The notes under the pieces: model-generated
Seen by the model: only the letters and a program-made list of their open reading frames with translations
Database searches by the model: none
What the model was told of the DNA's origin: nothing
Source: an uncultured Candidatus Actinomarina sp.
GTDB taxonomy: Bacteria; Actinomycetota; Acidimicrobiia; Actinomarinales; Actinomarinaceae
Assembly (NCBI GenBank): GCA_902610815.1
Contig: CACLXG010000001.1
Location: forward strand, 341,573-405,572
Direction: 5' to 3'
DNA: 64,000 nt
Made by a program: the position numbers and the translations under genes
Shown here: piece by piece, positions 1 to 64,000 of the stretch
Layout of the letters: the number at the start of each line of letters is the position of its first letter
How positions within the stretch are numbered: position 1 is the stretch's first letter

Positions 1-334
1 TAAAAACCATATCGGACCCTTTTAAAGCTTCCTCTATTAATTCACGGGAATCTATTGCAGCTTGCCTTCCAACTTCAGGATTTGCACCTGCGCCAAGTCC
101 ACGAGTAGTTTTTCTACCTAGATCAAGTTTTAAATCAGCTTTGGATCCTAAAAGACTTTGTGCGTCAGTATTAGCTGCAACAAAATCTACACCTTTAATA
201 CCCATTTTTATCATTCTGTTAACAGCATTTGTTCCACCGCCACCAACACCAACAACTTTAATAACAGCTGTGTAATTCCTAGGTCTCATATTTAAATTGA
301 CTCCCTTTTCTTTAGTACTTCTTTTACTTGCCAT
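1..334 (-). CDS. ftsZ: Cell division GTPase FtsZ, N-terminal part only; the gene continues beyond the window start
   Basis: The reverse-strand translation from the ATG at 334..332 gives [93 protein letters not shown]. The tubulin GGGTGxG loop is actinobacterial in type. A GGAG Shine-Dalgarno lies upstream. It occupies the terminal position of the dcw cluster. Confidence 0.9.
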
Positions 335-432
335 GTTTTAATCTCCATTCAATAAACAAACAATATCACTGGTAACAAATTAAAACAATACATTTTTATA
401 TTTTTATATATATCTATAGTTTAGATTTAGAT

Positions 433-1131
433 TTATAAACAGTCAGCAACTATATCTTCTTTACTGATAAAACGAATTTCCCCTTTACATTCTGATTTTT
501 CAAGGAGAGACCCTAGTGCCGAAGATTTGCTGCCAAGATCCAGAGGTTTCCCAAAGTTGATAACAGTGTCGCGATACTCCCCAATGAAGGTTTCACCGTC
601 GTATATGAAATTAAAAGTGTATACATCAAGGTCATAGCTCTTGAGTGTCATAATAAGTGATACCATTTCTCCATTAAATCCAGCAGGTACAGGGCCGTTA
701 GTTATAGTAAGAGATGATATGTCAATTATTTTATCTGAATCAGTTTCTACCATATTTTTATAAAGGGTGCTTTTTTTAGGTACTGAGCCTCTTAAATCAG
801 TAATAAATAATATCCTATCGTATTCAGTCAATTCTATTGTTAATTCATTGGGATAATCTTTTGTAATAATTAGGCTTTCTATAGTTGGTGTCTTTAGTAC
901 TTCATTAGAAAAAGAATCATTATTAATTAACCAAATTGACTGGCCTAAAGCTAATTTAATTAACTCAGTTTCATCAAATAGCTCATTACTACCGATTACT
1001 TCAACTTTACTAACCCTAAAGTAAGAAGAGTTTATTGAAAAGCCAATATTTAAGACTGTTAATAAAAAAAGTGTGAATATTAAAAATGATCTAAAAGATA
1101 CTTTTTCTTGTTCATTGAAATCAATTTCCAT
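433..1131 (-). CDS. ftsQ: Cell division protein FtsQ/DivIB-like; single N-terminal transmembrane segment plus POTRA-like region
   Basis: 232 aa ORF with one N-terminal hydrophobic helix. It lies between murB and ftsZ in the dcw cluster, and the call is largely positional. Confidence 0.6.
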   Translation of the reverse strand: MEIDFNEQEKVSFRSFLIFTLFLLTVLNIGFSINSSYFRVSKVEVIGSNELFDETELIKLALGQSIWLINNDSFSNEVLKTPTIESLIITKDYPNELTIELTEYDRILFITDLRGSVPKKSTLYKNMVETDSDKIIDISSLTITNGPVPAGFNGEMVSLIMTLKSYDLDVYTFNFIYDGETFIGEYRDTVINFGKPLDLGSKSSALGSLLEKSECKGEIRFISKEDIVADCL

Positions 1132-1992
1132 TTAGATAAACTCACCAATAAACTGAATTTCTTCTTCTAGCTCAATACCATATTTATCATTTACCTTCTC
1201 TTTTACATGTTGTACCAATCTATATAGGGACAAAGCTTTTGCTCCTTTTTTTGCAATGAAAAAATTAGCATGTTTTTTACTAACACTAACGTTGTCGATT
1301 GAATATCCCTTTAAGCCTGTTTTTTCAATTAACTCCCCTGCGAAATAGTCTTTAGAGTTTTTAAATACACTTCCAGCGTTGTATATCCCTGGAGGTTGAC
1401 TTTTTTTTCTGATTTTATTAAATTCAGACATTTTCTCAGAAATTTCTTCAGGGTTGCCTTTTTCAAATTTTAAAATTGCCGACAATATAACTTTATTGCT
1501 TAGATTATTAGATTTTCTGTAACTGTAATTTATTGATTTCGAATCTAATTTAATTATCTGTTTTTGATCTAAGTCATAACAATTGATCTCTACCACATTG
1601 TTCCCTATTTCATATCCATAAGCTCCAGCATTCATTTTTAACGCACCTCCAATTGAGCCAGGAATACCTAACAAAAATTCTCCTCCACTTAAATTTTGCT
1701 CTTTTAAATACCTTGACAAATCTGGTAAATACACACTAGAGCCAACTTCTAATGCATTTCCTTCATTAAGTAAATTTATAAATCCAAAGTCTGTTTGTAA
1801 AACATAACCATTGTACTCGCTGTCAGCAAATGCAATATTTGAACCTTTACCAAGAACAAATGTGTTGCTACTGTTTATTTTTTCAGATATCTTAGAAAAA
1901 CTATCTACATTATCTATAGTTATAAAGTTTTTACACAGGCCACCAAATCTATATGTAGTTACTGATGAAAGATTTACGCTACTTGTTTTCAT
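1132..1992 (-). CDS. murB: UDP-N-acetylenolpyruvoylglucosamine reductase MurB
   Basis: 286 aa with an FAD-binding PCMH-type fold. It carries MurB-like motifs (GGLCKNFITIDNVD, GKGSNIAF) and a C-terminal MurB domain (YSYRKS...FKN). Located in the dcw cluster. Confidence 0.8.
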   Translation of the reverse strand: MKTSSVNLSSVTTYRFGGLCKNFITIDNVDSFSKISEKINSSNTFVLGKGSNIAFADSEYNGYVLQTDFGFINLLNEGNALEVGSSVYLPDLSRYLKEQNLSGGEFLLGIPGSIGGALKMNAGAYGYEIGNNVVEINCYDLDQKQIIKLDSKSINYSYRKSNNLSNKVILSAILKFEKGNPEEISEKMSEFNKIRKKSQPPGIYNAGSVFKNSKDYFAGELIEKTGLKGYSIDNVSVSKKHANFFIAKKGAKALSLYRLVQHVKEKVNDKYGIELEEEIQFIGEFI

Positions 1993-3301
1993 TTAAATAT
2001 TTTAATATCTGAGGACCTAAAAGAGTAATATCTCCAGCTCCAATAGTGAGTATTATATCCCCTGGAGAAATATTATTCTTCAAATAAGGCGGTACCATTC
2101 TCGGTGATTTTATATACTTTATCTTTTCGCTTTCAAACATCAGACTAGATACTCCTGGTATTGGCTTTTCTCCTGCTGAATATATGTCAGTAATTAGAGT
2201 TTTATCGGAGTATTCAAATGATTTACTTAAGTCATAAAAATTGTCTCTAGTTCTTGTGTATCTATGTGGTTGAAACACTACTATTAATTTACCTTTTGTA
2301 TGGTTCTTTAAGGCTTTTGTAGTTGCTTTAATTTCAGTTGGATGATGTCCATAATCATCGTAAAAATGTACGCCATTAAATTCTCCAATAAACTCAGTCC
2401 TTCTTTTCACTCCTGTGAAATGTTCAATTGCATTCAAGCTTTGCTCTATTGATAAACCATTCAAATTTGCTAAAGCAATTGCTCCAATAATATTTGAAAT
2501 AAAGTGATCCCCTATTAGTTTTGTTTTAATTTTGAACTTTTTTCCCTTATATTCAAAATTCGAATATGATTTTAATTTGTAATTGGAATCTTTAGTGAAT
2601 GAGTATGAAATGTCCTCTGGTCTTATTAGTTTTGACAATTGATCATCATCAACATTAATTACGCACTGACCTTCAACATTTGAAATAACATGTTTAAAAG
2701 CTTTAACTAAATTTTCAAAAGATTGAAAATAATCAATATGATCATGGTCTATATTTGTTACAAGTAAGTTTTTAATTTGAATATCTTTAAAAGTATTGAA
2801 TGCTTCATCAGTTTCTAGTATTAAGGGAAGATTTTCATCACCATAATGGCCTCCAATGCCATTAAATGAGGTAACACCACCATATATATATGATATGTCA
2901 ATATCATTAAATTTAAATATATGAGCAAGTAAGGCAGTTGTAGATGTTTTACCATGTGTTCCAGTTATACCGATTACGTCAACAGATTCTGATAGTAATT
3001 TCAGAAAATCTGGCCTTTTTAAAACATTTGGTTTATTCACAAAATCACCTAAGAAAGTAGATTCCATATTTATTGCTGATGAAACAATATATAATGTTTC
3101 ACTGTTGTACTTAGAGTTAGAGATATCGTAATCTACTTTTATACCGTCATTATTAAGAAGATTAGTTATATATGAACTTCTTTGATCATATCCTGAAACT
3201 TCTATACCCTTTTGAAATAAATATTTTGCAATAGAGCTCATGCCAGAACCACCAATACCAATTATGTAACATGATTTAAAGGTACTAATTGATATGCTCA
3301 T
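1979..3301 (-). CDS. murC: UDP-N-acetylmuramate--L-alanine ligase MurC
   Basis: 440 aa with a Mur ligase P-loop (GITGTHGKTSTT) and N-terminal Rossmann motif (IGIGGSGMSSIAKYL). Located in the dcw cluster. Confidence 0.85.
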   Translation of the reverse strand: MSISISTFKSCYIIGIGGSGMSSIAKYLFQKGIEVSGYDQRSSYITNLLNNDGIKVDYDISNSKYNSETLYIVSSAINMESTFLGDFVNKPNVLKRPDFLKLLSESVDVIGITGTHGKTSTTALLAHIFKFNDIDISYIYGGVTSFNGIGGHYGDENLPLILETDEAFNTFKDIQIKNLLVTNIDHDHIDYFQSFENLVKAFKHVISNVEGQCVINVDDDQLSKLIRPEDISYSFTKDSNYKLKSYSNFEYKGKKFKIKTKLIGDHFISNIIGAIALANLNGLSIEQSLNAIEHFTGVKRRTEFIGEFNGVHFYDDYGHHPTEIKATTKALKNHTKGKLIVVFQPHRYTRTRDNFYDLSKSFEYSDKTLITDIYSAGEKPIPGVSSLMFESEKIKYIKSPRMVPPYLKNNISPGDIILTIGAGDITLLGPQILKYLNENK

Positions 3302-4301
3302 AAATTTCCTTGGCTATAGTTTGATTTCCAATAGCTATTTTTGGTATATCTAAATTATTAGATTTAATTTTTAATGAAATTTCTGAAACTTTGTTTAATA
3401 ACTCATCAAATGAATTCACTTTATATCCAAAATTTCTTTCTTCTAAATATCTTGCATTTAACTCTTGGTGCGACGATGTGGTGCCATGCTTGTATGGTAT
3501 TACTATTTGTGGAATACCTAAATAAGCAGCTTCAAGAGAACCTCCCCCAGCACGACCAACTAATATATCAATATTTTTGTAAAAATCATCCATGTCATTT
3601 AAGAAGTCGTAACTTTTATAATTTTGAAGTTCTATTTTTGGAATATTCTTAGCTTTGCCTGTAATGTGTAAAACATTGTACTCGGATTGAACTTCACTAT
3701 TGAGAAACTGTTCAACATAATTATTTATTTCTTCAGAACCTTGACTACCTCCAACAAAACCAATAGTTTGAACTCCCGATGAATTAATTTCTTTTCTTCT
3801 TAGAGTCGTGTTTACTACTGGTCCAGTATGTTTCAATTTACTCTTATATATGTTTTGAGTATCTTCAAATGATGTAAATATTTTTTTTGCAAATATTGCA
3901 CTTATCTTATTTCCTACGCCTGCATAAATATTTTGTTCTTGAATAAAAAATTTAGCTTTCAAAATTTTTGAAACAATTGCAGCTACAGGAGCAATGTATG
4001 CCCCTGTTGTAAAAACTACTGATATATTCTGACCTTTAAGAATTTTACTTATCTCTCTGATAGATCCTAAAATTGTAAAAATATTAAATATGTACCCCAC
4101 TAATCCTTTCTTTGAAACGAATATTTCTTGAGTATGAATGCTAACATCTAAATTATCTAGATATTCTCTTCCCCGATTGTCACAAATAACAAATATATCT
4201 TCATTATTAGTTCCTAATTCTTTTAATTCTTTAATAAGGTTTCGTACCGGTAATACATGTCCTCCAGTCCCAACACAAAAAAAACATACTTTTTTATTCA
4301 T
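3285..4301 (-). CDS. murG: Undecaprenyldiphospho-muramoylpentapeptide beta-N-acetylglucosaminyltransferase MurG
   Basis: 338 aa GT28 family protein with the N-terminal GGTGGHVLP motif. Located in the dcw cluster. Confidence 0.85.
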   Translation of the reverse strand: MNKKVCFFCVGTGGHVLPVRNLIKELKELGTNNEDIFVICDNRGREYLDNLDVSIHTQEIFVSKKGLVGYIFNIFTILGSIREISKILKGQNISVVFTTGAYIAPVAAIVSKILKAKFFIQEQNIYAGVGNKISAIFAKKIFTSFEDTQNIYKSKLKHTGPVVNTTLRRKEINSSGVQTIGFVGGSQGSEEINNYVEQFLNSEVQSEYNVLHITGKAKNIPKIELQNYKSYDFLNDMDDFYKNIDILVGRAGGGSLEAAYLGIPQIVIPYKHGTTSSHQELNARYLEERNFGYKVNSFDELLNKVSEISLKIKSNNLDIPKIAIGNQTIAKEIYEHIN

Positions 4302-5385
4302 AATCTCTTGAATACATAATACCTAATGCTATAAAAATCGAAATCATAGCACTTGATCCATAAGAAACAAATGGAAGAACGATTCCAGTAATTGGCAAAA
4401 GACCTACTGCGCCCCCTAAATTTACAACCGTTTGAAAGAAGATCCAACTACCAAAACCAACAGAAATTAGTTTTTTAATTTCATTTTTTTCTCTAATTGC
4501 TATAAGAAAAGTCGTTGATATTAATATAAAGAAAGCTAAGACCAATAAAAATAAACCAAAAAATCCATACTCTTCACCTATTATCGACGATATAAAATCT
4601 GAATATGAGTTAGGTAACATGCCCCACCTAGCTCTAGATGTGCCAGGACCGAGACCAAAAAGACCTCCTGAACTTATAGCAATTCTGCTTTGGTGTAGCT
4701 GGAAACAGTCCCCCAAAAGATCAACACCATAGTCACACTTTCTGAAAGCTTCTATCCTGCTTAATCGGTAATCGCTTGAAGTTGCTACTAAGTAGAGAGG
4801 CAAAATAGAAGCAAAAATAGTTAGCGCTGGGTAAATAATTTTGATTTTTGAAAAAAATATTTGTGAAAATAAAATAAAACAAATTGAAGCAAAAGTGCCA
4901 TAATCTGGCTCCAATAACACTAAGAAAGCACACAATAATGGTAAAAAGATAGATCTTATAAACTTTTTAAGGTCATTATCATCTGTGATATCATTAGAAA
5001 TTTGTTTTGCAACCCACAATATAATTAAAGGTTTTGCAAGCTCACTTGGTTGAAAATTAACAATCCCAAGATCAATCCATCGTCTACTTCCTCCTACTAC
5101 TATTCCATAAGTTAAAACTAAAAATAGTGTGGTAGTAATAAATACCATTGAAATAGAAGAGAATTTTTCAATGAAGTTAATATTTAAATTTTTTAAAATA
5201 TTAAAAATTATTGCACCGAGTATTATCGCAGTTAAATGACGCTTTATGAAATAAAAATTATCACCATAAAGATTTAAACCTTCAACTGATGAAGCAGACA
5301 CATTCAATAATATTCCAAAAGAAATTAAAAATAGGACAGAAAATATATTTAGTCTCTTAATAAAATTTAATGAATCGACTTTCAA
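4294..5385 (-). CDS. ftsW: Peptidoglycan glycosyltransferase FtsW (SEDS family)
   Basis: 363 aa polytopic membrane protein of the FtsW/RodA/SpoVE family. It sits between murD and murG. Confidence 0.85.
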   Translation of the reverse strand: MKVDSLNFIKRLNIFSVLFLISFGILLNVSASSVEGLNLYGDNFYFIKRHLTAIILGAIIFNILKNLNINFIEKFSSISMVFITTTLFLVLTYGIVVGGSRRWIDLGIVNFQPSELAKPLIILWVAKQISNDITDDNDLKKFIRSIFLPLLCAFLVLLEPDYGTFASICFILFSQIFFSKIKIIYPALTIFASILPLYLVATSSDYRLSRIEAFRKCDYGVDLLGDCFQLHQSRIAISSGGLFGLGPGTSRARWGMLPNSYSDFISSIIGEEYGFFGLFLLVLAFFILISTTFLIAIREKNEIKKLISVGFGSWIFFQTVVNLGGAVGLLPITGIVLPFVSYGSSAMISIFIALGIMYSRDYE

Positions 5386-6566
5386 CTTATTTCACCTACA
5401 ATCATTTCCTTAAAATATTCTCCTCTTTCCATATAATTCTTAAAATCACTGAAACTTGATCCACCGCATGAAAATAGAACAGTATCAAAATTTTTATAAT
5501 TATTTTTTATATACTTTTTTAAATCTTCGAAATCTTCATATTCAACAACTAAGAAATTATCACTATTGATATCAAATTCAGAATTTTTAGGTACTATAAT
5601 TTCTTTTATTTCATTTGAAAGAGATAATCTTTTAATATCTATTCCCTTTAAAAGTCCGTGCATTATAAGCATGCAATTTTTAACTTTGTAAGATGCCTTA
5701 TTAACTGATTCTAAATTCGTTGACTTTGAATCATTTATGAACTTAACTCCATTTTTAGTGTGAAAATGTTCAAATCTATGTTCTACAGATGACTGTGAAG
5801 TTAAAAAATTTAAAACTTCTTCTTTGGTTATAGAAAATTCATTACAAACATCTATAAAAATAGATACAAAATCATCAAAGTAATTATCTAAATTGAATTT
5901 TTCCTCATTAAATTTTTTGACATTTTTAGTTAATATTCCTTCTGTCTTGACTTGACTATCAACAGGTCCTAAATAATTATTTTCCTGATTAGTTGTAAAA
6001 TTAAATATTTTTAATTTAGAAAATACATACTGCTCAAAAGTTTCATGCCAATCAATATGGTCTTGATAGATATTTAAAACAACAGCCATTTCAAGTTCTA
6101 TATTGTTGATATGAGTCAGCTGAAAACTTGAAAGTTCTAAAATCAAATAATCTAAATCTTTCGAATCTGAGATTAAATTTAATGGTGAATTTCCTATGTT
6201 TCCAGCTGGTTTACTTTTAATATCATATTTATTTAAAATTCTGTCTAATAATGTAACAAAAGACGTTTTGCCATTAGTACCTGTGACACCTATAAGTTTT
6301 ACATTATTTATTTCACTGAATAACTCAATGTCTGTCATAATTTTAATTCCACTGGATGATGCCATTTTTAGAATTTCATGATCTTTTTTTATACCAGGAG
6401 ATACAAAAATAGTTTCTATATTGTTAATGTTTTCTGTATTAAATTTATATTTTTTATCTATATTTTCTAAATCATCGTGTATTAAATAGTTTTTGTTTTG
6501 AGAAATTAAATATTTTTCAATATATTGTCCTGTTGAGCCGTATCCAAGTATCAGTGAAGACTTCAT
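5382..6566 (-). CDS. murD: UDP-N-acetylmuramoylalanine--D-glutamate ligase MurD (compact, 394 aa)
   Basis: Mur ligase P-loop GVTGTNGKTS with the context typical of MurD. It sits between mraY and ftsW. Confidence 0.8.
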   Translation of the reverse strand: MKSSLILGYGSTGQYIEKYLISQNKNYLIHDDLENIDKKYKFNTENINNIETIFVSPGIKKDHEILKMASSSGIKIMTDIELFSEINNVKLIGVTGTNGKTSFVTLLDRILNKYDIKSKPAGNIGNSPLNLISDSKDLDYLILELSSFQLTHINNIELEMAVVLNIYQDHIDWHETFEQYVFSKLKIFNFTTNQENNYLGPVDSQVKTEGILTKNVKKFNEEKFNLDNYFDDFVSIFIDVCNEFSITKEEVLNFLTSQSSVEHRFEHFHTKNGVKFINDSKSTNLESVNKASYKVKNCMLIMHGLLKGIDIKRLSLSNEIKEIIVPKNSEFDINSDNFLVVEYEDFEDLKKYIKNNYKNFDTVLFSCGGSSFSDFKNYMERGEYFKEMIVGEIS

Positions 6567-7621
6567 TGACCAAATAATACATAATCTGCATAGAACAAAC
6601 CCAGTCCAATAACTACAGCAATACCATTAATTATCCAAAACCTCACAATAATTGTGGTTTCAGCCCAATTACTCATTTCAAAATGATGATGAATTGGTGC
6701 CATTTTGAAAACTCTTTTTTGTCTATATTTGAATGAAAGTATTTGTACAACTACAGAAACTCCTTCAAGAATAAAAAGAAAACAAAAGAAAAATATTAAT
6801 CCATCTGCACCCAGAGCAAATAATATTAATGGGAATAGAGAACCTAGGAAATGCGATCCTACATCTCCCATTATAATTTTTGCAGGATTGGTATTCCACC
6901 ATAAAAATCCTAAACAAGCACCAGCTACAGCAGAAATTAGTAGCGAAAGTTCAACAGTTAGGAAATCATCACCTATAAAATTGGAATAATACGTTGGATG
7001 ACGATAAATCCAAAAAGAGATAATTAAAATCCCTCCAAAACTAATTGCGCTACTTCCGGCAACCAATCCATCCAAACCATCTGTAAAATTTACCGAATTT
7101 GTAATACCTATAATAAAAAATATAATTATCAACCATTTAACAATGCCTATATCAAAACCTAAACCGCTAAAAAAGTAGAAGTTTGAATCATAATTTAAAA
7201 ATATAAAATAGTAAGCACTAATACAACCAATCAAAAATTGTAAAGCAAATTTTTGTGTAGGTTTTAATCCTAAATTTCTTCCAGCTTTAACCTTTAAATA
7301 ATCGTCTATAAAACCTACCATTGCCATAAGAAAGGCCAGTACAAAAAGTAAAATAACATTTACATTCATAGAAGTTAATTCAACTTTAAACCCTTCTCCA
7401 ATAGTCCAAAAATTTATATGAGATAATGAGTAGCCAGCAATAGTGCCAAAAACAATAAACAATCCTCCCATTGTCGGAGTTCCTTTTTTGTGATCGTGAA
7501 AATTTACCTCTTCTTGAATTTCTTGTCCTATATTTCTAGATCTGAAAAAATTGACACCAATCAATGTAGAAAAAATGACTACAAGAAAACTAATGCCACC
7601 AGATACAATTATTCCAATCAA
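6563..7621 (-). CDS. mraY: Phospho-N-acetylmuramoyl-pentapeptide transferase MraY
   Basis: 352 aa polytopic membrane protein with the conserved MraY motifs DDxxK/D (FIDDYLKVKAG) and HHHFE (MAPIHHHFEMSNW). Confidence 0.9.
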   Translation of the reverse strand: MIGIIVSGGISFLVVIFSTLIGVNFFRSRNIGQEIQEEVNFHDHKKGTPTMGGLFIVFGTIAGYSLSHINFWTIGEGFKVELTSMNVNVILLFVLAFLMAMVGFIDDYLKVKAGRNLGLKPTQKFALQFLIGCISAYYFIFLNYDSNFYFFSGLGFDIGIVKWLIIIFFIIGITNSVNFTDGLDGLVAGSSAISFGGILIISFWIYRHPTYYSNFIGDDFLTVELSLLISAVAGACLGFLWWNTNPAKIIMGDVGSHFLGSLFPLILFALGADGLIFFFCFLFILEGVSVVVQILSFKYRQKRVFKMAPIHHHFEMSNWAETTIIVRFWIINGIAVVIGLGLFYADYVLFGQ

Positions 7622-9012
7622 TTTTCTAACTCCATAATTTCTTTAGTAATTTGAACGTCGTCAAAAGGTATGAATTTATTATCGATTTCCTGATATTTCT
7701 CATGTCCTTTACCTAATACTAATAAAACTTCATTCTCTTTTAATAATTGTACTCCTTTATGTATTGCTTCTTTTCTATCTAGGATTACATCTGAAGTTTT
7801 ATTTAGTGGAATACCTTCAAGTATATTTTTGGATATTTCTAAAGGGTCTTCATTTCTGGGATTATCATTTGTGATGATAACGTAGTCAGCATTTGAGGAA
7901 GCCTCTCCCATTTTCATCCTCTTGCCTTTGTCTCGATCACCTCCAGCACCTAATATTACATTTACTTTTTCATACTTGTTTTGAGCGTATTTAATTGCCT
8001 CTTTTATTGCACTAGGAGTATGTGCATAATCTATTATTACAGTTTTATTGTTTCGATTTATTGTTTCAAACCTTCCAGGTGGATTTACAACATATTGACT
8101 TTTATGTATCAAATCTTCCAGTTCAAATAAATTCGAGTAATAAGCCATAGAAAAAGCTAATAAAAAATTTTCAATTAATTTTGGGCCTGATAAATTAATC
8201 TGACACTCAACTTGATTACTGTCGATTGTGAATTTTAATATTTGTTCATCTATTTCTTTATATCTAACATCATTGTAATCATTTGTACCAATGCTAAATG
8301 ATTCGATATTTGAAGCACTTACAATTTGAGTGCTTTCCGAAGAATCAATATATACAAACTTTTCAGACACTCCTTGTTGAAATAATTTTGCTTTAGAGTT
8401 CAAATAGTTTTCAATTGAACCATGATAATCTAAATGATCTTGGCTCAAATTAGTAAAACCAGATACAAGAAATTTTAAATCTCCTAGTCTGTTTTGATCA
8501 AGAGCATGGGAAGAAACTTCAAGCGACACTGAACTAATATTCTCCTGTTGAAGCGAGATTAATTTTACAACATTAAATAATTTTGGGGTAGTAAGAATTT
8601 TCTCATTAGTGAATGAATATTTTTGTTTCTCATCAATAGTTCCAATGAATAAATTATCTGAACCAATAAGTTGATTCAAATAAAAAGCTGTTGTGGTTTT
8701 TCCATTAGTTCCAGTTATTCCAAAATAATTAAGACTTTTATAATTTGGACTTATCCTTTCAAGAATATAATTAAATACACTCTCATAATCTTCAAATATT
8801 AAAACTTTTTCATCTTGAATATCGCACTTATTACTTGTAATTACAAACTTCGGATTTTCATTTAAAGATGAAGAAATATATTCATTTAATTTATTATTAT
8901 CATCATGATTTATGCACAATATAGAGCCTTCAACTACATCAAATGTATGGTTTACAACTTTTGAATAATCTATATCCAAACTTTTTAAGTATTCTAAATT
9001 TAGATTTTTCAA
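7618..9012 (-). CDS. murE: UDP-N-acetylmuramoyl-L-alanyl-D-glutamate--2,6-diaminopimelate (or L-Lys) ligase MurE
   Basis: 464 aa with P-loop GITGTNGKTTT and the MurE-specific DNPR motif near the C-terminus (ITNDNPRNEDP), plus SSHALDQNR. No second Mur ligase (murF) follows before mraY. Confidence 0.8.
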   Translation of the reverse strand: MKNLNLEYLKSLDIDYSKVVNHTFDVVEGSILCINHDDNNKLNEYISSSLNENPKFVITSNKCDIQDEKVLIFEDYESVFNYILERISPNYKSLNYFGITGTNGKTTTAFYLNQLIGSDNLFIGTIDEKQKYSFTNEKILTTPKLFNVVKLISLQQENISSVSLEVSSHALDQNRLGDLKFLVSGFTNLSQDHLDYHGSIENYLNSKAKLFQQGVSEKFVYIDSSESTQIVSASNIESFSIGTNDYNDVRYKEIDEQILKFTIDSNQVECQINLSGPKLIENFLLAFSMAYYSNLFELEDLIHKSQYVVNPPGRFETINRNNKTVIIDYAHTPSAIKEAIKYAQNKYEKVNVILGAGGDRDKGKRMKMGEASSNADYVIITNDNPRNEDPLEISKNILEGIPLNKTSDVILDRKEAIHKGVQLLKENEVLLVLGKGHEKYQEIDNKFIPFDDVQITKEIMELEN

Positions 9013-9014
9013 AT

Positions 9015-10685
9015 TTATTCTCCTGGTACTAAATAGCTTACAATTTTTTTGAATATTGGAGCGGCTGTTGATCCACCAGTTACATATTCAGTATAAGGAG
9101 AAACCGAAGCTCCCCATAAGATAACAGATCCAACAATTGGTCCTTCATTTGTTTCTATAAAACCTGTAAAAGAAGTATTAAATCTATAATCTGAATATCC
9201 CACTCCCTCTATATGTGATCTGCTTGTTCCAGTTTTACCACCAATTGTATAATTTTCCATAAAGATTGACCGTCCAGTTCCATTTTCTCCTTCTACTACA
9301 TTTATTAGTAAATTTTTTAATCTCTCTGATGAGTTAGAGTCAATTACTTGGTTTGGCGAATAATTAGAATACGGAGATTTAATTAATGTTAAATCAACAT
9401 TTTTACCACCATTAGCAATAATGCTGTAGGCTTTTACCATTTGCATTTGAGTAACATTTATTGAATATCCTATAGACAATGAACTAAGGCATGTTGTACA
9501 TATTTTATTTGGATCAAAACTTCCTTTAGACTCACCAGACAGCTCTATCCCTGTTCTTTTTGAAAATCCAAATTTTGAAAGAAATTCTTCTAAGTCATTA
9601 ATATTTAAATCTTTTGTGGCAATAATTGTTCCAACATTTGAAGATCTTTCAATTATTTCTTTTACTGAAAGGTTGTAGGGTTCATGTTTAAGAAAGTCTT
9701 TGTAGCACCCTTTATAACCTTTGAAATCTTTTTGACATGAGTTTTCAATTATCTCAATAGTGTCTTCAACATAGTATTCTGTTTTTTCGTCTAATAAACC
9801 TTGTTCTAAAGCCAGTCCTATAGAAAATATTTTTAATGATGATCCTGGTTCATATTGTGCCCTTGTACTAATTAAGTCAATATTTATTGATTCTTTATCT
9901 CCTCTCTCTTCAGCAGAAATTAATACTTCTCCAGTATTAGCATTTGCAAAAACAACCGAGCAATTGAACGCTTCTGTGTTTATTAGTGCTTCTTTACATA
10001 AGTTTGTAGCTAAATATTGAAGTTCAGAGTCAAGAGTTAATATCAGATCTTCACCATGAATTGGTTGAGTAGTTTGAATATTTGCTTGTGGAATAATGCT
10101 TCCATTTGGCGCTGCTTCATAACTAATTTTTCCATCAGTACCTTCTAGTGTGCTATTAAAATAAAGCTCTAAACCCTCAATCCCATAATTGTCTGTATCA
10201 ACAAATCCAATAATTTTTCTTATAGATGGAGTATGGATAATCCTTTTACTTGATGGTTCTACCATTACACCATCCAGACTCCAACTTTTTATTTCCTCAC
10301 CTTTTTTATATTCAATATTTCTATCAAGATAAAAAAACCTAGAGGAATTCAGTATTTTATTAGCAATTTCAATGCTATCTTTTTCAAGCAATGGAGACAA
10401 AAGTGTGGAAACCTCTTTGATGTTTTCTACTTTATCTGGATATATTCCTATGTTGAATGATTGTGTGCTTGTTGCTATTGGTTGAAGGTTTTTATCATAT
10501 ATACTCCCCCTCTTAGCTTTAAGAGTTTCTGACTTTATACGGTAAGACAATGCTTGCTCTTGAAAATATTCGGAGTTTGTAAATTGTAAATCGTAAACAT
10601 TTTTTAGAAATAAACCACTAAAAATTGTAAAACTGCTGAAAATAACAATAAATAAACTCCAGTTCTTAATTTGGTTGTATTTCAT
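9015..10685 (-). CDS. ftsI: Peptidoglycan D,D-transpeptidase FtsI (class B PBP)
   Basis: 556 aa with an N-terminal transmembrane segment and the transpeptidase motifs SxxK (SSLK), SxN (SSN) and KTG (GGKTGTS). Located in the dcw cluster. Confidence 0.85.
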   Translation of the reverse strand: MKYNQIKNWSLFIVIFSSFTIFSGLFLKNVYDLQFTNSEYFQEQALSYRIKSETLKAKRGSIYDKNLQPIATSTQSFNIGIYPDKVENIKEVSTLLSPLLEKDSIEIANKILNSSRFFYLDRNIEYKKGEEIKSWSLDGVMVEPSSKRIIHTPSIRKIIGFVDTDNYGIEGLELYFNSTLEGTDGKISYEAAPNGSIIPQANIQTTQPIHGEDLILTLDSELQYLATNLCKEALINTEAFNCSVVFANANTGEVLISAEERGDKESINIDLISTRAQYEPGSSLKIFSIGLALEQGLLDEKTEYYVEDTIEIIENSCQKDFKGYKGCYKDFLKHEPYNLSVKEIIERSSNVGTIIATKDLNINDLEEFLSKFGFSKRTGIELSGESKGSFDPNKICTTCLSSLSIGYSINVTQMQMVKAYSIIANGGKNVDLTLIKSPYSNYSPNQVIDSNSSERLKNLLINVVEGENGTGRSIFMENYTIGGKTGTSRSHIEGVGYSDYRFNTSFTGFIETNEGPIVGSVILWGASVSPYTEYVTGGSTAAPIFKKIVSYLVPGE

Positions 10686-11005
10686 TTTCCTAAAGTCCCA
10701 AGAATTTCAATTTCAACTAACTCTGAATCAATTTTGTAAGGTGATGAAAGATCCTTGTTAACAATGTAAACATCGAGTTTTTTAAAATTTAGTGAATCTG
10801 AAATTTTTTCAATATTTTCAATAGAATATTTCTCTTGATATAAATTAAACGTTTGGTCTTTAAGAATTTCCAATTCAATAATGTCTTGATTTACTATTGA
10901 CAAGTTGGTTGACAATTCATTTATTTTTATGTTTGTATACAAATTCCAAATAAGTGAAGAGAAAATTGAAATTACAATTATTAATAGAAAATTTTTAAGC
11001 TTCAT
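10682..11005 (-). CDS. ftsL: Cell division protein FtsL-like (small bitopic protein)
   Basis: 107 aa with a single N-terminal transmembrane helix and coiled-coil character. Located between rsmH and ftsI, so the call is positional. Confidence 0.55.
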   Translation of the reverse strand: MKLKNFLLIIVISIFSSLIWNLYTNIKINELSTNLSIVNQDIIELEILKDQTFNLYQEKYSIENIEKISDSLNFKKLDVYIVNKDLSSPYKIDSELVEIEILGTLGK

Positions 11006-11922
11006 ATTTTCACCATGAATCTAAGAACCGCAGACTTTGATCTAGGGTTTTTTTTAATTTCATTATCTGAAGGCGTTCTTTTTTTATATTTACCTAGTTT
11101 GAATAGTGGAACATTTTCACAGATACATATTGCGAGTTTAGGATCGCATATACACCCTTTTGTCTCTTTGTCTACAAATTGCTTTACTGTTCGATCTTCA
11201 ATTGAGTGATACGAAAGAAAAATCATAATGCCATTTGATTTGATAAAATTTTTTGCAGCTTCTAAAGATTCAATTATTTCACTAATTTCATTATTTACTT
11301 CGATCCTTATAGCTTGAAATATTTTTCTTACAGTGCTTTTAGTAAATTTTGGATTTTGGCGCGGCAGGGATGATTCAATAACACTTACTAACTCGTTTGT
11401 TGTTTGAATAGGTCTATTATTAATAATTGTTTCAGCTATTTTTTTTGAATTACTCTCTTCTCCATATTCATAAAATATTTTTAATAATTCTTCATAACCA
11501 TAATTATTTATAACTTCTTTAGCAGATAACTCTTGAGAAACGTCCATTCTCATATCAAGAATTGAATCATGTTGGAATGAAAACCCACGATGCGGGGAGT
11601 CAATTTGATGTGATGAAAGACCAAAGTCATAAAAAACACCACTTATTGACTCAATATTATTATTTTCTAAATATTCTTTAATTTTCGAAAAACTGTAGTG
11701 TTGGACATCATGGGTATCTGGAGAGTTATTAACCGCTTCTAAATCTCGATCTAGTGCTAAAAAATCAATATTATTATGATTTTTTTTGAAGTACTTAAAA
11801 TGGGATCCATATCCATATGTTGCATCTATAAATATTCCATCTGGTACATCAATAAGCAAATCAGATATTTCTGATGTCATTACCCCATCGTGTGTCAAAT
11901 ACTCTGCCCTGTTTGTATTCAT
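11002..11922 (-). CDS. rsmH: 16S rRNA (cytosine1402-N4)-methyltransferase RsmH (MraW)
   Basis: 306 aa with the N-terminal HxPVL-like/SAM-binding region (LIDVPDGIFIDATYGYGSH) and FDFGLSSHQID. It is the second gene of the dcw cluster. Confidence 0.9.
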   Translation of the reverse strand: MNTNRAEYLTHDGVMTSEISDLLIDVPDGIFIDATYGYGSHFKYFKKNHNNIDFLALDRDLEAVNNSPDTHDVQHYSFSKIKEYLENNNIESISGVFYDFGLSSHQIDSPHRGFSFQHDSILDMRMDVSQELSAKEVINNYGYEELLKIFYEYGEESNSKKIAETIINNRPIQTTNELVSVIESSLPRQNPKFTKSTVRKIFQAIRIEVNNEISEIIESLEAAKNFIKSNGIMIFLSYHSIEDRTVKQFVDKETKGCICDPKLAICICENVPLFKLGKYKKRTPSDNEIKKNPRSKSAVLRFMVKI

Positions 11923-12009
11923 ACCCAGCTCTCTAGAACTGGCACCAATTGGAAAGTTGGGCGGAGTAAGGGTGTTCCAATTTAGTTGTCTAGAGAGCTG
12001 GCTATGAAC

Positions 12010-12435
12010 CTATCCTTTCACTTCATTAATATTTGCAAATGCTTGGTCTGCTTCGTTTTGGATTTTCTTCCAACTTCTTGTTGACCAAACTTCAACTACT
12101 GGGCCTGATCCAGTAACGGTCACTTCTTCGTTGATGTCTATACCGCTATATGCACGTAGATTTTCAGGTACCTGCACTCTTCCAGCAGAATCGATTTTTA
12201 CATCTACAGCGCCACTAAACAAAGCTCTTCTTAATTGCCTAGATGTTCGATCTGTAGAAGGGAGCGATGCCATTTTTGAGGCTTCATTTTCCCAATTGTC
12301 TTTTGTTAATATTTGAAGACAATTATCTTGTCCCTTGGTGATTACACAGCCCTGTTGAAGCTCTTCTCTGAACTTTGAAGGTATAACTACTCTACCTTTA
12401 GAGTCCATTGTATGTTGAAACTCACCAAGGAACAC
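12010..12435 (-). CDS. mraZ: Transcriptional regulator MraZ (GTG start)
   Basis: 141 aa with two DxxxR repeats (MDSKGRVVIP and IDSAGRVQVP). It is the first gene of the dcw cluster. The GTG start at 12435..12433 gives (M)FLGEF. Confidence 0.9.
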   Translation of the reverse strand: MFLGEFQHTMDSKGRVVIPSKFREELQQGCVITKGQDNCLQILTKDNWENEASKMASLPSTDRTSRQLRRALFSGAVDVKIDSAGRVQVPENLRAYSGIDINEEVTVTGSGPVVEVWSTRSWKKIQNEADQAFANINEVKG

Positions 12436-12510
12436 TTTATCCGCCTTTCGTGCCTTGAACCACTTTTACACATTATATGACACTTTATGACACTCTGCAA
12501 CACTTTTTGA
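12436..12510 (-). promoter_or_regulatory. mraZ promoter region with a candidate MraZ operator: direct repeats phased at 10 bp
   Basis: On the minus strand the sequence reads ..GTGTtgcagaGTGTcataaaGTGTcatataatGTGTaaaaGTGGttc.. There are five GTGT/GTGG cores, three of them (plus-strand CAC at 12481, 12491, 12501) spaced exactly 10 bp apart, with smaller spacings for the others. A TATAAT -10-like hexamer is embedded between repeats. The plus-strand repeats are tgACACTtta / tgACACTctg / caACACTttt. Confidence 0.45.
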
Positions 12511-12520
12511 AAAAAATTTT

Positions 12521-13030
12521 TTATGCTGAAATAAGGTATTCTTCCCATGAAGGATCTGGATTGCTGCCAACAATAGTCTTAATCCAAAAATTATCTTTTG
12601 GATTAGATGGAGAATTTTTAAGGTTCAAATGTGTTTGATGTAGAAGCTTATCGGCTTTTATTAAATTACACTTTTTGCAACATGCAACAACATTTGACCA
12701 CTCATGTAGACCACCTTTGGAACGAGGAATAATATGATCAACTGACTCTGCAGATTTACCACAATATTGACATGTAAAAAAATCTCTAATAAATATATTT
12801 TCACGATTTAGAGCTACTCTCCTAGCAAAAGGAGCTTTTACAAAATAAGTTAAAATTCCAACTTTTGGAACAAAAAATTCTTCTTTCTCAGAATGTAAAA
12901 TTATTTCAGAATTTTTTATAGCATTTATTTTCTTATTATGCATTAACGAGATTGCTCTTTTAAATGATACAACAGAAAGAGGTTGGAATGTAGAATTTAA
13001 AATTAAGGTCCTATGACTTGATAGGTTCAT
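12521..13030 (-). CDS. HNH endonuclease family protein (small, conserved type)
   Basis: 169 aa carrying the HNH motif CQYCGKSAESVDHIIPRSKGGLHEWSNVVACCKKCNLIKADK (Cys4 zinc site plus the catalytic His). Confidence 0.75.
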   Translation of the reverse strand: MNLSSHRTLILNSTFQPLSVVSFKRAISLMHNKKINAIKNSEIILHSEKEEFFVPKVGILTYFVKAPFARRVALNRENIFIRDFFTCQYCGKSAESVDHIIPRSKGGLHEWSNVVACCKKCNLIKADKLLHQTHLNLKNSPSNPKDNFWIKTIVGSNPDPSWEEYLISA

Positions 13031-13054
13031 GGTAAATCTAAGCTGATTTGATTT

Positions 13055-13546
13055 CTATGCTTGAAGTTCTTGACTAAGTACATCATCTTCCACTTTAGTC
13101 AATAAATTTAAAAATCTTTCTTTATCTAACTCAAATTTGGAAACATCTTCTTTAACTTCTTGAGTAACGGAGTCAATTGTTTCAAAAAATGTAAGCTGTC
13201 CATTTTTCAAAGCATCAAAAACTTCATTGTCTTCAACAGAGTATATTGTCTGACCATCTGACTTAAGTTTTACTTCTGATAAATGTTTTGTAAGGTCACC
13301 ATTTTTAGTTAAATATTTCCAAGCTCTTCTAACTCTTTGAATACTCATGCCATTATCAAGTAATGTCTTTATAACCCGTAAGGCAACAATGTCTCTAAAA
13401 GAGTAAAATTTAGGAACTCCAGGTTTTCCATCAGAAGATTGTAATGATGGAGATACTAAATTTACTTTGTCCCAATATCTTAATTGATGAGATGTGCATC
13501 CTGAAAGATAGCATGCTTGCTTTGATGTAAAAGCATTTTTCTTCAA
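13055..13546 (-). CDS. MerR-family HTH transcriptional regulator
   Basis: 163 aa whose N-terminus matches the MerR HTH signature (FTSKQACYLSGCTSHQLRYWDKVNLVSPS). The C-terminal domain was not recognised. Confidence 0.6.
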   Translation of the reverse strand: MKKNAFTSKQACYLSGCTSHQLRYWDKVNLVSPSLQSSDGKPGVPKFYSFRDIVALRVIKTLLDNGMSIQRVRRAWKYLTKNGDLTKHLSEVKLKSDGQTIYSVEDNEVFDALKNGQLTFFETIDSVTQEVKEDVSKFELDKERFLNLLTKVEDDVLSQELQA

Positions 13547-13593
13547 ACCTTACTCCTAAAAAAAATGATGTATATTTAATTTAATTAAATTTT

Positions 13594-13941
13594 TTATTTT
13601 TGTCTAGAGCTATCTTGGTTTCTTAAGATTTTAATTACTTGTTTAACATTCCACTCTTTAACGTTTTCAGCTTTTAAAAGTGATCTTGTATTTGCAACAA
13701 ATACATATCCAGCAACTGCCATTACAGAGAAACCAAATATAGCTATTGCGGGTTGAATTATATAAGTACTGAACATTGTCAATAGTCCCAAAACAAACAC
13801 AAAAAAAGAAATAACTGCTCTATTTCTTGTAAATTTTGAAAGAGTTGAGTCTTCGACTGTTTTTGCTAAACCAGGATCGTCCTTCATTAACTCTTGTTCA
13901 ATTTGTTTTAAGATTTCTTCTTCTTTTTTATTCAAACCCAT
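13594..13941 (-). CDS. DUF3040-family small membrane protein
   Basis: 115 aa with the N-terminal amphipathic motif LNKKEEEILKQIEQELMKDDPGL followed by two transmembrane helices. A DUF3040 gene upstream of mraZ is a common actinobacterial arrangement. Confidence 0.6.
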   Translation of the reverse strand: MGLNKKEEEILKQIEQELMKDDPGLAKTVEDSTLSKFTRNRAVISFFVFVLGLLTMFSTYIIQPAIAIFGFSVMAVAGYVFVANTRSLLKAENVKEWNVKQVIKILRNQDSSRQK

Positions 13942-13979
13942 AAGTAAATCTTAATATAAAAATGAGTTAGTCTAAAATA

Positions 13980-14522
13980 ATGAGCAATTTATTTCTTAGA
14001 CATGGTGAGGTTCAAAACAAGAAAGATGTGTTTTACGCAAATCTTCCTGGATTTTATTTAAGTAGTAAAGGTGAGAAGCAAGCCAAAGATGCTGGAATAA
14101 AAATTAAAGATCAATTTGAAATAAAAAATATTATCTCCTCTCCTCTATTAAGAGCAAGGCAAACAGCAGAAATAGTTAATAGTGTACTGAAAATAAATAT
14201 AACTACATCCTATAACATAATTGAATGGGCAGGACCTAGTGATTGGATCGGAAAAACTTGGGACGAAATTAAATTAACACAAAACTTCAAGAACGCTGAT
14301 GACAGTCCATTAAATTTAACAAATACTGGAGAATCTTTAAAAAACGTATTTGATAGATTTAACAATATTTATGAAAAATGTGAAAATACACTTTTTGTAT
14401 CTCATCAAGATACTATTAGAGCATTTACTTACTTTTTTTTAAATGATAAAGATTTCACAAAAAATAGGCCCGATCATTGTGAAATACAATATTTTAAAAA
14501 TTTTGAATTATACACATACTAG
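13980..14522 (+). CDS. Histidine phosphatase superfamily protein (phosphoglycerate mutase-like)
   Basis: 180 aa with the N-terminal RHG catalytic motif (LFLRHGEVQNK) and a second His in VSHQDTIRAF. Confidence 0.7.
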   Translation: MSNLFLRHGEVQNKKDVFYANLPGFYLSSKGEKQAKDAGIKIKDQFEIKNIISSPLLRARQTAEIVNSVLKINITTSYNIIEWAGPSDWIGKTWDEIKLTQNFKNADDSPLNLTNTGESLKNVFDRFNNIYEKCENTLFVSHQDTIRAFTYFFLNDKDFTKNRPDHCEIQYFKNFELYTY

Positions 14523-14541
14523 GTATGTCATATATAGTATA

Positions 14542-14766
14542 TTAAGTGATACTTATAATAAAATAATATAAAATAAGCAGTCCTCCACCAAATGATCCAA
14601 TGAATCCCAAGCTACCAACTATGGGTTCTAATGATTTAAAAAATTTTGAATTAAAGTTTTCTAAGTATATATCAACTATCTTCCTGCTAAGTTGAAAAGA
14701 AATAAATCCATTGAAAAAAATATATACAAAACTTAAAATCGTAATCCAAGGGTTAGGAAAATTCAT
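14542..14766 (-). CDS. Hypothetical small membrane protein (74 aa)
   Basis: Two predicted hydrophobic helices. No recognisable motif, so the coding status is uncertain. Confidence 0.3.
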   Translation of the reverse strand: MNFPNPWITILSFVYIFFNGFISFQLSRKIVDIYLENFNSKFFKSLEPIVGSLGFIGSFGGGLLILYYFIISIT

Positions 14767-14789
14767 AATAAGGTAAAGTTAATATAATT

Positions 14790-15029
14790 ATGAGATTTAG
14801 CAACAAGACTCGGATTTTTATATACACTTCCGTAATTTTATTATCTAGTTATATTGGCTACCTTCTTGGAAATACATTTTGCATTATCTCTGATGAAGGG
14901 AGTTGTTTAACGAGTGTTTTAACTTATGTTGGTGTGATTAATGTATTCAATCTAATTGGTGTTTTTGTTTTGGTAAACTTATCTGAAAAATCAATAACAG
15001 AATGGAATCAAAACTTAGAAGAAGAATGA
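14790..15029 (+). CDS. Hypothetical small membrane protein (79 aa)
   Basis: Two predicted hydrophobic helices. It is divergent from the preceding small ORF and overlaps ltaE convergently by 22 nt. Confidence 0.3.
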   Translation: MRFSNKTRIFIYTSVILLSSYIGYLLGNTFCIISDEGSCLTSVLTYVGVINVFNLIGVFVLVNLSEKSITEWNQNLEEE

Positions 15030-16036
15030 ACTAACTTGTCACAAATTTCCTCAATGTCATTTTGTTCTATGTCTTTATGAAACACTAATCTAATTGATTT
15101 CTCTCCAATTAGTCCTGCATTAATTGATTCGTTATAAAAAATATCTAATAATTTATTTGGATCTTCTTCATTTTTAATATTCAAAAATATCATGTTTGTT
15201 CCTTTGTAAATAATGCTCTTTATTTTTTCATTGTTTAGATTTGCGTTTAGGAACTTGTAAACTTTTTTGGCTTTTGCATGATCTTCTAGAATACTTTCCC
15301 TGCTTTGTAGGGCGGTTTTTGCCATTGAAGCAATTACGCCAACCTGCCTCATTCCTCCCCCAAGTTTTTTTCTATACTCCCTCGCCTCATTTATAAATTC
15401 CTTGGAACCAAGCAGCATAGAGCCTATAGGTGCTCCTAGAGCCTTTGAGAAGCAGAATGTTAAGCTATCACAGTAATCCCCATAATTCATATTATTTTTA
15501 TCCTCTTGTATTGCATGCCATATTCTTGCACCATCTACATGTAGCTTAAGATTATGTTCCCTCACTATCTTGCTTAAAGATTTTATTGAATCAAAAGATA
15601 CAATCGAACCTCCAGATGCCAGATGGGTGTTTTCAATCGAAACAGTTTTGATTATGGGTTTGTGGACTTTTGACTTTAATATAAGTTTTTCTACATATTC
15701 TAAATTCAACTCTCCATCTGTATGTTCAGCATCACGAAATTGTACACGAGATAAGAAAGCTGCAGCACCATGTTCATAATTTTTAATATGTGAGTCATGA
15801 GGAGTAATTACTTCTGTACCGGGATCATTGTGAATTAATAGTGAAATCTGATTTCCCATTAGACCTGAAGAAACAAATAGTCCTTTTTCAAAACCTAATA
15901 GATTAGCACACTCATCCTCTAGATTATTTACTGTAGGATCTTCAATATACTCATCATCACCAAGTTCAGCATCTAAAGCGCTCTCTAGAATCTTCTTAGA
16001 TGGTTTTGTTACAGTATCTGATCTTAAATCATACAT
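15008..16036 (-). CDS. ltaE: Low-specificity L-threonine aldolase
   Basis: 342 aa with the N-terminal YDLRSDTVTKP motif characteristic of threonine aldolases, and a PLP-fold. Confidence 0.75.
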   Translation of the reverse strand: MYDLRSDTVTKPSKKILESALDAELGDDEYIEDPTVNNLEDECANLLGFEKGLFVSSGLMGNQISLLIHNDPGTEVITPHDSHIKNYEHGAAAFLSRVQFRDAEHTDGELNLEYVEKLILKSKVHKPIIKTVSIENTHLASGGSIVSFDSIKSLSKIVREHNLKLHVDGARIWHAIQEDKNNMNYGDYCDSLTFCFSKALGAPIGSMLLGSKEFINEAREYRKKLGGGMRQVGVIASMAKTALQSRESILEDHAKAKKVYKFLNANLNNEKIKSIIYKGTNMIFLNIKNEEDPNKLLDIFYNESINAGLIGEKSIRLVFHKDIEQNDIEEICDKLVHSSSKF

Positions 16037-17199
16037 TAGAGAGCTGCCTTAATATTTTTCATTGCTTGCCTAATTCTTTGTTTATTTTCTACTAAGGCAA
16101 TCCTAATATATCCCTCGCCAAATTTTCCGAAACCAACTCCTGGTGAGACAGCTACATTTGATTTTTCTAAAATGTCTAATGTAAATTTTAGTGAATCTTT
16201 ATTAAATTTTTCTGGAAGTTTTGCCCAGACAAACATAGTTGCGTCAGATTCCTGAACAATGAAGTCTAAATCTTTTAAATGCTCGACAACTAATTCTCTT
16301 CTTTCGTTATAAACAGTCGACAATTCAAATGGATACTGGTCTAATTCGTTTAAAGCAACAGTAGAAGCAATTTGTATTGGTTGAAAAGTTCCATAATCTA
16401 TGTAAGACTTTAACTTTGTAACTGCAGCAACTGCATCCGCATTACCCACTGCAAATCCTACTCTCCATCCAGCCATTGAATATCCCTTAGTAAGGGAATA
16501 TAGCTCAACACTATGTTCTAAATTTTTGTCAGAAGTTAAAAGTGACGGAGGTTTATTTCTACCAAAATATATTTCTGAGTATGCAAAATCATTTACAATT
16601 AAAAAATTATATTTTTCTGCTAGTTCAACAAGGCTATCGTAAAAAACCTGATCAACAGTTAGTGTTGTAGGATTATGTGGAAAGGAAATTAATAACAATT
16701 TTATTTTTGTTTTCTTTAAAATATCATTTAATTCTGTCAAAAAGTTTGACTTATCAATACAATTAACTTTTATGGTTTCTGCTCTTGCTATTAATGGAGC
16801 AAAATGATGTATTGGATAGCTTGGATCTTGAACTACAACCTTGTCTCCAGGATTTAAAACGGACATTAAAAGGTGCGTTAACCCTTCCTTACTTCCAATA
16901 GTATTTACAACATTGAAATTAGCATCAAGATTAACTTGATAATTTTGTTTATATTTTTTAGCGATAGCTTCCCTTAAACCAAATATTCCCTTTGATACTG
17001 AATATTTATGATTTTTTTTGATCCTAGCTGTTTCAATTAATTTTTCTACGACTTTATCATGCGTTGGCAGATCAGGATTTCCATATCCCAAATCAATAAT
17101 ATCTTTTCCCAAGTGACGTGCAGTAATCTTCTTTTGATTTATTTCATTAAATAAATATTCAGGAAAATTATTGATCAATTCATTGCTATATTTATTCAT
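16036..17199 (-). CDS. PLP-dependent aminotransferase, class I (AspC/AlaA-like)
   Basis: 387 aa carrying FPHNPTT and the PLP-lysine region SLTKGYSMAGWRVGFAVGN. Confidence 0.75.
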   Translation of the reverse strand: MNKYSNELINNFPEYLFNEINQKKITARHLGKDIIDLGYGNPDLPTHDKVVEKLIETARIKKNHKYSVSKGIFGLREAIAKKYKQNYQVNLDANFNVVNTIGSKEGLTHLLMSVLNPGDKVVVQDPSYPIHHFAPLIARAETIKVNCIDKSNFLTELNDILKKTKIKLLLISFPHNPTTLTVDQVFYDSLVELAEKYNFLIVNDFAYSEIYFGRNKPPSLLTSDKNLEHSVELYSLTKGYSMAGWRVGFAVGNADAVAAVTKLKSYIDYGTFQPIQIASTVALNELDQYPFELSTVYNERRELVVEHLKDLDFIVQESDATMFVWAKLPEKFNKDSLKFTLDILEKSNVAVSPGVGFGKFGEGYIRIALVENKQRIRQAMKNIKAAL

Positions 17200-17903
17200 C
17201 TAAAAATATTATCTATTGTTTTAAAAAAAATCTCTGGATTTGAATCTTTTAAAACATATATTTTTTCATAGTTCAATTTACTAGCAAAAAAAATTGGATT
17301 GTCCGCTTTCAAACATAAACTTAAATTTCCTCTTGGATGCTTAATTTGAGAAAACTGAAATTCTTTTTCGTCAAATGAATTTTTAGTGCCCATCCATTGA
17401 TTGATTCCAATTGAATACTTTTTCATTAATTTAAGTTTTTTTTCTGAGTTACCACCAATAAACAAATTGATATTGTTTTGTTTAAACTTATTTGAATCTA
17501 CTATTGCATTAATTATTTTTTCAATATCGTTGGAGAAATTTGGTCTTTTTTCAAATATATCATCACCCGTACCAATTCCTAATTTAAAATTTTTAATTTC
17601 TAGCAATTTATAAATGTATTCGTCAAATAACTTATCATATGATCTCGCATTAATATTTAATACACATAGTCCCAATCTAAATTGATCATCTACAACTTCG
17701 TTAAGTTTGTAGATTCCTTCAATAAATTCATAAACATCTAAATTTTTACCAGCAGGGTTTACTCCATGATCAAATAAATATACGGTATCAATGTCTATGG
17801 ACATTAATTTTTCTGTTTTTTCTTTAAAATTATTTTTGAAGAATTCTCCGGGAAGTAAAACAGAGTTAACTGGTTTCATTAAAAGCAAGTGCTGCAGCTC
17901 CAA
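17196..17903 (-). CDS. Hypothetical protein, possibly a compact luciferase-like monooxygenase (LLM)-related protein
   Basis: 235 aa. The segment NLFIGGNSEKKLKLMKKYSIGINQWMG resembles the conserved C-terminal 'iwiGGxg....aaryadgW' region of LLM/F420-dependent oxidoreductases. The protein is much shorter than typical LLMs. Confidence 0.3.
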   Translation of the reverse strand: MELQHLLLMKPVNSVLLPGEFFKNNFKEKTEKLMSIDIDTVYLFDHGVNPAGKNLDVYEFIEGIYKLNEVVDDQFRLGLCVLNINARSYDKLFDEYIYKLLEIKNFKLGIGTGDDIFEKRPNFSNDIEKIINAIVDSNKFKQNNINLFIGGNSEKKLKLMKKYSIGINQWMGTKNSFDEKEFQFSQIKHPRGNLSLCLKADNPIFFASKLNYEKIYVLKDSNPEIFFKTIDNIFR

Positions 17904-18780
17904 TTATTCCAGAATCTTCTCCTTGCGAAGCAATAAATATATCAGGAAAACTTCTAGATGGGAATTTATATCTATTCTTTATATCGTTCTGAATAAGCTC
18001 AACTAAATCAAATGGTTCAGACGACATAGTTCCACCTAGAACAAAAGCTTCATTATCAAATATTTCAAATAAACTTAATAGTCCATTTGATATGTTTTGA
18101 ATTATTTCATCTCGAGCAGCGGTTTCTGATTCTGTTAAGTTAAGTGTATTATCAAAAAGAACTGAACCAACATTTTTAGTAGCAAATATTTTGGCAAGTT
18201 CTGTATCTTGATCTTTCTGAGTTAGTTCTGTACACTTTCTTGTCCATACAGATGCAGCAACTGATGATTCAAAACTTCCCTTTTTTCCACTATCTCCTTC
18301 AACTTCTCTATCATTTGATGTAAGCATATGTCCAATCTCTCCTGCGTTTCCTCGTCCTCTTAACAATTTACCTTCAGAGATTATTCCTCCGCCAACTCCT
18401 GTACCAAAAGTCAACATTATCAAATTTGAATATTTGTCTTTGTAATTTAAAAAATACTCACAATAAGCTGCTACGTTACCATCATTATCTAAATGAAATT
18501 CATAATCTGTAAAATTTAATAGCTTTGAAAAATCAATATCAAATTGTAAGTGTGGACCATATAAATATTTGTTGTTAGCTGAATTTACATATCCTGGCAT
18601 AGCTACTGAAACTTTAGAAACATTTGGAAGATTATCTTGAATAATATTGGATAAAGAATCAATAAATTTCTCTTCATTGTGTGGAGTTGGTATCTTATCT
18701 TTTTTTAAAACTTCAAATGACTTATCAACAACACCATATTTTACGGTAGTTCCTCCAACATCAAAAGATAGACAATTCAT
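17866..18780 (-). CDS. ROK-family sugar kinase (glucokinase-like)
   Basis: 304 aa with the N-terminal ATPase phosphate-1 motif LSFDVGGTTVKYGVV and the GNAGEIGHM region typical of ROK kinases. Confidence 0.7.
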   Translation of the reverse strand: MNCLSFDVGGTTVKYGVVDKSFEVLKKDKIPTPHNEEKFIDSLSNIIQDNLPNVSKVSVAMPGYVNSANNKYLYGPHLQFDIDFSKLLNFTDYEFHLDNDGNVAAYCEYFLNYKDKYSNLIMLTFGTGVGGGIISEGKLLRGRGNAGEIGHMLTSNDREVEGDSGKKGSFESSVAASVWTRKCTELTQKDQDTELAKIFATKNVGSVLFDNTLNLTESETAARDEIIQNISNGLLSLFEIFDNEAFVLGGTMSSEPFDLVELIQNDIKNRYKFPSRSFPDIFIASQGEDSGIIGAAALAFNETS

Positions 18781-19547
18781 ATATAAATTGATGATAATTC
18801 TAAATACTGATTAGTTGCTCTAAAATAACTTACATTAATGCAACGTGTAGCACTTATCTTCCAATGCGAAGCTTGTGGTTGGTGTACATCACCAAATAAA
18901 GAATACTCTGGTTGATAATTCTCAATGTAATCTTTTAAGCTTCCCCAACCTTGTTCAGTTTTATTAGTGACAACATCAGTAACTAACTCTCTAACAAGTG
19001 GAGGTGCATGTGTACAGATTATATTTGAGTCTTTTAAGTTATACAGTTTTTTTGAAAATGTATCTTCGTCAATTTCTCCTCTTGCATTAATTGGTGTTGG
19101 AACTCCACCACCAGCAAAACCAATTTTTTTATTATCATATTCAACTATTAACCCATCAACATTTTTCACTGAATTACTTAAGTAAGTATTCATAATATCA
19201 ACATCGTCTACATTTCCTGGTATAAACCAAACTTCATACTTTTTAAGTACATGAAAAACATCTTCATATTGTTTGTTAATTGCACTCTGCATTTTTTTTG
19301 CAATTTTGTCTGGATCAGTTTTATATAACTCTCTCCACAATGTTTTTCTTTGATCAAATTTGTGTTCTTTTCTCAAATTAATCAATTTTATAACATTATC
19401 ATAACCAAAGACATCCATAGCAATTCCTTGTCCATCTCGGTAGTCAATCCAATTTATTAAATCTCCTAAAATAACTACAGGCCCCTTATTCTGTGGTAGT
19501 GATTTAAGATAATCTAACTGGTAGTGAACATCCGACACGAATATCAT
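18777..19547 (-). CDS. Metallophosphoesterase (calcineurin-like)
   Basis: 256 aa with N-terminal IFVSDVHYQ and VVILGDLINW metal-binding motifs. Confidence 0.6.
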   Translation of the reverse strand: MIFVSDVHYQLDYLKSLPQNKGPVVILGDLINWIDYRDGQGIAMDVFGYDNVIKLINLRKEHKFDQRKTLWRELYKTDPDKIAKKMQSAINKQYEDVFHVLKKYEVWFIPGNVDDVDIMNTYLSNSVKNVDGLIVEYDNKKIGFAGGGVPTPINARGEIDEDTFSKKLYNLKDSNIICTHAPPLVRELVTDVVTNKTEQGWGSLKDYIENYQPEYSLFGDVHQPQASHWKISATRCINVSYFRATNQYLELSSIYI

Positions 19548-19552
19548 TTCAT

Positions 19553-21214
19553 TTAATTTGTAACTGCTCCAGTGTCTGATCCACTGACTAGCTTAGAGTA
19601 TTTATGGAGTACACCAGATTTATAACGAGGTTCTGGAAGGGTTAATAAGGCAAATCGTTTTTCCATTTCCTCTTCAGTTATTATAAGGTCTAGAGTTCTA
19701 TTTGAAATATCTAGGCTTATAATATCTCCATCTTTACATATTGATATTGGACCTTTTTCAAAACTTTCTGGAGCAACATGTCCAATACATAAACCTGTTG
19801 TTCCACCTGAAAATCTTCCATCTGTAATTAACAATACGTCTTTACCAAGGCCAGCACCTTTTATAGCTGCTGTTATTTGTAACATCTCTCTCATTCCAGG
19901 ACCTCCCCTAGGCCCCTCATTACGAATAACAACAACTTGTCCTTTTTCTATATCACCATTAAAAAGTGCATCAAGAGCATCTTGTTCACTATCAAATACA
20001 TTTGCAGGGCCGGAGAAATTGTTTATATTTATTCCAGCAGTCTTTACAACTGAACCTTTTGTAGAAAGGCTTCCTTTTAATACTGCTATCCCACCTTCAT
20101 TAGAAATAGGATTTTCTGGAAAACTTATTACATCTTGATTTTTTGGAATTTCAACATTCTCTAAATTTTCACCAACTGTTTTACCAGTAACAGTCCTACA
20201 TTCTGGATTTATAAGACCGTTTTCTAATAAAATTTTTGAAACAACGGGAACTCCCCCAATTTTATCTAAGTCAACCATATGAAATTTTCCGAACGGTTTC
20301 ATATCTGCAAGATGAGGAACATTTCTACTTAGTTCATCAAATGTCTCTAAACTTAGAGACATTTTAGACTCATGAGCAATTGCAAGTAGGTGAAGAACAG
20401 CGTTTGTGCTTCCTCCTAAAGCTAACACAGTAGTAATTGCATTGATAAAGGCCTCTTTTGTCATTATGTCTCTTGGTTTGATATCATTTTTTAATAAATA
20501 ATTTAATTGTTTTCCTGATTCTTCAGCTGCAACTCGAAGTCTGCTGTCTTCAGCTGGTATTGAAGCTGTACCTGGTAAGCTCATTCCAATTGCCTCACCA
20601 ACCGACGCCATAGTATTAGCAGTGAACATTCCGGCACATGATCCAACACCTGGGCACGCTGCACACTCTATTTCATATAAATCTTCTTTTGTAATCATTC
20701 CTTTTTCATATGCACCAATGCCTTCAAAAACATCAACAATTGATATATCTTTTCCTTTATAAACCCCTGGTAAGCTACTTCCTCCATATAGAAATATCGC
20801 AGGTCTATTTATTCTGCCAGCTGCCATCAACATTCCAGGTAGTGACTTATCACAACCAGCAATTGTTACCATCCCATCAAATCGTTCTGCATGCATTACA
20901 AGCTCTACTGAGTCCGCAATAACTTCTCTTGAGACAAGAGACGCTCTCATGCCTTCGTGCCCCATTGATATTCCATCTGAAACTGCAATAGTTGAAAAAA
21001 TTAGTCCGGCAGAATCAGGACCATTAACACCAACTTTTGCATATTCAGATAATTCAGGTCCAGTTAAATTACAAGGTGTTACTTCATTACCTGCTGAGAC
21101 AATTCCTACTTGAAATTTATTAAAATCATCATCTTTTAACCCTACTGCACGAAGCATAGCACGAGCGGCAGATTTACTTACACCTTGTGTTACGTCATCA
21201 GATATTTTTGCCAT
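19553..21214 (-). CDS. ilvD: Dihydroxy-acid dehydratase
   Basis: 553 aa with the ILVD/EDD signatures [12 protein letters not shown] and [15 protein letters not shown]. Confidence 0.9.
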
Positions 21215-21228
21215 AGAATAAGAATAGA

Positions 21229-22338
21229 TTATTTAGACAATGAAATCATTTCTTTTAATTTTTCATATTCTTCAATAATCGTGTTATCTTCAGAGTCAAA
21301 TGAGTTAATGAAATTTTGATATATATTATTATCACCAATTTTAAAGAGTGCCCACAAAATATACATTTTTAAATGTGATGAACTTTCGGGATAAATCTGC
21401 TCTAAAAATCTTAAAGTATTTTGATCGGGATTGTTACCAAGCGCAATAATTGCATTTCTTTTAAGGTATTCAGCATTTCTTTTTGGAATATAAAACCAAT
21501 AGAACATTTCATTTAGTTTTTCGTTATCTTCTCTAATAATTTCCTCAAGTTTAACTTGTTGGTTTTTGTTAAATATAACTACATTATTATTTTCTTGCCC
21601 AGGCGGACAAGAAGTAAGGCAGTCGTCACAACCATAAAATTTATTTCCTATTGCATTGCGCATTTCATATGGAATAAATTCAGGTGACTGAAGCCAGTAA
21701 GATATACACTTATTTGAATCAAGTTTGTATTCACTATTTAATGCGCCAGTTGGACAAGATATCTGACACAGATTGCACTCACCACAGGAATAGTTTGTAT
21801 TTTCACTTTCTTCAAATCTATGGTCTACATATATAGTTGCTAGTAATTGCCAAGGTCCTGAGCCTGGTGTTAACATCATTGTACTTTTGCCTTGCCATCC
21901 CAAACCAGATGATACAAAAAAAGTTCTGTCGTAATGATTAGGGTTATCAATAAAGGATTTAAATTTAATATTTAATTTTTCAAAAACTTGTTCAATTTCG
22001 ATAATTTTGTTTTTTAAAGGTAAATAATAATCTTTTTCTGCAAACCTAGCGATTTGACCATGGCCGGGAGAGGTCAGCATGGATGGTTGTGTTTTGTTTT
22101 TGTAGTTGTAAGTAATCAAAATTGCAGATTTTGCCCAGTTAAACTTATCACCTAAGCCTGAATATTCCGGATTTGAAAAAGTAAACTTCATATTTGCATG
22201 AAGTTGATTACTTTTTATTTCACTAATTTCTTCTCCAAAATTTATTTTTGAAGGTAAATTAGTAACTCCTAAATTAAAATTTGAAGAAAAATTTAAATTA
22301 TTTTCTTCAAAAAAATTTATAACATTTATATCTTTCAT
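21229..22338 (-). CDS. queG: tRNA epoxyqueuosine reductase QueG-like (4Fe-4S plus HEAT)
   Basis: 369 aa with two ferredoxin-type clusters ([14 protein letters not shown] and [11 protein letters not shown]) followed by a C-terminal HEAT-like segment ([10 protein letters not shown]). Confidence 0.6.
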
Positions 22339-22368
22339 TTTTTTAAGGTTTTACTATAGTTATTCTAA

Positions 22369-22419
22369 ATGAAAAATTTAATTGTAGTCATTTCAGAATT
22401 AGTGCTTTTACTTAATTAG
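22369..22419 (+). CDS. ilv leader peptide (16 aa, MKNLIVVISELVLLLN)
   Basis: Short ORF in the ilvB 5' leader. 10 of its 16 residues are Ile/Val/Leu. Its stop codon abuts a hairpin and lies 25 nt upstream of an intrinsic terminator. Confidence 0.55.
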   Translation: MKNLIVVISELVLLLN

Positions 22420-22441
22420 CGCTCATTTTGCTTTGATGAGC

Positions 22442-22468
22442 GCCTCCCAAAAAGGGAGGCTTTTTTTT
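22442..22468 (+). terminator. Rho-independent terminator (attenuator) in the ilvB leader
   Basis: Stem gcctccc / loop aaaaa / stem gggaggc, followed by T8 (22461..22468) on the plus strand. No upstream plus-strand gene ends here, because queG is divergent. The structure lies 18 nt before the ilvB ATG. Confidence 0.7.
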
Positions 22469-22485
22469 GGAGATATAAAAAGAAA

Positions 22486-24198
22486 ATGACAAAAGAACAA
22501 TTGACTGGCGCAGAACTTGTAATAAGGGGTCTAGAATATCTCAATGTATCAACTGTTTTTGGTGTACCAGGTGGTGCAATTTTACCAGCCTATGATCCAC
22601 TATACGATAGTCCTATTAGGCATATATTGGCTAGACATGAGCAAGGTGCTGGACATATGGCAGAAGGTTATGCTCAAGCAACTGGTGAGCTTGGTGTTGT
22701 AATAGCTACTTCTGGCCCTGGAGCAACAAACTTAATTACACCATTGGCTAATGCTTTAATGGACTCTACTCCTCTTCTAGCGATTACCGGACAAGTTGCC
22801 TCTACTGCAATAGGTAATGATGCTTTTCAAGAAGCTTATACTGTAGGTCTTTCAATGGCAGCTACTAAACACAACTACCTAATCACAGATGCTTCAGAGA
22901 TTCCACAGGTTTTAAAGGAAGCAAAATTTATTGCTACTACTGGTAGACCTGGTCCGGTTTTGGTTGATATACCAAAGGATATTTTAAACCAAATAGCTGC
23001 TTGGGTTGAGCCCGGTGATCTTGATTTACCTGGTTACAAGCCTACAACAGAGCCAAATCCAAAAATGGTTCAACAAGCTTCTGCTTTAATAAAAAAATCA
23101 AAGAAGCCAATTCTTTATGTGGGTGGAGGAATTATTCATTCAAAAGCTAATAATGAACTTTTTGAACTAGCTACTAAATTTAGTATACCTGTTGTTACAA
23201 CTCTGATGGGAAGAGGTGCTTTTCCTGATGGTCATGAATTGTGTCTTGAAATGCCTGGTATGCATGGAAATTATACAGCTACTACTTCAATTCAAAATGC
23301 TGACTTGTTAATTGCAATAGGTGTAAGGTTTGATGATAGAGTTACTGCAAATCCGTCATTTTTTGCTCAAAATGCAAAAGTTATTCATGCTGATATTGAT
23401 CCAGCAGAAATTGGAAAAGTCCGTGATGCACAAGTTCCTATTGTAGGTGATGCAAAAAGTGTCATTAAAGGACTTATTGAAGCTTTGGGAGATGAAAAAT
23501 TAGAAACTGAAAATTGGGTTTCAGAACTTAAAGATATGAAGACTGAATTTCCTTTGTCTTATAAACAAGAAGAAAAAGGCCCTCTTAAAGTTCCCTATGT
23601 TCTAGAAGAACTTCAAAAGTTAACTAAAGAAGAAGCAATTGTAGTTGCTGGTGTTGGTCAACATCAAATGTGGGTATCACAGCATTGGAACTTTACTGAA
23701 CCAAATACCTGGTTAAATTCTGGCGGATTAGGCACTATGGGTTATGCATTACCCGCTGCAATTGGAGCAAAAACAGCTTATCCTGAAAAACTAGTTTTAG
23801 CTTTAGACGGTGATGGCTGTTTTCAAATGACATGTCAAGAATTAATCACTGCCTCAACAGAAAATATACCAATCAAAATTGTGGTGTTTAACAATGGAAA
23901 CCACGGTATGGTTCGTCAGTGGCAAAAGATTTTTTACAATAGTAAGTTTTCAGCTTCTGAGCTAACACATGACACACCAGATTATCTTAAACTAGCTGAA
24001 TCTATGGGCGCAGTTGGCTTAAGAATGATGGAAAAGTCTGATATAGAAAAAGTGTTTAACAAAATGTTAGAAATCAATGATAGACCAGTTTTAGTTGATT
24101 GTGTTGTGGATCCAGATGATATGGTATTTCCTATGGTGCCTGCTGGTGGGAGCAACGATCAAATCATTATGAATGAAGAGGATCTTAAAAACTTATGA
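22486..24198 (+). CDS. ilvB: Acetolactate synthase large subunit
   Basis: 570 aa thiamine-diphosphate enzyme with N-terminal GAELVIRGLEYLNVSTVFGVPGGAILP and the TPP-binding GDGCFQM...NNGNHGMV motif. Confidence 0.9.
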   Translation: MTKEQLTGAELVIRGLEYLNVSTVFGVPGGAILPAYDPLYDSPIRHILARHEQGAGHMAEGYAQATGELGVVIATSGPGATNLITPLANALMDSTPLLAITGQVASTAIGNDAFQEAYTVGLSMAATKHNYLITDASEIPQVLKEAKFIATTGRPGPVLVDIPKDILNQIAAWVEPGDLDLPGYKPTTEPNPKMVQQASALIKKSKKPILYVGGGIIHSKANNELFELATKFSIPVVTTLMGRGAFPDGHELCLEMPGMHGNYTATTSIQNADLLIAIGVRFDDRVTANPSFFAQNAKVIHADIDPAEIGKVRDAQVPIVGDAKSVIKGLIEALGDEKLETENWVSELKDMKTEFPLSYKQEEKGPLKVPYVLEELQKLTKEEAIVVAGVGQHQMWVSQHWNFTEPNTWLNSGGLGTMGYALPAAIGAKTAYPEKLVLALDGDGCFQMTCQELITASTENIPIKIVVFNNGNHGMVRQWQKIFYNSKFSASELTHDTPDYLKLAESMGAVGLRMMEKSDIEKVFNKMLEINDRPVLVDCVVDPDDMVFPMVPAGGSNDQIIMNEEDLKNL

Positions 24199-24668
24199 GC
24201 GAGAGAATTTTGTCAATATTAGTTGAAGACAAACCTGGTGTTTTAGCTAGAGTATCGTCCACTATATCAAGGAGAGGCTTCAATATAAATTCTTTATCGG
24301 TTGGTCCAACAAATATTGAGGGAAGATCAAAAATGACAATTGTTACTGAATTAGATGCTGTTGAACAAGTAAAAAAGCAGTTAAATAAACTAGTAAATGT
24401 CATAAAAATAGTTGAACTTGATCCAAACATGACAATAGAAACTGAAGTTTTACTATTAAAAGTTTCGATAAATAAAGATTCTCAAACATCCGTTATAGAG
24501 AAAGCATCACTATCAAACGCAACTTCAGTAGATGTAGGGCAAGATTTTGCTATTTTTGAGTTAACAGGTTCATCAAAAGATTTAGATAAATTTGAATCTT
24601 TAATGAAACCATTTGGAATCATTGAAATGGTTAGGGGTGGAAGAATAGCTATACAGTCTAATCTATAA
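24195..24668 (+). CDS. ilvN: Acetolactate synthase small (regulatory) subunit
   Basis: 157 aa with an N-terminal ACT domain (ILSILVEDKPGVLARVSSTISRRGFNINSLSV). Overlaps ilvB by 4 nt. Confidence 0.85.
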   Translation: MSERILSILVEDKPGVLARVSSTISRRGFNINSLSVGPTNIEGRSKMTIVTELDAVEQVKKQLNKLVNVIKIVELDPNMTIETEVLLLKVSINKDSQTSVIEKASLSNATSVDVGQDFAIFELTGSSKDLDKFESLMKPFGIIEMVRGGRIAIQSNL

Positions 24669-24679
24669 GGAGACAAGAT

Positions 24680-25696
24680 ATGGAAAATAAAATAATATAT
24701 GACTCATCAATAGATCAAGAATTGATAAAGTCTATGAAAGTGGCGGTGATTGGTTTTGGTAGCCAAGGACACGCACACTCACTTAATCTACACGAGTCCG
24801 GTGTTGATATTACTGTTGGCCTAAGAGAAGATTCTGAATCCTTTAAAAGAGCTGAAGATATGGGTCTCAATGTAGCAAATCTTGAAGAAGCAACAAAGAA
24901 TGCCGATGTAGTCATGTTGTTGTTGCCTGACCAAATTATGGCAGATATATATAATGATCAAATTGCAAATCATATGAAAGAAGGTGCCACTCTTTTATTT
25001 GCTCATGGCTTTAATATCCACTTCAACGAAATTGTACCAAGAGAAGATTTATCTGTAGCAATGGTTGCTCCAAAAGGACCTGGGCATCTTTTAAGAAGAA
25101 CTTATTCTGAAGGAAGTGGTATGCCCTGTCTTGTTGCTGTACATAAAGATGCATCGGGAAGTACTGAAGATTTAGCTATGTCATATGCATCAGCAATTGG
25201 CGGTGGAAGGGCTGGAATATTAAGAACTACTTTCAAAGAAGAAACTGAAACTGATTTATTTGGGGAGCAAGTTGTTTTATGTGGTGGATTAACGGAGTTA
25301 ATTAGAAATGGATTTGAAACTCTAGTAGAAGCTGGTTATCAGCCAGAAAGTGCTTACTTTGAAACACTTCATGAAGTTAAATTGATTGTTGATTTAATGT
25401 ACGAAGGTGGATTTGAATGGATGAGACATTCAATTTCTGATACTGCAGAGTATGGAGATTTTTCTAGAGGTTCAAGAATAATAACATCTGAAACAAAAGA
25501 AGAGATGAAAAAAGTACTTGATGAGATTCAGTCAGGTGCATTTGCTAAAGAATGGATGTCACAGGCTAGAGAAGGTTCTCCTTTCTTAAATGAGAAAAGA
25601 GCAGAAGCTTCAAAACATCAACTTGAAGAAGTTGGAAAAGGGTTAAGAGAGATGATGCCGTTTCTAAATGCTAAGGATGTAAAAAAAGATAAATGA
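24680..25696 (+). CDS. ilvC: Ketol-acid reductoisomerase (class I)
   Basis: 338 aa with the Rossmann motif VAVIGFGSQGHAHSLNL and KARI signature regions. Confidence 0.9.
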   Translation: MENKIIYDSSIDQELIKSMKVAVIGFGSQGHAHSLNLHESGVDITVGLREDSESFKRAEDMGLNVANLEEATKNADVVMLLLPDQIMADIYNDQIANHMKEGATLLFAHGFNIHFNEIVPREDLSVAMVAPKGPGHLLRRTYSEGSGMPCLVAVHKDASGSTEDLAMSYASAIGGGRAGILRTTFKEETETDLFGEQVVLCGGLTELIRNGFETLVEAGYQPESAYFETLHEVKLIVDLMYEGGFEWMRHSISDTAEYGDFSRGSRIITSETKEEMKKVLDEIQSGAFAKEWMSQAREGSPFLNEKRAEASKHQLEEVGKGLREMMPFLNAKDVKKDK

Positions 25697-27183
25697 GCGA
25701 CGATAAATTAGTCATATTTGACACAACTCTGAGAGATGGAGAACAAAGTCCTGGTATTGCACTTACCCCATCAGAAAAATTATTAATTGCTCAACAACTT
25801 GAAAAATTGAAAGTAGATGTTATTGAGGCGGGTTTTGCTGCTTCATCTCCTGGAGATTGGGAGGGTGTTAATTTAATTGCAAAAAATATAAAGAATTCAA
25901 CCATAGCATCTCTCGCAAGGTGTCATCCAGATGATATTGAACAAGCCTGGGAGGCAATAAAAGTAGCTAAAGACTCCCGAATACATGTTTTTACATCAAC
26001 TTCACAAATACATATGGAACATATGCTAAGAAAGTCGAAAGAAGAGGTATTAAAAGACGCTAAAGAATCTGTTAGGTATGCAAAAAAATTATGTGAAAAT
26101 ATTGAATTCTCCGCACAAGATGCAACTAGAACTGATAAAGATTTTTTAATTGAAGTATTAAAAGTTGCTGTAGAAGAGGGTGCAACAACAATTAATGTTC
26201 CTGATACTGTAGGCTATGCAACACCACAAGATTATTTAGACCTTCTTAAAGCAGTTTATGAAGAAGTTAAAGGGCGAAATGATGATGTCATTATTTCAAC
26301 ACACTGTCACAATGACCTTGGGTTAGCTGTAGCTAACTCACTAACAGCAATAACAGCTGGTGCTAGACAAATTGAAGGTGCAATTAATGGAATTGGGGAA
26401 CGTGCAGGTAATACGTCGACAGAAGAAATAATAATGGCTGTAAAAACCCGTCAAGATCAGTTCGGAGTTGAAATTCAAGCTGAAACTCAAGAAATTTTTG
26501 AAACTTCAAGATTAGTTTCAAAACTAACTGGATATCCTGTTCAATATAATAAAGCAGTCGTCGGTAAAAATGCTTTTAGCCACGAATCAGGAATTCATCA
26601 ACATGGATATTTAAGAAATACAACTACTTATGAAATAATGTCACCTGACTCAGTTGGTCAAGAAGCAAAAATTATACTTGGTAAGCATTCTGGTAGAGCC
26701 GGATTTAAAGATGCTCTTGATAAGTTAGGTATATCTTTAAATAATGATGCATTCAATAATGCTTTTGATACATTTAAAAAGATTGCAGATAGAAAAGGTG
26801 AAATTGTAGAAAATGAACTCAGAGCAATTGTCGGACAGGTAGAATCAAGTAGCGATAGTCCAAAACTTGTGTCTGTATCTGTCAACAGCAAAGATGAATT
26901 TGCTTCTGCAAGCGTTACACTAAAAGTTGGAAATGACGAAATAACAGAAGAGGCAACCGGAGATGGAATGATACATGCTGCATTTACTGCAGTTAAGTCA
27001 ATCCTCAAATCAGACGCTACGTTAATTGATTATAGAGTTGAGAGTATTACGAAAGGTGCTGACGCAACAGCTGAAATTGTAACAATAATTAATGATGGTC
27101 ACCTAATGAAGCAAGGAAGAGCTGTTTCTACTGATGTTGTTCAGGGTTCGGTAGAATCCTTTTTGAATGCATTGAACAAATGA
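25693..27183 (+). CDS. leuA: 2-isopropylmalate synthase / (R)-citramalate synthase family (short form)
   Basis: 496 aa with the N-terminal LRDGEQSPG motif, HCHNDLGLAVANS and a C-terminal LeuA-dimer regulatory domain. On sequence alone it could be CimA. Confidence 0.8.
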   Translation: MSDDKLVIFDTTLRDGEQSPGIALTPSEKLLIAQQLEKLKVDVIEAGFAASSPGDWEGVNLIAKNIKNSTIASLARCHPDDIEQAWEAIKVAKDSRIHVFTSTSQIHMEHMLRKSKEEVLKDAKESVRYAKKLCENIEFSAQDATRTDKDFLIEVLKVAVEEGATTINVPDTVGYATPQDYLDLLKAVYEEVKGRNDDVIISTHCHNDLGLAVANSLTAITAGARQIEGAINGIGERAGNTSTEEIIMAVKTRQDQFGVEIQAETQEIFETSRLVSKLTGYPVQYNKAVVGKNAFSHESGIHQHGYLRNTTTYEIMSPDSVGQEAKIILGKHSGRAGFKDALDKLGISLNNDAFNNAFDTFKKIADRKGEIVENELRAIVGQVESSSDSPKLVSVSVNSKDEFASASVTLKVGNDEITEEATGDGMIHAAFTAVKSILKSDATLIDYRVESITKGADATAEIVTIINDGHLMKQGRAVSTDVVQGSVESFLNALNK

Positions 27184-28247
27184 GCAAAGAATTTAACATT
27201 ACTTTATTACCTGGTGACGGAACTGGTCCTGAGGTTGTCAATGAAGCTGTCAAAGTACTTGAAAATACTTCTGAACAATACAAAATAAAATTTAATTTTC
27301 TTAACAATGATCTTGGTGGTGATAGATATTTAAGTAGTGGTGAACTTGTAACTGAAAAAGATATCGAACAATTCAAAAATTCTGACGCGGTTTTACTTGG
27401 AGCTATTGGCCATCCAGATGTAAAGCCTGGAATTCTAGAGCAAGGAATTCTTCTTAAATTGCGTAAAGAATTTGATCAGTATATTAATTTAAGACCTGTA
27501 GTTCTTTATCCAGGAGTGGAGACTCCCCTAGCAAATAAATCTCCCGAAGATATTAACTTCGTTGTTGTCAGAGAAAATACAGAAGGATTATATGCAGGTG
27601 CAGGAGGCTACATTCATTACGGAACAGAAAATGAAATTGCAACGCAAGAATCAATTAATTCATATTATGCAATTCACAGATGTATAAAATATGCTTTTGA
27701 ATATACAAAAAATAACAATCGTAAAAAAATTACTTTATGTGCAAAAACAAACGTACTTACTTATGCTCATGATTTATGGGAGAGAATTTTTTATGATGTT
27801 GCCAAAGATTATCCTGAAATAGAAACTGATTACGGTCATGTAGATGCTGTCTGTATGTGGATGGTGAAAAATCCTGAGTGGTTTGATGTTATAGTCACTG
27901 ACAATATGTTTGGTGACATTATTACTGATTTAGGTGCCATGATACAAGGTGGTATGGGTATTGCAGCTGGAGGTAATATTAATCCTGAAGGTGTATCTAT
28001 GTTTGAGCCAATAGGTGGCTCAGCACCAAAATATACAAATAAAAATGTTATCAATCCATTGGCATGCATCGGAGCAGCAGCAATGATGGTCAAACAACTT
28101 GGTGAGGAAAATTATGCAGAGGATATTGAAAAATCGATAATTGAAACTGCTATAAAGCTTGATTCCCTATCAGCTGGAAAAATGGGTATGTCCACTAGTG
28201 AAGTTGGTGACTCCATAGTCAATTACATGCAACAAGTTAATGACTAA
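27180..28247 (+). CDS. leuB: 3-isopropylmalate dehydrogenase
   Basis: 355 aa isocitrate/isopropylmalate dehydrogenase family with NMFGDIITD and GSAPKY motifs. Confidence 0.85.
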   Translation: MSKEFNITLLPGDGTGPEVVNEAVKVLENTSEQYKIKFNFLNNDLGGDRYLSSGELVTEKDIEQFKNSDAVLLGAIGHPDVKPGILEQGILLKLRKEFDQYINLRPVVLYPGVETPLANKSPEDINFVVVRENTEGLYAGAGGYIHYGTENEIATQESINSYYAIHRCIKYAFEYTKNNNRKKITLCAKTNVLTYAHDLWERIFYDVAKDYPEIETDYGHVDAVCMWMVKNPEWFDVIVTDNMFGDIITDLGAMIQGGMGIAAGGNINPEGVSMFEPIGGSAPKYTNKNVINPLACIGAAAMMVKQLGEENYAEDIEKSIIETAIKLDSLSAGKMGMSTSEVGDSIVNYMQQVND

Positions 28248-28845
28248 TGAAACAACTTATCTTGAGAATCTTTTAAATAACAGAAAAGTTGTTAGAAACT
28301 ATAAAAAAACTTCTTTAGAAGATACTAACTTAAAAAATATTTCAAAGTTTTCAATAAAAATTCCTACCGCAGGATTTTCTCGTGGAATAGAGATTCTAAA
28401 TACCTTTGATGTTGAAAAGATAAAAAACGTATCCAGAATCTTTAATGAGGATAATTTCATTAAAGATGGTAAATCTCCATGGATCTCAAACTCCTTAGCT
28501 TTATTTTTTATATTGGTTAACGAAGAGGCTTATCACCATAGATACTCAAAAAATGATAAAACAAACGCTGTAAACTCCAAAGATTGGGATGTGCCATATT
28601 GGTATGTTGATGCTGGTGCAGCAATGATGAATTGTATTTTACTTATAGAAGAAAAAGAGTTATCTTCAGGGTTTATGGGATTACATAATATCGATAGAAA
28701 AAAAATACATGAGGAATTTAAAATCCCAGATACTTATCAAATAATCGGAATGATTACTGCTGGAGTTGAAGATAGCAACACAGATATTTCTAAAAATAAA
28801 CATAATAAAAAGAAACTGATACATAATGAATTTTTCAGCAGATAA
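28240..28845 (+). CDS. Nitroreductase-family protein
   Basis: 201 aa with the RxxxRxY-type N-terminal motif (NNRKVVRNYKK) and a central DAGAAMMNCILLIEEKELSSGFMG segment resembling the nitroreductase fold. Confidence 0.45.
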   Translation: MTNETTYLENLLNNRKVVRNYKKTSLEDTNLKNISKFSIKIPTAGFSRGIEILNTFDVEKIKNVSRIFNEDNFIKDGKSPWISNSLALFFILVNEEAYHHRYSKNDKTNAVNSKDWDVPYWYVDAGAAMMNCILLIEEKELSSGFMGLHNIDRKKIHEEFKIPDTYQIIGMITAGVEDSNTDISKNKHNKKKLIHNEFFSR

Positions 28846-29617
28846 ACAAATAGATTCCCTCAATAATCCAGAGTATAAATTTTTAGTATCTCTTAAAAAA
28901 AACCGAAATAGAAAAACAAATAATAAATCTCTTGCAGAAGGATTTAGAGAATGTTACCAATTAATAGAATCAAGTTACGAAATAGATACTTTGTACTTTT
29001 GCAGTGATCTATTTATTGGAAATAATAATCAGAATCTTTTAGAAGAATATCGAAAATCAAATGTAAGAATAGTTGAGGTTTCAAAAAAAGTCTTCAATGC
29101 TATATCTTATAGGGATAGGCCAGATGGTTTTGTATCACTTTTTAATACAGAACATATTGGTATAACTTCTGAAATTAATGGTCCTATTTTGATACCTGAT
29201 CAAATAGAAAAACCTGGAAACTTAGGAACAATGATAAGAACGGCAAAGTCTTTTGGAATAAATAATGTTTTTCTTTCTGATGAAATTACAGATATTTTTA
29301 ATCCAAATGTCATCAGGTCTTCTATTGGACACTTATTTAATATGAATATTTCAAGTGGAACAAATAAAGAAATAATTGAATTACTAGAAACTAAAAAATA
29401 TCAAATTATATTACTAGACCCAGAAGGAGAAACTGCTTTAGAAAATTTTAAACCTGATGCAAACTTCGCACTTGTTGTTGGTGCTGAACAGTATGGCATT
29501 TCAGATGATTGGTTTGAATCTAATCACGTATCTTTAAGTATTCGATCAACAAATAATGTTGACTCACTTAATGCATCTACTGCTGCGGCTATCGGTATGT
29601 GGGAATTAACAAAATAA
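28826..29617 (+). CDS. TrmH/SpoU-family RNA 2'-O-methyltransferase
   Basis: 263 aa with the SPOUT motifs LLDPEGE...ALVVGAEQYGIS and SLNASTAAAIGMWEL. Confidence 0.75.
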   Translation: MNFSADKQIDSLNNPEYKFLVSLKKNRNRKTNNKSLAEGFRECYQLIESSYEIDTLYFCSDLFIGNNNQNLLEEYRKSNVRIVEVSKKVFNAISYRDRPDGFVSLFNTEHIGITSEINGPILIPDQIEKPGNLGTMIRTAKSFGINNVFLSDEITDIFNPNVIRSSIGHLFNMNISSGTNKEIIELLETKKYQIILLDPEGETALENFKPDANFALVVGAEQYGISDDWFESNHVSLSIRSTNNVDSLNASTAAAIGMWELTK

Positions 29618-29618
29618 A

Positions 29619-31133
29619 TTGAAATTTGTAAAAAATCAACATCTTGTCATTTTAGATGTTGAAACAACTGGTATTAAAGCTGGTGTTGATAAAGTTATTG
29701 AACTTTATATGCTAAAACTATTTAATGAGGAGGTTTTAGATGAATATTATTCTAAATTTGATCCTCAAATAGAAATACCCCTCTTTATTTCAAACCTTAC
29801 CGGTATATATCCATGGCATGTAGAAAATTCTCCAAAAATTGAGAATGAAATAGAGAAAATAAAAAATTTCGTGGATGATTCTGTAATAATTGGTCACAAT
29901 TTAAGGTTTGATTTATCTTTCTTAAATTATGAATTGAACAAAAAAAACTTTAATGAATTAAATAATATGACACTGGATACATTAAATCTCTCAAGAGCGT
30001 TGCTGAGAACTAAAGTAAAAAATCATAAACTCGTAACCTTGAGTAAATATTTTAAAACAATTAATCAAAATGAACATAATTCCAAAGCAGATGTACTCAC
30101 AACTTATGAAGTATTTAAACACTTGTCATTATTTGATGAAATCAAAAATAATGAAAGTATTGAAAAAGTTAATAAATTTTTAAACAGTATTGATTCAAAT
30201 TTAAAAAATAAATTTAATTTACAAAATATCCCAACTTCACATGGTGTTTATGTATTTTTAAATAATAAAACTTTAAAGTATGTTGGTAAATCAAGTAATT
30301 TAAGAAATAGAGTCAATTCACATTTAAGCCACTCAAGGAGTTATAAATCAAATAAAATTGTAAATTCTTCAAATAACTTAAAGGTCATAAATCTACCTAA
30401 TGAACTCATTTCATTAATTGTTGAACAACGATTAATAAACAAATTTAAACCTCAACTAAATAGAAGTGGGCGAATACCAAGAAATATATACTGGATAAAA
30501 CTTAAAAGTAACAAATCAAATTTAGAAATTTCAAAAATTGAATTATCAAAAAATACAATTTTTCAAATTGGTCCTTTCTTGAGTTATTCAAAAGCTAAAA
30601 ATTTTAAAAATTTTTTAGATAATAGATTTGAAACAGTTAGATGTAAGAATAATAATTCAAGAAAAACAAAATGTGACATATCTATACTTTTAAATTCACA
30701 ATGTGCATGCATAGATTCATTTAATCTTGAAGAGTATAACTACAACTTAAGAAAAAAACTGGATTTATTTTTTAATGATACAAGTAAAGAAGTAAAGAGA
30801 TTAAACGATAAGTTAAATGCATACTCAAAAGAACAACATTTTGAGGAAGCCCAAAAAATCAAAAATTACATATCATTACTTCAAAATTTTCTTGAGTTCA
30901 ATAGCTTTAAAGAAAAAATAACTTCATTTGATAAACAGACTATTAAAATTTTAGAAAATTTAAACATAGAGATATCTAACACTAGAGTAAATCTTAAAAT
31001 TGAACTAAGTGATGAAGATATTGAGTTTTTAAAAATTAGTCCAAATAACGACACTATTATAAATTTTTATAGTGAACTTCTGTTAATTTTACGTTTCATT
31101 AGAAATAAAGAAGCTTATACAATAGGAAGATGA
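29619..31133 (+). CDS. DEDDh 3'-5' exonuclease (DnaQ/epsilon-like) fused to a GIY-YIG (UvrC/Cho-like) nuclease domain
   Basis: 504 aa. N-terminal Exo motifs are LVILDVETTG (Exo I), IIGHNLRFDLSFL (Exo II) and HNSKADVLTTYEVF (Exo III). A central GIY-YIG motif follows: HGVYVFLNNKTLKYVGKSSNLRNRVNSH. Confidence 0.7.
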   Translation: MKFVKNQHLVILDVETTGIKAGVDKVIELYMLKLFNEEVLDEYYSKFDPQIEIPLFISNLTGIYPWHVENSPKIENEIEKIKNFVDDSVIIGHNLRFDLSFLNYELNKKNFNELNNMTLDTLNLSRALLRTKVKNHKLVTLSKYFKTINQNEHNSKADVLTTYEVFKHLSLFDEIKNNESIEKVNKFLNSIDSNLKNKFNLQNIPTSHGVYVFLNNKTLKYVGKSSNLRNRVNSHLSHSRSYKSNKIVNSSNNLKVINLPNELISLIVEQRLINKFKPQLNRSGRIPRNIYWIKLKSNKSNLEISKIELSKNTIFQIGPFLSYSKAKNFKNFLDNRFETVRCKNNNSRKTKCDISILLNSQCACIDSFNLEEYNYNLRKKLDLFFNDTSKEVKRLNDKLNAYSKEQHFEEAQKIKNYISLLQNFLEFNSFKEKITSFDKQTIKILENLNIEISNTRVNLKIELSDEDIEFLKISPNNDTIINFYSELLLILRFIRNKEAYTIGR

Positions 31134-31723
31134 GTTTATTTTTCAAATCAAATAATTTATCCCTTGGATATGGAAATCAACTTGTTTTAAATAATTTAGA
31201 TATATCACTAAAAGTTTCAAATAATTACGAAATTATTGGAAAAAATGGTTCCGGAAAAACAACTTTAGTTATGTGTATAAGTAATAACTTTATTGGCAAT
31301 ACGTTCAATTCAAATATTGAAAGAGGAGAATGCTCTTTTATGGAGATTGGTTCTAATCCATCATTAATTCCAAAATTATCCCTTGTAGAAAATATAAAAT
31401 ACTTTCTTTACAAAGAAAATATTAATGAAAAGTTAATTATAGAAACACTTAATAAATATCAATTAAATGAATTTAAAGAAGATTTAATTGAGGAATTTTC
31501 AAGTGGAATGGTTAAACGAAGCGAATTGGCTATTGCAGATTTGAAAAAACCAGACGTTCTTTGTATTGACGAACCAAAAGTTTATTTAGATGAAAGTGGA
31601 ATACAGCTTTTATTAGATCTATTAAATTATCGAGAGACACAAAAGATTACTTCAATTTTATCAAGTCAAGAAAGCATAAACGCACTGTCCAATATAGAAA
31701 GAACTATAGATTTAAATGATTAA
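31130..31723 (+). CDS. ccmA: Cytochrome c biogenesis heme exporter ATPase CcmA-like (compact ABC ATPase)
   Basis: 197 aa with Walker A IGKNGSGKTTL, a degenerate signature FSSGMVKRSELA and Walker B LCIDEP. It is the first gene of the ccm cluster. Confidence 0.6.
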   Translation: MSLFFKSNNLSLGYGNQLVLNNLDISLKVSNNYEIIGKNGSGKTTLVMCISNNFIGNTFNSNIERGECSFMEIGSNPSLIPKLSLVENIKYFLYKENINEKLIIETLNKYQLNEFKEDLIEEFSSGMVKRSELAIADLKKPDVLCIDEPKVYLDESGIQLLLDLLNYRETQKITSILSSQESINALSNIERTIDLND

Positions 31724-32351
31724 GAAATACATCATTAAAAAGGAATTTAATTTGGAATTCAGAAATAATACCTCATTATTTTTAATCACACCAACTATGT
31801 GTGTTTTAATTATTGTATTTCCTATTCTTTCAGAAAATAGGTTTCGAGTAGAAAATGATATATTTGTCATTGTCCAGCTTTTATTTCTAATTATTTTTAC
31901 AACACTTTTTTCAATAAGGAACCCTATGGAAGAGCAAGCGCTTATCAAAGAATTAAATTTTGGAACAATAAAAAAAATAGATTACTTTTATAGTAAAACT
32001 ATTGCTGAGCTTGGAATTTTTTATCCTCAAATTATTCTTCTTTTAATTTTGTTTTCAGGTTTCACAAATACTTCTATTAACAATTCAATAATATATATTA
32101 TTTTCTCCGTTTTATTCTTTTGCTTGAATGCAATTATGGTAAATCTATTTTTTCAAATGTATACAAGTTTTAATAGTAGATTTGTACAATTTATTATAAT
32201 TGTTCCAATTTACATTGGGTTTGCAATATTAATTGCTCCAATATGGTTAGGTGTTAATCAAGAAATTAGTAATATTTATTTATTGATGCTTTTAGGAATA
32301 ACTATGATCATTTATTCATTTACTAACTTTTACATAAGGAAAACCCAATGA
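31716..32351 (+). CDS. ccmB: Heme exporter membrane protein CcmB-like
   Basis: 211 aa polytopic membrane protein between ccmA and ccmC. The call is positional plus topology. Confidence 0.5.
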   Translation: MIKKYIIKKEFNLEFRNNTSLFLITPTMCVLIIVFPILSENRFRVENDIFVIVQLLFLIIFTTLFSIRNPMEEQALIKELNFGTIKKIDYFYSKTIAELGIFYPQIILLLILFSGFTNTSINNSIIYIIFSVLFFCLNAIMVNLFFQMYTSFNSRFVQFIIIVPIYIGFAILIAPIWLGVNQEISNIYLLMLLGITMIIYSFTNFYIRKTQ

Positions 32352-33016
32352 TGCTTTATGGACCTCTTGTCGTGTGGCTTCTTGTGACCATCTTTGGTCC
32401 ATATGATGTCACACAAGGTGTATCGTCAAAATTACTTTATATTCATGTTCCAACAGTGTGGATAGCATACTTAGCCTACACTCTTACATTTGTGTATTCT
32501 GCACTATACTTCTTTTCTAAAAAATTTAAATACGACTCTTTAGCTGTTGCTAATGCGAAGTCTGGTGTGGTATTCACCATTGTTACATTGCTATCGGGTT
32601 CTTACTGGGGCAAACAAACATGGGGAACATGGTGGGTTTGGGGTGATGCTAGGCTAAATCTGACTGCAATTCTTTTATTAGTGTATTTGGGATATATTGC
32701 TTCAAGACAATTTAATAAAGATTTAGGAAAAACAGCTAAAAACTCATCGTTGATAGGAATTTTTGGAGTTGTTCAAATACCCATCCTCCATTTTAGTGTT
32801 ATTTGGTGGAGGTCTGTTCACCAACAAGCTAGCATTCTTAGCCAAGAAACTGTAGCCTCTGGAGACGCCCCTATGTCCTCTGACATACTAATTACTCTTT
32901 TACTAAGTGTGCTATTAGTGACTATTGTTCATACATTTCTCACAAAAAGATTCAGAATTTCAAATGATATGTCATGGGACAATTATTTAAATCCTAAATC
33001 AAGGGCTAAAATTTAA
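32348..33016 (+). CDS. ccmC: Heme exporter protein CcmC
   Basis: 222 aa membrane protein with the WWD domain (WGTWWVWGDARL) and a conserved His in TM regions. Confidence 0.85.
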   Translation: MMLYGPLVVWLLVTIFGPYDVTQGVSSKLLYIHVPTVWIAYLAYTLTFVYSALYFFSKKFKYDSLAVANAKSGVVFTIVTLLSGSYWGKQTWGTWWVWGDARLNLTAILLLVYLGYIASRQFNKDLGKTAKNSSLIGIFGVVQIPILHFSVIWWRSVHQQASILSQETVASGDAPMSSDILITLLLSVLLVTIVHTFLTKRFRISNDMSWDNYLNPKSRAKI

Positions 33017-33021
33017 ATAGA

Positions 33022-33423
33022 GTGAAAAAAAATTTTATTATTGTCCTTTTGGGCATTGGATTAATTATTTATGCAAGTTCAATTATTGCATCTAGAAATA
33101 CTATTTACTACTATACGACCTCAGAAACTCTGAATATTGAACTAGAGAATGAAGAAAGAATCAAATTAGGGGGTTTTGTAGTTGAGGGAACTATTGTTAA
33201 AGATGGTGGATTTACAAATTTTACAATAACTGATGGAAATGAAGACATTGAAATAATCTTTGATGGTTTTGTACCAGAATTATTTCAAGAAAATATGGGT
33301 GTGATTCTTGATGGGGTGTTTAGTAATGACACTTTTCTAGCAGATGATATGCTTGTTAAACACGACAACGAATATGTATCAAGCGATGGTGAAACATATA
33401 ACGTAGAAAATTATTCAGAATGA
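33022..33423 (+). CDS. ccmE: Cytochrome c-type biogenesis heme chaperone CcmE
   Basis: 133 aa with an N-terminal transmembrane anchor and OB-fold. The C-terminal heme-binding HxxxY motif is LVKHDNEYVS. Confidence 0.8.
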   Translation: MKKNFIIVLLGIGLIIYASSIIASRNTIYYYTTSETLNIELENEERIKLGGFVVEGTIVKDGGFTNFTITDGNEDIEIIFDGFVPELFQENMGVILDGVFSNDTFLADDMLVKHDNEYVSSDGETYNVENYSE

Positions 33424-35315
33424 TTTACAACACTGGAATTATTTTTAGCTGGATAAGCTTTGCCTTATTGGTAATTTTATTATTTAATAAGAAAGAAATC
33501 TTTACAGAAATACTCGTAAGATTAAACCTCTTTGTACAAGTTTTCTTATTTTGTTTACTGGAAATAGGATTATTTTTGAATGACTTTTCTATTTCTTATA
33601 TAGCAAACTATTCTGCTGAATCTACTCCTCCGTTATATAAGTTTGCTTCTTTATGGGGTTCCTTAGATGGATCTATACTTTTATGGAATCTATGTTTAAG
33701 TTTCTTTATGTATCTTTATTTAAAATCATATAAAGATCTTTCATCAGATATAGATATAAAAATTTTTTCATTAATTATGATCTTTTTTGTTGGATACACA
33801 GTTTTTAGCTCCTCTCCTTTTGCAGGTTGTATTGAACTTGCAGCTATAGGTTGTAATAATTCAAGTTTGTTACCTTTTCAGGAATTAGTAAGCAGTAACA
33901 TTGGGCGTGGTCCTAACCCTTTACTGCAAAATCATCCTCTAATGGCAATCCATCCACCAATGCTATACATAGGATATGTTGGGATGACAATGCCATTTGT
34001 TGCTGCAACAAGCAGGTTGTATTCAAAAAAACAAAATGCCAACGATTGGATAGAGGTTGCTGAAAAAACAACTTATATACCGTGGTTATTTCTAACAATC
34101 GGAATAACACTTGGTGCTGCCTGGTCATACGAAGTTTTAGGCTGGGGAGGATACTGGGCTTGGGATCCAGTTGAAAATGTCTCATTTATACCATGGCTTT
34201 TGGCAACAGCTTTTCTTCATTCAGCAAAAATACAAAAGTCTCAAAATACATTATTAAATTGGAATTACATATTGGTTGGCTTAATGTTTTTATCTACAAT
34301 ATTTGGTACTTTTGTGACAAGATCAGGTGTCTTAATTTCTGTACATGCATTCTCTAATGGGAATATTGGAACTTATCTATTATTTGGAATGATGCTTTTT
34401 GGAATTATTTTTATTGTTATTGGATCAAAGAATATTGAATATTTTTCAAACTCAAAAAAAATAGAAAATTGGTTCGGAAAAGCAGGGTTTTTTGTTTATA
34501 ACAATATTTTCTTATTTTCCTCTGCTCTAGTTATTTTTATCGGAACAATTTTTCCACTAATTTATGAAACGCTTTATGACAGGCAAATAACTATTGGTAG
34601 ATCTTATTACGATATTCTCGTTGGGCCTCTTTTAGTCATATTATTAGGGCTTATGATTTTCTCAATCAAGTTAACTATAAAAAATTTAAATATCAATAAA
34701 TGGTTTAAAGAAAATATGATTTTAATCAATAGCTCATTAGCAATAAGTATTCTTACTCTGCTTACATTTGAAAATTCATATATTTTGGTTGTTACTGTAG
34801 CAGTATCATTTATGTTAATTCTTATAACTGTTAGTAACTTATTTAAAAACTTCAGAAAGTCTAAAATCAATAAATCATACTGGACAGGCCAAATAGCACA
34901 TTTAGGCATTGCTATTTTTGCTTTTGGAATAATTTTGAATGTAAGTCAGAGTTACTCAACTGAAAAAGAAATCAATTCATTTGAAGAATTTAGCTTTAAC
35001 AATCAAACTTACTTTGTTTATGACTCAATTGAAGAAAGTTTTCCTGAAAAAAATGTAATAAAACTTCCAATTTCAAATAAAACTACCACTAAATTTACTT
35101 CTTTGAATATATTTAATAATTCTTCTCAACAAGCAATAAGCTCACCTGCAGTGTTTAGAACCTTTTTAAATGATGTATATATAACTGTAAAATTTATCGA
35201 TGAAAATAGTTATAAGCTTATTGTCAGAAATAATTATGGAATTTTTATAATGTGGATAGGATTGTTTGTTTCAAGTATTTCATTTGTACCAAGATTAAGT
35301 AAAAATGAAAAATAG
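33420..35315 (+). CDS. ccmF: Cytochrome c-type biogenesis heme lyase CcmF
   Basis: 631 aa polytopic membrane protein with the WWD domain (WGGYWAWDPVENVSFIPWL). Confidence 0.85.
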   Translation: MIYNTGIIFSWISFALLVILLFNKKEIFTEILVRLNLFVQVFLFCLLEIGLFLNDFSISYIANYSAESTPPLYKFASLWGSLDGSILLWNLCLSFFMYLYLKSYKDLSSDIDIKIFSLIMIFFVGYTVFSSSPFAGCIELAAIGCNNSSLLPFQELVSSNIGRGPNPLLQNHPLMAIHPPMLYIGYVGMTMPFVAATSRLYSKKQNANDWIEVAEKTTYIPWLFLTIGITLGAAWSYEVLGWGGYWAWDPVENVSFIPWLLATAFLHSAKIQKSQNTLLNWNYILVGLMFLSTIFGTFVTRSGVLISVHAFSNGNIGTYLLFGMMLFGIIFIVIGSKNIEYFSNSKKIENWFGKAGFFVYNNIFLFSSALVIFIGTIFPLIYETLYDRQITIGRSYYDILVGPLLVILLGLMIFSIKLTIKNLNINKWFKENMILINSSLAISILTLLTFENSYILVVTVAVSFMLILITVSNLFKNFRKSKINKSYWTGQIAHLGIAIFAFGIILNVSQSYSTEKEINSFEEFSFNNQTYFVYDSIEESFPEKNVIKLPISNKTTTKFTSLNIFNNSSQQAISSPAVFRTFLNDVYITVKFIDENSYKLIVRNNYGIFIMWIGLFVSSISFVPRLSKNEK

Positions 35316-35664
35316 ATATTTAACTCTTTTGCTTTTAGTTTTACTATTTACATTACCTAGTTTATTTCCAGATAATGAATCTAGATATGAACAGTGGAGT
35401 AAATCATTGCTGTGCCCAGTTTGTCAAGGTGAAACTATTTATGATTCTCCGTCCGAATATGCAGACGATATGGGTGCTATCTTGATTGAACAGATTAACG
35501 AAGGCTTAACTGATGATCAAATATATATATTTTGGGTATCAAGATATGGTGAAAGAATTATTACCAACCCAATAAATCGCAATTTAGAAATACTATTTAT
35601 TCCATTGACATTAGTTTTTGGGTTTGTTTTATTGTTTGTTAGGAAATTGTATGTTAAAAAATAA
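35305..35664 (+). CDS. ccmH: Cytochrome c-type biogenesis protein CcmH (CycL)
   Basis: 119 aa with an N-terminal signal/TM, an LCPVCQ (LRCxxC-type) redox motif and a C-terminal transmembrane segment. Confidence 0.75.
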   Translation: MKNRYLTLLLLVLLFTLPSLFPDNESRYEQWSKSLLCPVCQGETIYDSPSEYADDMGAILIEQINEGLTDDQIYIFWVSRYGERIITNPINRNLEILFIPLTLVFGFVLLFVRKLYVKK

Positions 35665-36187
35665 ATGGCTATATGCGGGTCTTTTCATATTTCTATTTCC
35701 ATTCTTTCTTTTAATAAATTTAAATGACAACGCCTCAGAAATTGCTAATCAAAACACTAATTTAGAAGATGTATCAAATGCTGAAATGGAAAAAGTTATA
35801 GAACTAAATCCAGATATATTTCCAATGAGAATTGCACTTGCTAACCGCTATTTCGAAGAATTTAATTACTCAAGTGCTCTTCCCCACTTCATGCACGTTG
35901 CACAAAATTCAGAAGATTTAGAATTAAAAAGTCTTGCTTTAGCTCAAATAGGATGGATGGTTCATGATTCAGGTGACACCCTAACTTCGCTTAATTATAT
36001 CGAAGAAGCTTTAGCTATTTCTCCTGAATCCTTACTAGCAAAAACTTATCTTGGAATTATTCTTATTCAACAAGAGGAAACCAGAAAAGAGGGGTATGAA
36101 ATATTAACATTCCTAAAGACCGATCCTACTTTATCTAATGAAGATCTAGAGATTATTCAAGAAATATTGTCGATATATGAAAATTAA
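35618..36187 (+). CDS. TPR-repeat protein, CcmI/CycH-like
   Basis: 189 aa with an N-terminal transmembrane segment followed by TPR-like repeats (ALANRYFEEFNYSSALPHF..., ALAQIGWMV...). Its position is as for CcmI, and it overlaps ccmH by 47 nt in another frame. Confidence 0.5.
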   Translation: MGLFYCLLGNCMLKNKWLYAGLFIFLFPFFLLINLNDNASEIANQNTNLEDVSNAEMEKVIELNPDIFPMRIALANRYFEEFNYSSALPHFMHVAQNSEDLELKSLALAQIGWMVHDSGDTLTSLNYIEEALAISPESLLAKTYLGIILIQQEETRKEGYEILTFLKTDPTLSNEDLEIIQEILSIYEN

Positions 36188-36665
36188 ACTTTTAATTATT
36201 TTATTATTGTTTTCATTTTGCAGTTCCGAAGTTGTTGACGAAGGAATATTTATTGATCCAGTAGATTTGAAAAATTTAAAAATATTGGAGACAAATGAGA
36301 ATATTGATTTATCTAATAATAATTTTTTAATTATAAACTACTGGGCATCCTGGTGTTTGGAGTGCATAGAGGAACATCCTTATCTCATTGAACTGTCAAA
36401 AACCAAAGGATTTGAAAATTCTGTATTTATGCTTTCTTTTCAAGACAGTAGAGAGAATGCTCTCAAATTTATAAACGAATATGGCGTTGGCAACATTCAG
36501 TACGTAGTTAATCAAAATAGTAAAATCGCAATTTACTCAGGTGTCTTTGGAGTGCCCGAAACACACATTGTAAAAAACGGAGAAGTAATAAAAAAATATA
36601 TTGGTCCAATATCAATAAATGATTTTCAAGAAATAATAAATAATTATTCACATCTAACCAATTAA
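36177..36665 (+). CDS. ccmG: Thiol:disulfide interchange protein CcmG/DsbE (thioredoxin-like)
   Basis: 162 aa with a signal/TM anchor and the WCxxC redox motif (YWASWCLECIEEHP). It is the last gene of the ccm cluster. Confidence 0.75.
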   Translation: MKIKLLIILLLFSFCSSEVVDEGIFIDPVDLKNLKILETNENIDLSNNNFLIINYWASWCLECIEEHPYLIELSKTKGFENSVFMLSFQDSRENALKFINEYGVGNIQYVVNQNSKIAIYSGVFGVPETHIVKNGEVIKKYIGPISINDFQEIINNYSHLTN

Positions 36666-36679
36666 GAATTATTATTATT

Positions 36680-37020
36680 TCTGTGAAATGGATAATCGCG
36701 ATTTATCGAGGAAAGTCCGGACTCCACAGAGTAATAGAGCTGGGTAACTCCCAGGCAAGTAATTGACGGAAAGTGCAACAGAAAACAAACCGCTTATCTT
36801 TGATAAGTAAGGGTGAAAAGGTGGTGTAAGAGACCACCAGTTGTTTAAGTGATTAAACAAGCTTGTAAACCCCTCTAGGAGCAATACTAAGAAGCAATTA
36901 GCTGGCTCGGCAAATAATTGCGGGTAAGTAGCTAGATATATTTGGTAACAAATATACAAGATGGATGATTATCGTATGTGCAAACATATACAGAATCCGG
37001 CTTATAGTTTCACAAAATCA
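36680..37020 (+). ncRNA. rnpB: RNase P RNA (bacterial type A, compact)
   Basis: P4 5' strand AGGAAAGTCCGGACTCCACAG; conserved GGTGAAAAGGTGGTGTAAGAGACCACCAG (P10-P12 region); P4 3' strand ACAGAATCCGGCTTAT. The 5' gtgaaa pairs with the 3' tttcac (P1/P2). The ends are approximate to within ~10 nt. Confidence 0.85.
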
Positions 37021-37044
37021 TGAGTGCCCCTACGGGGGCACTCA
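37021..37044 (+). terminator. Stem-loop immediately 3' of rnpB
   Basis: Stem tgagtgcccc / loop tac / stem gggggcactca, a 10-bp GC-rich stem. There is no clear T-tract downstream on the plus strand, so it may be a processing or stability hairpin rather than a canonical intrinsic terminator. Confidence 0.4.
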
Positions 37045-37075
37045 CCTAAAAATAGTCTTTAGCTAATATATATAA

Positions 37076-38056
37076 ATGACAAAATTTTCTTACTTTCTAG
37101 GATCTGAACAATGGCAACCTGAAGATTTAATAAAGCACGCTGAGATTGCAAGAGAATCAGGCTTTGATATGTTGACTATTTCGGAACACTTTCATCCCTG
37201 GGTTGATGATTATTCAGCTTCTAACTTTACATGGACAACTCTAGGTGCACTTGCTAACAAGCTCCCAGAATTAGATCTTGGCACAGGAGTCACTACCCCA
37301 CTTTGGAGAATACATCCAGGTGTAATAGCTCAAGCTGCTGCAACAGTTGACCGACTTTCACCCTCTACATTTCATTTAGGTGTAGGTACGGGTGAAAATA
37401 TTAATGAAGGACCGTTAGGTTATGATTTTCCAAAATACGAAGAAAGAAAAAATAGACTTATAGAAGCATTAACTATTATAAGAAGATTGCTTGATGGAGA
37501 AAAATTAAACTTTAACGGAGAATACTACACAACAGAAAAAGCAAAATTATATTCCCCTCCAAATGGAAATATCCCAATATGGTTAGCAGCTGGTGGACCC
37601 AAGTCTGCACAGGTAGCTGCTGAATATGCTGATGGACTCATGATAAGTGTTAAAGACCCTAAAGACTCATATGAAAGAGTAATAGATCCTGCAAAGCAGA
37701 GATCCGAAGAATTAAAGAAAGAAAATTTATCAATTCATACTTATAGGTGGACTATGTTTGCTGATAATGATGATGACGCTTGGACAGCACTACGATCATG
37801 GAGGGGCTTAAGAGCACCGAGTAGGCTTCAGCAGCTTGATCCTGAGGCATTGAGAGTTGAGGCAGACAGTTTTCCAAAAGAAGAAATTATGGGTAAATTT
37901 TCAAAAGCATCAACTATCGATGATTTAGTTGGTATTTATAGTCCACTAGTTAATGAATTTGATTCTGATATAGTTACAATTCAAATTTCTTCCATTAATC
38001 AAGAAGAAACAATCAAACTACTTGGCAAAGAGCTTTTGCCTAAATTGCGAAATTAA
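37076..38056 (+). CDS. Luciferase-like monooxygenase (LLM) family oxidoreductase, probably F420-dependent
   Basis: 326 aa with the N-terminal YFLGSEQWQPEDLIKHAEIARESGFDMLTISEHFHPW region typical of LLM class F420-dependent enzymes. Confidence 0.7.
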   Translation: MTKFSYFLGSEQWQPEDLIKHAEIARESGFDMLTISEHFHPWVDDYSASNFTWTTLGALANKLPELDLGTGVTTPLWRIHPGVIAQAAATVDRLSPSTFHLGVGTGENINEGPLGYDFPKYEERKNRLIEALTIIRRLLDGEKLNFNGEYYTTEKAKLYSPPNGNIPIWLAAGGPKSAQVAAEYADGLMISVKDPKDSYERVIDPAKQRSEELKKENLSIHTYRWTMFADNDDDAWTALRSWRGLRAPSRLQQLDPEALRVEADSFPKEEIMGKFSKASTIDDLVGIYSPLVNEFDSDIVTIQISSINQEETIKLLGKELLPKLRN

Positions 38057-38800
38057 GTGATTAAGTATTTTCTGATTGGTTCAATTGGAGGATTACTTTC
38101 TGGAATATTAGGCATAGGAGGAGGAGTTGTTTTCGTTCCTCTTTTAACCTACTTAACAAAAACTGATTTTAAAACCAATACCGGTGTTTCCTCTTTAGCC
38201 GTTGTTTTTGTTGCAACAGGAAGTAGCATTACTTACATTTTTAATGATTTTTCAAGTGGAACAAATTTAGTATTTGAAATTTTAATAATAATTATTGGTG
38301 GAATAATTGGAGGATATTTTGGCAGTAAACTAACTGCAAAAATAAACACTCAATTACTTAAAAAATTATTTTCTATTTTACTGATAGCATCTGCATATAG
38401 AATAATCTTTTCAACAACTGTCACCGCAACTTATGAGGACAATATAATCTTATATTTTTTTATTGGTTTTGTGTCTGGGGTCGGATCTGGTCTTTTAGGT
38501 ATTGGTGGAGGAATAATTAGAATACCAATGTTAATTTTTTTCGGTGGGTTTGAACAAATTATTGCACAAGGGATTTCACTGTTGACAACGATTCCTACTG
38601 CTCTTACTGCTGCTGCAACTAAGATTCGTAAAGAAAAAAATTTACTTAAAATAGGTTTAATAGTTGGAATATTTGGTGTATTAGGTTCAGTAATTGGAGG
38701 TAGTTTAGCTTTCAGTATTATTCCTCGTGATACATTGAGTATTAGTTTTGGAATATTCCTAACTTTAGTTTCTGTAAATATGTTTATTTCTAATAAGTAA
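38057..38800 (+). CDS. TauE/SafE (DUF81) family anion exporter membrane protein
   Basis: 247 aa with two internal repeats carrying GIGGGVVFVPLL and GIGGGIIRIPML motifs. Confidence 0.7.
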   Translation: MIKYFLIGSIGGLLSGILGIGGGVVFVPLLTYLTKTDFKTNTGVSSLAVVFVATGSSITYIFNDFSSGTNLVFEILIIIIGGIIGGYFGSKLTAKINTQLLKKLFSILLIASAYRIIFSTTVTATYEDNIILYFFIGFVSGVGSGLLGIGGGIIRIPMLIFFGGFEQIIAQGISLLTTIPTALTAAATKIRKEKNLLKIGLIVGIFGVLGSVIGGSLAFSIIPRDTLSISFGIFLTLVSVNMFISNK

Positions 38801-39260
38801 ATTTACCGGTATTTATAAATTCTTTTAATATTTGAATATTTCTAAATTTAAAAAATAAATACAAAATCCCTATTCCCCCAAGTGCTATTTTGTAATTTTT
38901 AGTTAATGAAAATATATCTTCTGAATTTTGAAATAGTGGATAAAGAATTATGCTTTGGTTTAACCAAGTAAAGCTAAGTACTAAATAAAAAAAGGAACCT
39001 ATTGAGAATAATAGAGAATTTGCTCTAAATAAACTTCCTCTCTTTGTGGCAATCATAAAAATAAAAAATAAACTTACCGTGAAAAATATGCTGTGCCCTA
39101 TGTATTCATTTTGATTTGTAAGCCCAAAAGAATATAAAATTGAGTCAAATATAACCGGGAATAAACTACCAAAGATAATAAATCTTAAGTCAGCATTTTT
39201 ATCTTTAAATATGTAAAGAAAAAGATATATAGATAGACCGCTAGTCCAAAATAAAATCAT
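38790..39260 (-). CDS. Hypothetical polytopic membrane protein
   Basis: 156 aa with about four hydrophobic helices and no recognised motif. Confidence 0.35.
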   Translation of the reverse strand: MILFWTSGLSIYLFLYIFKDKNADLRFIIFGSLFPVIFDSILYSFGLTNQNEYIGHSIFFTVSLFFIFMIATKRGSLFRANSLLFSIGSFFYLVLSFTWLNQSIILYPLFQNSEDIFSLTKNYKIALGGIGILYLFFKFRNIQILKEFINTGKFTY

Positions 39261-39676
39261 GAATCTAAAGCAATATTAGCAAGTTCATCTGCTCGTTTAT
39301 TTTGCTCTCTTGGTACATGGTGGATTTCTAGATTATCAATTTTTTCTATTAAATCATTACATTGATTGTATAAATCCTTTAAATTTTTTGATTTAACTTT
39401 ATACTTTCCATTTACCTGCTGTACAACAAGTAAAGAATCTAAATAAATCTGTATATCTTTTAAATTATTTTTATCACAATAATCTAAAGCAGTTCTTAAA
39501 CCTTCATACTCAGCAACATTGTTTGTGGCTACACCAATCTTCTTTGCAATAGTATGCACTTCTTGTTCATCATTTTGAATTGAGATACCTATAGACGCTT
39601 CTCCCGGATTAGACCTAGAAGCACCATCACAATAGATTTTGTACATTAAATTACAACTCCCATGCAATATGGACAT
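39257..39676 (-). CDS. rnhA: Ribonuclease HI
   Basis: 139 aa with YCDGASRSNPGEASIG (catalytic Asp), TNNVAEYEGL (catalytic Glu) and HHVPREQNKRADELA. Confidence 0.85.
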   Translation of the reverse strand: MSILHGSCNLMYKIYCDGASRSNPGEASIGISIQNDEQEVHTIAKKIGVATNNVAEYEGLRTALDYCDKNNLKDIQIYLDSLLVVQQVNGKYKVKSKNLKDLYNQCNDLIEKIDNLEIHHVPREQNKRADELANIALDS

Positions 39677-40350
39677 TGTTGAAAACTAGAGTTCATAATT
39701 TCATACATTTCATTTGAAGTGAGATCAACACCACAGCAACCACATTGATTTTCCCTTTTGTAAGCAGCTATAACTTCAACACCTTTTGATTTTAAATCAT
39801 CATATAAGTCAATTATTTCTTTAGGAAAGCTACTTAATAATAATTTTTTTTCATCCTCATATTTACCTATTTTTAGATCAATGTCTCTCCATTCGCTTTG
39901 TAATGTTTTAGATAAGCTTAAGAGACTAGGTTTTAAGGTTTCTAATGATTGATCTATATAATTAATACTCTCTAACTCATCAGAATTTTCTTCATTTAGT
40001 TCAATTAAAGATTTTTCATAATCTAATAAATTTTTTTCAAAATTTTGCTTTTGTAAATTGTAATTTTGTAATTCAGATGCATCTAAGTTTGCGTTTAACT
40101 TTTCATTTATCGTTTCAATTTTCATCTGTGACTCTAAAATACTTTTTTCTATATGATTCTTTGTGTCAAAGTACAATTGCAATTCATTTACAATATTTTG
40201 TTTGTCGCTTTGTAGTTTTTTAAATTCTATCTCATGAGTTTTAAGCTCTTTTACTGTTGTACCTTCTGATTTTTCAGATATTAATTTGAATATTTCATTG
40301 TCTAATTCTTGTAATTCAATTAGGTTACTTAATAGAAATGGCTCATTCAT
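39646..40350 (-). CDS. Coiled-coil protein with C-terminal C4 zinc ribbon (COG1579-like)
   Basis: 234 aa with long coiled-coil segments and the C-terminal CGCCGVDL...CPYCMG zinc ribbon. Confidence 0.6.
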   Translation of the reverse strand: MNEPFLLSNLIELQELDNEIFKLISEKSEGTTVKELKTHEIEFKKLQSDKQNIVNELQLYFDTKNHIEKSILESQMKIETINEKLNANLDASELQNYNLQKQNFEKNLLDYEKSLIELNEENSDELESINYIDQSLETLKPSLLSLSKTLQSEWRDIDLKIGKYEDEKKLLLSSFPKEIIDLYDDLKSKGVEVIAAYKRENQCGCCGVDLTSNEMYEIMNSSFQQCPYCMGVVI

Positions 40351-41113
40351 AAAAATCTTTATACAAATACTCTAATTCTTGATTTAAGGCTTTATTTATG
40401 TTTTCAACAAACTTTTTCATTCCTGGAATTTCTGTTGTTATATGACCGACTTGAAGTAGTCCCATATTTGCATCATCCGCTTTTAATAGGTATCTGTGTG
40501 AGATATCTCCCGTAACAAATACATCTACTTCTTCTAAAATCTCATCGATAAATTGTGTACCTGATCCTGGGAGAATAGCTATTTTATTTATTTCCTTAAG
40601 CTTATCAAAATATTCATTTGTCCTTATAGAGTTTGTATTCAATTTATGCTCAACGAGTTTCTTGAACTCATCATTTGATAATGCCTCGATGTCTCCTATG
40701 CGTCCAGCACCAAAATTACCAAAAGTGTGAGCAAAAGTTTTAGTGTTTTTCAGATTAAATATTTCAACTAATGTATCAGCATTGCCTCCATCGCAAACAT
40801 CCTGGGCAGTATGTAATGTGATTACATTTATTGAGTTATCCATAAATTCTTTAGTTATCATTTCTGGAAGCATGGTTTCAGTATCATCATCTTCAGCCAC
40901 TTTCTTAAAAGAAGGAGGATGATAAGAAATAACTGTGTTTACATATTTATCCTTACAGTATTCCAATAATGATTTATCTAATTCATGACCTATGACAACA
41001 CCTTTTACTTCATCTTGCTCGGAGCCTATTGTTATACCTACATAATCGTCTTCAAATGCATACTCAAGTGGAACTAAGCTATTGACAATATTAAAAAGTT
41101 CAGAAACATTCAC
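40343..41113 (-). CDS. Nif3-family metal-binding protein (GTP cyclohydrolase 1 type 2 homologue)
   Basis: 256 aa with an N-terminal LVPLEYAFEDDYVGITIG region typical of NIF3/YqfO. Its position upstream of the Zn-ribbon and RNase H genes matches the actinobacterial arrangement. Confidence 0.6.
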   Translation of the reverse strand: MNVSELFNIVNSLVPLEYAFEDDYVGITIGSEQDEVKGVVIGHELDKSLLEYCKDKYVNTVISYHPPSFKKVAEDDDTETMLPEMITKEFMDNSINVITLHTAQDVCDGGNADTLVEIFNLKNTKTFAHTFGNFGAGRIGDIEALSNDEFKKLVEHKLNTNSIRTNEYFDKLKEINKIAILPGSGTQFIDEILEEVDVFVTGDISHRYLLKADDANMGLLQVGHITTEIPGMKKFVENINKALNQELEYLYKDFYE

Positions 41114-41136
41114 TTAAATAATATTAATAATGTTAA

Positions 41137-43737
41137 TTATAAAGATTTAGCTGTTTTTTTATTATGATAATTTGCCCAAAACACCAAAAGAGTTGGAAGA
41201 ATTAATATCGATGCAACTAAAGCAAACCCTAATGCTACAACAACTACTTGACCCATTTGTTGGAATGGTTTTAAAGAAGAAGTCATTAAAATACCGAAAC
41301 CAGCCATAGTTGTAAATGCTGAACCAAATAATGATCCTCCAGTAGTTTTAAGCGTCGTTCTCACAGCATCAACAGGACTGTCAGTAATTAATAAAGTCTC
41401 TCTAAATCTATTTGTAACATGAATTACAAAAGGTACACCAATACCTATTGCAAGACCAGAGAGTGTAGAAGTTACAGGATTTAAAGGAATGTCTAAGAAA
41501 TACATTCCAAGATAAGTGCCCATAACTATTGCAACAACTGGCAGTATTGTAATCACACCTAAGAAAGGTTTCCTTATATCAATTAAGTAGTAAAGAATTA
41601 AAAATATCATTGACGCAAGTATTGCAAATATCAATGACTGAAACTGTGATTCAGAAATTAAATCACTAACACTTTGTGTAACAATAGCATCATTTGTTGC
41701 TGCAATTGATATTCCCAGTGACGACATAGGTTGAAATGCATCATAAATATCATCTCTTAGTTGTGCAGCTCCAAGAGATCCTGCAGAAGTTGTAATCTTG
41801 ACTTGCTGAGCTGCAAGTTTGTTATCATCATTGAAATATAAAGTAGCTAGAAAAGCTTCTGAATCTAAATTAACTAGATACTCATAAAGTCCTTGCACGT
41901 CTCCAGTTTCTTTTACCTTTAATGCATCAATGCCTTGTGCTCCTGACATAAGATCAACACCAAAGGATCCTAAACTTCCCAACAACGCCATATCTGGCAT
42001 AGCTGGAGGTGCACCAGGTGCAGCCCCTTGAGGAGCTAACAACTGTCCAAGTGATCCGATAACTGATTCTGCAGCAACATTACCTGCATAAACTACTATA
42101 TTTTCTTTTTCACTCAAATTATTTATAGATGCTATCAATGCATTGTGAGCTTCAGGAGTCGCTAAGTTATCCGCTTCAATAAGAACGCTTGTTGTTTCAC
42201 CAAAGCCACCACCAAATTCATCTGTTAACAGCCCTAGTGTTTGAACAACAGGATCATCTTCCGGTAAGAAATCTGTAAATTCAAATATAGTTTCCAAATT
42301 GGTAAAACTAAAATATCCATATCCGGAGATTGCAAAAAGTAATACCAATGCGAAAATCTTTAATTTTTTTGGAATTATTCCACTTGATGCAGCAATTTTG
42401 TTTAGAACACTATCCCCTGATGAAGAAAATGCATCTACATTTATATTTTCTTTTTTTTCAGCTCTTCTATCCAATAAAGTTCTGATGGCTGGGACAAATG
42501 TCATCACTAGGAAAAAAGCAAAAAATATACCTGTTGAAACAAGTATTCCAAAATCTTTTAGTTCTGGAAGAGGTGAAACAATGTTTGTCAAAAATCCCAC
42601 AATTGTTGCAAGAGTTGCAAGAGTTAGTGCAATTCCAACAGATTTAAGTGTAGAGGTTGCTGAGCCTCTTACAGTATTTCCCGACCCAATTTCTTCTCTA
42701 TATCTTGAAGTAAAATGAATAGCATAGTCAACTCCAAGACCAATTAAAATGATAGGAGCAATTTGTGACACTTGGTTTGGTGCACCAATAATATCTAAAA
42801 ATCCTGGGCCTAATATAGTTCCAGCACCTTGCATCCAGCCAATAGATAACAAAATCGCACCTAAACTTAAAAGCAAATCGCTAAATGTTCTTCTTCCTGA
42901 TTTTAAGATATTAAAACCTTTTCTTGGTCTGATAAAGAATATATAGGCCAAAACAACAAGAATAATCAAAAATGCCTGTCCAAATAAAATACCTATTTCC
43001 TCTAAAAAGTCATCCCCCTCATTGCCAAGCAAAAGACCAAATGAAAATCCAGAAACTTTAATGTTTCCAACTGAAATTTGATTTAGTGCATCTGCAAGAG
43101 CAACTTCCATGCGTGGTTGTTCAATGAATGCTCCATCGGATCCGCCAAAATCTTGAACAATCATAGAGCTATCAATAGTTATAATTGCCAATCCTGCTGT
43201 TGCGGTAGTTGTCTCTTCATCATAAGTTGACGATAAAAGAGCTGAGGCAAATGCTTTAAATTCAGGTGGCATTTGGCTATTTGATTGGTTGTATAATTGT
43301 TTAAATTGCTCATCTGACATTGCACTTACATTTAGAGCTGGATTAAAAGCTTTAGCAAAATCGACAGGAGCAAAAAATCCTTGGATAGCTGCACCTTGTT
43401 GTTTTACTAAATAAGGATATATTTCACTTTCTAGTACTGCTTTATTTATTTCCTGCCATGCTAAATAACCATCAACAGTTAGTACATCTTCTCCAGACAT
43501 AATAATTTGAAAAACTGATTGAGAACCTGAAGTTTGAAAATATTCACCTAATTTAGATTGTGCTTGAATTTCTGGAGTATCTAATTCACCTCCAAAGCTA
43601 GTACTAAGTTCTTCAGCTTGTCCAGCCATATAACCAAAAAATCCAGTAAGAATTAATACAACCAAAATTGTTATAACAGGTCTTTTAGTTGCAGCAGAAG
43701 AAAAAAAGCTTGTTAAAAGTTTCATAGTAAACAACAA
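41137..43737 (-). CDS. MMPL-family (RND superfamily) membrane transporter
   Basis: 866 aa with two 6-TM bundles separated by large extracytoplasmic domains. This is the MMPL architecture typical of Actinobacteria. Confidence 0.7.
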   Translation of the reverse strand: MLFTMKLLTSFFSSAATKRPVITILVVLILTGFFGYMAGQAEELSTSFGGELDTPEIQAQSKLGEYFQTSGSQSVFQIIMSGEDVLTVDGYLAWQEINKAVLESEIYPYLVKQQGAAIQGFFAPVDFAKAFNPALNVSAMSDEQFKQLYNQSNSQMPPEFKAFASALLSSTYDEETTTATAGLAIITIDSSMIVQDFGGSDGAFIEQPRMEVALADALNQISVGNIKVSGFSFGLLLGNEGDDFLEEIGILFGQAFLIILVVLAYIFFIRPRKGFNILKSGRRTFSDLLLSLGAILLSIGWMQGAGTILGPGFLDIIGAPNQVSQIAPIILIGLGVDYAIHFTSRYREEIGSGNTVRGSATSTLKSVGIALTLATLATIVGFLTNIVSPLPELKDFGILVSTGIFFAFFLVMTFVPAIRTLLDRRAEKKENINVDAFSSSGDSVLNKIAASSGIIPKKLKIFALVLLFAISGYGYFSFTNLETIFEFTDFLPEDDPVVQTLGLLTDEFGGGFGETTSVLIEADNLATPEAHNALIASINNLSEKENIVVYAGNVAAESVIGSLGQLLAPQGAAPGAPPAMPDMALLGSLGSFGVDLMSGAQGIDALKVKETGDVQGLYEYLVNLDSEAFLATLYFNDDNKLAAQQVKITTSAGSLGAAQLRDDIYDAFQPMSSLGISIAATNDAIVTQSVSDLISESQFQSLIFAILASMIFLILYYLIDIRKPFLGVITILPVVAIVMGTYLGMYFLDIPLNPVTSTLSGLAIGIGVPFVIHVTNRFRETLLITDSPVDAVRTTLKTTGGSLFGSAFTTMAGFGILMTSSLKPFQQMGQVVVVALGFALVASILILPTLLVFWANYHNKKTAKSL

Positions 43738-43813
43738 TAATGTACAAAAATTTTTACATGTATTTATTGTTGTTAAATATATGTAAATTTATATAAAAAT
43801 TAATATAAACAAT

Positions 43814-44959
43814 ATGTTTACAAGTTTATTAACAGCAACAATTTTTAGCATGGTTGTAGGTACAGCTGTAGATCATGAAACAGAACCCACATATAATAAA
43901 AACAAAATTGATAATTATGACGTTATTACAATATCTCAATCTGGAAGTCTATATTACAGTGTTACAAACCAAATTATTGAAAGTGCTAATAATTTAAATA
44001 CAAATTTAACGTTTATTGGTAGAGCTAATGTTGGTTTAGATTCAGTAATATCGCCTTCTGGTGAAATTGAATTAACTTCACTTGAAAATTATCTTTACAA
44101 CATTTCATTAAAAACAATAGATTCGTCTGTTACAAATTACTTCTACAACGAAAAAGTTTCAGAAGCGATAAGAAATGATCAAATAGTTATATCAAGTTTA
44201 ACTGCTGATAGGTATGATCTCTCAATTGGAGATACGTTAAATTTAATAGGAGTAAATAGTCAACCTTTACAAATAACTGTTGGAGAAATAATTAAAGATT
44301 CCGATTTAGGCTGGTTTGAAGCTGTTGTAAATAAAGATATCGGATACGAACTTGGTATTTTCAGAAACATTCAAGCAATTTTATGGGATACAAAGATAAA
44401 TGAAAACCATTTTATTGAGCTATACAAAAATATTGAATACAAAAGAGTTAGATATACTTTTAGAGAGCGCAAGGCGAATAAGAATTGGGTTCTTCCAACT
44501 GCTCTTGTAAAAGAAATGTTTGGTGATTTTCAAATTAAAGAGCGAGATGGTACTTGGATAACTACCGAACCTAGTTGGAGAGAAAAGAACATAGAGCAAA
44601 AAAGGATGCCAATTATTGGACTTACTACCTGCCATAGATTGATGTGGGAACCATTAGAAGGTGCATTGACTCAAATAGTTGAAGAGGGCCTTGGGTACAC
44701 ATTATCAGTTGAAGACTTTAGAAAGTCTGGTGGTTGTTATGCACCAAGAAGAATTAATAGATTTGATGCAGGTGGAAGCATATCCCGCCATGCTTGGGGA
44801 ATAGCAATAGATATAAATACAAAATCGAGTTATCCACCTAGAGTTGTAGAAATTTTCAATTCTTGGGGCTTTGCATGGGGTGGGACTTGGACTTCACCTG
44901 ATGAAATGCATTTTGAACTTAGGGACTTATCAGCCAGTGTTTCTAAGTCCAGCAGCTAA
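43814..44959 (+). CDS. Secreted protein with a C-terminal M15/LAS-family D,D-peptidase domain (VanY-like)
   Basis: 381 aa with an N-terminal signal/TM. The C-terminus carries the zinc-ligand motifs SISRHAWGIAIDIN and SPDEMHFEL (H-x-H / D-x-x-H type). The N-terminal ~250 aa was not recognised. Confidence 0.6.
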   Translation: MFTSLLTATIFSMVVGTAVDHETEPTYNKNKIDNYDVITISQSGSLYYSVTNQIIESANNLNTNLTFIGRANVGLDSVISPSGEIELTSLENYLYNISLKTIDSSVTNYFYNEKVSEAIRNDQIVISSLTADRYDLSIGDTLNLIGVNSQPLQITVGEIIKDSDLGWFEAVVNKDIGYELGIFRNIQAILWDTKINENHFIELYKNIEYKRVRYTFRERKANKNWVLPTALVKEMFGDFQIKERDGTWITTEPSWREKNIEQKRMPIIGLTTCHRLMWEPLEGALTQIVEEGLGYTLSVEDFRKSGGCYAPRRINRFDAGGSISRHAWGIAIDINTKSSYPPRVVEIFNSWGFAWGGTWTSPDEMHFELRDLSASVSKSSS

Positions 44960-47422
44960 ACCATTAACAGATAACAATAAAGAGTTCCTCTCAACCTCAT
45001 TTAACTCTCTACTTTTCATTTTCTTCATTAGTGTAATTTGAATTAAAGAAAGAGGATCAAGATAAGCGTTTCTAATATTTAGTGTATTTTTTAAAATTTT
45101 ATTATCATCCAGCAAGTTATTGTGTTGCTTTATTTTTTTGATACATTCCATCGCTAATTTTGATTCTTTTAGTATGTCGTTGTAAATCTTCATTTCTTCT
45201 TCATCGAGCAAATTATCAACATATAATTTTGCAATTTTTAAATCAGACTTTGCAAGTGTCATTTCAATATTGCTTATTAAATTTTGCATAAATTCTGAGT
45301 TTTTATATATTTTCCTAACGTGATTTATGCCATACTTCTGAATCATGCTGTCAAAAGCTAATCCAGAACCATACCAGCCAGTTAAGGTATTTCGAGTCTG
45401 TGCCCATCCAAAAACCCAAGGTATAGCTCTGTAGTTTTGAAGTGACTTAGTATTCTTTTTTCTTTTACTCGGTCTAGAACCAATGTTTAAGATCGATAGA
45501 AGCTTTACAGGTGTTCCATTTTCAAAATAGTTAATTAAGTTTTCATTAGTAAAGAATTTTCTGTATTTTTCATAGGATAAGTCAGATAATTCTTGAAAAA
45601 ACTTTTGATTATGTATTGTCGTTTTGAACTTGTTTCCAGATTCATTGATAAATGCAACCGAACCTAATTTAATATTTTCAAAACCAAGATATCCAGTTGA
45701 GTACTTATCAGAAATAACTTCTCCTTGTTCTGTGTATCTAATTTTCGAAGATATTGTCCCTTTTGGTTGGGAACTTATTGAATTATAAGTAGGACCTCCT
45801 CCTCTACTTATAGTTCCTCCTCTACCATGAAAAAAAGTGACATTTACGTTTTCTTTAACTCCTTCCTTGAATAAGTTTATTTGTGCATTAAAAACATTCC
45901 ATTGAGAAGAGATTATTCCACCATCTTTATTTGAATCAGAATATCCCAACATAATTTCTTGATTATTATTTTGATATTTTTTAATAAATTTTTTATATTC
46001 ATCATTTGAAAATAGATTTTGAAAAATCTTATTTGAACTTTGTAAATCATGAATCTCTTCGATTAAAGGAGTGATCGAAGGAATATTCTCTATGGGAATT
46101 AGTTTTTTACACAATTTAAATAAGTTAAGGATATCTTTATCAGACTTTGTCATTGATAAAATAATTGAATTGAAAACATTTTTACCATATATATTTTGTA
46201 ACTCTGGTATCTCTTTAAGTAAATCTTCAAAGTCTAAAAATTCTTTACCTGCCTTTGCTTCAACAATTGATGAATTCTGTCTTACATCTAACGAAACGCC
46301 GTGGAACTCAAATTTTTTAACAAAATCAATGAAGTTAACTAGTTTTTTGTTTTTTATCTTGTCTCCGAATATTTCGGTAACACTTTGCTGAAATAATAAA
46401 ATATCATCTAAAAATTCTTGATAATACTTATAACCTTTTTTGTTTATTTGAAAATTTTCAAGCCTATGAAATACTAGTGAAAGAAATATTCTAAATGGTT
46501 CATCAAAATTTACCCTTTTGTAATGTTTGTAGTCTTCAGGTAGTAGTTTTTTATAATCTTCTATTCTTTTTGTTAAGAGTTTTGGACTCTCTACAAAATC
46601 AGTTGAAATACTAAACTCTTCAGAAAATTGTATAATTGCCTCTTTGTAAATTTGTAAAATCTGATTTGAATAAATCTTTAAAGCTTCTTTTGTTACTTTT
46701 GTTGTTACATAAGGATTGCCATCTTTGTCAGCACCAACCCATGAGCCAAATTGAAGATTAAAGTTTTTTGCTTTAGATGCTATTTCTTCATCTTCAATGA
46801 TATTTTGGTAGACATCTTTATATAAAATATCTAAATAATAAATTAAAGATTTTACTTCATCAATTGGATTTGGTTTTGTAGATCTGACTTCTCTTGTATA
46901 CCAAAGCTGTGTAATCAAGGAGTTGATTTCATTCAAATCGTTTGAGTCATTAATTTTTATAATTTCAGCAATTTTATATATTTTTTTTAATGTAGACTGA
47001 CGAGAACTTTCAGTTGGATGTGCGGTAAATACAGGAACAAAACTTAGATTTTGCTTTGTTACTTTTTTAATAGATATTCTAGATTTTTCTAATGTATGCT
47101 CTCTAAATACTTGTTCAGCTATGTTTGATAGATAGAAAAAAATTGTAAATGCTTTTGTAATAATATAGATTTCATCTGGATTAAGAGAATTTAAAGTTTT
47201 AAAGATTGCATCTAAGTATTTATTATTTTTAGATTGTCTATATTTTTTTGAATTTAATCGAATATTTTCTACTATTTTCAAGTATTTATTGCCAGCTTGC
47301 TCTTTAATTACATTACCAAGTTCACTTCCTAGTAAATTTATTGTTTTTGATAAAGAATTAAAATTAGGATTTATTTTATATCCTTTCAACGTTTGTAATT
47401 GTAAAACTTCCAGTTGAATCAA
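44930..47422 (-). CDS. ppc: Phosphoenolpyruvate carboxylase
   Basis: 830 aa with the PEPC signatures VFTAHPTESSRQS, GYSDSNKDGG and FHGRGGTISRGGGP, and a C-terminal ...NTG. Confidence 0.9.
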   Translation of the reverse strand: MIQLEVLQLQTLKGYKINPNFNSLSKTINLLGSELGNVIKEQAGNKYLKIVENIRLNSKKYRQSKNNKYLDAIFKTLNSLNPDEIYIITKAFTIFFYLSNIAEQVFREHTLEKSRISIKKVTKQNLSFVPVFTAHPTESSRQSTLKKIYKIAEIIKINDSNDLNEINSLITQLWYTREVRSTKPNPIDEVKSLIYYLDILYKDVYQNIIEDEEIASKAKNFNLQFGSWVGADKDGNPYVTTKVTKEALKIYSNQILQIYKEAIIQFSEEFSISTDFVESPKLLTKRIEDYKKLLPEDYKHYKRVNFDEPFRIFLSLVFHRLENFQINKKGYKYYQEFLDDILLFQQSVTEIFGDKIKNKKLVNFIDFVKKFEFHGVSLDVRQNSSIVEAKAGKEFLDFEDLLKEIPELQNIYGKNVFNSIILSMTKSDKDILNLFKLCKKLIPIENIPSITPLIEEIHDLQSSNKIFQNLFSNDEYKKFIKKYQNNNQEIMLGYSDSNKDGGIISSQWNVFNAQINLFKEGVKENVNVTFFHGRGGTISRGGGPTYNSISSQPKGTISSKIRYTEQGEVISDKYSTGYLGFENIKLGSVAFINESGNKFKTTIHNQKFFQELSDLSYEKYRKFFTNENLINYFENGTPVKLLSILNIGSRPSKRKKNTKSLQNYRAIPWVFGWAQTRNTLTGWYGSGLAFDSMIQKYGINHVRKIYKNSEFMQNLISNIEMTLAKSDLKIAKLYVDNLLDEEEMKIYNDILKESKLAMECIKKIKQHNNLLDDNKILKNTLNIRNAYLDPLSLIQITLMKKMKSRELNEVERNSLLLSVNGLAAGLRNTG

Positions 47423-48638
47423 ATATTAAAGATGTTATTTCGTTGAAATTTATATTTTGAAAATCGGAGTGAGGAGTGTGAATCAAAATTAGATCATAAT
47501 TTGAAAAGTTTTTTATATTTACTTCTTTTAAAATAGAAGTTTTGTTGACTATAAGCTCTTCGACAAATGGGTCATAAAAAGATACATCTGCACTCTTTTC
47601 TATAAGTGCCTGAACAATATCAATTGCTGGAGACTCTCTTGTGTCACTAATATCTTTTTTGTAAGCAACACCTAGTATTAATATTTTTGAATTCTTTAAA
47701 AGTATCTCTTTTTTATTCATTAACTCACTAACTCTTGAAACGACATAGTTAGGCATTGAGTTGTTTATTTCTTGAGCTAATTCTACAAATCGAACTGGTT
47801 GGCCAATCTGTCTTGTTTTAAATGATAAGTATTTTGGGTCAATAGGAATACAGTGTCCACCAACACCAGGACCTGGCCTAAATGACTGAAAACCAAATGG
47901 TTTTGTCTTTGCAGCTTCAACAACCTCCCAAATATCAATGTCTAACATGTTTGATAAAATAGCCAACTCATTAACCATCGCAATATTTACTTGCCTATAT
48001 GTATTTTCAATTAACTTAACCATTTCAGCTTCTCTTGTTCCAGAAACTTCTATAACTTCATCAATAATTGATTTATAAAATTTCGATATTTTTTCTAATG
48101 ACTTTTTGTTTATACCACTAACAATTTTTGGAGTATTTTTGAATGTCCACTCTTTATTTCCAGGATCAATTCGTTCAGGTGAATATCCCAATAAAAAATC
48201 TTCTCCAGCTTTTAAGTTTGAAATATTTTCAAGGATTGGCTGAACTATTTCTATAGTTGTCCCTGGATATGTAGTAGATTCCAAAATTACAATTTGACCT
48301 TTTTTTAAATTTTCTCCAATACTTTTTGAAGCAGCTTCTACATAGCTTAAGTCTGGCTGGTAGTCAGTTAATGGTGTAGGAACACTTATTACTATATGTT
48401 CACTGTCACCTAAAACATTTGAATCCGAAGTAAATGATAATTCTTCTGAAAGTGCATCACTTAAAGCTTTATCTGAAACATCCTCAACGTGGGATACAGC
48501 GTTATTTAGGTTTGATATTACAGAGTCATTTGTGTCATAACCAGCAACTTTCAAGGTATTACTCGCCGCTTCAACCGCTAATGGTAGCCCAACATATCCA
48601 AGACCAATTACCGCAAGATCGTATTTAAATTCACTCAT
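47376..48638 (-). CDS. Nucleotide-sugar dehydrogenase (UDP-N-acetyl-D-mannosamine/-glucosamine 6-dehydrogenase family, WecC/WbpA-like)
   Basis: 420 aa with an N-terminal NAD Rossmann motif (VIGLGYVGLPLAVE) and the catalytic Cys region (GVGGHCIPIDP). The adjacent wecB suggests a UDP-ManNAcA pathway. Confidence 0.75.
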   Translation of the reverse strand: MSEFKYDLAVIGLGYVGLPLAVEAASNTLKVAGYDTNDSVISNLNNAVSHVEDVSDKALSDALSEELSFTSDSNVLGDSEHIVISVPTPLTDYQPDLSYVEAASKSIGENLKKGQIVILESTTYPGTTIEIVQPILENISNLKAGEDFLLGYSPERIDPGNKEWTFKNTPKIVSGINKKSLEKISKFYKSIIDEVIEVSGTREAEMVKLIENTYRQVNIAMVNELAILSNMLDIDIWEVVEAAKTKPFGFQSFRPGPGVGGHCIPIDPKYLSFKTRQIGQPVRFVELAQEINNSMPNYVVSRVSELMNKKEILLKNSKILILGVAYKKDISDTRESPAIDIVQALIEKSADVSFYDPFVEELIVNKTSILKEVNIKNFSNYDLILIHTPHSDFQNINFNEITSLIFDSTGSFTITNVERI

Positions 48639-48640
48639 AT

Positions 48641-49720
48641 CTAACCAAATAAAATTTCATAAATTCTATCAGAAGTTTTACCATCCCAATATTTAATCAT
48701 TGTTTCATTTAAAATATTACTCTCTAAAGAATTATTTATTTCATTAATTATATTTTCCTTATTTATACCTATAACTCTATTTGTTCCTTTTGTAACTGTA
48801 ATCGGTCGCTCGGTTTCTTCTCTTAGAGTTAAACAATTTTTACCTAAATATGTGGTCTCTTCTTGAATACCTCCTGAATCAGTAAGAACTAAGCTACTGC
48901 CGTAAACAAGGGACATAAAATCAATATATGAAAGTGGTGCTATAAGATGGATATTTTTAAAAGAAATTTTTTGGTTATCGATAAAGTTTTTAAGCCTAGG
49001 GTGTGCTGGAAGTATAATTTCATAAGATTCTGTAAACTTGCCAACTGCTTGAAATATATTGTTTAAAATATTATCAGTAAGGTTAGAAGGCCTGTGAAGA
49101 GTCATTACAAAAAATGGTTTCGTAACATTTAGTTGCTCTTTTACCTCTTGTAAATTTTCAATTATTTTTTCTTTATTTTCTGACAAAGTGTCAATCATAA
49201 TATTTCCAACGTTGAAAATCTTATCTGCTGAAACTTTTTCATTTAATAAATTTTCCATTGCCTCTTCAGAGGGAATTAATAATAAGTCGCTTATTGCATC
49301 AACCATTATCCTGTTTCTTTCCTCTGGCATATTTAAGTTATGTGATCTTAAACCTGATTCAACATGAAATAAATATTTGTTTGTATTTTTAGCAGCTATT
49401 GAAGCTGCGAGAGTAGAGGTTACGTCTCCAAATACGCCAACTTTGTCTATTATGAAATTATTAAATACTTTTTCTAATTCTTCAACAATATATTGAAACT
49501 GCTTGCTTTGAGAATCTTTTGGAGCATCAAGATTTAGATCCGGACTTCTTAAATTTAAATCTTCAAAAATATTATTAGACATATTTTTGTCAAAATGCTG
49601 ACCGGTATGAATAAATAAAACACTCTTTTTATTTTCTTCTAATTTTTTTAAAAGCGGAGCGGCCTTTACAAAATTTGGCCTTGTACCAACAACAAGAGCA
49701 ATATCATATTCTTTAATCAC
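48641..49720 (-). CDS. wecB: UDP-N-acetylglucosamine 2-epimerase (non-hydrolysing), WecB-like
   Basis: 359 aa carrying ALVVGTRPNFVKAAPL, HTGQHFD and HVESGLRS motifs. Confidence 0.8.
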   Translation of the reverse strand: MIKEYDIALVVGTRPNFVKAAPLLKKLEENKKSVLFIHTGQHFDKNMSNNIFEDLNLRSPDLNLDAPKDSQSKQFQYIVEELEKVFNNFIIDKVGVFGDVTSTLAASIAAKNTNKYLFHVESGLRSHNLNMPEERNRIMVDAISDLLLIPSEEAMENLLNEKVSADKIFNVGNIMIDTLSENKEKIIENLQEVKEQLNVTKPFFVMTLHRPSNLTDNILNNIFQAVGKFTESYEIILPAHPRLKNFIDNQKISFKNIHLIAPLSYIDFMSLVYGSSLVLTDSGGIQEETTYLGKNCLTLREETERPITVTKGTNRVIGINKENIINEINNSLESNILNETMIKYWDGKTSDRIYEILFG

Positions 49721-49772
49721 TACTTTATGATTTTAGTGATGAAATAGTTATTAATGTACAACTATCATTGAA

Positions 49773-50735
49773 TTGGTGAAAAAAAAGATTGTTTTAAATG
49801 CATGCGGAGTTAAATCATTAGGTGGCGTAAAGCTTTTTATTGAGGCATTTGAGTACTTTTCAGATTTAAATGAATATATTATTGTTTTATATTCTGAAGA
49901 TGAATTTTATGGAGATTTAAAAAATCAAACTTATGAAAACAAAAATATTAAATTTATACAGCTTACAAAAAAAAGGTATCTTCACCCCTTTTTAAACCTA
50001 TTGATTGAAAAAGATTTAAAAAACGAAATTAATAGCAGTAGTGGAATTATTCATTTTGGAAATTTTGGATTTAATACTCAAGTGAAATCATTTATTTTTG
50101 TACAGAATATACTTCCACTCATATCAAAAAATATAAAAAATAGAATATTACTTTTTTTTATAAATAGAAGTTTTAAAAAGTGTGACAATATAATTGTTCA
50201 ATTAAGCCATACAGCTGAATTAATTAATAAGAAATATATAAAAAAAATTATACAAATAGGAGAAATTCAAAATACAAAAGTAAAAACCAATAAGAATAAT
50301 AATATTGTTTGTTTCGGGAGTGACGTACCAAATAAAAATTACAAATTTATGTTAAATGTTTTAAAATCCTTACCTGATAAAAACAAAATTACAATAGTAA
50401 ATCCACCAAATAAATTAAAAGAATTAAATTGTGTGTTTACTGAAACACATGAAGAAACCTTGAAGGTGATGTCTTTAAATGGAATATATTTTCATGCAAG
50501 TGAATTTGAGACTGTAGGGTTACCACTTTATGAGGCTCAAGAACTTGGATTAAAAATTGTGGTACCTAATAAACCTTACTCAAAATATTTTTTATCAAAT
50601 AATACCTTTCTTTATGATTATAAAAGTACCGAAGATGCAATTAGTAAAATTTACGACGCAGGCGTTGCTGAGGAAGACTATATATTAGCTAACTCTTACT
50701 CTGAAAAATGGGAAAAGGTTTTAGATAAAATCTAG
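49773..50735 (+). CDS. Glycosyltransferase (GT-B fold, family 1/4-like)
   Basis: 320 aa with the C-terminal EFETVGLPLYEAQELGLKIVVP motif (E-x7-E). It is the only plus-strand gene in this part of the island. Confidence 0.5.
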   Translation: MVKKKIVLNACGVKSLGGVKLFIEAFEYFSDLNEYIIVLYSEDEFYGDLKNQTYENKNIKFIQLTKKRYLHPFLNLLIEKDLKNEINSSSGIIHFGNFGFNTQVKSFIFVQNILPLISKNIKNRILLFFINRSFKKCDNIIVQLSHTAELINKKYIKKIIQIGEIQNTKVKTNKNNNIVCFGSDVPNKNYKFMLNVLKSLPDKNKITIVNPPNKLKELNCVFTETHEETLKVMSLNGIYFHASEFETVGLPLYEAQELGLKIVVPNKPYSKYFLSNNTFLYDYKSTEDAISKIYDAGVAEEDYILANSYSEKWEKVLDKI

Positions 50736-51947
50736 TTTATTTACTAATGTTCTAGGAGAGTATTCTTCAAGAAAAGCCTCATTAGAAAATTTATAAATAT
50801 TTGCAAATAAATTATTTAATTTTCTAATAAAATCTTCTTTATCTAATTCTTTTGAAATAACTAACAAATTAGGATACTTTTTTGATATTTCAACTACTGG
50901 GTCATCTTCTATTTCAGCAAAATGAACTACGGGCTTGCCTGTTGAAAGATATTCAATTACTTTACTTGGTAATTGTGCAGCGTTCTTATTTCCTATAGAT
51001 AAAAGACAATGAGTTGAAGATGCCATAATTTTTAGTGCTTCACTTCTTGAAACCATGTTCAAAAATTCATGATTATTCTTTTGTAACAAATGCTTGCTTA
51101 TTTCAATTTTTGAATCAGGATTAGTAAACCATTTAAACTTAAATTCTTCCAAATCTTCTAGATAATTTAAAACATTCTCAGAACTTCTTACTCCCTTCGT
51201 TAGAACTCCAAAATATCCAAAAATTATAGGCTTAGACAAATAATCATATGAAAGTGTCAATTTGTATATATCTTCATCAAAAGTGCTAATAGGCATACCA
51301 ACCATTAGCTTTTTTTTGTCAATATTGAAATAAGATGAATGAGTTTCAAGAGATTCTTTATGTGTGAACAAAATTTTATAAGCTAAGTTATAAAATTTTT
51401 TTTCATAATATTTATTTAAAAAAAAGTAAATTAAATGATTGTTTTCTTTTGCATTTTTCTTGAGTAAGAAAGGATCTCCAATATCCATAATCCACTTCTT
51501 TTTATTTTTTTTATTTAATATGTATGCAGCTAGATGGGATGAAAATGGAAGACTAACAGAAATTATATAATCATAATCCAAGTTTAAATTTTTTTTATTT
51601 CTCAAAATAGAAGTTATCCAAAACATCGAATAATCGGGCCAGGAAAAAGTTTTGTATAAAAACCTGTAAGAAAGTTTTAATATCCTAAATCCGAAATTTA
51701 ATAATGAAGAACTGTGAGACTTGTTAGAACCCTTTCGTAAATTTTCTACAACCCCTTCTGGATTTTTATTACCAACGTATATAATATTTTCTTTTTTTTC
51801 TTCTTGAGGCGTACCAGTTAATACCGTAACCTCATGACCTCTATTATTCAATTCATCGTAAATCATTTTCCATCTTGTGGTTCTAGGACTTTGGTGGGGC
51901 AAGAATTGATGTGAAACTATTAAAATTTTAGACATTCTTTTTCTCAC
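50721..51947 (-). CDS. Glycosyltransferase family 4
   Basis: 408 aa with an N-terminal GT4 region (ILIVSHQFLPHQSPRTTRWKMIYDELNNRGHEVTVLTG) and a C-terminal STGKPVV donor-binding segment. Confidence 0.6.
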   Translation of the reverse strand: MRKRMSKILIVSHQFLPHQSPRTTRWKMIYDELNNRGHEVTVLTGTPQEEKKENIIYVGNKNPEGVVENLRKGSNKSHSSSLLNFGFRILKLSYRFLYKTFSWPDYSMFWITSILRNKKNLNLDYDYIISVSLPFSSHLAAYILNKKNKKKWIMDIGDPFLLKKNAKENNHLIYFFLNKYYEKKFYNLAYKILFTHKESLETHSSYFNIDKKKLMVGMPISTFDEDIYKLTLSYDYLSKPIIFGYFGVLTKGVRSSENVLNYLEDLEEFKFKWFTNPDSKIEISKHLLQKNNHEFLNMVSRSEALKIMASSTHCLLSIGNKNAAQLPSKVIEYLSTGKPVVHFAEIEDDPVVEISKKYPNLLVISKELDKEDFIRKLNNLFANIYKFSNEAFLEEYSPRTLVNKLDFI

Positions 51948-53328
51948 TTAGAAATAAACCAATGAATGTTGCAAGCCAAACACTAAATTCTTCACCTTGA
52001 AAAAAATACATTATTAATATTACAAAAATTCCCATATTCAAATATTGATTGTATTGACTACGATCGACTGGTAAGTTTTTTAATGTTCTTATTAGTAACA
52101 GTATTAACCAAGCAATTCCAAATATTCCTGTCGAAAATAAAATATTAAGATAAAGATTATTAAATGAAACAATACTATTTTCATATCTTTCAATTATTAC
52201 CCCATTTCTAATGGAGTATTGCAAACTTGCCTGAGTTTTATTAAGTGCATAATTGTCTGAAAATTTTATATTTGAAATACCTAAACCTGAACCCAAGATA
52301 CTTATATTGTTTTCATAAATGTTCTCTCTCACTATATTTAAACTTTCAAATGAACCAATTCCCGAGTTAATTACAGCAAACAATCTAGAAAATATACTCG
52401 TAGCAATATTTGTAGAATTTTTTGCTCTATCCTGATCATCATCATAATATTCGCAACTACAGTAATCAGGTGAATAAGGAGGACACTGGTCTTCATCTAA
52501 AGGTGGGAATTTATAAGCAAATAAATTTGAAAACACCAAACAAGTAATTAAAACAAATATTGGGATTAGTAATTGTAAATTTAATTTTGATAATTTATAT
52601 GAAGATAGCATAAAAACAAGAAACGCAGCAATAATAAAACTTAAAACTCCATTAAGGCTTCTAGTTAAAACTAAACAAGTTATAGGTAGTAAGGATAAAA
52701 CATACCAATATTTTTTTTCTCTTGCATTATAAAAATATAAAGGAATTGTTGGTGCAATCCAAATAGCTAAAAAACTTGGTTCTCTAAAAGTTCCGTAGTT
52801 TCGTAACACAGTACAGGCTTTTACAATACTTTGAAATCCAATTCCAGTCCCCATCCTGTTCCTAGCTAGGTCAGGAAAATTCATTACATATGAAAAATAA
52901 GAAATTAATGAAAGGATTGAAATTATGATTGATGCATATGAAATTAATTCAATAATTTTATTTGTATTGTCATTGTTTAAAATTTTATTAACAGAATAAA
53001 TTATAGAAAAAAAAGAGAAAAAATTTAATATCCTTAATGAAACATACAATAATGGATTGGCGACTGAGTTGGTGATCAACGTTTCATATTGAAAAAATAA
53101 AAATATTAAAGTTATGCATACGCAATATAAAGTCCAAAAAAAATATTGCGAGGTTAAAGAGCTTATCTTAAATTTTTCATCAATAAAAAAATTGAAAAAT
53201 AACAATATAAATATTGCTGTAGATAACCACGGAAATGGTATACCAAAAATACTGAATGCATCTAATGCATTAAATAAAAAAGCTATAAAAAGAATCAAAT
53301 ATATTAAATTTTTATTTTTTAAAATCAA
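51928..53328 (-). CDS. O-antigen ligase/polymerase (Wzy-like) polytopic membrane protein
   Basis: 466 aa with ten or more predicted transmembrane helices and one large Cys-rich extracytoplasmic loop (CPPYSPDYCSCEYYDDDQD). It sits in the glycan cluster next to Wzx. Confidence 0.5.
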   Translation of the reverse strand: MILKNKNLIYLILFIAFLFNALDAFSIFGIPFPWLSTAIFILLFFNFFIDEKFKISSLTSQYFFWTLYCVCITLIFLFFQYETLITNSVANPLLYVSLRILNFFSFFSIIYSVNKILNNDNTNKIIELISYASIIISILSLISYFSYVMNFPDLARNRMGTGIGFQSIVKACTVLRNYGTFREPSFLAIWIAPTIPLYFYNAREKKYWYVLSLLPITCLVLTRSLNGVLSFIIAAFLVFMLSSYKLSKLNLQLLIPIFVLITCLVFSNLFAYKFPPLDEDQCPPYSPDYCSCEYYDDDQDRAKNSTNIATSIFSRLFAVINSGIGSFESLNIVRENIYENNISILGSGLGISNIKFSDNYALNKTQASLQYSIRNGVIIERYENSIVSFNNLYLNILFSTGIFGIAWLILLLIRTLKNLPVDRSQYNQYLNMGIFVILIMYFFQGEEFSVWLATFIGLFLSEKKNV

Positions 53329-54935
53329 CTAACCCTCTTATATCCATTTGAAAACAAAACTTTTACACCGTTATTATCTTCACCCCAAGAAGTATATTCT
53401 TCTAAATCGACATCATGAGAAAAATCTTCAATTAATACCTGTCCATCATAAATTGAAATTTTTCTATAAATTCTTTTTCCATTAAATTCTGCATAGCCTA
53501 AAAAATTATTTTTATTAAAAATTAATGTATGACCATCACCCATGTAATTTAACCTAAAACAATCGAATGCGTCCTCTTTTGGAATTTTAATATTAGATTT
53601 AGGACCCCAGTGAAATTCTAAAGATCTAAACTTGTTTCTTAATTTAATATCATCAGTATATGTTCCTGTACCTGGATCTCGTGTAATCCATCTACTATTT
53701 GAATAGCTCTCTATTGACAACTGATCATAATGTGAGTGACCTCCAATACCATTTTGACCGATAGGTCCACATCTTAAACTAAAATATTCATCATTATTTC
53801 TCCAGACATATAATCCAAAATCATTAAAACAATAACTCTCATAATCTTTTGAAAATATTTTTATTTTTTTATGACTAACTTTTGGCATTTGTTGCAAAGA
53901 AGGAGTGTCTGAATTAATTTCAAAATTAAATTTTTGTTCTATTTCAAACCAATCAAATTTAGGATAAAGTTTGTCAATTAAATCAATTAACCAAGTCATT
54001 TGTAAAGGTGCTTCTTCATCAAATCCAAAATAAAACAATCTACCTGAGTCATTATCTCCTACTTGAGCCAACTCACCATTGACCATTAGCTTTGTTAAGA
54101 AGATTTTATTGGTTTTTATTATCTCATCAATTTTTGGTAAGACTTTTGATTGACTATTAAACTCTTCAATCGCCAACTTGCATATTATTAAGGCCTCCGT
54201 AACAAAAGCTGCGTAATGTGTAGAGCCCTCAAAGCTTGTACCGTCTTCATAAAACTGCTTATTTAGCTCTGAAAATAATTCATTTTCATAATATAAAAAT
54301 TCTTCTTTATCATGATCAAAATTGAAAGAAGCAATTGTTAAAAGAATAGATGTCAACTCAATTAAATAATGGTTGCCTACAACATTTCCTTTGTTTTCAA
54401 GATTGCTTATTATGAATTCATAATGTTCACTAATATAAGAAAATAATAATTCTTTGTTATTTCCCAAAATTTTAGAAATCTCAAGATTTTCCTCTAATGC
54501 GAAAAGGTGAAAAATTAAATTTATATTTCTTATAGCTACATCCATTGGACTATTCCAATAAATCAATGGGAAACTACTGACATCAATATTTACTGATTTT
54601 GCTTTCTGTAAATATTGTAATCTTGAAGCTTCATAAGGAACTTTTACATCAGCAACGTTGAAATACGCTGGTTTTAGTTTTTTATTTGAAAATTTATAGT
54701 TTGTAAAAATATCATTTGTCAATACATATTGTTTTGAGTATCGACCAAATATTTTAATATTATTTACATCGACCATTTCATTTGGATTTGGTCTGCAATT
54801 TTGATTTATGAATTTCTGAAATTTAGTATCTTTTCGAATGAACAGTCTAAAGTTAGATGGAAATTTTATGTTAGATCCAAAAAAATAAGTTAAATCATAT
54901 TTAATTTTTCTAAGAAATTTTTTAAAACTATTCAT
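53325..54935 (-). CDS. Heparinase II/III-like family protein
   Basis: 536 aa with the central segment GPIGQNGIGGHSHYDQLSIE. This family is classically found next to asparagine-synthase-like amidotransferases in O-antigen/capsule loci. The assignment is by motif recollection only. Confidence 0.4.
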   Translation of the reverse strand: MNSFKKFLRKIKYDLTYFFGSNIKFPSNFRLFIRKDTKFQKFINQNCRPNPNEMVDVNNIKIFGRYSKQYVLTNDIFTNYKFSNKKLKPAYFNVADVKVPYEASRLQYLQKAKSVNIDVSSFPLIYWNSPMDVAIRNINLIFHLFALEENLEISKILGNNKELLFSYISEHYEFIISNLENKGNVVGNHYLIELTSILLTIASFNFDHDKEEFLYYENELFSELNKQFYEDGTSFEGSTHYAAFVTEALIICKLAIEEFNSQSKVLPKIDEIIKTNKIFLTKLMVNGELAQVGDNDSGRLFYFGFDEEAPLQMTWLIDLIDKLYPKFDWFEIEQKFNFEINSDTPSLQQMPKVSHKKIKIFSKDYESYCFNDFGLYVWRNNDEYFSLRCGPIGQNGIGGHSHYDQLSIESYSNSRWITRDPGTGTYTDDIKLRNKFRSLEFHWGPKSNIKIPKEDAFDCFRLNYMGDGHTLIFNKNNFLGYAEFNGKRIYRKISIYDGQVLIEDFSHDVDLEEYTSWGEDNNGVKVLFSNGYKRVS

Positions 54936-56133
54936 AAGATCTTTTGAAACTATAGGTGGTGATTACTCCAATGAAAATTTGAGATAAAATTATTGATAGT
55001 ATTGCAGGATTTCTCCCAAAACTATGTATAAAGTAATATATTCCGATCGATACAACTGATCCAAATAATATAGATTTTGTTAAATTGATTTCAAAATTTA
55101 ATGCTCTAGAAAATATAATATTTATGCGTGACCAAACCATAACTGGTAATGCAAAGAGTATCCAAGAAGTATATGTTGAAACTTCACTAAAATCCGTTCC
55201 CAACAATGAAATAAATAATTCAGATGCTATTCCTTTAAAAAAGAAAAATGCTATTGGGATTATAAATGATATTAAAAATACTCTCTTTAATTTTATTCTA
55301 ATTTCAGAAACATCATTTTTATTTTTGGCTTTGCTCAATTCTGGAAATAATATATCAAGGCTTGCTGCAACTAGTTGGAAGATTATCTCTAAAATTCGCC
55401 TTGACCAGGCCAGTACACCCAAAGTGGAACCTGAATAGAAAAGCCCCAATAAAACAATATCTAATTCTGAAATAAGCGCACTTGAAAAGGTTGTAAGAAC
55501 CATCTTTTTGCCAGATGCTTGCAAGTCGTTTTTAACAGTTGTATTCGAATTTAAATCAATATCATTTTTTGGTATAGAAAAATGAGCAACAGCAAAAAAT
55601 ATTAGAAGGGTAATAACCTGAAAAATAATCAATGAAAGTATTGAAAATCCTTGCATAACAAGAATCCATGCACCTAACCCATAAATAATTGTGCGTAGAA
55701 TTATTTGTTTAGAGCTAGTTACAAAATCTCCTTTAGCTTGATAGTAAGCAAGAGCCACATGGATCATTTCATTAAAAACAAATCCGATAAGAAATAAAAT
55801 TGTCATTGGTAAATCTCTCTTAAGAATTAAAGTTAAAGGTATTAAAATAATTAAACTCATTAATAAATTTCTCAGAATCAGTGCATACGCATTTTGAAAC
55901 ATCGATTTAGAACTTTTATTATTTTGAGCCAAAAATTTTGTTACAACCAAAGCCAATGACATTACTGCAGCTGTACCGATTAACACAGAAAGACTTTTGG
56001 AAGAAGCGTACTCACCATACATCTCAGCGCCATAAACTCTGCTAATTATTGTTATTAGAAAGAAGTTAACTGATAGAAGAATGAACTGCATAAGTGATAT
56101 ATAAATTGTATTTTTCTTCCAGTTATTAATCAT
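54928..56133 (-). CDS. wzx: Polysaccharide flippase (Wzx/MOP superfamily)
   Basis: 401 aa with about 12 transmembrane helices and N-terminus typical of O-unit flippases. Located in the glycan cluster. Confidence 0.6.
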   Translation of the reverse strand: MINNWKKNTIYISLMQFILLSVNFFLITIISRVYGAEMYGEYASSKSLSVLIGTAAVMSLALVVTKFLAQNNKSSKSMFQNAYALILRNLLMSLIILIPLTLILKRDLPMTILFLIGFVFNEMIHVALAYYQAKGDFVTSSKQIILRTIIYGLGAWILVMQGFSILSLIIFQVITLLIFFAVAHFSIPKNDIDLNSNTTVKNDLQASGKKMVLTTFSSALISELDIVLLGLFYSGSTLGVLAWSRRILEIIFQLVAASLDILFPELSKAKNKNDVSEIRIKLKRVFLISFIIPIAFFFFKGIASELFISLLGTDFSEVSTYTSWILFALPVMVWSRINIIFSRALNFEINLTKSILFGSVVSIGIYYFIHSFGRNPAILSIILSQIFIGVITTYSFKRSYE

Positions 56134-57971
56134 TGAACAGTCCTACTTAAATGCCAATTAGCAAGATTAGACAAATACCATTTCTTTTGATAATCAGATC
56201 CAGAAAATACTTTTCTAAGGACACTCGGGTCAAACAAATGTGTTGAAGAGTTAAAGTTCCTAACCGACTCATAAAAGAAATCTTCATCTTTTTTTATCCA
56301 TTCGCCTACTGGAGCTCTAAATCCTTGTTTTTCCCTAAAAATTATGTCTGACGAAATATAATTTTTTGCTACTTTTTTAAGCAAAGGTTTTCCAGAATAA
56401 TCAGGAATCAATAATTCTTCAGGTATAGTCAAAATAAACTCAACCAGCTTGTGGTCTAGAAACGGCACCCTAGCTTCGACTCCTGATTGCATTACCAGCT
56501 TATCCATTCTCATAAGAAGTAGCTCAGGTAACCTTACTTTTAAATCTATAAGTGTCATCCATTTGGACAGCTTTGCATCTTTTGAAATAAAATAATCATC
56601 CCAAAGATTATCAGCAAATCTAATCAATCCTGAATCTATTGAAATATCTCCAGAGACAAGTTTATTAATTTCAGCTAAATTGAAACCTAAGGCTCCACCA
56701 GCAAAAGTAGTATTTCCATACAACATATTTGAAAGCAGATTTAGCCTATGATTGGTAAATTTTGAAAATTTATTACTTCTTGAGGAATATGGTTTTTTAA
56801 AATTAGAAAGTTTTAATAATCTGTTCCAATGATCATATCCATAAAAAAGTTCATCAGAGCCTTCACCAACTTGTACAACTTTAATTCCAGATGATTTAGT
56901 AGCTTTCGCTAAAAAATATAAAGGTATGCCAACCTCATCACCAACAAGATCATCCTGATAATAAGCATAATTATCAAAAATTTCTTTAAAATTATCAAAA
57001 TTTATATTCTGTTCATAAAGGTTTATTCCAATTTCTTTAGAAGCAAACCTTGCTTCTTGTAGTTCCCCCTTATAACCCTCAAAGCTTTCTTCATAGTCAA
57101 CATTAAAAGCTTTTAAAGCGGTATCTGTATCTTGTTTCATTAGCTTTCCTAAAAGCGAGGAGTCTAAACCTCCTGATAGAAATAAACCAACCTCAACATC
57201 ACTAACTTTTCGATATTCAACAGACTCATGTAGCAGCCTATCTAATTCATTGGCAACTGTTTCTTCATTCAAATCATTATTGATTGAAAATGTATACGGA
57301 TCCCAATAAGTCTTTTTTGAAATTATTCCATTCTTATCTATTCGAATAAATTGCCCAGGTTCTAATTTATTAATATTTTTATTGCCAGTTCTGTCAGCTG
57401 GTACACAAAGGTGTCGTAAATAGGCTAAGTAAGAATCTATATCCGGCTCAAAATTTATTAGTTTTGATAATTCTATAGCCTTAATTTCTGAACCAAAGAT
57501 AATCCAACTATCATTAGCGGAGTAATATAAAGGTTTAATACCAATACGATCTCTAGCCAAAAACAATTCACCAGACTTATTGTCATAAATTACAAATGCA
57601 AATTGACCACGAAGTTTATCCAATATTTTATCTTGATATTCGATAAAGCCCTGCAATAAAACTTCTGTATCACCATTTGTTATGAATTTATAACCTTTTG
57701 TTTCTAGTTCTTTTCTCAATTCCTTGTAATTGTAAATTTCACCATTAAAAACTATTGTGTATCTTTCATCATCAGATTGAAAAGGCTGATTTGAACGATC
57801 GTTTAAATCAATAATGGATAACCTCGTATGAATTAAACAAATAGAATCATTTATAAAATTATGAGAAGAGTGGTCTGGACCTCTATGTTCTAGAGATCGC
57901 TTTACATTCTCAACAACTGTTGGGTCAATTTTGGAATTGTTTAAGCTTATAATTCCAGCTATTCCACACAT
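56130..57971 (-). CDS. Asparagine synthase (glutamine-hydrolysing)-like amidotransferase (WbpS/N-acetyl-sugar amidotransferase type)
   Basis: 613 aa with an N-terminal Ntn Cys (MCGIAGIIS), a PP-loop SGGLDSS and an AsnB-type synthetase domain. Confidence 0.8.
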   Translation of the reverse strand: MCGIAGIISLNNSKIDPTVVENVKRSLEHRGPDHSSHNFINDSICLIHTRLSIIDLNDRSNQPFQSDDERYTIVFNGEIYNYKELRKELETKGYKFITNGDTEVLLQGFIEYQDKILDKLRGQFAFVIYDNKSGELFLARDRIGIKPLYYSANDSWIIFGSEIKAIELSKLINFEPDIDSYLAYLRHLCVPADRTGNKNINKLEPGQFIRIDKNGIISKKTYWDPYTFSINNDLNEETVANELDRLLHESVEYRKVSDVEVGLFLSGGLDSSLLGKLMKQDTDTALKAFNVDYEESFEGYKGELQEARFASKEIGINLYEQNINFDNFKEIFDNYAYYQDDLVGDEVGIPLYFLAKATKSSGIKVVQVGEGSDELFYGYDHWNRLLKLSNFKKPYSSRSNKFSKFTNHRLNLLSNMLYGNTTFAGGALGFNLAEINKLVSGDISIDSGLIRFADNLWDDYFISKDAKLSKWMTLIDLKVRLPELLLMRMDKLVMQSGVEARVPFLDHKLVEFILTIPEELLIPDYSGKPLLKKVAKNYISSDIIFREKQGFRAPVGEWIKKDEDFFYESVRNFNSSTHLFDPSVLRKVFSGSDYQKKWYLSNLANWHLSRTVQ

Positions 57972-58020
57972 TTATCTAACTTTAATGTAATATTTTTTAT
58001 TTAAAGAACATAAATTATTT

Positions 58021-58656
58021 TTGTTTAAAGTAATTAGTATGAAATATTTTATTGATTATATTTTTTTGTTAATCATTTTCCCTATTTTTACTGTTGTTTT
58101 TCCAATAATTTCCTTAATTATTTTGTTATTTGATTCAGGACCTGTAATTTACTCACAAAAAAGAGTAGGACTAAAGGGTCAAGAGTTTAAATTACACAAA
58201 TTCAGAACAATGTCTGTATCTTCAGATGAAAAAATTCATAAAGATCACTATAAAGATCTTTCACAAAATAAAAAAATTGAGCCATCCTTAACTCCTGATG
58301 ATCCAATCAGAATTGAAAATGATGATAGGATTACCAAAATAGGGTCTTTTTTAAGAAAAACTTCTTTAGATGAATTACCAAATATCCTAAATGTTTTGAA
58401 AGGTCAAATGTCTATTGTTGGGCCTAGACCGTTAGTTAAATATGAGTCTGATCTTTATGGAGAATACAAAGAAAAAAGGAATTCGATAAAGCCTGGGATT
58501 ACAGGTCTAGCTCAAATCCAAGGAAGGTTAGATTTAAGTTTGCAAGAAAGACTTTACTGGGATATAAAATACGTTGATAAAAAGTCTTTTAACTACGATC
58601 TAATTATTATTTTCAAAACTGTTTATTCAGTTCTCTCAAGAAGAGGAGCAAATTAA
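58021..58656 (+). CDS. Undecaprenyl-phosphate sugar phosphotransferase (small PglC/WbaP-C-terminal type initiating transferase)
   Basis: 211 aa with one N-terminal transmembrane segment and the 'bacterial sugar transferase' motifs MSIVGPRP and KPGITGLAQI. Confidence 0.8.
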   Translation: MFKVISMKYFIDYIFLLIIFPIFTVVFPIISLIILLFDSGPVIYSQKRVGLKGQEFKLHKFRTMSVSSDEKIHKDHYKDLSQNKKIEPSLTPDDPIRIENDDRITKIGSFLRKTSLDELPNILNVLKGQMSIVGPRPLVKYESDLYGEYKEKRNSIKPGITGLAQIQGRLDLSLQERLYWDIKYVDKKSFNYDLIIIFKTVYSVLSRRGAN

Positions 58657-59817
58657 GCTACTGTATTTGGTACTAACAATTTCTTTATTTGATATATTTT
58701 GCTGAAAATAACTTATATTCTCTAATATTTGATTTACTTTTTCAAGATTTTTTATTTGTTGCAGTGTAATTTCTAATTTTTCAGGTTTTTTTAAATCAAT
58801 GTTGAAACCCAATTCGTATTTATCAATTAATTCAGAAACAGCAGAATTAGGATTAGAAAAATTTATTAGTATTTTATTCATATTTAAGTAATCAAAAGTT
58901 TTTCCCGGAAACCCTTCAATAGTTATTTCATAATCTAAACAAATTAATGCGTACGGAATATCTTTTACTTTTTCCTCCAAATCTTCTCTAGGAAGATAGT
59001 CATTTATGTTTATATTGTCGTTTGAAAATTTAGATAAACTTGCAAATTCTTGTCCTGCACCATAAAGCTCAAACTTCCAGTTTTGGGGAAATTGCTCATT
59101 AAAAAAATTTATGAAAGAACTTATGTTTTGTGGCCTTCCAGTATTCCCGGCATAGAATATACTTTCTAATTTCAGGTTTGGTTTAAAATTACTCTTTGGA
59201 AATGGTGAAAAATGATTTATTGTATGAATTTTATTTTTATTAATACGTCTTTTTTCAATTAAGTATTTTTTTAACTCTTCAGAGTTAACTACAACTTTAC
59301 TCACACTTTTTAATGAATAGTTATCAAGAATTTTAAACAAAGATTTTAAAATTCTATTTGGTCGTTCATCTAATTTTTCAGCTATCTCTGGATACAACTC
59401 CCAAAGTGAATAAATCGTATTTATTTTTAAAATTTTAGTTGTAAAAATGCATACCAAATTCATAGTTGGTGGATAGCTAAAAATTAATATTTCTTTATAG
59501 TCTTTTCTATTTTTGTAAATAAATCGAATTGCTTTAAAGTTAAAACCCAACCATTGAAAAAATCTAGATGAATTTGAAAACTGACGCGGGTTCGATTCTA
59601 TGTAATGAACTTTTATTCCTTTAAACATTCCAACGCTAATATTTTTGTCGTTTTGATTGTATGCTTGAGCGCTTTTTAAATTGTATTGAGGTGAGCTTGC
59701 TAAAACTTCAATATTGTTCAATTCTTTATTCAATGCATCAGCTATCTCGGATACAATCATGCCTGTTGAAATAGTGTCAGGAGGAAAAGTTAAAGAATGA
59801 ATTAAAATTTTTTTCAT
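58636..59817 (-). CDS. Glycosyltransferase family 4
   Basis: 393 aa GT-B fold protein with an N-terminal GT4-like region and a C-terminal E-x7-E-like segment. Confidence 0.5.
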   Translation of the reverse strand: MKKILIHSLTFPPDTISTGMIVSEIADALNKELNNIEVLASSPQYNLKSAQAYNQNDKNISVGMFKGIKVHYIESNPRQFSNSSRFFQWLGFNFKAIRFIYKNRKDYKEILIFSYPPTMNLVCIFTTKILKINTIYSLWELYPEIAEKLDERPNRILKSLFKILDNYSLKSVSKVVVNSEELKKYLIEKRRINKNKIHTINHFSPFPKSNFKPNLKLESIFYAGNTGRPQNISSFINFFNEQFPQNWKFELYGAGQEFASLSKFSNDNININDYLPREDLEEKVKDIPYALICLDYEITIEGFPGKTFDYLNMNKILINFSNPNSAVSELIDKYELGFNIDLKKPEKLEITLQQIKNLEKVNQILENISYFQQNISNKEIVSTKYSSLICSSS

Positions 59818-60971
59818 TTTAAAAATGATCTTGAGATATCAAAATCATAATTTTCTCTAGCGTGTTTGTTAAAGTTGTTATTTTTATTTAAATCTATCAA
59901 ATCATCAACAATTACTTTAGAAGCAGTTCCATTGCCAAAAGGGTGTTTCCAAACAGTACTTTTTAATTCATAAGCTTTAAAATGTACATCTTCTAGATTG
60001 TCATTTTTAATAGTAGGATCAAATTTTATAGATGATTTGACCTCATACACTTCTGGTCTTTCTGTACTATGTCTCATCTGAACTGTTGGGATTCCTAATA
60101 TACATGCTTCTTCTATTACTGTTCCTGAATCAGATAAGCAATAAGATGAGTTTTTGAGTAGGTAGATAAACTCAAGGTAACCAATGGGGTCTACAACTAA
60201 GATGTTATTATTTAACTTCATTCCCGAATCTTTTAACTGTCTTTGAGTGGCGTATCCCATTGGGAAAACTACTTTTTTATTAGTTGTATTTATTAAATTA
60301 ATTATGCTTTCAAAGCTTTCTGAACTTAAAATATTTTCTCTTCTGTGGCAAGTAACTAATACGAACTCGTCTTCTTTGATAAAATTTTTGACTTTATCAT
60401 CAAGAAAATTAACCCCTGTATCAAATAAATCTTTAAATTCATCAAGAATATCAACTATAGGGTTTCCAGTAACTTTTATTATGCTGTCAGATATACCTTC
60501 ATTTAACCCTTGTTTCTTATATGTGGGAAGATATGAATAAATTCTATCTGAAAGATGATCAATTGTTTTTCTGTATTTTTCTTCAGGCATTCTCCAGTCA
60601 TATGACCTCATACATCCCTCTATGTGAACAATTGGTGTATTGTGCTGTGAAACACCTATAGAACCCATCACTGTATTAGTATCACCCAGAAACATAACAG
60701 CTTTATATTTATGATTTTCTAGGTGTGAGTAAGTTTCATTAATTATCGAGGAAACTGTAGTTGCATCGTTTGTAACATCGATATTAAATTCATAATCTGG
60801 TTTTGGAGTGTTTAGTTGATTAAAAAAAACATCTTTCATATTTTCTGAATAATGTTGTCCAGACCAAATAAAGTCAAAATCAATATCTGTACTTTGATTT
60901 AATAATTTTATTATTTTGCTTGCCCTAATTACATCAGGCCTAATTCCAAGAATTAATCCAATATCTTTCAT
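59814..60971 (-). CDS. UDP-N-acetylglucosamine 2-epimerase family (FnlC/Cap5G-like C2 epimerase)
   Basis: 385 aa with LGIRPDVIRASK and HIEGCMRS (a variant of HVEAGLRS). It is the second WecB-family enzyme in the island and sits next to RmlD-like and cupin genes. Confidence 0.6.
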   Translation of the reverse strand: MKDIGLILGIRPDVIRASKIIKLLNQSTDIDFDFIWSGQHYSENMKDVFFNQLNTPKPDYEFNIDVTNDATTVSSIINETYSHLENHKYKAVMFLGDTNTVMGSIGVSQHNTPIVHIEGCMRSYDWRMPEEKYRKTIDHLSDRIYSYLPTYKKQGLNEGISDSIIKVTGNPIVDILDEFKDLFDTGVNFLDDKVKNFIKEDEFVLVTCHRRENILSSESFESIINLINTTNKKVVFPMGYATQRQLKDSGMKLNNNILVVDPIGYLEFIYLLKNSSYCLSDSGTVIEEACILGIPTVQMRHSTERPEVYEVKSSIKFDPTIKNDNLEDVHFKAYELKSTVWKHPFGNGTASKVIVDDLIDLNKNNNFNKHARENYDFDISRSFLK

Positions 60972-61870
60972 GTCGTATTAAGAATACCTTTAGTTAAACT
61001 GCTTTCAGATAATTCTTTAATATTTTCTTCTATTGTTGGAATATTTCCATATCCGGCATCTAACCATAATGTTTTATTTGCATCTTCGTTTTCAGTTTTT
61101 AAAGTTCTATTTACCGAATTTTCAGAGTTAATTTTTTCAACCTTCACATCAACACCAAAAAACTTTTTAAAATATATTAATAAGTCGTATTTTGAAACCT
61201 CATCCTTAGGTATTACATGTTGTAAATTATTTTTGAAATTATTAGTTTTAATCATTCCGTGGACAATCTTTGCAAAATTTAATGTTGTAATCCCATTCCA
61301 CATATGATTCATAAAACCATTTACTTTTCCTTCATTTTGATTTAAAAACCAATTTAGCAAAGACTTTCCCTGGCCTGCTTCTGGCCCGACAATACTTCCT
61401 CTTAATAAATATTTGTTTAAATTTACTGCTTCTCCACCAATTTTTGATTTTCCGTATACATCAATTGCATCTTGAAAAGAAGATTCTATGTAATCACCAG
61501 TTGCACCTGAAAAAACACAGTCCGTACCAATTTGAATAAATTTAAAATTATGTTCTGAGGCAAGGTTTGAAATTTTTAATGGAAAATAGCTATTTACTTC
61601 TAGCGCTTTATTAATTGAATTGTTACTTTCTTCATTAATTTCAGGTTTGATTAGCCCAATGCAATTTATCAGAAAATCTGGATTTATATCTTTGATCAAC
61701 TTTTCTAAATCATCAGTTAATGCGTCAAATTTATAAGAATTTTCATGTGGATAATTCTGCTTATTATTTCTATAAGTTAAAAATATATCAAATTCATTAG
61801 TGTTAATGAAATATTTGGATACCATATTTCCAAGCATTCCACCTGAACCAAGTATCAATAACTTATTCAT
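60968..61870 (-). CDS. dTDP-4-dehydrorhamnose reductase (RmlD)-like sugar-nucleotide reductase
   Basis: The Rossmann motif LLILGSGGMLG lies directly after Met21 of the ORF, so the start is placed at the ATG at 61870..61868, which gives an 8-nt ATGAATAA overlap with the upstream gene. The YGKSKIGGE (YxxxK) motif is RmlD-like. The ORF-track start at 61930 would add 20 unrelated residues. Confidence 0.55.
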   Translation of the reverse strand: MNKLLILGSGGMLGNMVSKYFINTNEFDIFLTYRNNKQNYPHENSYKFDALTDDLEKLIKDINPDFLINCIGLIKPEINEESNNSINKALEVNSYFPLKISNLASEHNFKFIQIGTDCVFSGATGDYIESSFQDAIDVYGKSKIGGEAVNLNKYLLRGSIVGPEAGQGKSLLNWFLNQNEGKVNGFMNHMWNGITTLNFAKIVHGMIKTNNFKNNLQHVIPKDEVSKYDLLIYFKKFFGVDVKVEKINSENSVNRTLKTENEDANKTLWLDAGYGNIPTIEENIKELSESSLTKGILNTT

Positions 61871-62309
61871 AAAAATTTGGATTAAGTTCGCTCCACGGAT
61901 CCCAAAATTTAGAATCAAAACGATAATCATCTTTGACCGACTTATCTAAAGGTAAAGATGAGAAGTATCTAATACTATTATTTTCAGTTAAATTCATTGC
62001 GCCATTTGCATAATTATTTGGTACATACAAAATTCCATCTGTTGGAGTTAAAGTAAATTTATGAATTTTTATATCATTAGATGGGTTATCAAAATCTTCT
62101 ATGTGTACAGCACAAACTAAGAATTCTCCCTCTTCAACACTAATCCACTTTTCTTCTATTTTGTGTCCGTGCCAAGCTCGAACTGTTTTTATTAATTCAT
62201 TCTGCACTTTATATGTTCTAACTACATTTTTTAAATTAAGTTCATTTGTAAAAAAAACCGTTCCCCTATCGTCTGAGTGTGAATTGCTCGAAAACAAAAT
62301 AGGTTCCAT
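61863..62309 (-). CDS. WxcM/FdtA-like cupin (sugar-nucleotide 3,4-ketoisomerase family)
   Basis: 148 aa small cupin with TVRAWHGHKIEEKW (a His-x-His metal/active-site pair) resembling FdtA/QdtA isomerases. Confidence 0.45.
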   Translation of the reverse strand: MEPILFSSNSHSDDRGTVFFTNELNLKNVVRTYKVQNELIKTVRAWHGHKIEEKWISVEEGEFLVCAVHIEDFDNPSNDIKIHKFTLTPTDGILYVPNNYANGAMNLTENNSIRYFSSLPLDKSVKDDYRFDSKFWDPWSELNPNFYE

Positions 62310-62311
62310 TT

Positions 62312-63244
62312 TTATTTAACTCCATATTTTTGTAAAAAATTTTGATTTGAATATCTAGGGTCATTTATATCTTTAATTCTATTTGAAGAAATTAACTCAT
62401 ACATTTCATTTATGCCTTGTGTTAAATCGACAGTGGCTTGAAATCCAGTAGCGTCTTTTAATTTGTCACTAGAAACTTGGTAATTTCGAGCATCTTGAAA
62501 TGGAAGAGGTGTTGTTTCTATCTCAACGTCACTAATTTTGTTTTTAATCTCGTTAGCAATTTCGATAATTTTAAAATTTTTGTAATGAATATTAAATACA
62601 CCGTTTGTTTGAGTATCAAGTGTATGAGCTATAGCATTTGCTACATCTTTCACATGAAGAAGAGGCCTCCATTGCTCACCCCCAAAAACACTCATTTTCT
62701 TATCAATATAGGCTTTGGTGGTTAAGATATTTACAACTAAATCCAGTCTAATTCTTGAAAACTTATCACCAATTCCAAAGAGGGTCCCTAATCTAAAAAT
62801 AATTGAATCTGAGTCAGCTAAATACTTTTCTGCAATAAGCTTTGAAGAAGCGTATTCAGAAAGTGGATTAACTTCAGAACTTTCATCAAGAACCCCTTCT
62901 TGAGCTCCGTAAACTGAACATGTAGAGAGAAATACTATTTTTCCTTTAAAATTTTTAGCAAGGTTTTTTACAGTTTCTGAATTAATTTCGTGAGTAAGGG
63001 CAGGATTTATTGCACAAGCTCCATCACCCACCAAAGCGGCTAGCCATATTACAGCATCAAATTGATCTAAAATATTGTTAATTTTTTTATAGTCTCTAAT
63101 GTCTCCAAATATAAAATTTACATTTTTCCTGTAAGAATTTTCATAAATTAAAGAATCATAAACTGTAACTTCATTTTCTTTTAATAATAAATCTACTATG
63201 CCACCTCCGACATAGCCTGCCCCGCCAACAATTAATACTTTCAT
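62312..63244 (-). CDS. NAD-dependent epimerase/dehydratase (extended SDR)
   Basis: 310 aa with N-terminal VLIVGGAGYVGG and catalytic YASSK. Confidence 0.7.
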   Translation of the reverse strand: MKVLIVGGAGYVGGGIVDLLLKENEVTVYDSLIYENSYRKNVNFIFGDIRDYKKINNILDQFDAVIWLAALVGDGACAINPALTHEINSETVKNLAKNFKGKIVFLSTCSVYGAQEGVLDESSEVNPLSEYASSKLIAEKYLADSDSIIFRLGTLFGIGDKFSRIRLDLVVNILTTKAYIDKKMSVFGGEQWRPLLHVKDVANAIAHTLDTQTNGVFNIHYKNFKIIEIANEIKNKISDVEIETTPLPFQDARNYQVSSDKLKDATGFQATVDLTQGINEMYELISSNRIKDINDPRYSNQNFLQKYGVK

Positions 63245-63340
63245 CTTCTTTAATAGTATATGCTTTTATTTTCTTAATAATTATTGTTTATTTTTTTGCA
63301 AAATATTTTCTTACACAAATATATACCAAGCTTTGTTACC

Positions 63341-64000
63341 ATGTTTACTGTGAGTAAAAACATTCTTGTTACTGGGAGTTCAGGTTTTATTGGCTTTAAT
63401 CTTTCAAAACAACTACTCAGTGAAGGTCACAATGTTACAGGTATTGACTCATTTAATGAAGCTTACGATCCGAGTTTTAAAAGAATAAGACAACAAATAC
63501 TTAAAAAAGATTCAAATTTTAAAGATTATGAATTGAATTTAGATATTTATAAAAATTTAGAACATATTAGAGATACTGAGGATTTTAATTATGATATTGT
63601 ATTTCACTTAGCTGCAAGAGCAGGTGTGAGGCAGAGCTTTTTAGATCCTGTTTCATATATAAAAGATAATGCTATTGGCACTACAAACATAGCTAATTTT
63701 GTTAAAGAACTTGGAATAAAAAAATTAGTCTTAGCTTCAACATCCTCAATTTATGGAAATAGTGGCACAAATAAGATGGTTGAAGGAGTTGATGAAAAGA
63801 TAGAACCACCTTCAATCTATGCCGCTTCAAAGTTGTCTGGTGAAGTGTTTGCAAAAAATATTCTAGAAAATTCAGAAACTAATGTTATCATTACAAGATT
63901 CTTCACAGTTTATGGTCCTTTTGGAAGACCAGATATGTCAGTCTTACGATTTATACATTGGATTGTCGAAGGTAAGAAGGTTAATTTATTTGGCGACGGT
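63341..64000 (+). CDS. NAD-dependent epimerase/dehydratase (UDP-glucuronate 4-epimerase / CapI-like), partial; continues beyond the window
   Basis: ATG at 63341. The N-terminus ILVTGSSGFIGFNLSKQLL is a Rossmann motif, and YAASK is the catalytic YxxxK. The ORF is open to the window end. Confidence 0.65.
   Translation, partial: MFTVSKNILVTGSSGFIGFNLSKQLLSEGHNVTGIDSFNEAYDPSFKRIRQQILKKDSNFKDYELNLDIYKNLEHIRDTEDFNYDIVFHLAARAGVRQSFLDPVSYIKDNAIGTTNIANFVKELGIKKLVLASTSSIYGNSGTNKMVEGVDEKIEPPSIYAASKLSGEVFAKNILENSETNVIITRFFTVYGPFGRPDMSVLRFIHWIVEGKKVNLFGDG

Follow-up and report, generated by a model that had tools for sequence, protein, structure and literature searches.

A streamlined, probably native System I cytochrome c maturation operon in Candidatus Actinomarinales

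Results

The window analysed here, a single 64-kb stretch of DNA, carries eight tightly packed, co-directional ORFs on the plus strand at 31130–36665, overlapping or separated by 5-nt gaps, in the order ccmA-B-C-E-F-H-I-G (Table 1). Families were assigned from Pfam and NCBIfam profile matches. All of the named catalytic motifs were found, and each aligns with solved Ccm structures. A sequence-only reading of this DNA had described a complete System I apparatus, citing WWD domains in CcmC and CcmF, an HxxxY heme motif in CcmE, LCPVCQ in CcmH, and WCLEC in CcmG, and our alignments agree with it on each point. The NCBIfam scores of CcmA, CcmC, and CcmF fell below the trusted cut-offs. This counts against the operon reading, but is expected because a 30%-GC genome lies far from the seed sequences.

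Table 1. Genes of the ccm cluster, with coordinates in the window
Gene	Product	Length (aa)	Coordinates	Strand	Evidence
ccmA	ABC ATPase subunit	197	31130..31723	+	PF00005, E 1.3e-16
ccmB	highly divergent six-TM permease subunit	211	31716..32351	+	hhalign; position between ccmA and ccmC
ccmC	heme-handling WWD protein	222	32348..33016	+	PF01578, E 7.8e-29; TIGR01191, 146 bits
ccmE	membrane-anchored heme chaperone	133	33022..33423	+	PF03100, E 4.5e-22
ccmF	holocytochrome c synthase core	631	33420..35315	+	PF01578 and PF16327
ccmH	thiol-redox partner of CcmF	119	35305..35664	+	PF03918, E 1.4e-19
ccmI-like	membrane-anchored TPR protein	178	35651..36187	+	weak TPR matches (PF07719, PF24575); N-terminal TM segment
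ccmG (dsbE)	membrane-anchored thioredoxin-fold reductase	162	36177..36665	+	TIGR00385, 82.5 bits; PF08534

CcmC aligned to the E. coli protein (7F02_C, E 2.3e-29) with H33, the WWD segment WGTWWVWGDARL at 92–103, and H148 in place, and is 79–82% identical to the CcmC of loci L001 and L002. In CcmE, which has an N-terminal TM segment at 5–23, H114 and Y118 form the HxxxY motif (H114-D-N-E-Y118), and the alignment to E. coli CcmE (8CE8_E) sets KHDENY opposite KHDNEY. CcmF aligned to Thermus thermophilus CcmF (6ZMQ, E 7.4e-67) and carries its WWD segment WGGYWAWDPVEN at 242–253, together with His178, His267, His309, and His494. These four positions are the CcmF columns in which 90% or more of 70 sequences have His. 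Its match to the generic CcmF/NrfE subfamily (TIGR00353, 299 bits) exceeded that to NrfE (TIGR03145, 283 bits), both far below cut-offs. CcmC and CcmF scored 29–45 bits on the CcsB model, compared to 146–299 bits on the Ccm models.

The LCPVCQ motif of CcmH (C37, C40) aligned to E. coli CcmH (2KW0), and TM-like segments were seen at 5–23 and, C-terminally, at 94–112. For CcmG, with WCLEC (C60, C63) and GVPET at 125–129, the best solved match was Bradyrhizobium CycY/CcmG (1KNG, E 2.2e-18). Between them lies the ccmI-like gene, for which we use the ATG at 35651, the start also picked by the gene caller on Tara scaffolds; with the alternative TTG further upstream, at 35618, the protein would be 189 aa long. 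An ORF homologous to it sits between ccmH and ccmG in 23 loci, and its position and TPR content suggest that the product is an apocytochrome chaperone. Membrane anchors were predicted in each of CcmE, CcmG, CcmH, and CcmI, which suits a cell without an outer-membrane-bounded periplasm.

CcmA was aligned with the CcmA of 20 relatives. It was noted earlier as unusually short, which it is, owing to the deletion of 16 residues between Walker A and the Q-loop. Walker A (GKNGSGKTT, 37–45), Walker B (VLCIDEP, 143–149), and the D-loop are intact. The signature (FSSGMVKR, 123–130) had been called degenerate; the SxGM form is real, but it is a clade-wide variant, seen in each of the 20 aligned CcmA other than that of E. 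coli, and is not peculiar to this genome. The truly unusual feature, which went unremarked in the sequence-only reading, is the H-loop, where Gln replaces His (LSSQE, 177–181). This Gln is also found in loci L001, L002, and L081–L083, and it occurs with the deletion in 6/6 Actinomarinales-type CcmA examined. Loss of the H-loop His cripples hydrolysis in other ABC proteins, and by analogy the substitution would count against a working operon. Among NCBIfam ABC families, the top match was a lantibiotic-protection ABC family (TIGR03740, 88 bits), with the CcmA equivalogs TIGR01189 and NF010061 ranking second and third at 63 bits, and all matches were below cut-offs.

The ORF in the ccmB position had zero matches in Pfam, NCBIfam, or PDB sequence searches. 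It was compared by hhalign with a profile combining 23 CcmB of related loci (22 with a PF03379 match), and aligned over 162 collinear columns (E 9.3e-6, probability 83%), while reversed and shuffled controls gave E 0.11–0.76. Six TM-like segments were observed. CcmB has thus diverged to the point where only profile-profile comparison detects it, and the divergent family is limited to 27 representatives among 1.84 billion. CcmA and CcmB are 50–59% identical between genera.

As the sequence-only reading had pointed out, ccmD is missing from the 5-nt gap between ccmC and ccmE, and we found no CcmD ORF in the cluster or the window. Of 55 loci in which ccmC and ccmE are neighbours, 53 have CcmD, and only those of Actinomarinales lack it. 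E. coli requires it for normal holo-CcmE release (PMC3601427), and its absence was counted against a working operon. Plant mitochondria, which run a System I with no identified CcmD (PMC10879542), offer a precedent.

In composition, the cluster is indistinguishable from its host. Its GC is 0.292 against 0.302 for the whole window, GC3 of the ccm genes is 0.16–0.29 against 0.14–0.21 for flanking genes, and its tetranucleotide correlation (r = 0.983) falls within the 0.941–0.991 spanned by other 5.5-kb chunks, in line with the earlier impression that this is no recent insertion. No flanking mobile-element genes were found. Compared with Tara variants, there were zero indels in the ccm genes, and dN/dS was 0.05–0.19 across all eight (ccmA 0.13–0.19, ccmB 0.07–0.10), with similar values in flanking housekeeping genes; all eight are under purifying selection. 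The 64-kb window encodes neither a ResB-like or CcsA-like gene of System II nor a c-type cytochrome (CxxCH protein), and the lack of the latter within the window counts against the operon reading.

The host is a tiny marine actinobacterium of Candidatus Actinomarinales (OM1/OCS155 marine clade; order TMED189, Acidimicrobiia in GTDB). The actinobacterial markers listed earlier were recovered: the FtsZ N-terminus lies directly 3' of ftsQ with ftsA absent there, DUF3040 lies upstream of mraZ with an HNH endonuclease and a MerR regulator in between, and MmpL and an LLM gene were confirmed in the window. The closest CcmF sequences come from the two species that are nearest in GTDB: OCS155 bacterium AG-333-G23, at 64% identity, and Ca. 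Actinomarina sp. AG-313-C18, at 63%. These are single-amplified genomes rather than bins. Both have the same eight ccm genes, placed identically on the chromosome in a syntenic stretch of 22 kb, where 24 consecutive genes are collinear (ilvBNC-leuAB-...-ccm-LLM-TauE-...-NIF3-MmpL-peptidase) and the Ilv and Leu proteins are 81–86% identical. Tara Oceans scaffolds carry the same locus. At 90% identity, the CcmC and CcmE clusters have 673 and 610 members (ENA, JGI, Logan, and NCBI assemblies). Some members bear the IMG labels "heme exporter protein C" and "cytochrome c-type biogenesis protein CcmE".

The cluster had been presented as anomalous for its lineage, on the grounds that Actinobacteria use System II. 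This holds for model Actinomycetes, namely Corynebacterium glutamicum (PMC9145763) and Mycobacterium tuberculosis, in which the thioredoxin-like protein CcsX serves cytochrome c maturation (PMC3781833). It is not a rule of the phylum, as ccm is found in Acidimicrobiia and some Actinomycetes. Among the best 80 CcmF loci, 50 were labelled Actinomycetota, Acidimicrobiia, or Actinomycetes, and dozens of Acidimicrobiia genomes have ccm clusters in the order C-D-E-F-H-I-G, as do several cultured Actinomycetes (Tersicoccus, Haloechinothrix, and, apart from CcmI, Amycolatopsis). The F-H-I-G order was observed in 23 loci, among them a Pseudonocardia sp. MAG and the cultured Tersicoccus phoenicis and Haloechinothrix sp. 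There was no CcmI match in Amycolatopsis ultiminotia, where the order is F-H-G, or in Gemmatimonadota and Proteobacteria, where it is F-G-H. The sequence-only reading had itself taken routine presence of ccm in close relatives as the sign of an ordinary trait, and that is what AG-333-G23 and AG-313-C18 display. Since relatives share the operon, it is a trait inherited within the lineage rather than an anomaly: carrying ccm is ordinary for Acidimicrobiia and for a subset of Actinomycetes. In a neighbour-joining tree of CcmF, Actinomarinales sit on a long branch without a clear exact sister group, which was counted against the operon reading.

Discussion

We conclude, with a probability of roughly 0.88, that the cluster is a cytochrome c maturation operon of the System I (Ccm) type, native to a Candidatus Actinomarinales bacterium and inherited vertically. 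Streamlining in this order has removed ccmD and shortened CcmA, which also has Gln in its H-loop, and CcmB has diverged strongly. By analogy with the E. coli, Rhodobacter, and Thermus systems, whose needed residues are present here, the WWD/His site of CcmC on the outer face of the membrane would bind heme b and hand it to His114 of the anchored chaperone CcmE. The CcmA2B2 ABC module would then free holo-CcmE. CcmF, which combines a WWD site and two external His with a further two in the membrane for its own heme b, would act with CcmH and the TPR protein CcmI to take the heme from CcmE and form two thioether bonds to the CxxCH of the apocytochrome, while CcmG would hold the relevant cysteines reduced.

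A System I island acquired from a Gram-negative donor by an otherwise System II lineage, as the sequence-only reading implied, is very improbable. System II in model Actinomycetes speaks for it, as do the two distinct CcmF clades within Acidimicrobiia and the nearly as similar Gemmatimonadota sequences (31–33% identical); from the clades and this similarity, there may therefore have been an ancient transfer in the history of the phylum. Yet the same site and order recur in three genera-level lineages of Actinomarinales, composition and flanks bear no mark of insertion, and outside the order the nearest homologues belong to Acidimicrobiia and other Actinomycetota with F-H-I-G, not the F-G-H clusters of Gemmatimonadota and Proteobacteria. 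That the contig is mis-binned and not actinobacterial, making the taxonomic question void, is barely credible. Its 30% GC is far from that of typical Actinobacteria and several MAG labels are inconsistent, such as a "Gemmatimonadales" MAG inside an Acidimicrobiia CcmF clade, but the closest relatives are syntenic single-amplified genomes, the dcw cluster and DUF3040 are as described above, and Actinomarinales are documented as the lowest-GC Actinobacteria (~ 32.5%, median spacer 2 bp; PMC7771536).

The NCBIfam matches to NrfE (TIGR03145; NF007691) and NrfF (TIGR03147) would fit a lyase dedicated to one special heme site, for example the CxxCK of nitrite reductase NrfA, rather than a general synthase. 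We consider this extremely improbable, given the higher generic CcmF/NrfE score, the sub-cut-off values throughout, the placement of the genes in the same operon as ccmABCE and ccmG, the presence of a single CcmF in the cluster, and the lack of any nrfA-like or multiheme gene within the window. A degenerating or differently working CcmA/CcmB/CcmD release module, either releasing holo-CcmE without CcmD and with little or no ATP hydrolysis, or having another heme-handling role in a lineage that reportedly includes heme auxotrophs, is unlikely but deserves more weight. The order-specific CcmD loss and CcmA changes, a CcmB past Pfam detection, and the lower conservation of both ABC subunits relative to CcmC all point this way; in addition, Actinomarinales subclades have been reported without heme biosynthesis (bioRxiv 10.1101/2021.01.11.426183), and System I is said to be favoured by low heme availability (PMC9145763). 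Against this, purifying selection acts on ccmA and ccmB (dN/dS 0.07–0.19) and the ATPase motifs are intact, plant mitochondria manage without an identified CcmD, a tiny ccmD could sit elsewhere in the genome, and the divergence of CcmA and CcmB is no greater than that of CcmG, CcmI, or neighbouring non-core genes (50–55%).

Read as a native System I operon, the cluster yields the same end product as the System II found in Bacillota and model Actinomycetes (ResB/CcsB and ResC/CcsA, CcdA, ResA/CcsX); CcmC and CcmF also have PF01578 in common with the WWD domain of CcsA. It is set apart from that system by its bit scores and by the missing ResB-like and CcsA-like genes in the window. System I* of Archaea and Desulfovibrio, a reduced variant with Cys instead of His in CcmE and without CcmH (PMC3601427), was rejected as an assignment, as His114 and CcmH are present. 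The plant mitochondrial system (CCMA, B, C, E, F, H; PMC10879542) resembles the cluster in its CcmD absence, but is organellar, also lacks CcmG and CcmI, and has a split CcmF.

Compared with System I of Escherichia coli, Rhodobacter capsulatus, and Thermus thermophilus, the protein families and catalytic residues are alike, as seen in direct alignments to 7F02_C, 8CE8_E, 6ZMQ_A, 2KW0_A, and 1KNG_A: WWD and two His in CcmC, HxxxY in CcmE, WWD and four His in CcmF, CxxC in CcmH, and CxxC with the cis-Pro motif in CcmG. CcmH and CcmI are separate proteins, as in Rhodobacter. The differences are the missing CcmD, the 197-aa CcmA with its deletion and H-loop Gln, a CcmB detectable by profile-profile comparison only, the order E-F-H-I-G instead of E-F-G-H, and a presumably monoderm host in which all soluble-domain components are membrane-anchored. 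The clusters of the remaining Acidimicrobiia, and those of Tersicoccus phoenicis, Haloechinothrix sp., Pseudonocardia sp., and Amycolatopsis ultiminotia, differ in being GC-rich, with a CcmD of 34–56 aa between ccmC and ccmE, an H-loop His in CcmA, and a CcmB matching PF03379. They nevertheless share the gene order, including ccmH-ccmI-ccmG, and the SxGM of CcmA, and no sequences from outside the order come closer, with 30–46% identity per protein.

Components of the ccm cluster

At seven of the eight junctions in the ccm cluster the genes overlap by 4–47 nt (4–14 nt if ccmI starts at 35651); at the remaining one they are 5 nt apart. All of the Ccm motifs named in a sequence-only reading of this DNA were found, and they align with 7F02_C, 6ZMQ, 8CE8_E, 2KW0, and 1KNG. 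In the alignment to 7F02_C, CcmC H33, WGTWWVWGDARL at 92–103, and H148 correspond to H60, the WWD domain, and H184 of E. coli CcmC; the WWD and the two flanking conserved external histidines looked for in System I are thus present. CcmE carries the HxxxY motif as H114-DNE-Y118, opposite KHDENY of E. coli CcmE (8CE8_E). The WWD domain of CcmF, at 242–253, matches Thermus 6ZMQ, and H178, H267, H309, and H494 fall in columns that are at least 90% His across 70 CcmF sequences, which are the two external and two membrane histidines expected of this protein. CcmH has LLCPVCQ opposite LRCPKCQ of 2KW0, the (L)RCxxC redox motif, while WCLEC and GVFGVPET of CcmG line up with CycY (1KNG) as WCxxC and GVxGxPET. 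A membrane anchor was observed on each of CcmE, CcmG, CcmH, and CcmI. Compared with Tara variants, all eight ccm genes have dN/dS of 0.05–0.19 and zero indels, with similar values in the neighbouring genes. Family matches and the coordinates of all features are collected in the table.

Features of the window and of two related loci, with family matches
Feature	Position	Strand	Description
ccm cluster	31130-36665	+	ccmA-B-C-E-F-H-I-G; eight ORFs, all in the same direction
ORF at the ccmB position	31716-32351		six TM-like segments
CcmC			PF01578 (Pfam); TIGR01191, 146 bits (NCBIfam)
CcmE			PF03100; TM segment 5-23 as N-terminal anchor
CcmF			PF01578 and PF16327 (CcmF_C domain)
CcmH			PF03918; C37 and C40
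ORF at the ccmI position			TPR protein (Pfam/NCBIfam)
CcmG/DsbE			TIGR00385, 82 bits; C60 and C63, GVPET
RNase P RNA, bacterial class A	36680-37020	+	RF00010, 277 bits; directly 3' of ccmG
94-aa ORF	36675-36959	-	overlaps the RNase P RNA
Exonuclease fusion	29619-31133	+	504 aa; RNase_T exonuclease, GIY-YIG, and UVR; just upstream of ccmA
Counterpart of the fusion in L001	7196-7693		exonuclease domain alone, 165 aa
Counterpart of the fusion in L002	7197-7694		exonuclease domain alone, 165 aa
HNH endonuclease and MerR-family regulator ORFs	12521-13546	-	169 aa and 163 aa; mraZ-DUF3040 interval, head of the dcw cluster
Largest intergenic gap	14523-15007		485 nt; contains small ORFs of 74 aa and 79 aa with TM-like segments, one on each strand
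Conserved ORF	17196-17903		no Pfam match at E 1e-5
Conserved ORF	18777-19547		no Pfam match at E 1e-5
Conserved ORF	38790-39260		no Pfam match at E 1e-5
Conserved ORF	39646-40350		no Pfam match at E 1e-5
Conserved ORF	50721-51947		no Pfam match at E 1e-5
Polysaccharide/cell-envelope block	47376-63244		GC down to 0.26; UDP-glucose dehydrogenase, two UDP-GlcNAc 2-epimerases, GT1/GT4 glycosyltransferases, Wzy_C-like protein, flippase-like protein, asparagine synthase, sugar transferase

Neither ResB (PF05140) nor CcsA/ResC was detected among the 59 window ORFs compared with Pfam (a set leaving out three ORFs at 60968–63244), and no CxxCH protein is encoded in the 64-kb window.

Several other features surround the cluster. 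The 94-aa ORF that overlaps the RNase P RNA is spurious. The exonuclease fusion also occurs on Tara scaffolds, and its counterparts were located in L001 and L002, the loci of the two nearest single-cell genomes. Two of the five conserved ORFs without a Pfam match, 38790–39260 and 39646–40350, are kept in both of these loci at 40–49% identity. The polysaccharide block is probably the flexible genomic island fGI1 that has been described for Actinomarinales (PMC7771536).

Host of the window

We assign the window host to Candidatus Actinomarinales (GTDB TMED189, Acidimicrobiia). With one genome considered per GTDB species, the closest CcmF matches are those of OCS155 cluster bacterium AG-333-G23 (64%) and Ca. 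Actinomarina sp. AG-313-C18 (63%), both single-cell genomes. Gene order is shared with both genomes over 22 kb and 24 consecutive genes, starting at ilvB and ending with a peptidase past MmpL; identities are 81–86% for the Ilv/Leu proteins and 50–82% for the Ccm proteins. The window has a GC content of 0.30 and overlapping genes; the order is described as having ~32.5% GC, spacers with a median length of 2 bp, and genomes of ~1.1 Mb, and as GTDB order TMED189 within class Acidimicrobiia (PMC7771536). NCBI files Actinomarinales under Actinomycetes. There is no ribosomal marker in the window, and the actinobacterial context described earlier held up: ftsZ directly follows ftsQ, MmpL and LLM genes are present, and DUF3040 does lie upstream of mraZ, with the HNH endonuclease and MerR regulator intervening.

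Exact look-ups of the window CcmF and CcmB products in a contig index returned no match. Through a near-identical CcmE, near-identical copies of the ccm locus were reached on Tara Oceans scaffolds. At 90% identity, the CcmC and CcmE clusters contain 673 and 610 members, respectively, from ENA, JGI, Logan, and NCBI assemblies.

Distribution across Actinomycetota

The ccm operon is not unusual for this lineage. With MAG labels used as deposited, 50 of the best 80 CcmF loci are labelled Actinomycetota, Acidimicrobiia, or Actinomycetes, and the ccmF-H-I-G arrangement was observed in 23 loci. Among its carriers are two isolates, Tersicoccus phoenicis and Haloechinothrix sp., together with a Pseudonocardia sp. 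MAG, one Microthrixaceae genome, and many MAGs of Acidimicrobiia; in Amycolatopsis ultiminotia the order is F-H-G, and no CcmI match was seen. Most of these loci have ccmA-B-C-D-E upstream. The order F-G-H without a CcmI match was found in another set of Acidimicrobiales, among them Iamia and Poriferisodalis, and also in Gemmatimonadota, Deinococcales, and Proteobacteria. The sequence-only reading had taken the cluster to be anomalous for Actinobacteria, and had itself named routine carriage by close relatives as what would make it an ordinary lineage trait. Because close relatives do routinely carry ccm genes, the anomaly falls on its own terms.

Within Actinomycetota, the best 80 CcmF loci and the CcmF tree show two cluster types, C-D-E-F-H-I-G and F-G-H. 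Two loci, labelled Gemmatimonadales (L014) and Burkholderiales (L072), look misplaced for their labels in this tree. In the same tree, a crude neighbour-joining reconstruction, the Actinomarinales branch is long and sits at the midpoint root, a placement that we treated as a long-branch or composition artefact. Actinomarinales were tied to the Acidimicrobiia F-H-I-G clade by gene order and best-match ranking.

Absence of CcmD from the window

A CcmD-type ORF of 34–56 aa with a single TM segment lies between ccmC and ccmE in 53 of the 55 loci where these genes are adjacent. We trained an HMM on 35 such ORFs, which recovered all 18 held-out loci at E values of 4e-6 or lower. This model gave no match in the window or in either L001 or L002, its best E value there being 1.9, and no candidate small ORF for CcmD was seen in any intergenic gap of the window. 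The earlier observation that no CcmD lies between ccmC and ccmE is therefore borne out within the window, where the genes are separated by 5 nt; the gap is 5–6 nt across the window, L001, L002, and three further Actinomarinales-type loci (L081–L083). Neither of the small ORFs in the largest intergenic gap is CcmD-like.

Met118 of E. coli CcmC has been reported to co-evolve with Tyr17 of CcmD (PMC9616876). The matching residue is Thr in the CcmD-less lineage, which is uninformative since Thr also occurs in many CcmD-containing clusters.

Altered CcmA and a probable, diverged CcmB

In NCBIfam, the CcmA models score 63 bits and take second and third place after TIGR03740, a lantibiotic-protection ABC subunit (88 bits), and all are below cut-off. 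Walker A, the SxGM signature, Walker B, and the D-loop are present, Gln stands in for the H-loop His, and 16 residues are deleted between Walker A and the Q-loop in the Actinomarinales-type protein. The H-loop Gln (LSSQE) was present in all six Actinomarinales-type CcmA sequences; 18 of 20 aligned relatives have VSHD or similar, and one has AAHE. The ABC signature had been called degenerate. SxGM is indeed what the sequence carries, but it is no peculiarity of this protein, being common to 20/20 of the non-E. coli CcmA sequences aligned. No conclusion was based on the E. coli row of this alignment.

The ORF at the ccmB position is predicted to be a strongly diverged CcmB, past Pfam detection. 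It has no family match in Pfam or NCBIfam and no PDB match by phmmer or profile hmmsearch, and its number of TM-like segments is the six described for CcmB (PMC9616876). A comparison by hhalign of its family profile with a CcmB profile gave E 9.3e-6 over 162 collinear columns, while reversed and column-shuffled controls gave E 0.11–0.76. The reference profile was built from 23 same-position ORFs of related loci, 22 of which match PF03379. Weaker attempts had returned E 0.03–0.8 (an HMM of the relatives' CcmB) and E 0.026 (hhalign with three sequences); the match improved to E 9.3e-6 when a family member of 26–29% identity (P0165) was added. An AlphaFold2 model (pLDDT 44, pTM 0.28), built from a shallow alignment of sequences of at least 92% identity, was too poor for use. 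A phmmer search of 1.84 billion representatives gave 27 matches, all belonging to this ORF's own narrow family. In one public protein from this search (P0159, 219 aa), the first ~90 residues of a CcmB from Actinomarinales are fused to CcmA's C-terminal half; a chimeric assembly or a deletion variant is the probable explanation.

The missing CcmD, altered CcmA, and diverged CcmB appear to be particular to Actinomarinales, as minor lineage-specific trimming, and together they fit with genome streamlining.

Inferred mechanism and a possible minimal System I

By analogy with E. coli, Rhodobacter, and Thermus, CcmC would load heme onto His114 of CcmE, CcmA2B2 would set holo-CcmE free, and CcmF, CcmH, and CcmI would ligate the heme to CxxCH, with CcmG supplying reducing power. 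What lies behind this scheme in the present genome is the presence of the required residues and the purifying selection on the genes. In E. coli, release of holo-CcmE requires both ATP hydrolysis and CcmD (PMC3601427; PMC9616876). Actinomarinales, which rank with the smallest free-living cells and reportedly include heme auxotrophs, might run a minimal System I that is CcmD-less genome-wide, with CcmA2B2 (truncated, carrying the H-loop Gln, and with its permease diverged) releasing holo-CcmE with little or altered ATP hydrolysis; we consider this unlikely, at perhaps one chance in five. If true, it would be a natural experiment on the dispensable parts of the heme-release step, and would illustrate retention of System I for its ability to function at very low heme supply. 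Actinomarinales subclades have been reported without heme biosynthesis (bioRxiv 10.1101/2021.01.11.426183), and System I is said to be favoured by low heme availability (PMC9145763), which together make the keeping of System I in a ~1-Mb genome physiologically plausible.

Significance

These results correct a textbook shortcut. The statement that Actinobacteria use System II holds for Corynebacterium (PMC9145763), and for Mycobacterium, in which CcsX serves cytochrome c maturation (PMC3781833), but it is not phylum-wide. System II is the pathway of model Actinomycetes, while System I operons in the order C-D-E-F-H-I-G are common in Acidimicrobiia and present in some cultured Actinomycetes, so annotators should not call ccm genes in Actinomycetota contamination or transfer. 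The finding is ordinary biology, with genes that annotation pipelines routinely recognise; members of the 90%-identity clusters already appear in IMG as "heme exporter protein C" and as "cytochrome c-type biogenesis protein CcmE". In the open-access literature, we found no paper discussing System I in Actinomarinales or Acidimicrobiia, and the open-access papers on Actinomarinales that were checked do not mention the ccm operon. The Actinomarinales System I is abundant in the surface ocean and naturally trimmed (CcmD-less, with CcmA altered), and could be of interest for research on the heme-release step and on the heme economy of streamlined plankton.

Alternative origins and comparison with other heme systems

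We rejected the possibility that the operon is foreign DNA, given its host-like composition, housekeeping flanks, and low dN/dS. GC is 0.292 in the cluster versus 0.302 in the window, and GC3 is 0.16–0.29 in the ccm genes versus 0.14–0.21 in flanking genes. Tetranucleotide usage in the cluster correlates with that in the rest of the window at 0.983, compared with 0.941–0.991 for other 5.5-kb chunks. The flanks hold ilv/leu genes, an rRNA methylase, the exonuclease, and RNase P RNA, and they lack mobile-element genes. The sequence-only reading had likewise judged that this was not a recent insertion, and composition and flanks agree with it.

Other heme systems were weighed against the reading of the cluster as System I. 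A dedicated NrfEFG heme lyase was rejected because CcmF and CcmH are embedded in ccmABCE...G and the NrfE model scored below the generic CcmF/NrfE model; no multiheme gene was found in the window. Plant mitochondria provide a precedent for System I without CcmD (PMC10879542). System I*, the archaeal/Desulfovibrio variant, was rejected as well: it has Cys in place of His in CcmE and lacks CcmH, whereas the cluster described here has both His114 and CcmH.

Follow-up and report, generated by a model that had tools for sequence, protein, structure and literature searches.

A conserved glycan biosynthesis cluster beside ppc in Candidatus Actinomarina, with sequence variation concentrated in its central genes

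The window analysed here, 64,000 nucleotides from an uncultured Ca. Actinomarina, carries the ppc-proximal 16.6 kb of a glycan biosynthesis cluster of ~29 kb and 25 genes. Comparison with relatives indicates that this cluster is a conserved core feature of Ca. Actinomarina and not a strain-variable island. Its fixed gene set probably directs the synthesis of a cell-wall polysaccharide by a Wzx/Wzy-type route, with a teichuronic-acid-like product. Sequence variation is concentrated in the central block from WecC to AsnB, which diverges faster than its neighbours.

A run of glycan-pathway genes beside ppc

Fifteen back-to-back ORFs fill positions 47376-64000, each with a glycan-biosynthesis signature in the Pfam and NCBIfam profiles by which families were assigned (Table 1). 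All 15, together with the strand switches at 49773, 50721, 58021, 58636 and 63341, lie exactly where an earlier sequence-only reading had placed them, and its call of a cell-surface glycan cluster in an actinobacterial context is borne out by the families and by the organism. A run of 15 consecutive genes of this kind is far beyond chance. The cluster had been described as downstream of ppc, which is true in plus-strand coordinates only, since at this edge it shares the strand of ppc and lies 5' of it, the stop of the WecC-like gene overlapping the ppc start.

Table 1. Coordinates and profile matches of ppc and the cluster features in the window
Feature	Coordinates	Strand	Length (aa)	Profile matches and remarks
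ppc	44930..47422	-		PEPcase 1.2e-205; core gene, near boundary, outside cluster
UDP-N-acetylhexosamine 6-dehydrogenase, WecC/Cap5O-like	47376..48638	-	420	UDPG_MGDP_dh N/central/C domains (Pfam)
WecB, non-hydrolysing UDP-GlcNAc 2-epimerase	48641..49720	-	359	Epimerase_2 7e-93
GT_a, GT-B glycosyltransferase	49773..50735	+	320	weak Glycos_transf_1 2.7e-6
GT4_b, GT4-type glycosyltransferase	50721..51947	-	408	weak Glyco_transf_4 and Glycos_transf_1
Wzy-like polymerase or ligase	51928..53328	-	466	Wzy_C 7.8e-6, below gathering score
Heparinase II/III-fold protein (Hepar)	53325..54935	-	536	Hepar_II_III_C 1.2e-10, Hepar_II_III_N 1.5e-3
Wzx-type flippase	54928..56133	-	401	Polysacc_synt_3 5.4e-14; weak WZX_like
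AsnB-type glutamine amidotransferase	56130..57971	-	613	Asn_synthase 1.7e-65, GATase_7
Small monotopic phosphoglycosyl transferase (PGT), PglC/Cap5M type	58021..58656	+	211 (ORF)	Bac_transf 1e-57
GT4_c, GT4-type glycosyltransferase	58636..59817	-	393	weak Glyco_transf_4
Second WecB-family 2-epimerase	59814..60971	-	385	Epimerase_2 2e-69
RmlD-like NAD(P)H 4-keto reductase	60968..61930	-	320 (ORF; 300 in relatives)	RmlD_sub_bind 4e-16
Small cupin	61863..62309	-	148	weak dTDP_sugar_isom (RmlC) 1.9e-4
SDR1, extended SDR	62312..63244	-	310	Epimerase family 8e-35
Divergent intergenic spacer	63245-63340	.		site of an extra Wzy_C-like gene (389 aa) in other lineages
SDR2, extended SDR, cut by window end	63341..64000	+	331 in relatives	Epimerase 2.8e-40

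As had been anticipated, the cluster runs past the window end, by ~12.8 kb. In all lineages SDR2 is followed by SDR3, GT_d, GT_e, UXS and UGDH; further along come GT_f, a Glycos_transf_4 (WecA/TagO-like) enzyme, an NTP_transferase, a LytR_cpsA_psr protein (LCP ligase) and a Wzy_C-like membrane protein; at the far end stand tRNA-Met, tRNA-Asn, dnaG, glyS and uppS, on to leuS. Core genes are thereby found at both edges, ppc at one and tRNA-Met/tRNA-Asn-dnaG at the other. A tRNA scan found none in the window and none in 16 GT4_c-anchored loci, and the ppc side carries no tRNA.

Most of the earlier gene calls hold, though not that of the cupin. It has only a weak RmlC-type match, and profiles gave no FdtA match, so that the label 'FdtA-like' is unsupported; a search by sequence for a solved relative of the cupin found none. 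It is a possible sugar 3- and/or 5-epimerase, and its orthologues are kept in all lineages at 64-97% identity.

Gene content and order across relatives

The same gene order and strand layout was found in 12 GTDB species representatives, whose GT4_c identity ranges from 96 to 63%, and the same order recurs in dozens to >100 metagenome contigs from many samples. Contigs anchored on GT4_c and drawn from eight samples run unbroken through the cluster, and the synteny extends to lineages at 70% identity. A junction test revealed zero breaks inside the window cluster, with 11-49 loci covering each junction. Loci anchored in the cluster are blind to strains with the whole cluster replaced; only the 22 ppc-anchored loci, which stand for four ppc alleles, and ~9 dnaG-anchored ones escape this bias. 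At the ppc|WecC junction, all 12 loci in the test were unbroken, as were 10 further ppc-anchored contigs. The sole difference in gene content among the loci compared lies in the spacer between SDR1 and SDR2, which are adjacent in 21 loci and ~1.3 kb apart in 29; the latter carry the extra Wzy_C-like gene (called at 5360-6529 in locus L020), and the window lineage is without it. Syntenic orthologues were found at 52-89% identity for GT4_b and 68-98% for the PGT, and at 56-92% for WecB in all lineages where the locus covers the gene. The strand switches, earlier described as giving a mosaic, are common to all lineages, the lone plus-strand gene GT_a keeping its position and opposite strand in each, and they are ancient rather than a recent patchwork.

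The sequence-only reading had taken the region for a classic flexible island of hypervariable glycotype, with strain-specific, horizontally acquired gene sets and under-recruitment in metagenomes. Base composition is in accordance with this, being slightly low in GC (28.5% in the cluster vs 30.8% in the remaining window, falling to 24.8% in GT_a, the lowest value), and Actinomarinales do own a glycan-related flexible island of ~28% GC (López-Pérez et al.), whose KEGG list includes wecB, wecC, asnB, UGDH and UXS1 (Table S3 of the fGI1 paper). However, we consider a flexible island highly improbable, given the constant content, order and strands across representatives and contigs, the core genes on both sides with no tRNA in the window, the assembly of contigs from eight samples through the cluster, and the purifying selection evident in every gene (dN/dS 0.08-0.26 against the closest lineage). 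That reading had itself held that uniform metagenomic recruitment and identical gene content among strains would argue against a flexible island, and on gene content the 12 representatives and the contigs agree.

The published island (fGI1/HVR) also differs in kind: it is tRNA-bounded, selA-associated and variable within species, whereas the present cluster sits between core genes and its ppc side is free of tRNA. Because core genes flank both ends, the cluster is separate from fGI1/HVR, and the variable glycotype island of Actinomarina lies elsewhere in the genome. It may be that the fGI1 authors set their island borders around this cluster or one like it.

A probable wall polysaccharide

The WecC/Cap5O-like dehydrogenase scores 425.7 bits against TIGR03026 (cutoff 189.8), with the UDP-ManNAcA dehydrogenase 4r16 (5e-73) and Cap5O (9e-66) as best solved relatives, and WecB scores 284 bits against TIGR00236 (cutoff 210); together they would supply UDP-ManNAcA. 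The second 2-epimerase falls just below the same cutoff at 207.7 bits, its best solved relatives being the archaeal UDP-GlcNAc 2-epimerase 4neq (1e-61) and CapG 7ya2 (3e-48), and the RmlD-like reductase matches solved RmlD proteins at 1e-8. SDR1 aligns over its full length to 6vo6 (1.4e-38) and has the S/T...YxxxK motif; as it is without the Asp-Glu pair of dehydratases, a 4,6-dehydratase was rejected in favour of an oxidoreductase/epimerase type. The full-length SDR2 orthologue (L025) is nearest to 5u4q, 6zl6 and MoeE5, resembling uronate 4-epimerases. An SDR C4-oxidoreductase, the cupin epimerase, the reductase and the second 2-epimerase may yield a rarer sugar, the uronate-4-epimerase-like SDR further uronic sugars, and UGDH and UXS, beyond the window, glucuronate and xylose. 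These sugar identities are inferred, as are the substrate of the SDR, cupin and reductase and the function of the heparinase-fold protein.

The repeat unit would be begun on undecaprenyl phosphate by the PGT, whose match to the WbaP/WcaJ models is confined to their C-terminal catalytic portion and which is called at 205 aa in relatives, from the ATG at 58039. The WecA/TagO-like enzyme beyond the window is a second candidate starter, and two different initiating transferases in one cluster may mean that it encodes two products, or a polymer together with a linkage unit. The unit would be extended by the window's three GT-B transferases, whose Pfam matches, like that of the Wzy-like protein, are all below gathering score, and by three more beyond the window end. 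The AsnB-type protein is above cutoff for TIGR01536 (424 bits) and has as second-best match, below cutoff, TIGR03108 eps_aminotran_1 (360 bits), the WbpS/WbqG family with a role in uronamide formation (PMC7468200); by analogy, it would turn a uronic acid into the corresponding uronamide. The heparinase-fold protein has no membrane or signal segment, and a search by sequence found no solved relative; its orthologue is intact (536-551 aa) in every lineage, with a dN/dS of 0.10. It would act in the cytoplasm by modifying a uronic residue. The flippase (~9 membrane segments in the hydrophobicity profile) would then flip the unit, the Wzy-like protein (~8 hydrophobic, membrane segments) polymerise it and the LCP ligase anchor the resulting chain on peptidoglycan.

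Such a pathway would yield a wall polymer rich in uronic acids and free of phosphate, with a role like that of a 'common antigen'. We read it as the order's "common" glycan, made by an ordinary kind of system. The Actinomarina envelope composition has been stated as unknown (López-Pérez et al.). The ManNAcA supply predicted from the genes matches the ManNAcA of the teichuronic acid of Micrococcus luteus, a peptidoglycan-anchored polymer of ManNAcA and glucose (PMC3005890).

Wzx/Wzy pathways are common among Gram-positive bacteria, and the earlier remark that one is noteworthy in an actinobacterium therefore falls away. The Wzy_C domain is also common to WaaL ligases and PglL-type O-oligosaccharyltransferases. 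Its proteins here might accordingly be O-oligosaccharyltransferases or ligases, not polymerases, with the cluster serving protein or lipid-anchor glycosylation, as the two or three Wzy_C-like proteins of the full cluster, the small PglC-type initiating enzyme and the absence of a chain-length regulator (Wzz/PCP) among the profile matches of the cluster genes would allow. We think this unlikely, in view of the LCP ligase and WecA/TagO-like enzyme in the same conserved cluster and of a ManNAcA supply that fits a known actinobacterial teichuronic acid. The many sugar-nucleotide enzymes and six glycosyltransferases fit a polymer repeat or a complex oligosaccharide and so do not discriminate.

Sequence divergence and signs of allelic exchange

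Against the closest lineage, pS was 0.23-0.39 from WecC to AsnB, 0.07-0.13 from PGT to SDR2 and 0.135 in ppc, so that the central block shows 2-4 times the synonymous divergence of PGT to SDR2 or of ppc (with ppc taken from contig L001 and the cluster genes from L025). Against AG-447-I21, pS was 0.57-0.75 in 13 flanking genes and 0.27-0.54 from GT_a to SDR1, and the scorable cluster genes (GT_a to Wzx) were saturated against the L002 lineage, pS in distant comparisons being near saturation. This discordance between cluster and flanks points to lineages swapping whole homologous alleles. Pairwise identities reveal allele classes: in L027-L029, Hepar-Wzx-AsnB are near those of the window (68-79%) and GT_a-GT4_b-Wzy near those of L020 (70-73%). 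Taken together, the faster central block and the signs of allelic exchange imply that what varies in the cluster is its sequence and not its set of genes.

These data bear on a further reading, that the region is an island at the allele level, in which deeply diverged versions of the GT, Wzy, heparinase-like, Wzx and AsnB genes are swapped by homologous recombination within a fixed content and kept, for example, by phage pressure as serotype-like variants of one polymer. The elevated central pS, the low divergence of GT_a to SDR1 relative to the flanks and the mixed alleles of L027-L029 all speak for it. We entertain it tentatively, as recombination tracts were found outside the cluster as well (37-39.7 kb) and exchange may be genome-general, a difference in product structure between alleles is supposition, and the pS contrasts are subject to the separate contigs and near-saturation noted above. 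Of all genes in the window, the Wzy-like one diverges fastest, its orthologues in distant lineages being 40-43% identical. GT4_c orthologues are 88-89% identical in lineages with ppc only ~79% identical, and one identical GT4_c protein is recorded on 169 contigs.

Gene content of the cluster

We found 15 tightly packed ORFs in 47376-64000, and their coordinates, together with the strand switches at 49773, 50721, 58021, 58636 and 63341, match exactly those of the sequence-only reading. Searches against Pfam and NCBIfam profiles bear out that the glycan cluster is real, with minor corrections to individual assignments (table below). The rest of the window carries housekeeping genes, namely the mraW/dcw region, leuB, ccm genes, RNase P RNA, MMPL and ppc; the bacterial class A RNase P RNA at 36680-37020 (277 bits) is the sole Rfam match in the window.

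Genes of the glycan cluster in order from ppc, with the profile evidence for each assignment
Feature	Coordinates	Strand	Evidence
ppc (bounding core gene)	44930-47422	-	
Nucleotide-sugar dehydrogenase (WecC/Cap5O-like)			TIGR03026, over cutoff
WecB			TIGR00236, over cutoff
GT_a and GT4_b, first two of three GT-B/GT4 glycosyltransferases			weak profile matches
Wzy_C-like membrane protein			Wzy_C 26.2 bits (cutoff 31.7); 8 hydrophobic segments
Heparinase II/III-like protein			profile match; zero hydrophobic segments
Wzx flippase			Polysacc_synt_3 52.6 bits (cutoff 23); ~9 hydrophobic segments
AsnB-type amidotransferase			profile match
Bac_transf initiating transferase (PGT), 205-211 aa	58021-58656	+	1e-57
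GT4_c, third GT-B/GT4 glycosyltransferase	58636-59817	-	weak profile match
Second Epimerase_2 protein	59814-60971		profile match
RmlD-like reductase			profile match
Small cupin			weak RmlC-type match only
SDR1, extended SDR	62312-63244	-	
SDR2, extended SDR (cut by window end)	63341-64000	+	

The solved structures nearest to the dehydrogenase are a UDP-ManNAcA dehydrogenase and Cap5O (9e-66), and an exact look-up gave no identical copy of this WecC-like protein on record. The proposal of a second WecB-family epimerase of FnlC-like type holds in that this protein matches CapG (7ya2, 3e-48), although the archaeal WecB 4neq scores better (1e-61). SDR1 can be aligned along its entire length with structure 6vo6 (1.4e-38), which we take to be Cj1427; it carries the Ser/Thr...YxxxK motif, lacks the Asp-Glu pair of 4,6-dehydratases and matches Polysacc_synt_2 at 9e-4 only. 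The full-length orthologue of SDR2 resembles uronate 4-epimerases. The label of an FdtA-like cupin had to be dropped, as Pfam at E <= 0.01 gives only dTDP_sugar_isom (RmlC, 1.9e-4) and NCBIfam gives zero matches. Neither an FnlA/CapE-type dehydratase/epimerase (Polysacc_synt_2) nor an FnlB/CapF-type reductase was found in the window cluster, and CapF was absent from the solved-structure matches of both the reductase and the cupin. Because only the CapG-like step is present, the cluster was not assigned to the Fnl/CapEFG pathway. Among solved structures, the sequence search yielded no meaningful relative for the cupin and none at all for the heparinase-fold protein, and a literature search on the pairing of heparinase II/III with AsnB in glycan clusters gave no papers.

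Both an initiating phosphoglycosyl transferase and a Wzx flippase are present for the Wzx/Wzy pathway, and a Glycos_transf_4 gene of the WecA/MraY family is encoded past the window end. The Wzy-like orthologues carry a precomputed Wzy_C match, in a family where sequence does not separate polymerase from ligase. No Wzz/PCP chain-length regulator was found among the 15 window proteins or in the annotations of 10 genes beyond. At the near end, ppc begins, on the same strand, before the WecC-like gene has reached its stop: the two overlap by 47 nt (47376-47422; TTG start), or by 17 nt if the 820-aa ppc start of relatives is used. In view of this overlap, ppc may share a transcript with the final two genes of the cluster.

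Conservation of the locus and its boundaries

Judged from its genes and those of its relatives, the cluster is an order-wide conserved locus, predicted to make a wall polysaccharide, and not a hypervariable island. It is natural to assume that any cluster of glycan genes in a streamlined marine genome represents the hypervariable 'metagenomic island', and this result corrects that assumption. Searches were anchored on genes both outside and inside the cluster. Outside it, relatives of ppc number in the hundreds at 78-97% identity, and the few with a named source are recorded as Candidatus Actinomarina or Actinomycetota. In ppc-anchored contigs representing four ppc alleles (97% and ~79-80% identical to that of the window), the cluster adjoins ppc in all cases, in the order WecC, WecB, opposite-strand glycosyltransferase, GT4, Wzy, heparinase-like gene, Wzx and AsnB; the contig ends around ppc are uninformative because these contigs are simply short. 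Inside the cluster, orthologues of GT4_c are 88-89% identical where ppc is only ~79% identical, and one identical GT4_c protein is recorded on 169 contigs. Searches anchored on GT4_c recovered the whole cluster in the same order in eight contigs from eight samples, and a syntenic cluster also in lineages at 70% GT4_c identity. That contigs of eight independent samples run through the entire cluster serves as an indirect proxy for read recruitment. An alignment scan with GT4_c over one genome per GTDB species gave 12 loci (96-63% identity), from Actinomarina single-cell genomes and MAGs, all of them syntenic.

A tblastn matrix revealed each window gene wherever a locus covers its position, and a junction test on all fetched loci found adjacent pairs intact in all 11-49 covering loci, with SDR1/SDR2 as the one exception. 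The sole content polymorphism found in the cluster lies there: a Wzy_C-like gene (~1.2 kb, 389 aa; 5360-6529 in the relative locus L020) between the divergent SDR1 and SDR2 is present in 29 of 50 loci and absent from 21, including the window lineage with its 96-bp spacer (63245-63340). The sequence-only reading had proposed a hypervariable flexible island and a synteny check between strains. That check contradicts the proposal: apart from the single-gene SDR1/SDR2 indel, 12 species representatives and over 100 contigs have the same content and order, a sample in which strains with the whole cluster replaced would escape the loci anchored on cluster genes, and in which only ~31 loci are anchored on flanking core genes. 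The strand switches, formerly taken as a mosaic, are common to all lineages and therefore give no sign of a recent patchwork. We also observed that two MAG contigs recorded as 'Flavobacteriaceae bacterium' (L023, VMCO01000079.1; GT4_c identity 96%) and 'Methanobacteriota archaeon' (L032, NYXO01000051.1; 67%) carry the Actinomarina cluster, which suggests binning contamination in the MAGs holding them.

The cluster indeed extends beyond the window, as had been proposed, and its continuation as far as UGDH is shared by all lineages. We traced the far part by a UXS-anchored metagenome scan (80 loci) and dnaG-anchored look-ups. In all lineages the order past the window is the rest of SDR2, SDR3, two glycosyltransferases, UXS (with UDP-xylose synthase motifs) and UGDH. 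These are followed by a glycosyltransferase, a Glycos_transf_4 protein (WecA/TagO-like), a nucleotidyltransferase, an LCP (LytR_cpsA_psr) ligase and a large Wzy_C-like membrane protein, and then by tRNA-Met, a small SCP2 ORF, tRNA-Asn, dnaG, glyS, uppS, ybeY, phoH, lepA, rpsT and leuS. The LytR_cpsA_psr genes were located in the cluster of relatives, outside the window (loci L118-L120; 4757-5896 in L053). The full cluster comprises ~28.7 kb and 25 genes, with core genes immediately outside both ends. The membrane protein beside tRNA-Met (2786-4780 in L053, and orthologues; 655-664 aa) matches Wzy_C weakly and also has a large domain outside the membrane. No other gene of the full cluster is as divergent: its identity is 37-67%, often with only partial alignment, compared with 72-88% for UXS between the same lineages.

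Neither the 64-kb window nor the 16 scanned loci anchored on GT4_c yielded a tRNA gene. The far-end tRNA-Met/tRNA-Asn pair, where many short-read contigs end, was for that reason first suspected to be the start of the published variable island, but long-read and other contigs continue into dnaG, glyS and uppS, and dnaG and core genes lie directly behind the pair in all nine read-through contigs. Among the metagenome contigs reaching the far end, 12 of 16 end on the tRNA-Asn/tRNA-Met pair or no more than a few hundred bases from it (L038, L039, L044, L056, L057, L067, L070, L075, L082, L098, L105 and L112, in their first 0-400 bases); long-read and some other contigs pass the pair straight into dnaG. 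The stops are likely assembly breaks at tRNAs common to co-occurring species; alternatively, they may reflect strain-specific insertions at tRNA-Asn/tRNA-Met.

The GC content is 28.5% in the cluster versus 30.8% in the rest of the window, a small difference at an overall GC of about 30%, and the cluster falls below every equal-size flank window (minimum 29.6%). Low GC is strongest in the membrane-protein and glycosyltransferase genes, with the lowest values from GT_a to the heparinase-like gene. Low GC was not taken as evidence of foreign origin, because the gene content is invariant and purifying selection acts on all genes. The lowest-GC stretch of the window, 29000-32000 (23.6-25.4%), covers an exonuclease/GIY-YIG/UVR-domain protein and a ccmA-like ABC ATPase and lies outside the glycan cluster, so low GC is not specific to surface-glycan genes.

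The published variable island fGI1 is 43-79 kb long with a deviant GC of ~28% against ~32-33%, is bounded by tRNAs, holds five of them and differs in gene content even among members of one species (López-Pérez et al. 2020, PMC7771536). The gene list of fGI1/HVR includes selA, selB and argS (PMC7771536; 'Actinomarina, resolved', bioRxiv 2026), and also wecB, wecC, asnB, UGDH and UXS1 (PMC7771536). Our cluster resembles this island in occurring in the same organisms, in its predicted envelope-glycan function, in its slightly depressed GC and in having tRNAs (tRNA-Met, tRNA-Asn) at the far end of its full extent. However, its content is invariant, its ppc side is without tRNA and housekeeping genes stand flush at both ends; selA, selB and argS were not found near it. 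Membership in fGI1 fails because the content is invariant, and from this, the lack of a ppc-side tRNA and the absence of selA, selB and argS nearby, we conclude at the level of sequence that the cluster is a conserved locus distinct from fGI1/HVR. As a caveat, the overlap in gene names suggests that the borders of the published island may have been drawn generously by its authors. The envelope glycan genetics of Actinomarina appears to be two-layered, with a fixed ~29-kb cluster, present gene for gene in the species sampled, and a separate variable island.

Comparison with known systems and the predicted polymer

Nothing here is surprising in kind, the type of system being already known; going by gene families, its nearest counterparts are the S. 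aureus capsule locus cap5/8 and the teichuronic-acid operons. With cap5/cap8 (ManNAcA, L-FucNAc, D-FucNAc) the cluster shares a Cap5O-like dehydrogenase and a WecB/Cap5P-type epimerase, a CapG-like second 2-epimerase with a GT4 directly after, a Bac_transf initiator of Cap5M size, GT4s, Wzx and Wzy. Unlike cap5/cap8, it has by sequence no CapE-/CapF-type enzymes, its SDR being nearest to 6vo6 and its reductase and cupin being separate small proteins, and it is without the CapA/B/C chain-length and kinase module. It adds the AsnB-type amidotransferase and the heparinase-fold protein and, beyond the window, UGDH, UXS and the WecA-like enzyme, and it is conserved order-wide whereas cap5/cap8 is serotype-specific.

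The tuaABCDEFGH operon of B. subtilis encodes a Bac_transf initiator, a Wzx-like flippase, a Wzy-like polymerase, GT4s and NDP-sugar dehydrogenases, together with the Wzz-like TuaF and the GT2 TuaG. The Actinomarina dehydrogenase scores 146 bits against the TuaD model (cutoff 700), no equivalent of TuaF (Wzz-like) or of GT2 TuaG was seen in the cluster, and sugar-modifying enzymes are many more than in tua. What the cluster shares with teichuronic systems is lipid-carrier assembly genes for a phosphate-free uronic-acid wall polymer, here predicted from genes. In Micrococcus luteus, teichuronic acid consists of ManNAcA-glucose and is anchored to peptidoglycan via a GlcNAc-phosphate linkage (PMC3005890); the likeness extends to a predicted ManNAcA building block in an actinobacterium and to the LCP ligase in the Actinomarina cluster.

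By analogy, the role of the cluster would resemble that of enterobacterial common antigen (wec/rff), a taxon-wide conserved glycan beside a separate hypervariable glycan locus. The two systems share WecB and WecC for ManNAcA, Wzx, Wzy and a WecA-like GlcNAc-1-P transferase, here beyond the window. However, membership fails because there is no GT26 and there are no Fuc4NAc genes: Pfam/NCBIfam gave no WecG/TagA (GT26) among the window glycosyltransferases, those beyond being annotated as Glycos_transf_1, and WecD, WecE and WecF were not found in the cluster, which has no aminotransferase. It also lacks WzzE, has an extra PglC-type initiator, amidotransferase and heparinase-fold protein, and belongs to a monoderm host with an LCP ligase.

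The adjacent SDR, small cupin and 4-keto reductase genes recall Cj1427, Cj1430 and Cj1428 of C. jejuni, the capsular heptose enzymes that oxidise a nucleotide sugar at C4, epimerise it at C3/C5 and reduce it at C4 (PMC10680097). In contrast to C. jejuni, no heptose-nucleotide supply genes were seen in the Actinomarina cluster, the cupin and reductase do not significantly match their C. jejuni counterparts in sequence, and a WecB-family 2-epimerase follows the trio, which suggests a substrate of UDP-HexNAc type.

Genes for the supply of uronic-acid nucleotide sugars are present, namely WecB, the WecC/Cap5O-like dehydrogenase, the uronate-4-epimerase-like SDR and, beyond the window, UGDH. In the pathway that we propose, WecB and the Cap5O-like dehydrogenase would supply UDP-ManNAcA, and the SDR/cupin/reductase trio with the second 2-epimerase would make a rarer epimerised sugar, transferred by the GT4 encoded immediately after those genes. 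The uronate-epimerase-like SDR2 would give a further uronic sugar, and UGDH and UXS would provide glucuronate and xylose. WbpS and WbqG make uronamides (PMC7468200), and the AsnB-type enzyme is predicted to belong to the wider WbpS/WbqG family, its TIGR03108 match lying below cutoff. The repeat unit would be started by the small phosphoglycosyl transferase, flipped by Wzx and polymerised by the Wzy-like protein. Two far-end genes, those for the LCP ligase and the WecA/TagO-like enzyme, suggest that the polymer would then be attached to peptidoglycan via a GlcNAc-phosphate linkage, as in M. luteus teichuronic acid. The predicted product, a phosphate-free acidic polymer, would suit phosphate-poor surface water.

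The wall composition of uncultured Actinomarina has been stated as unknown (López-Pérez et al. 2020, PMC7771536), and of the leads available to the wall chemistry of these bacteria, which rank among the smallest and most abundant free-living ones in the sea, the fixed cluster is the best. The heparinase-fold protein, predicted to be cytoplasmic, is intact in every lineage. One joint reading, which we consider unlikely as a whole, is that ~2.6% of the ~1.1-Mb genome would serve one invariant, phosphate-free 'common' wall polysaccharide rich in uronic acids and uronamides, apart from the glycotype island. In the same reading, the heparinase-fold protein, paired with the AsnB-type enzyme, would be a biosynthetic uronate modifier (e.g. 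a C5-epimerase acting on nucleotide- or lipid-linked ManNAcA) rather than a lyase, and anti-phage diversity would come from whole-allele swaps of the Wzx/Wzy/glycosyltransferase block and not from changes of content.

Selection and recombination

Compared with the closest lineage, all cluster genes have dN/dS values of 0.08-0.26 and are therefore functional. Amino-acid conservation from PGT to SDR1 is equal to that of core genes or higher; the stretch from GT_a to AsnB diverges faster, with the Wzy-like protein down to 40-43% identity. Synonymous divergence deviates from that of the flanks both upwards and downwards. Relative to the closest lineage, pS is 0.23-0.39 from WecC to AsnB, 0.07-0.13 from PGT to SDR2 and 0.135 for ppc. 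Against the comparison lineage AG-447-I21, 13 flanking genes have pS of 0.57-0.75 and the genes from GT_a to SDR1 0.27-0.54; against the L002 lineage, the scorable cluster genes (GT_a to Wzx) are saturated. A gene-specific rate cannot give opposite deviations in two comparisons; as read from these sequences, recombination exchanging homologous alleles can account for them. The pairwise identities of three relative loci (L027-L029) show a recombinant pattern. For the study of recombination among Actinomarina species that occur together, the cluster is a clean marker locus.

Recombination is not confined to the cluster, as a tract at ~37-39.7 kb indicates, with 94-97% nucleotide identity to one lineage against 68-80% in the flanks. 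Here 37076-39676, which encodes a luciferase-like protein, TauE, a 156-aa ORF and RNase H, is 91-97% identical to L002 at the nucleotide level with pS of 0.12-0.35, and its neighbours are 68-82% identical with pS of ~0.55-0.69; by these values, the segment looks like a recent between-species recombination tract outside the glycan cluster.
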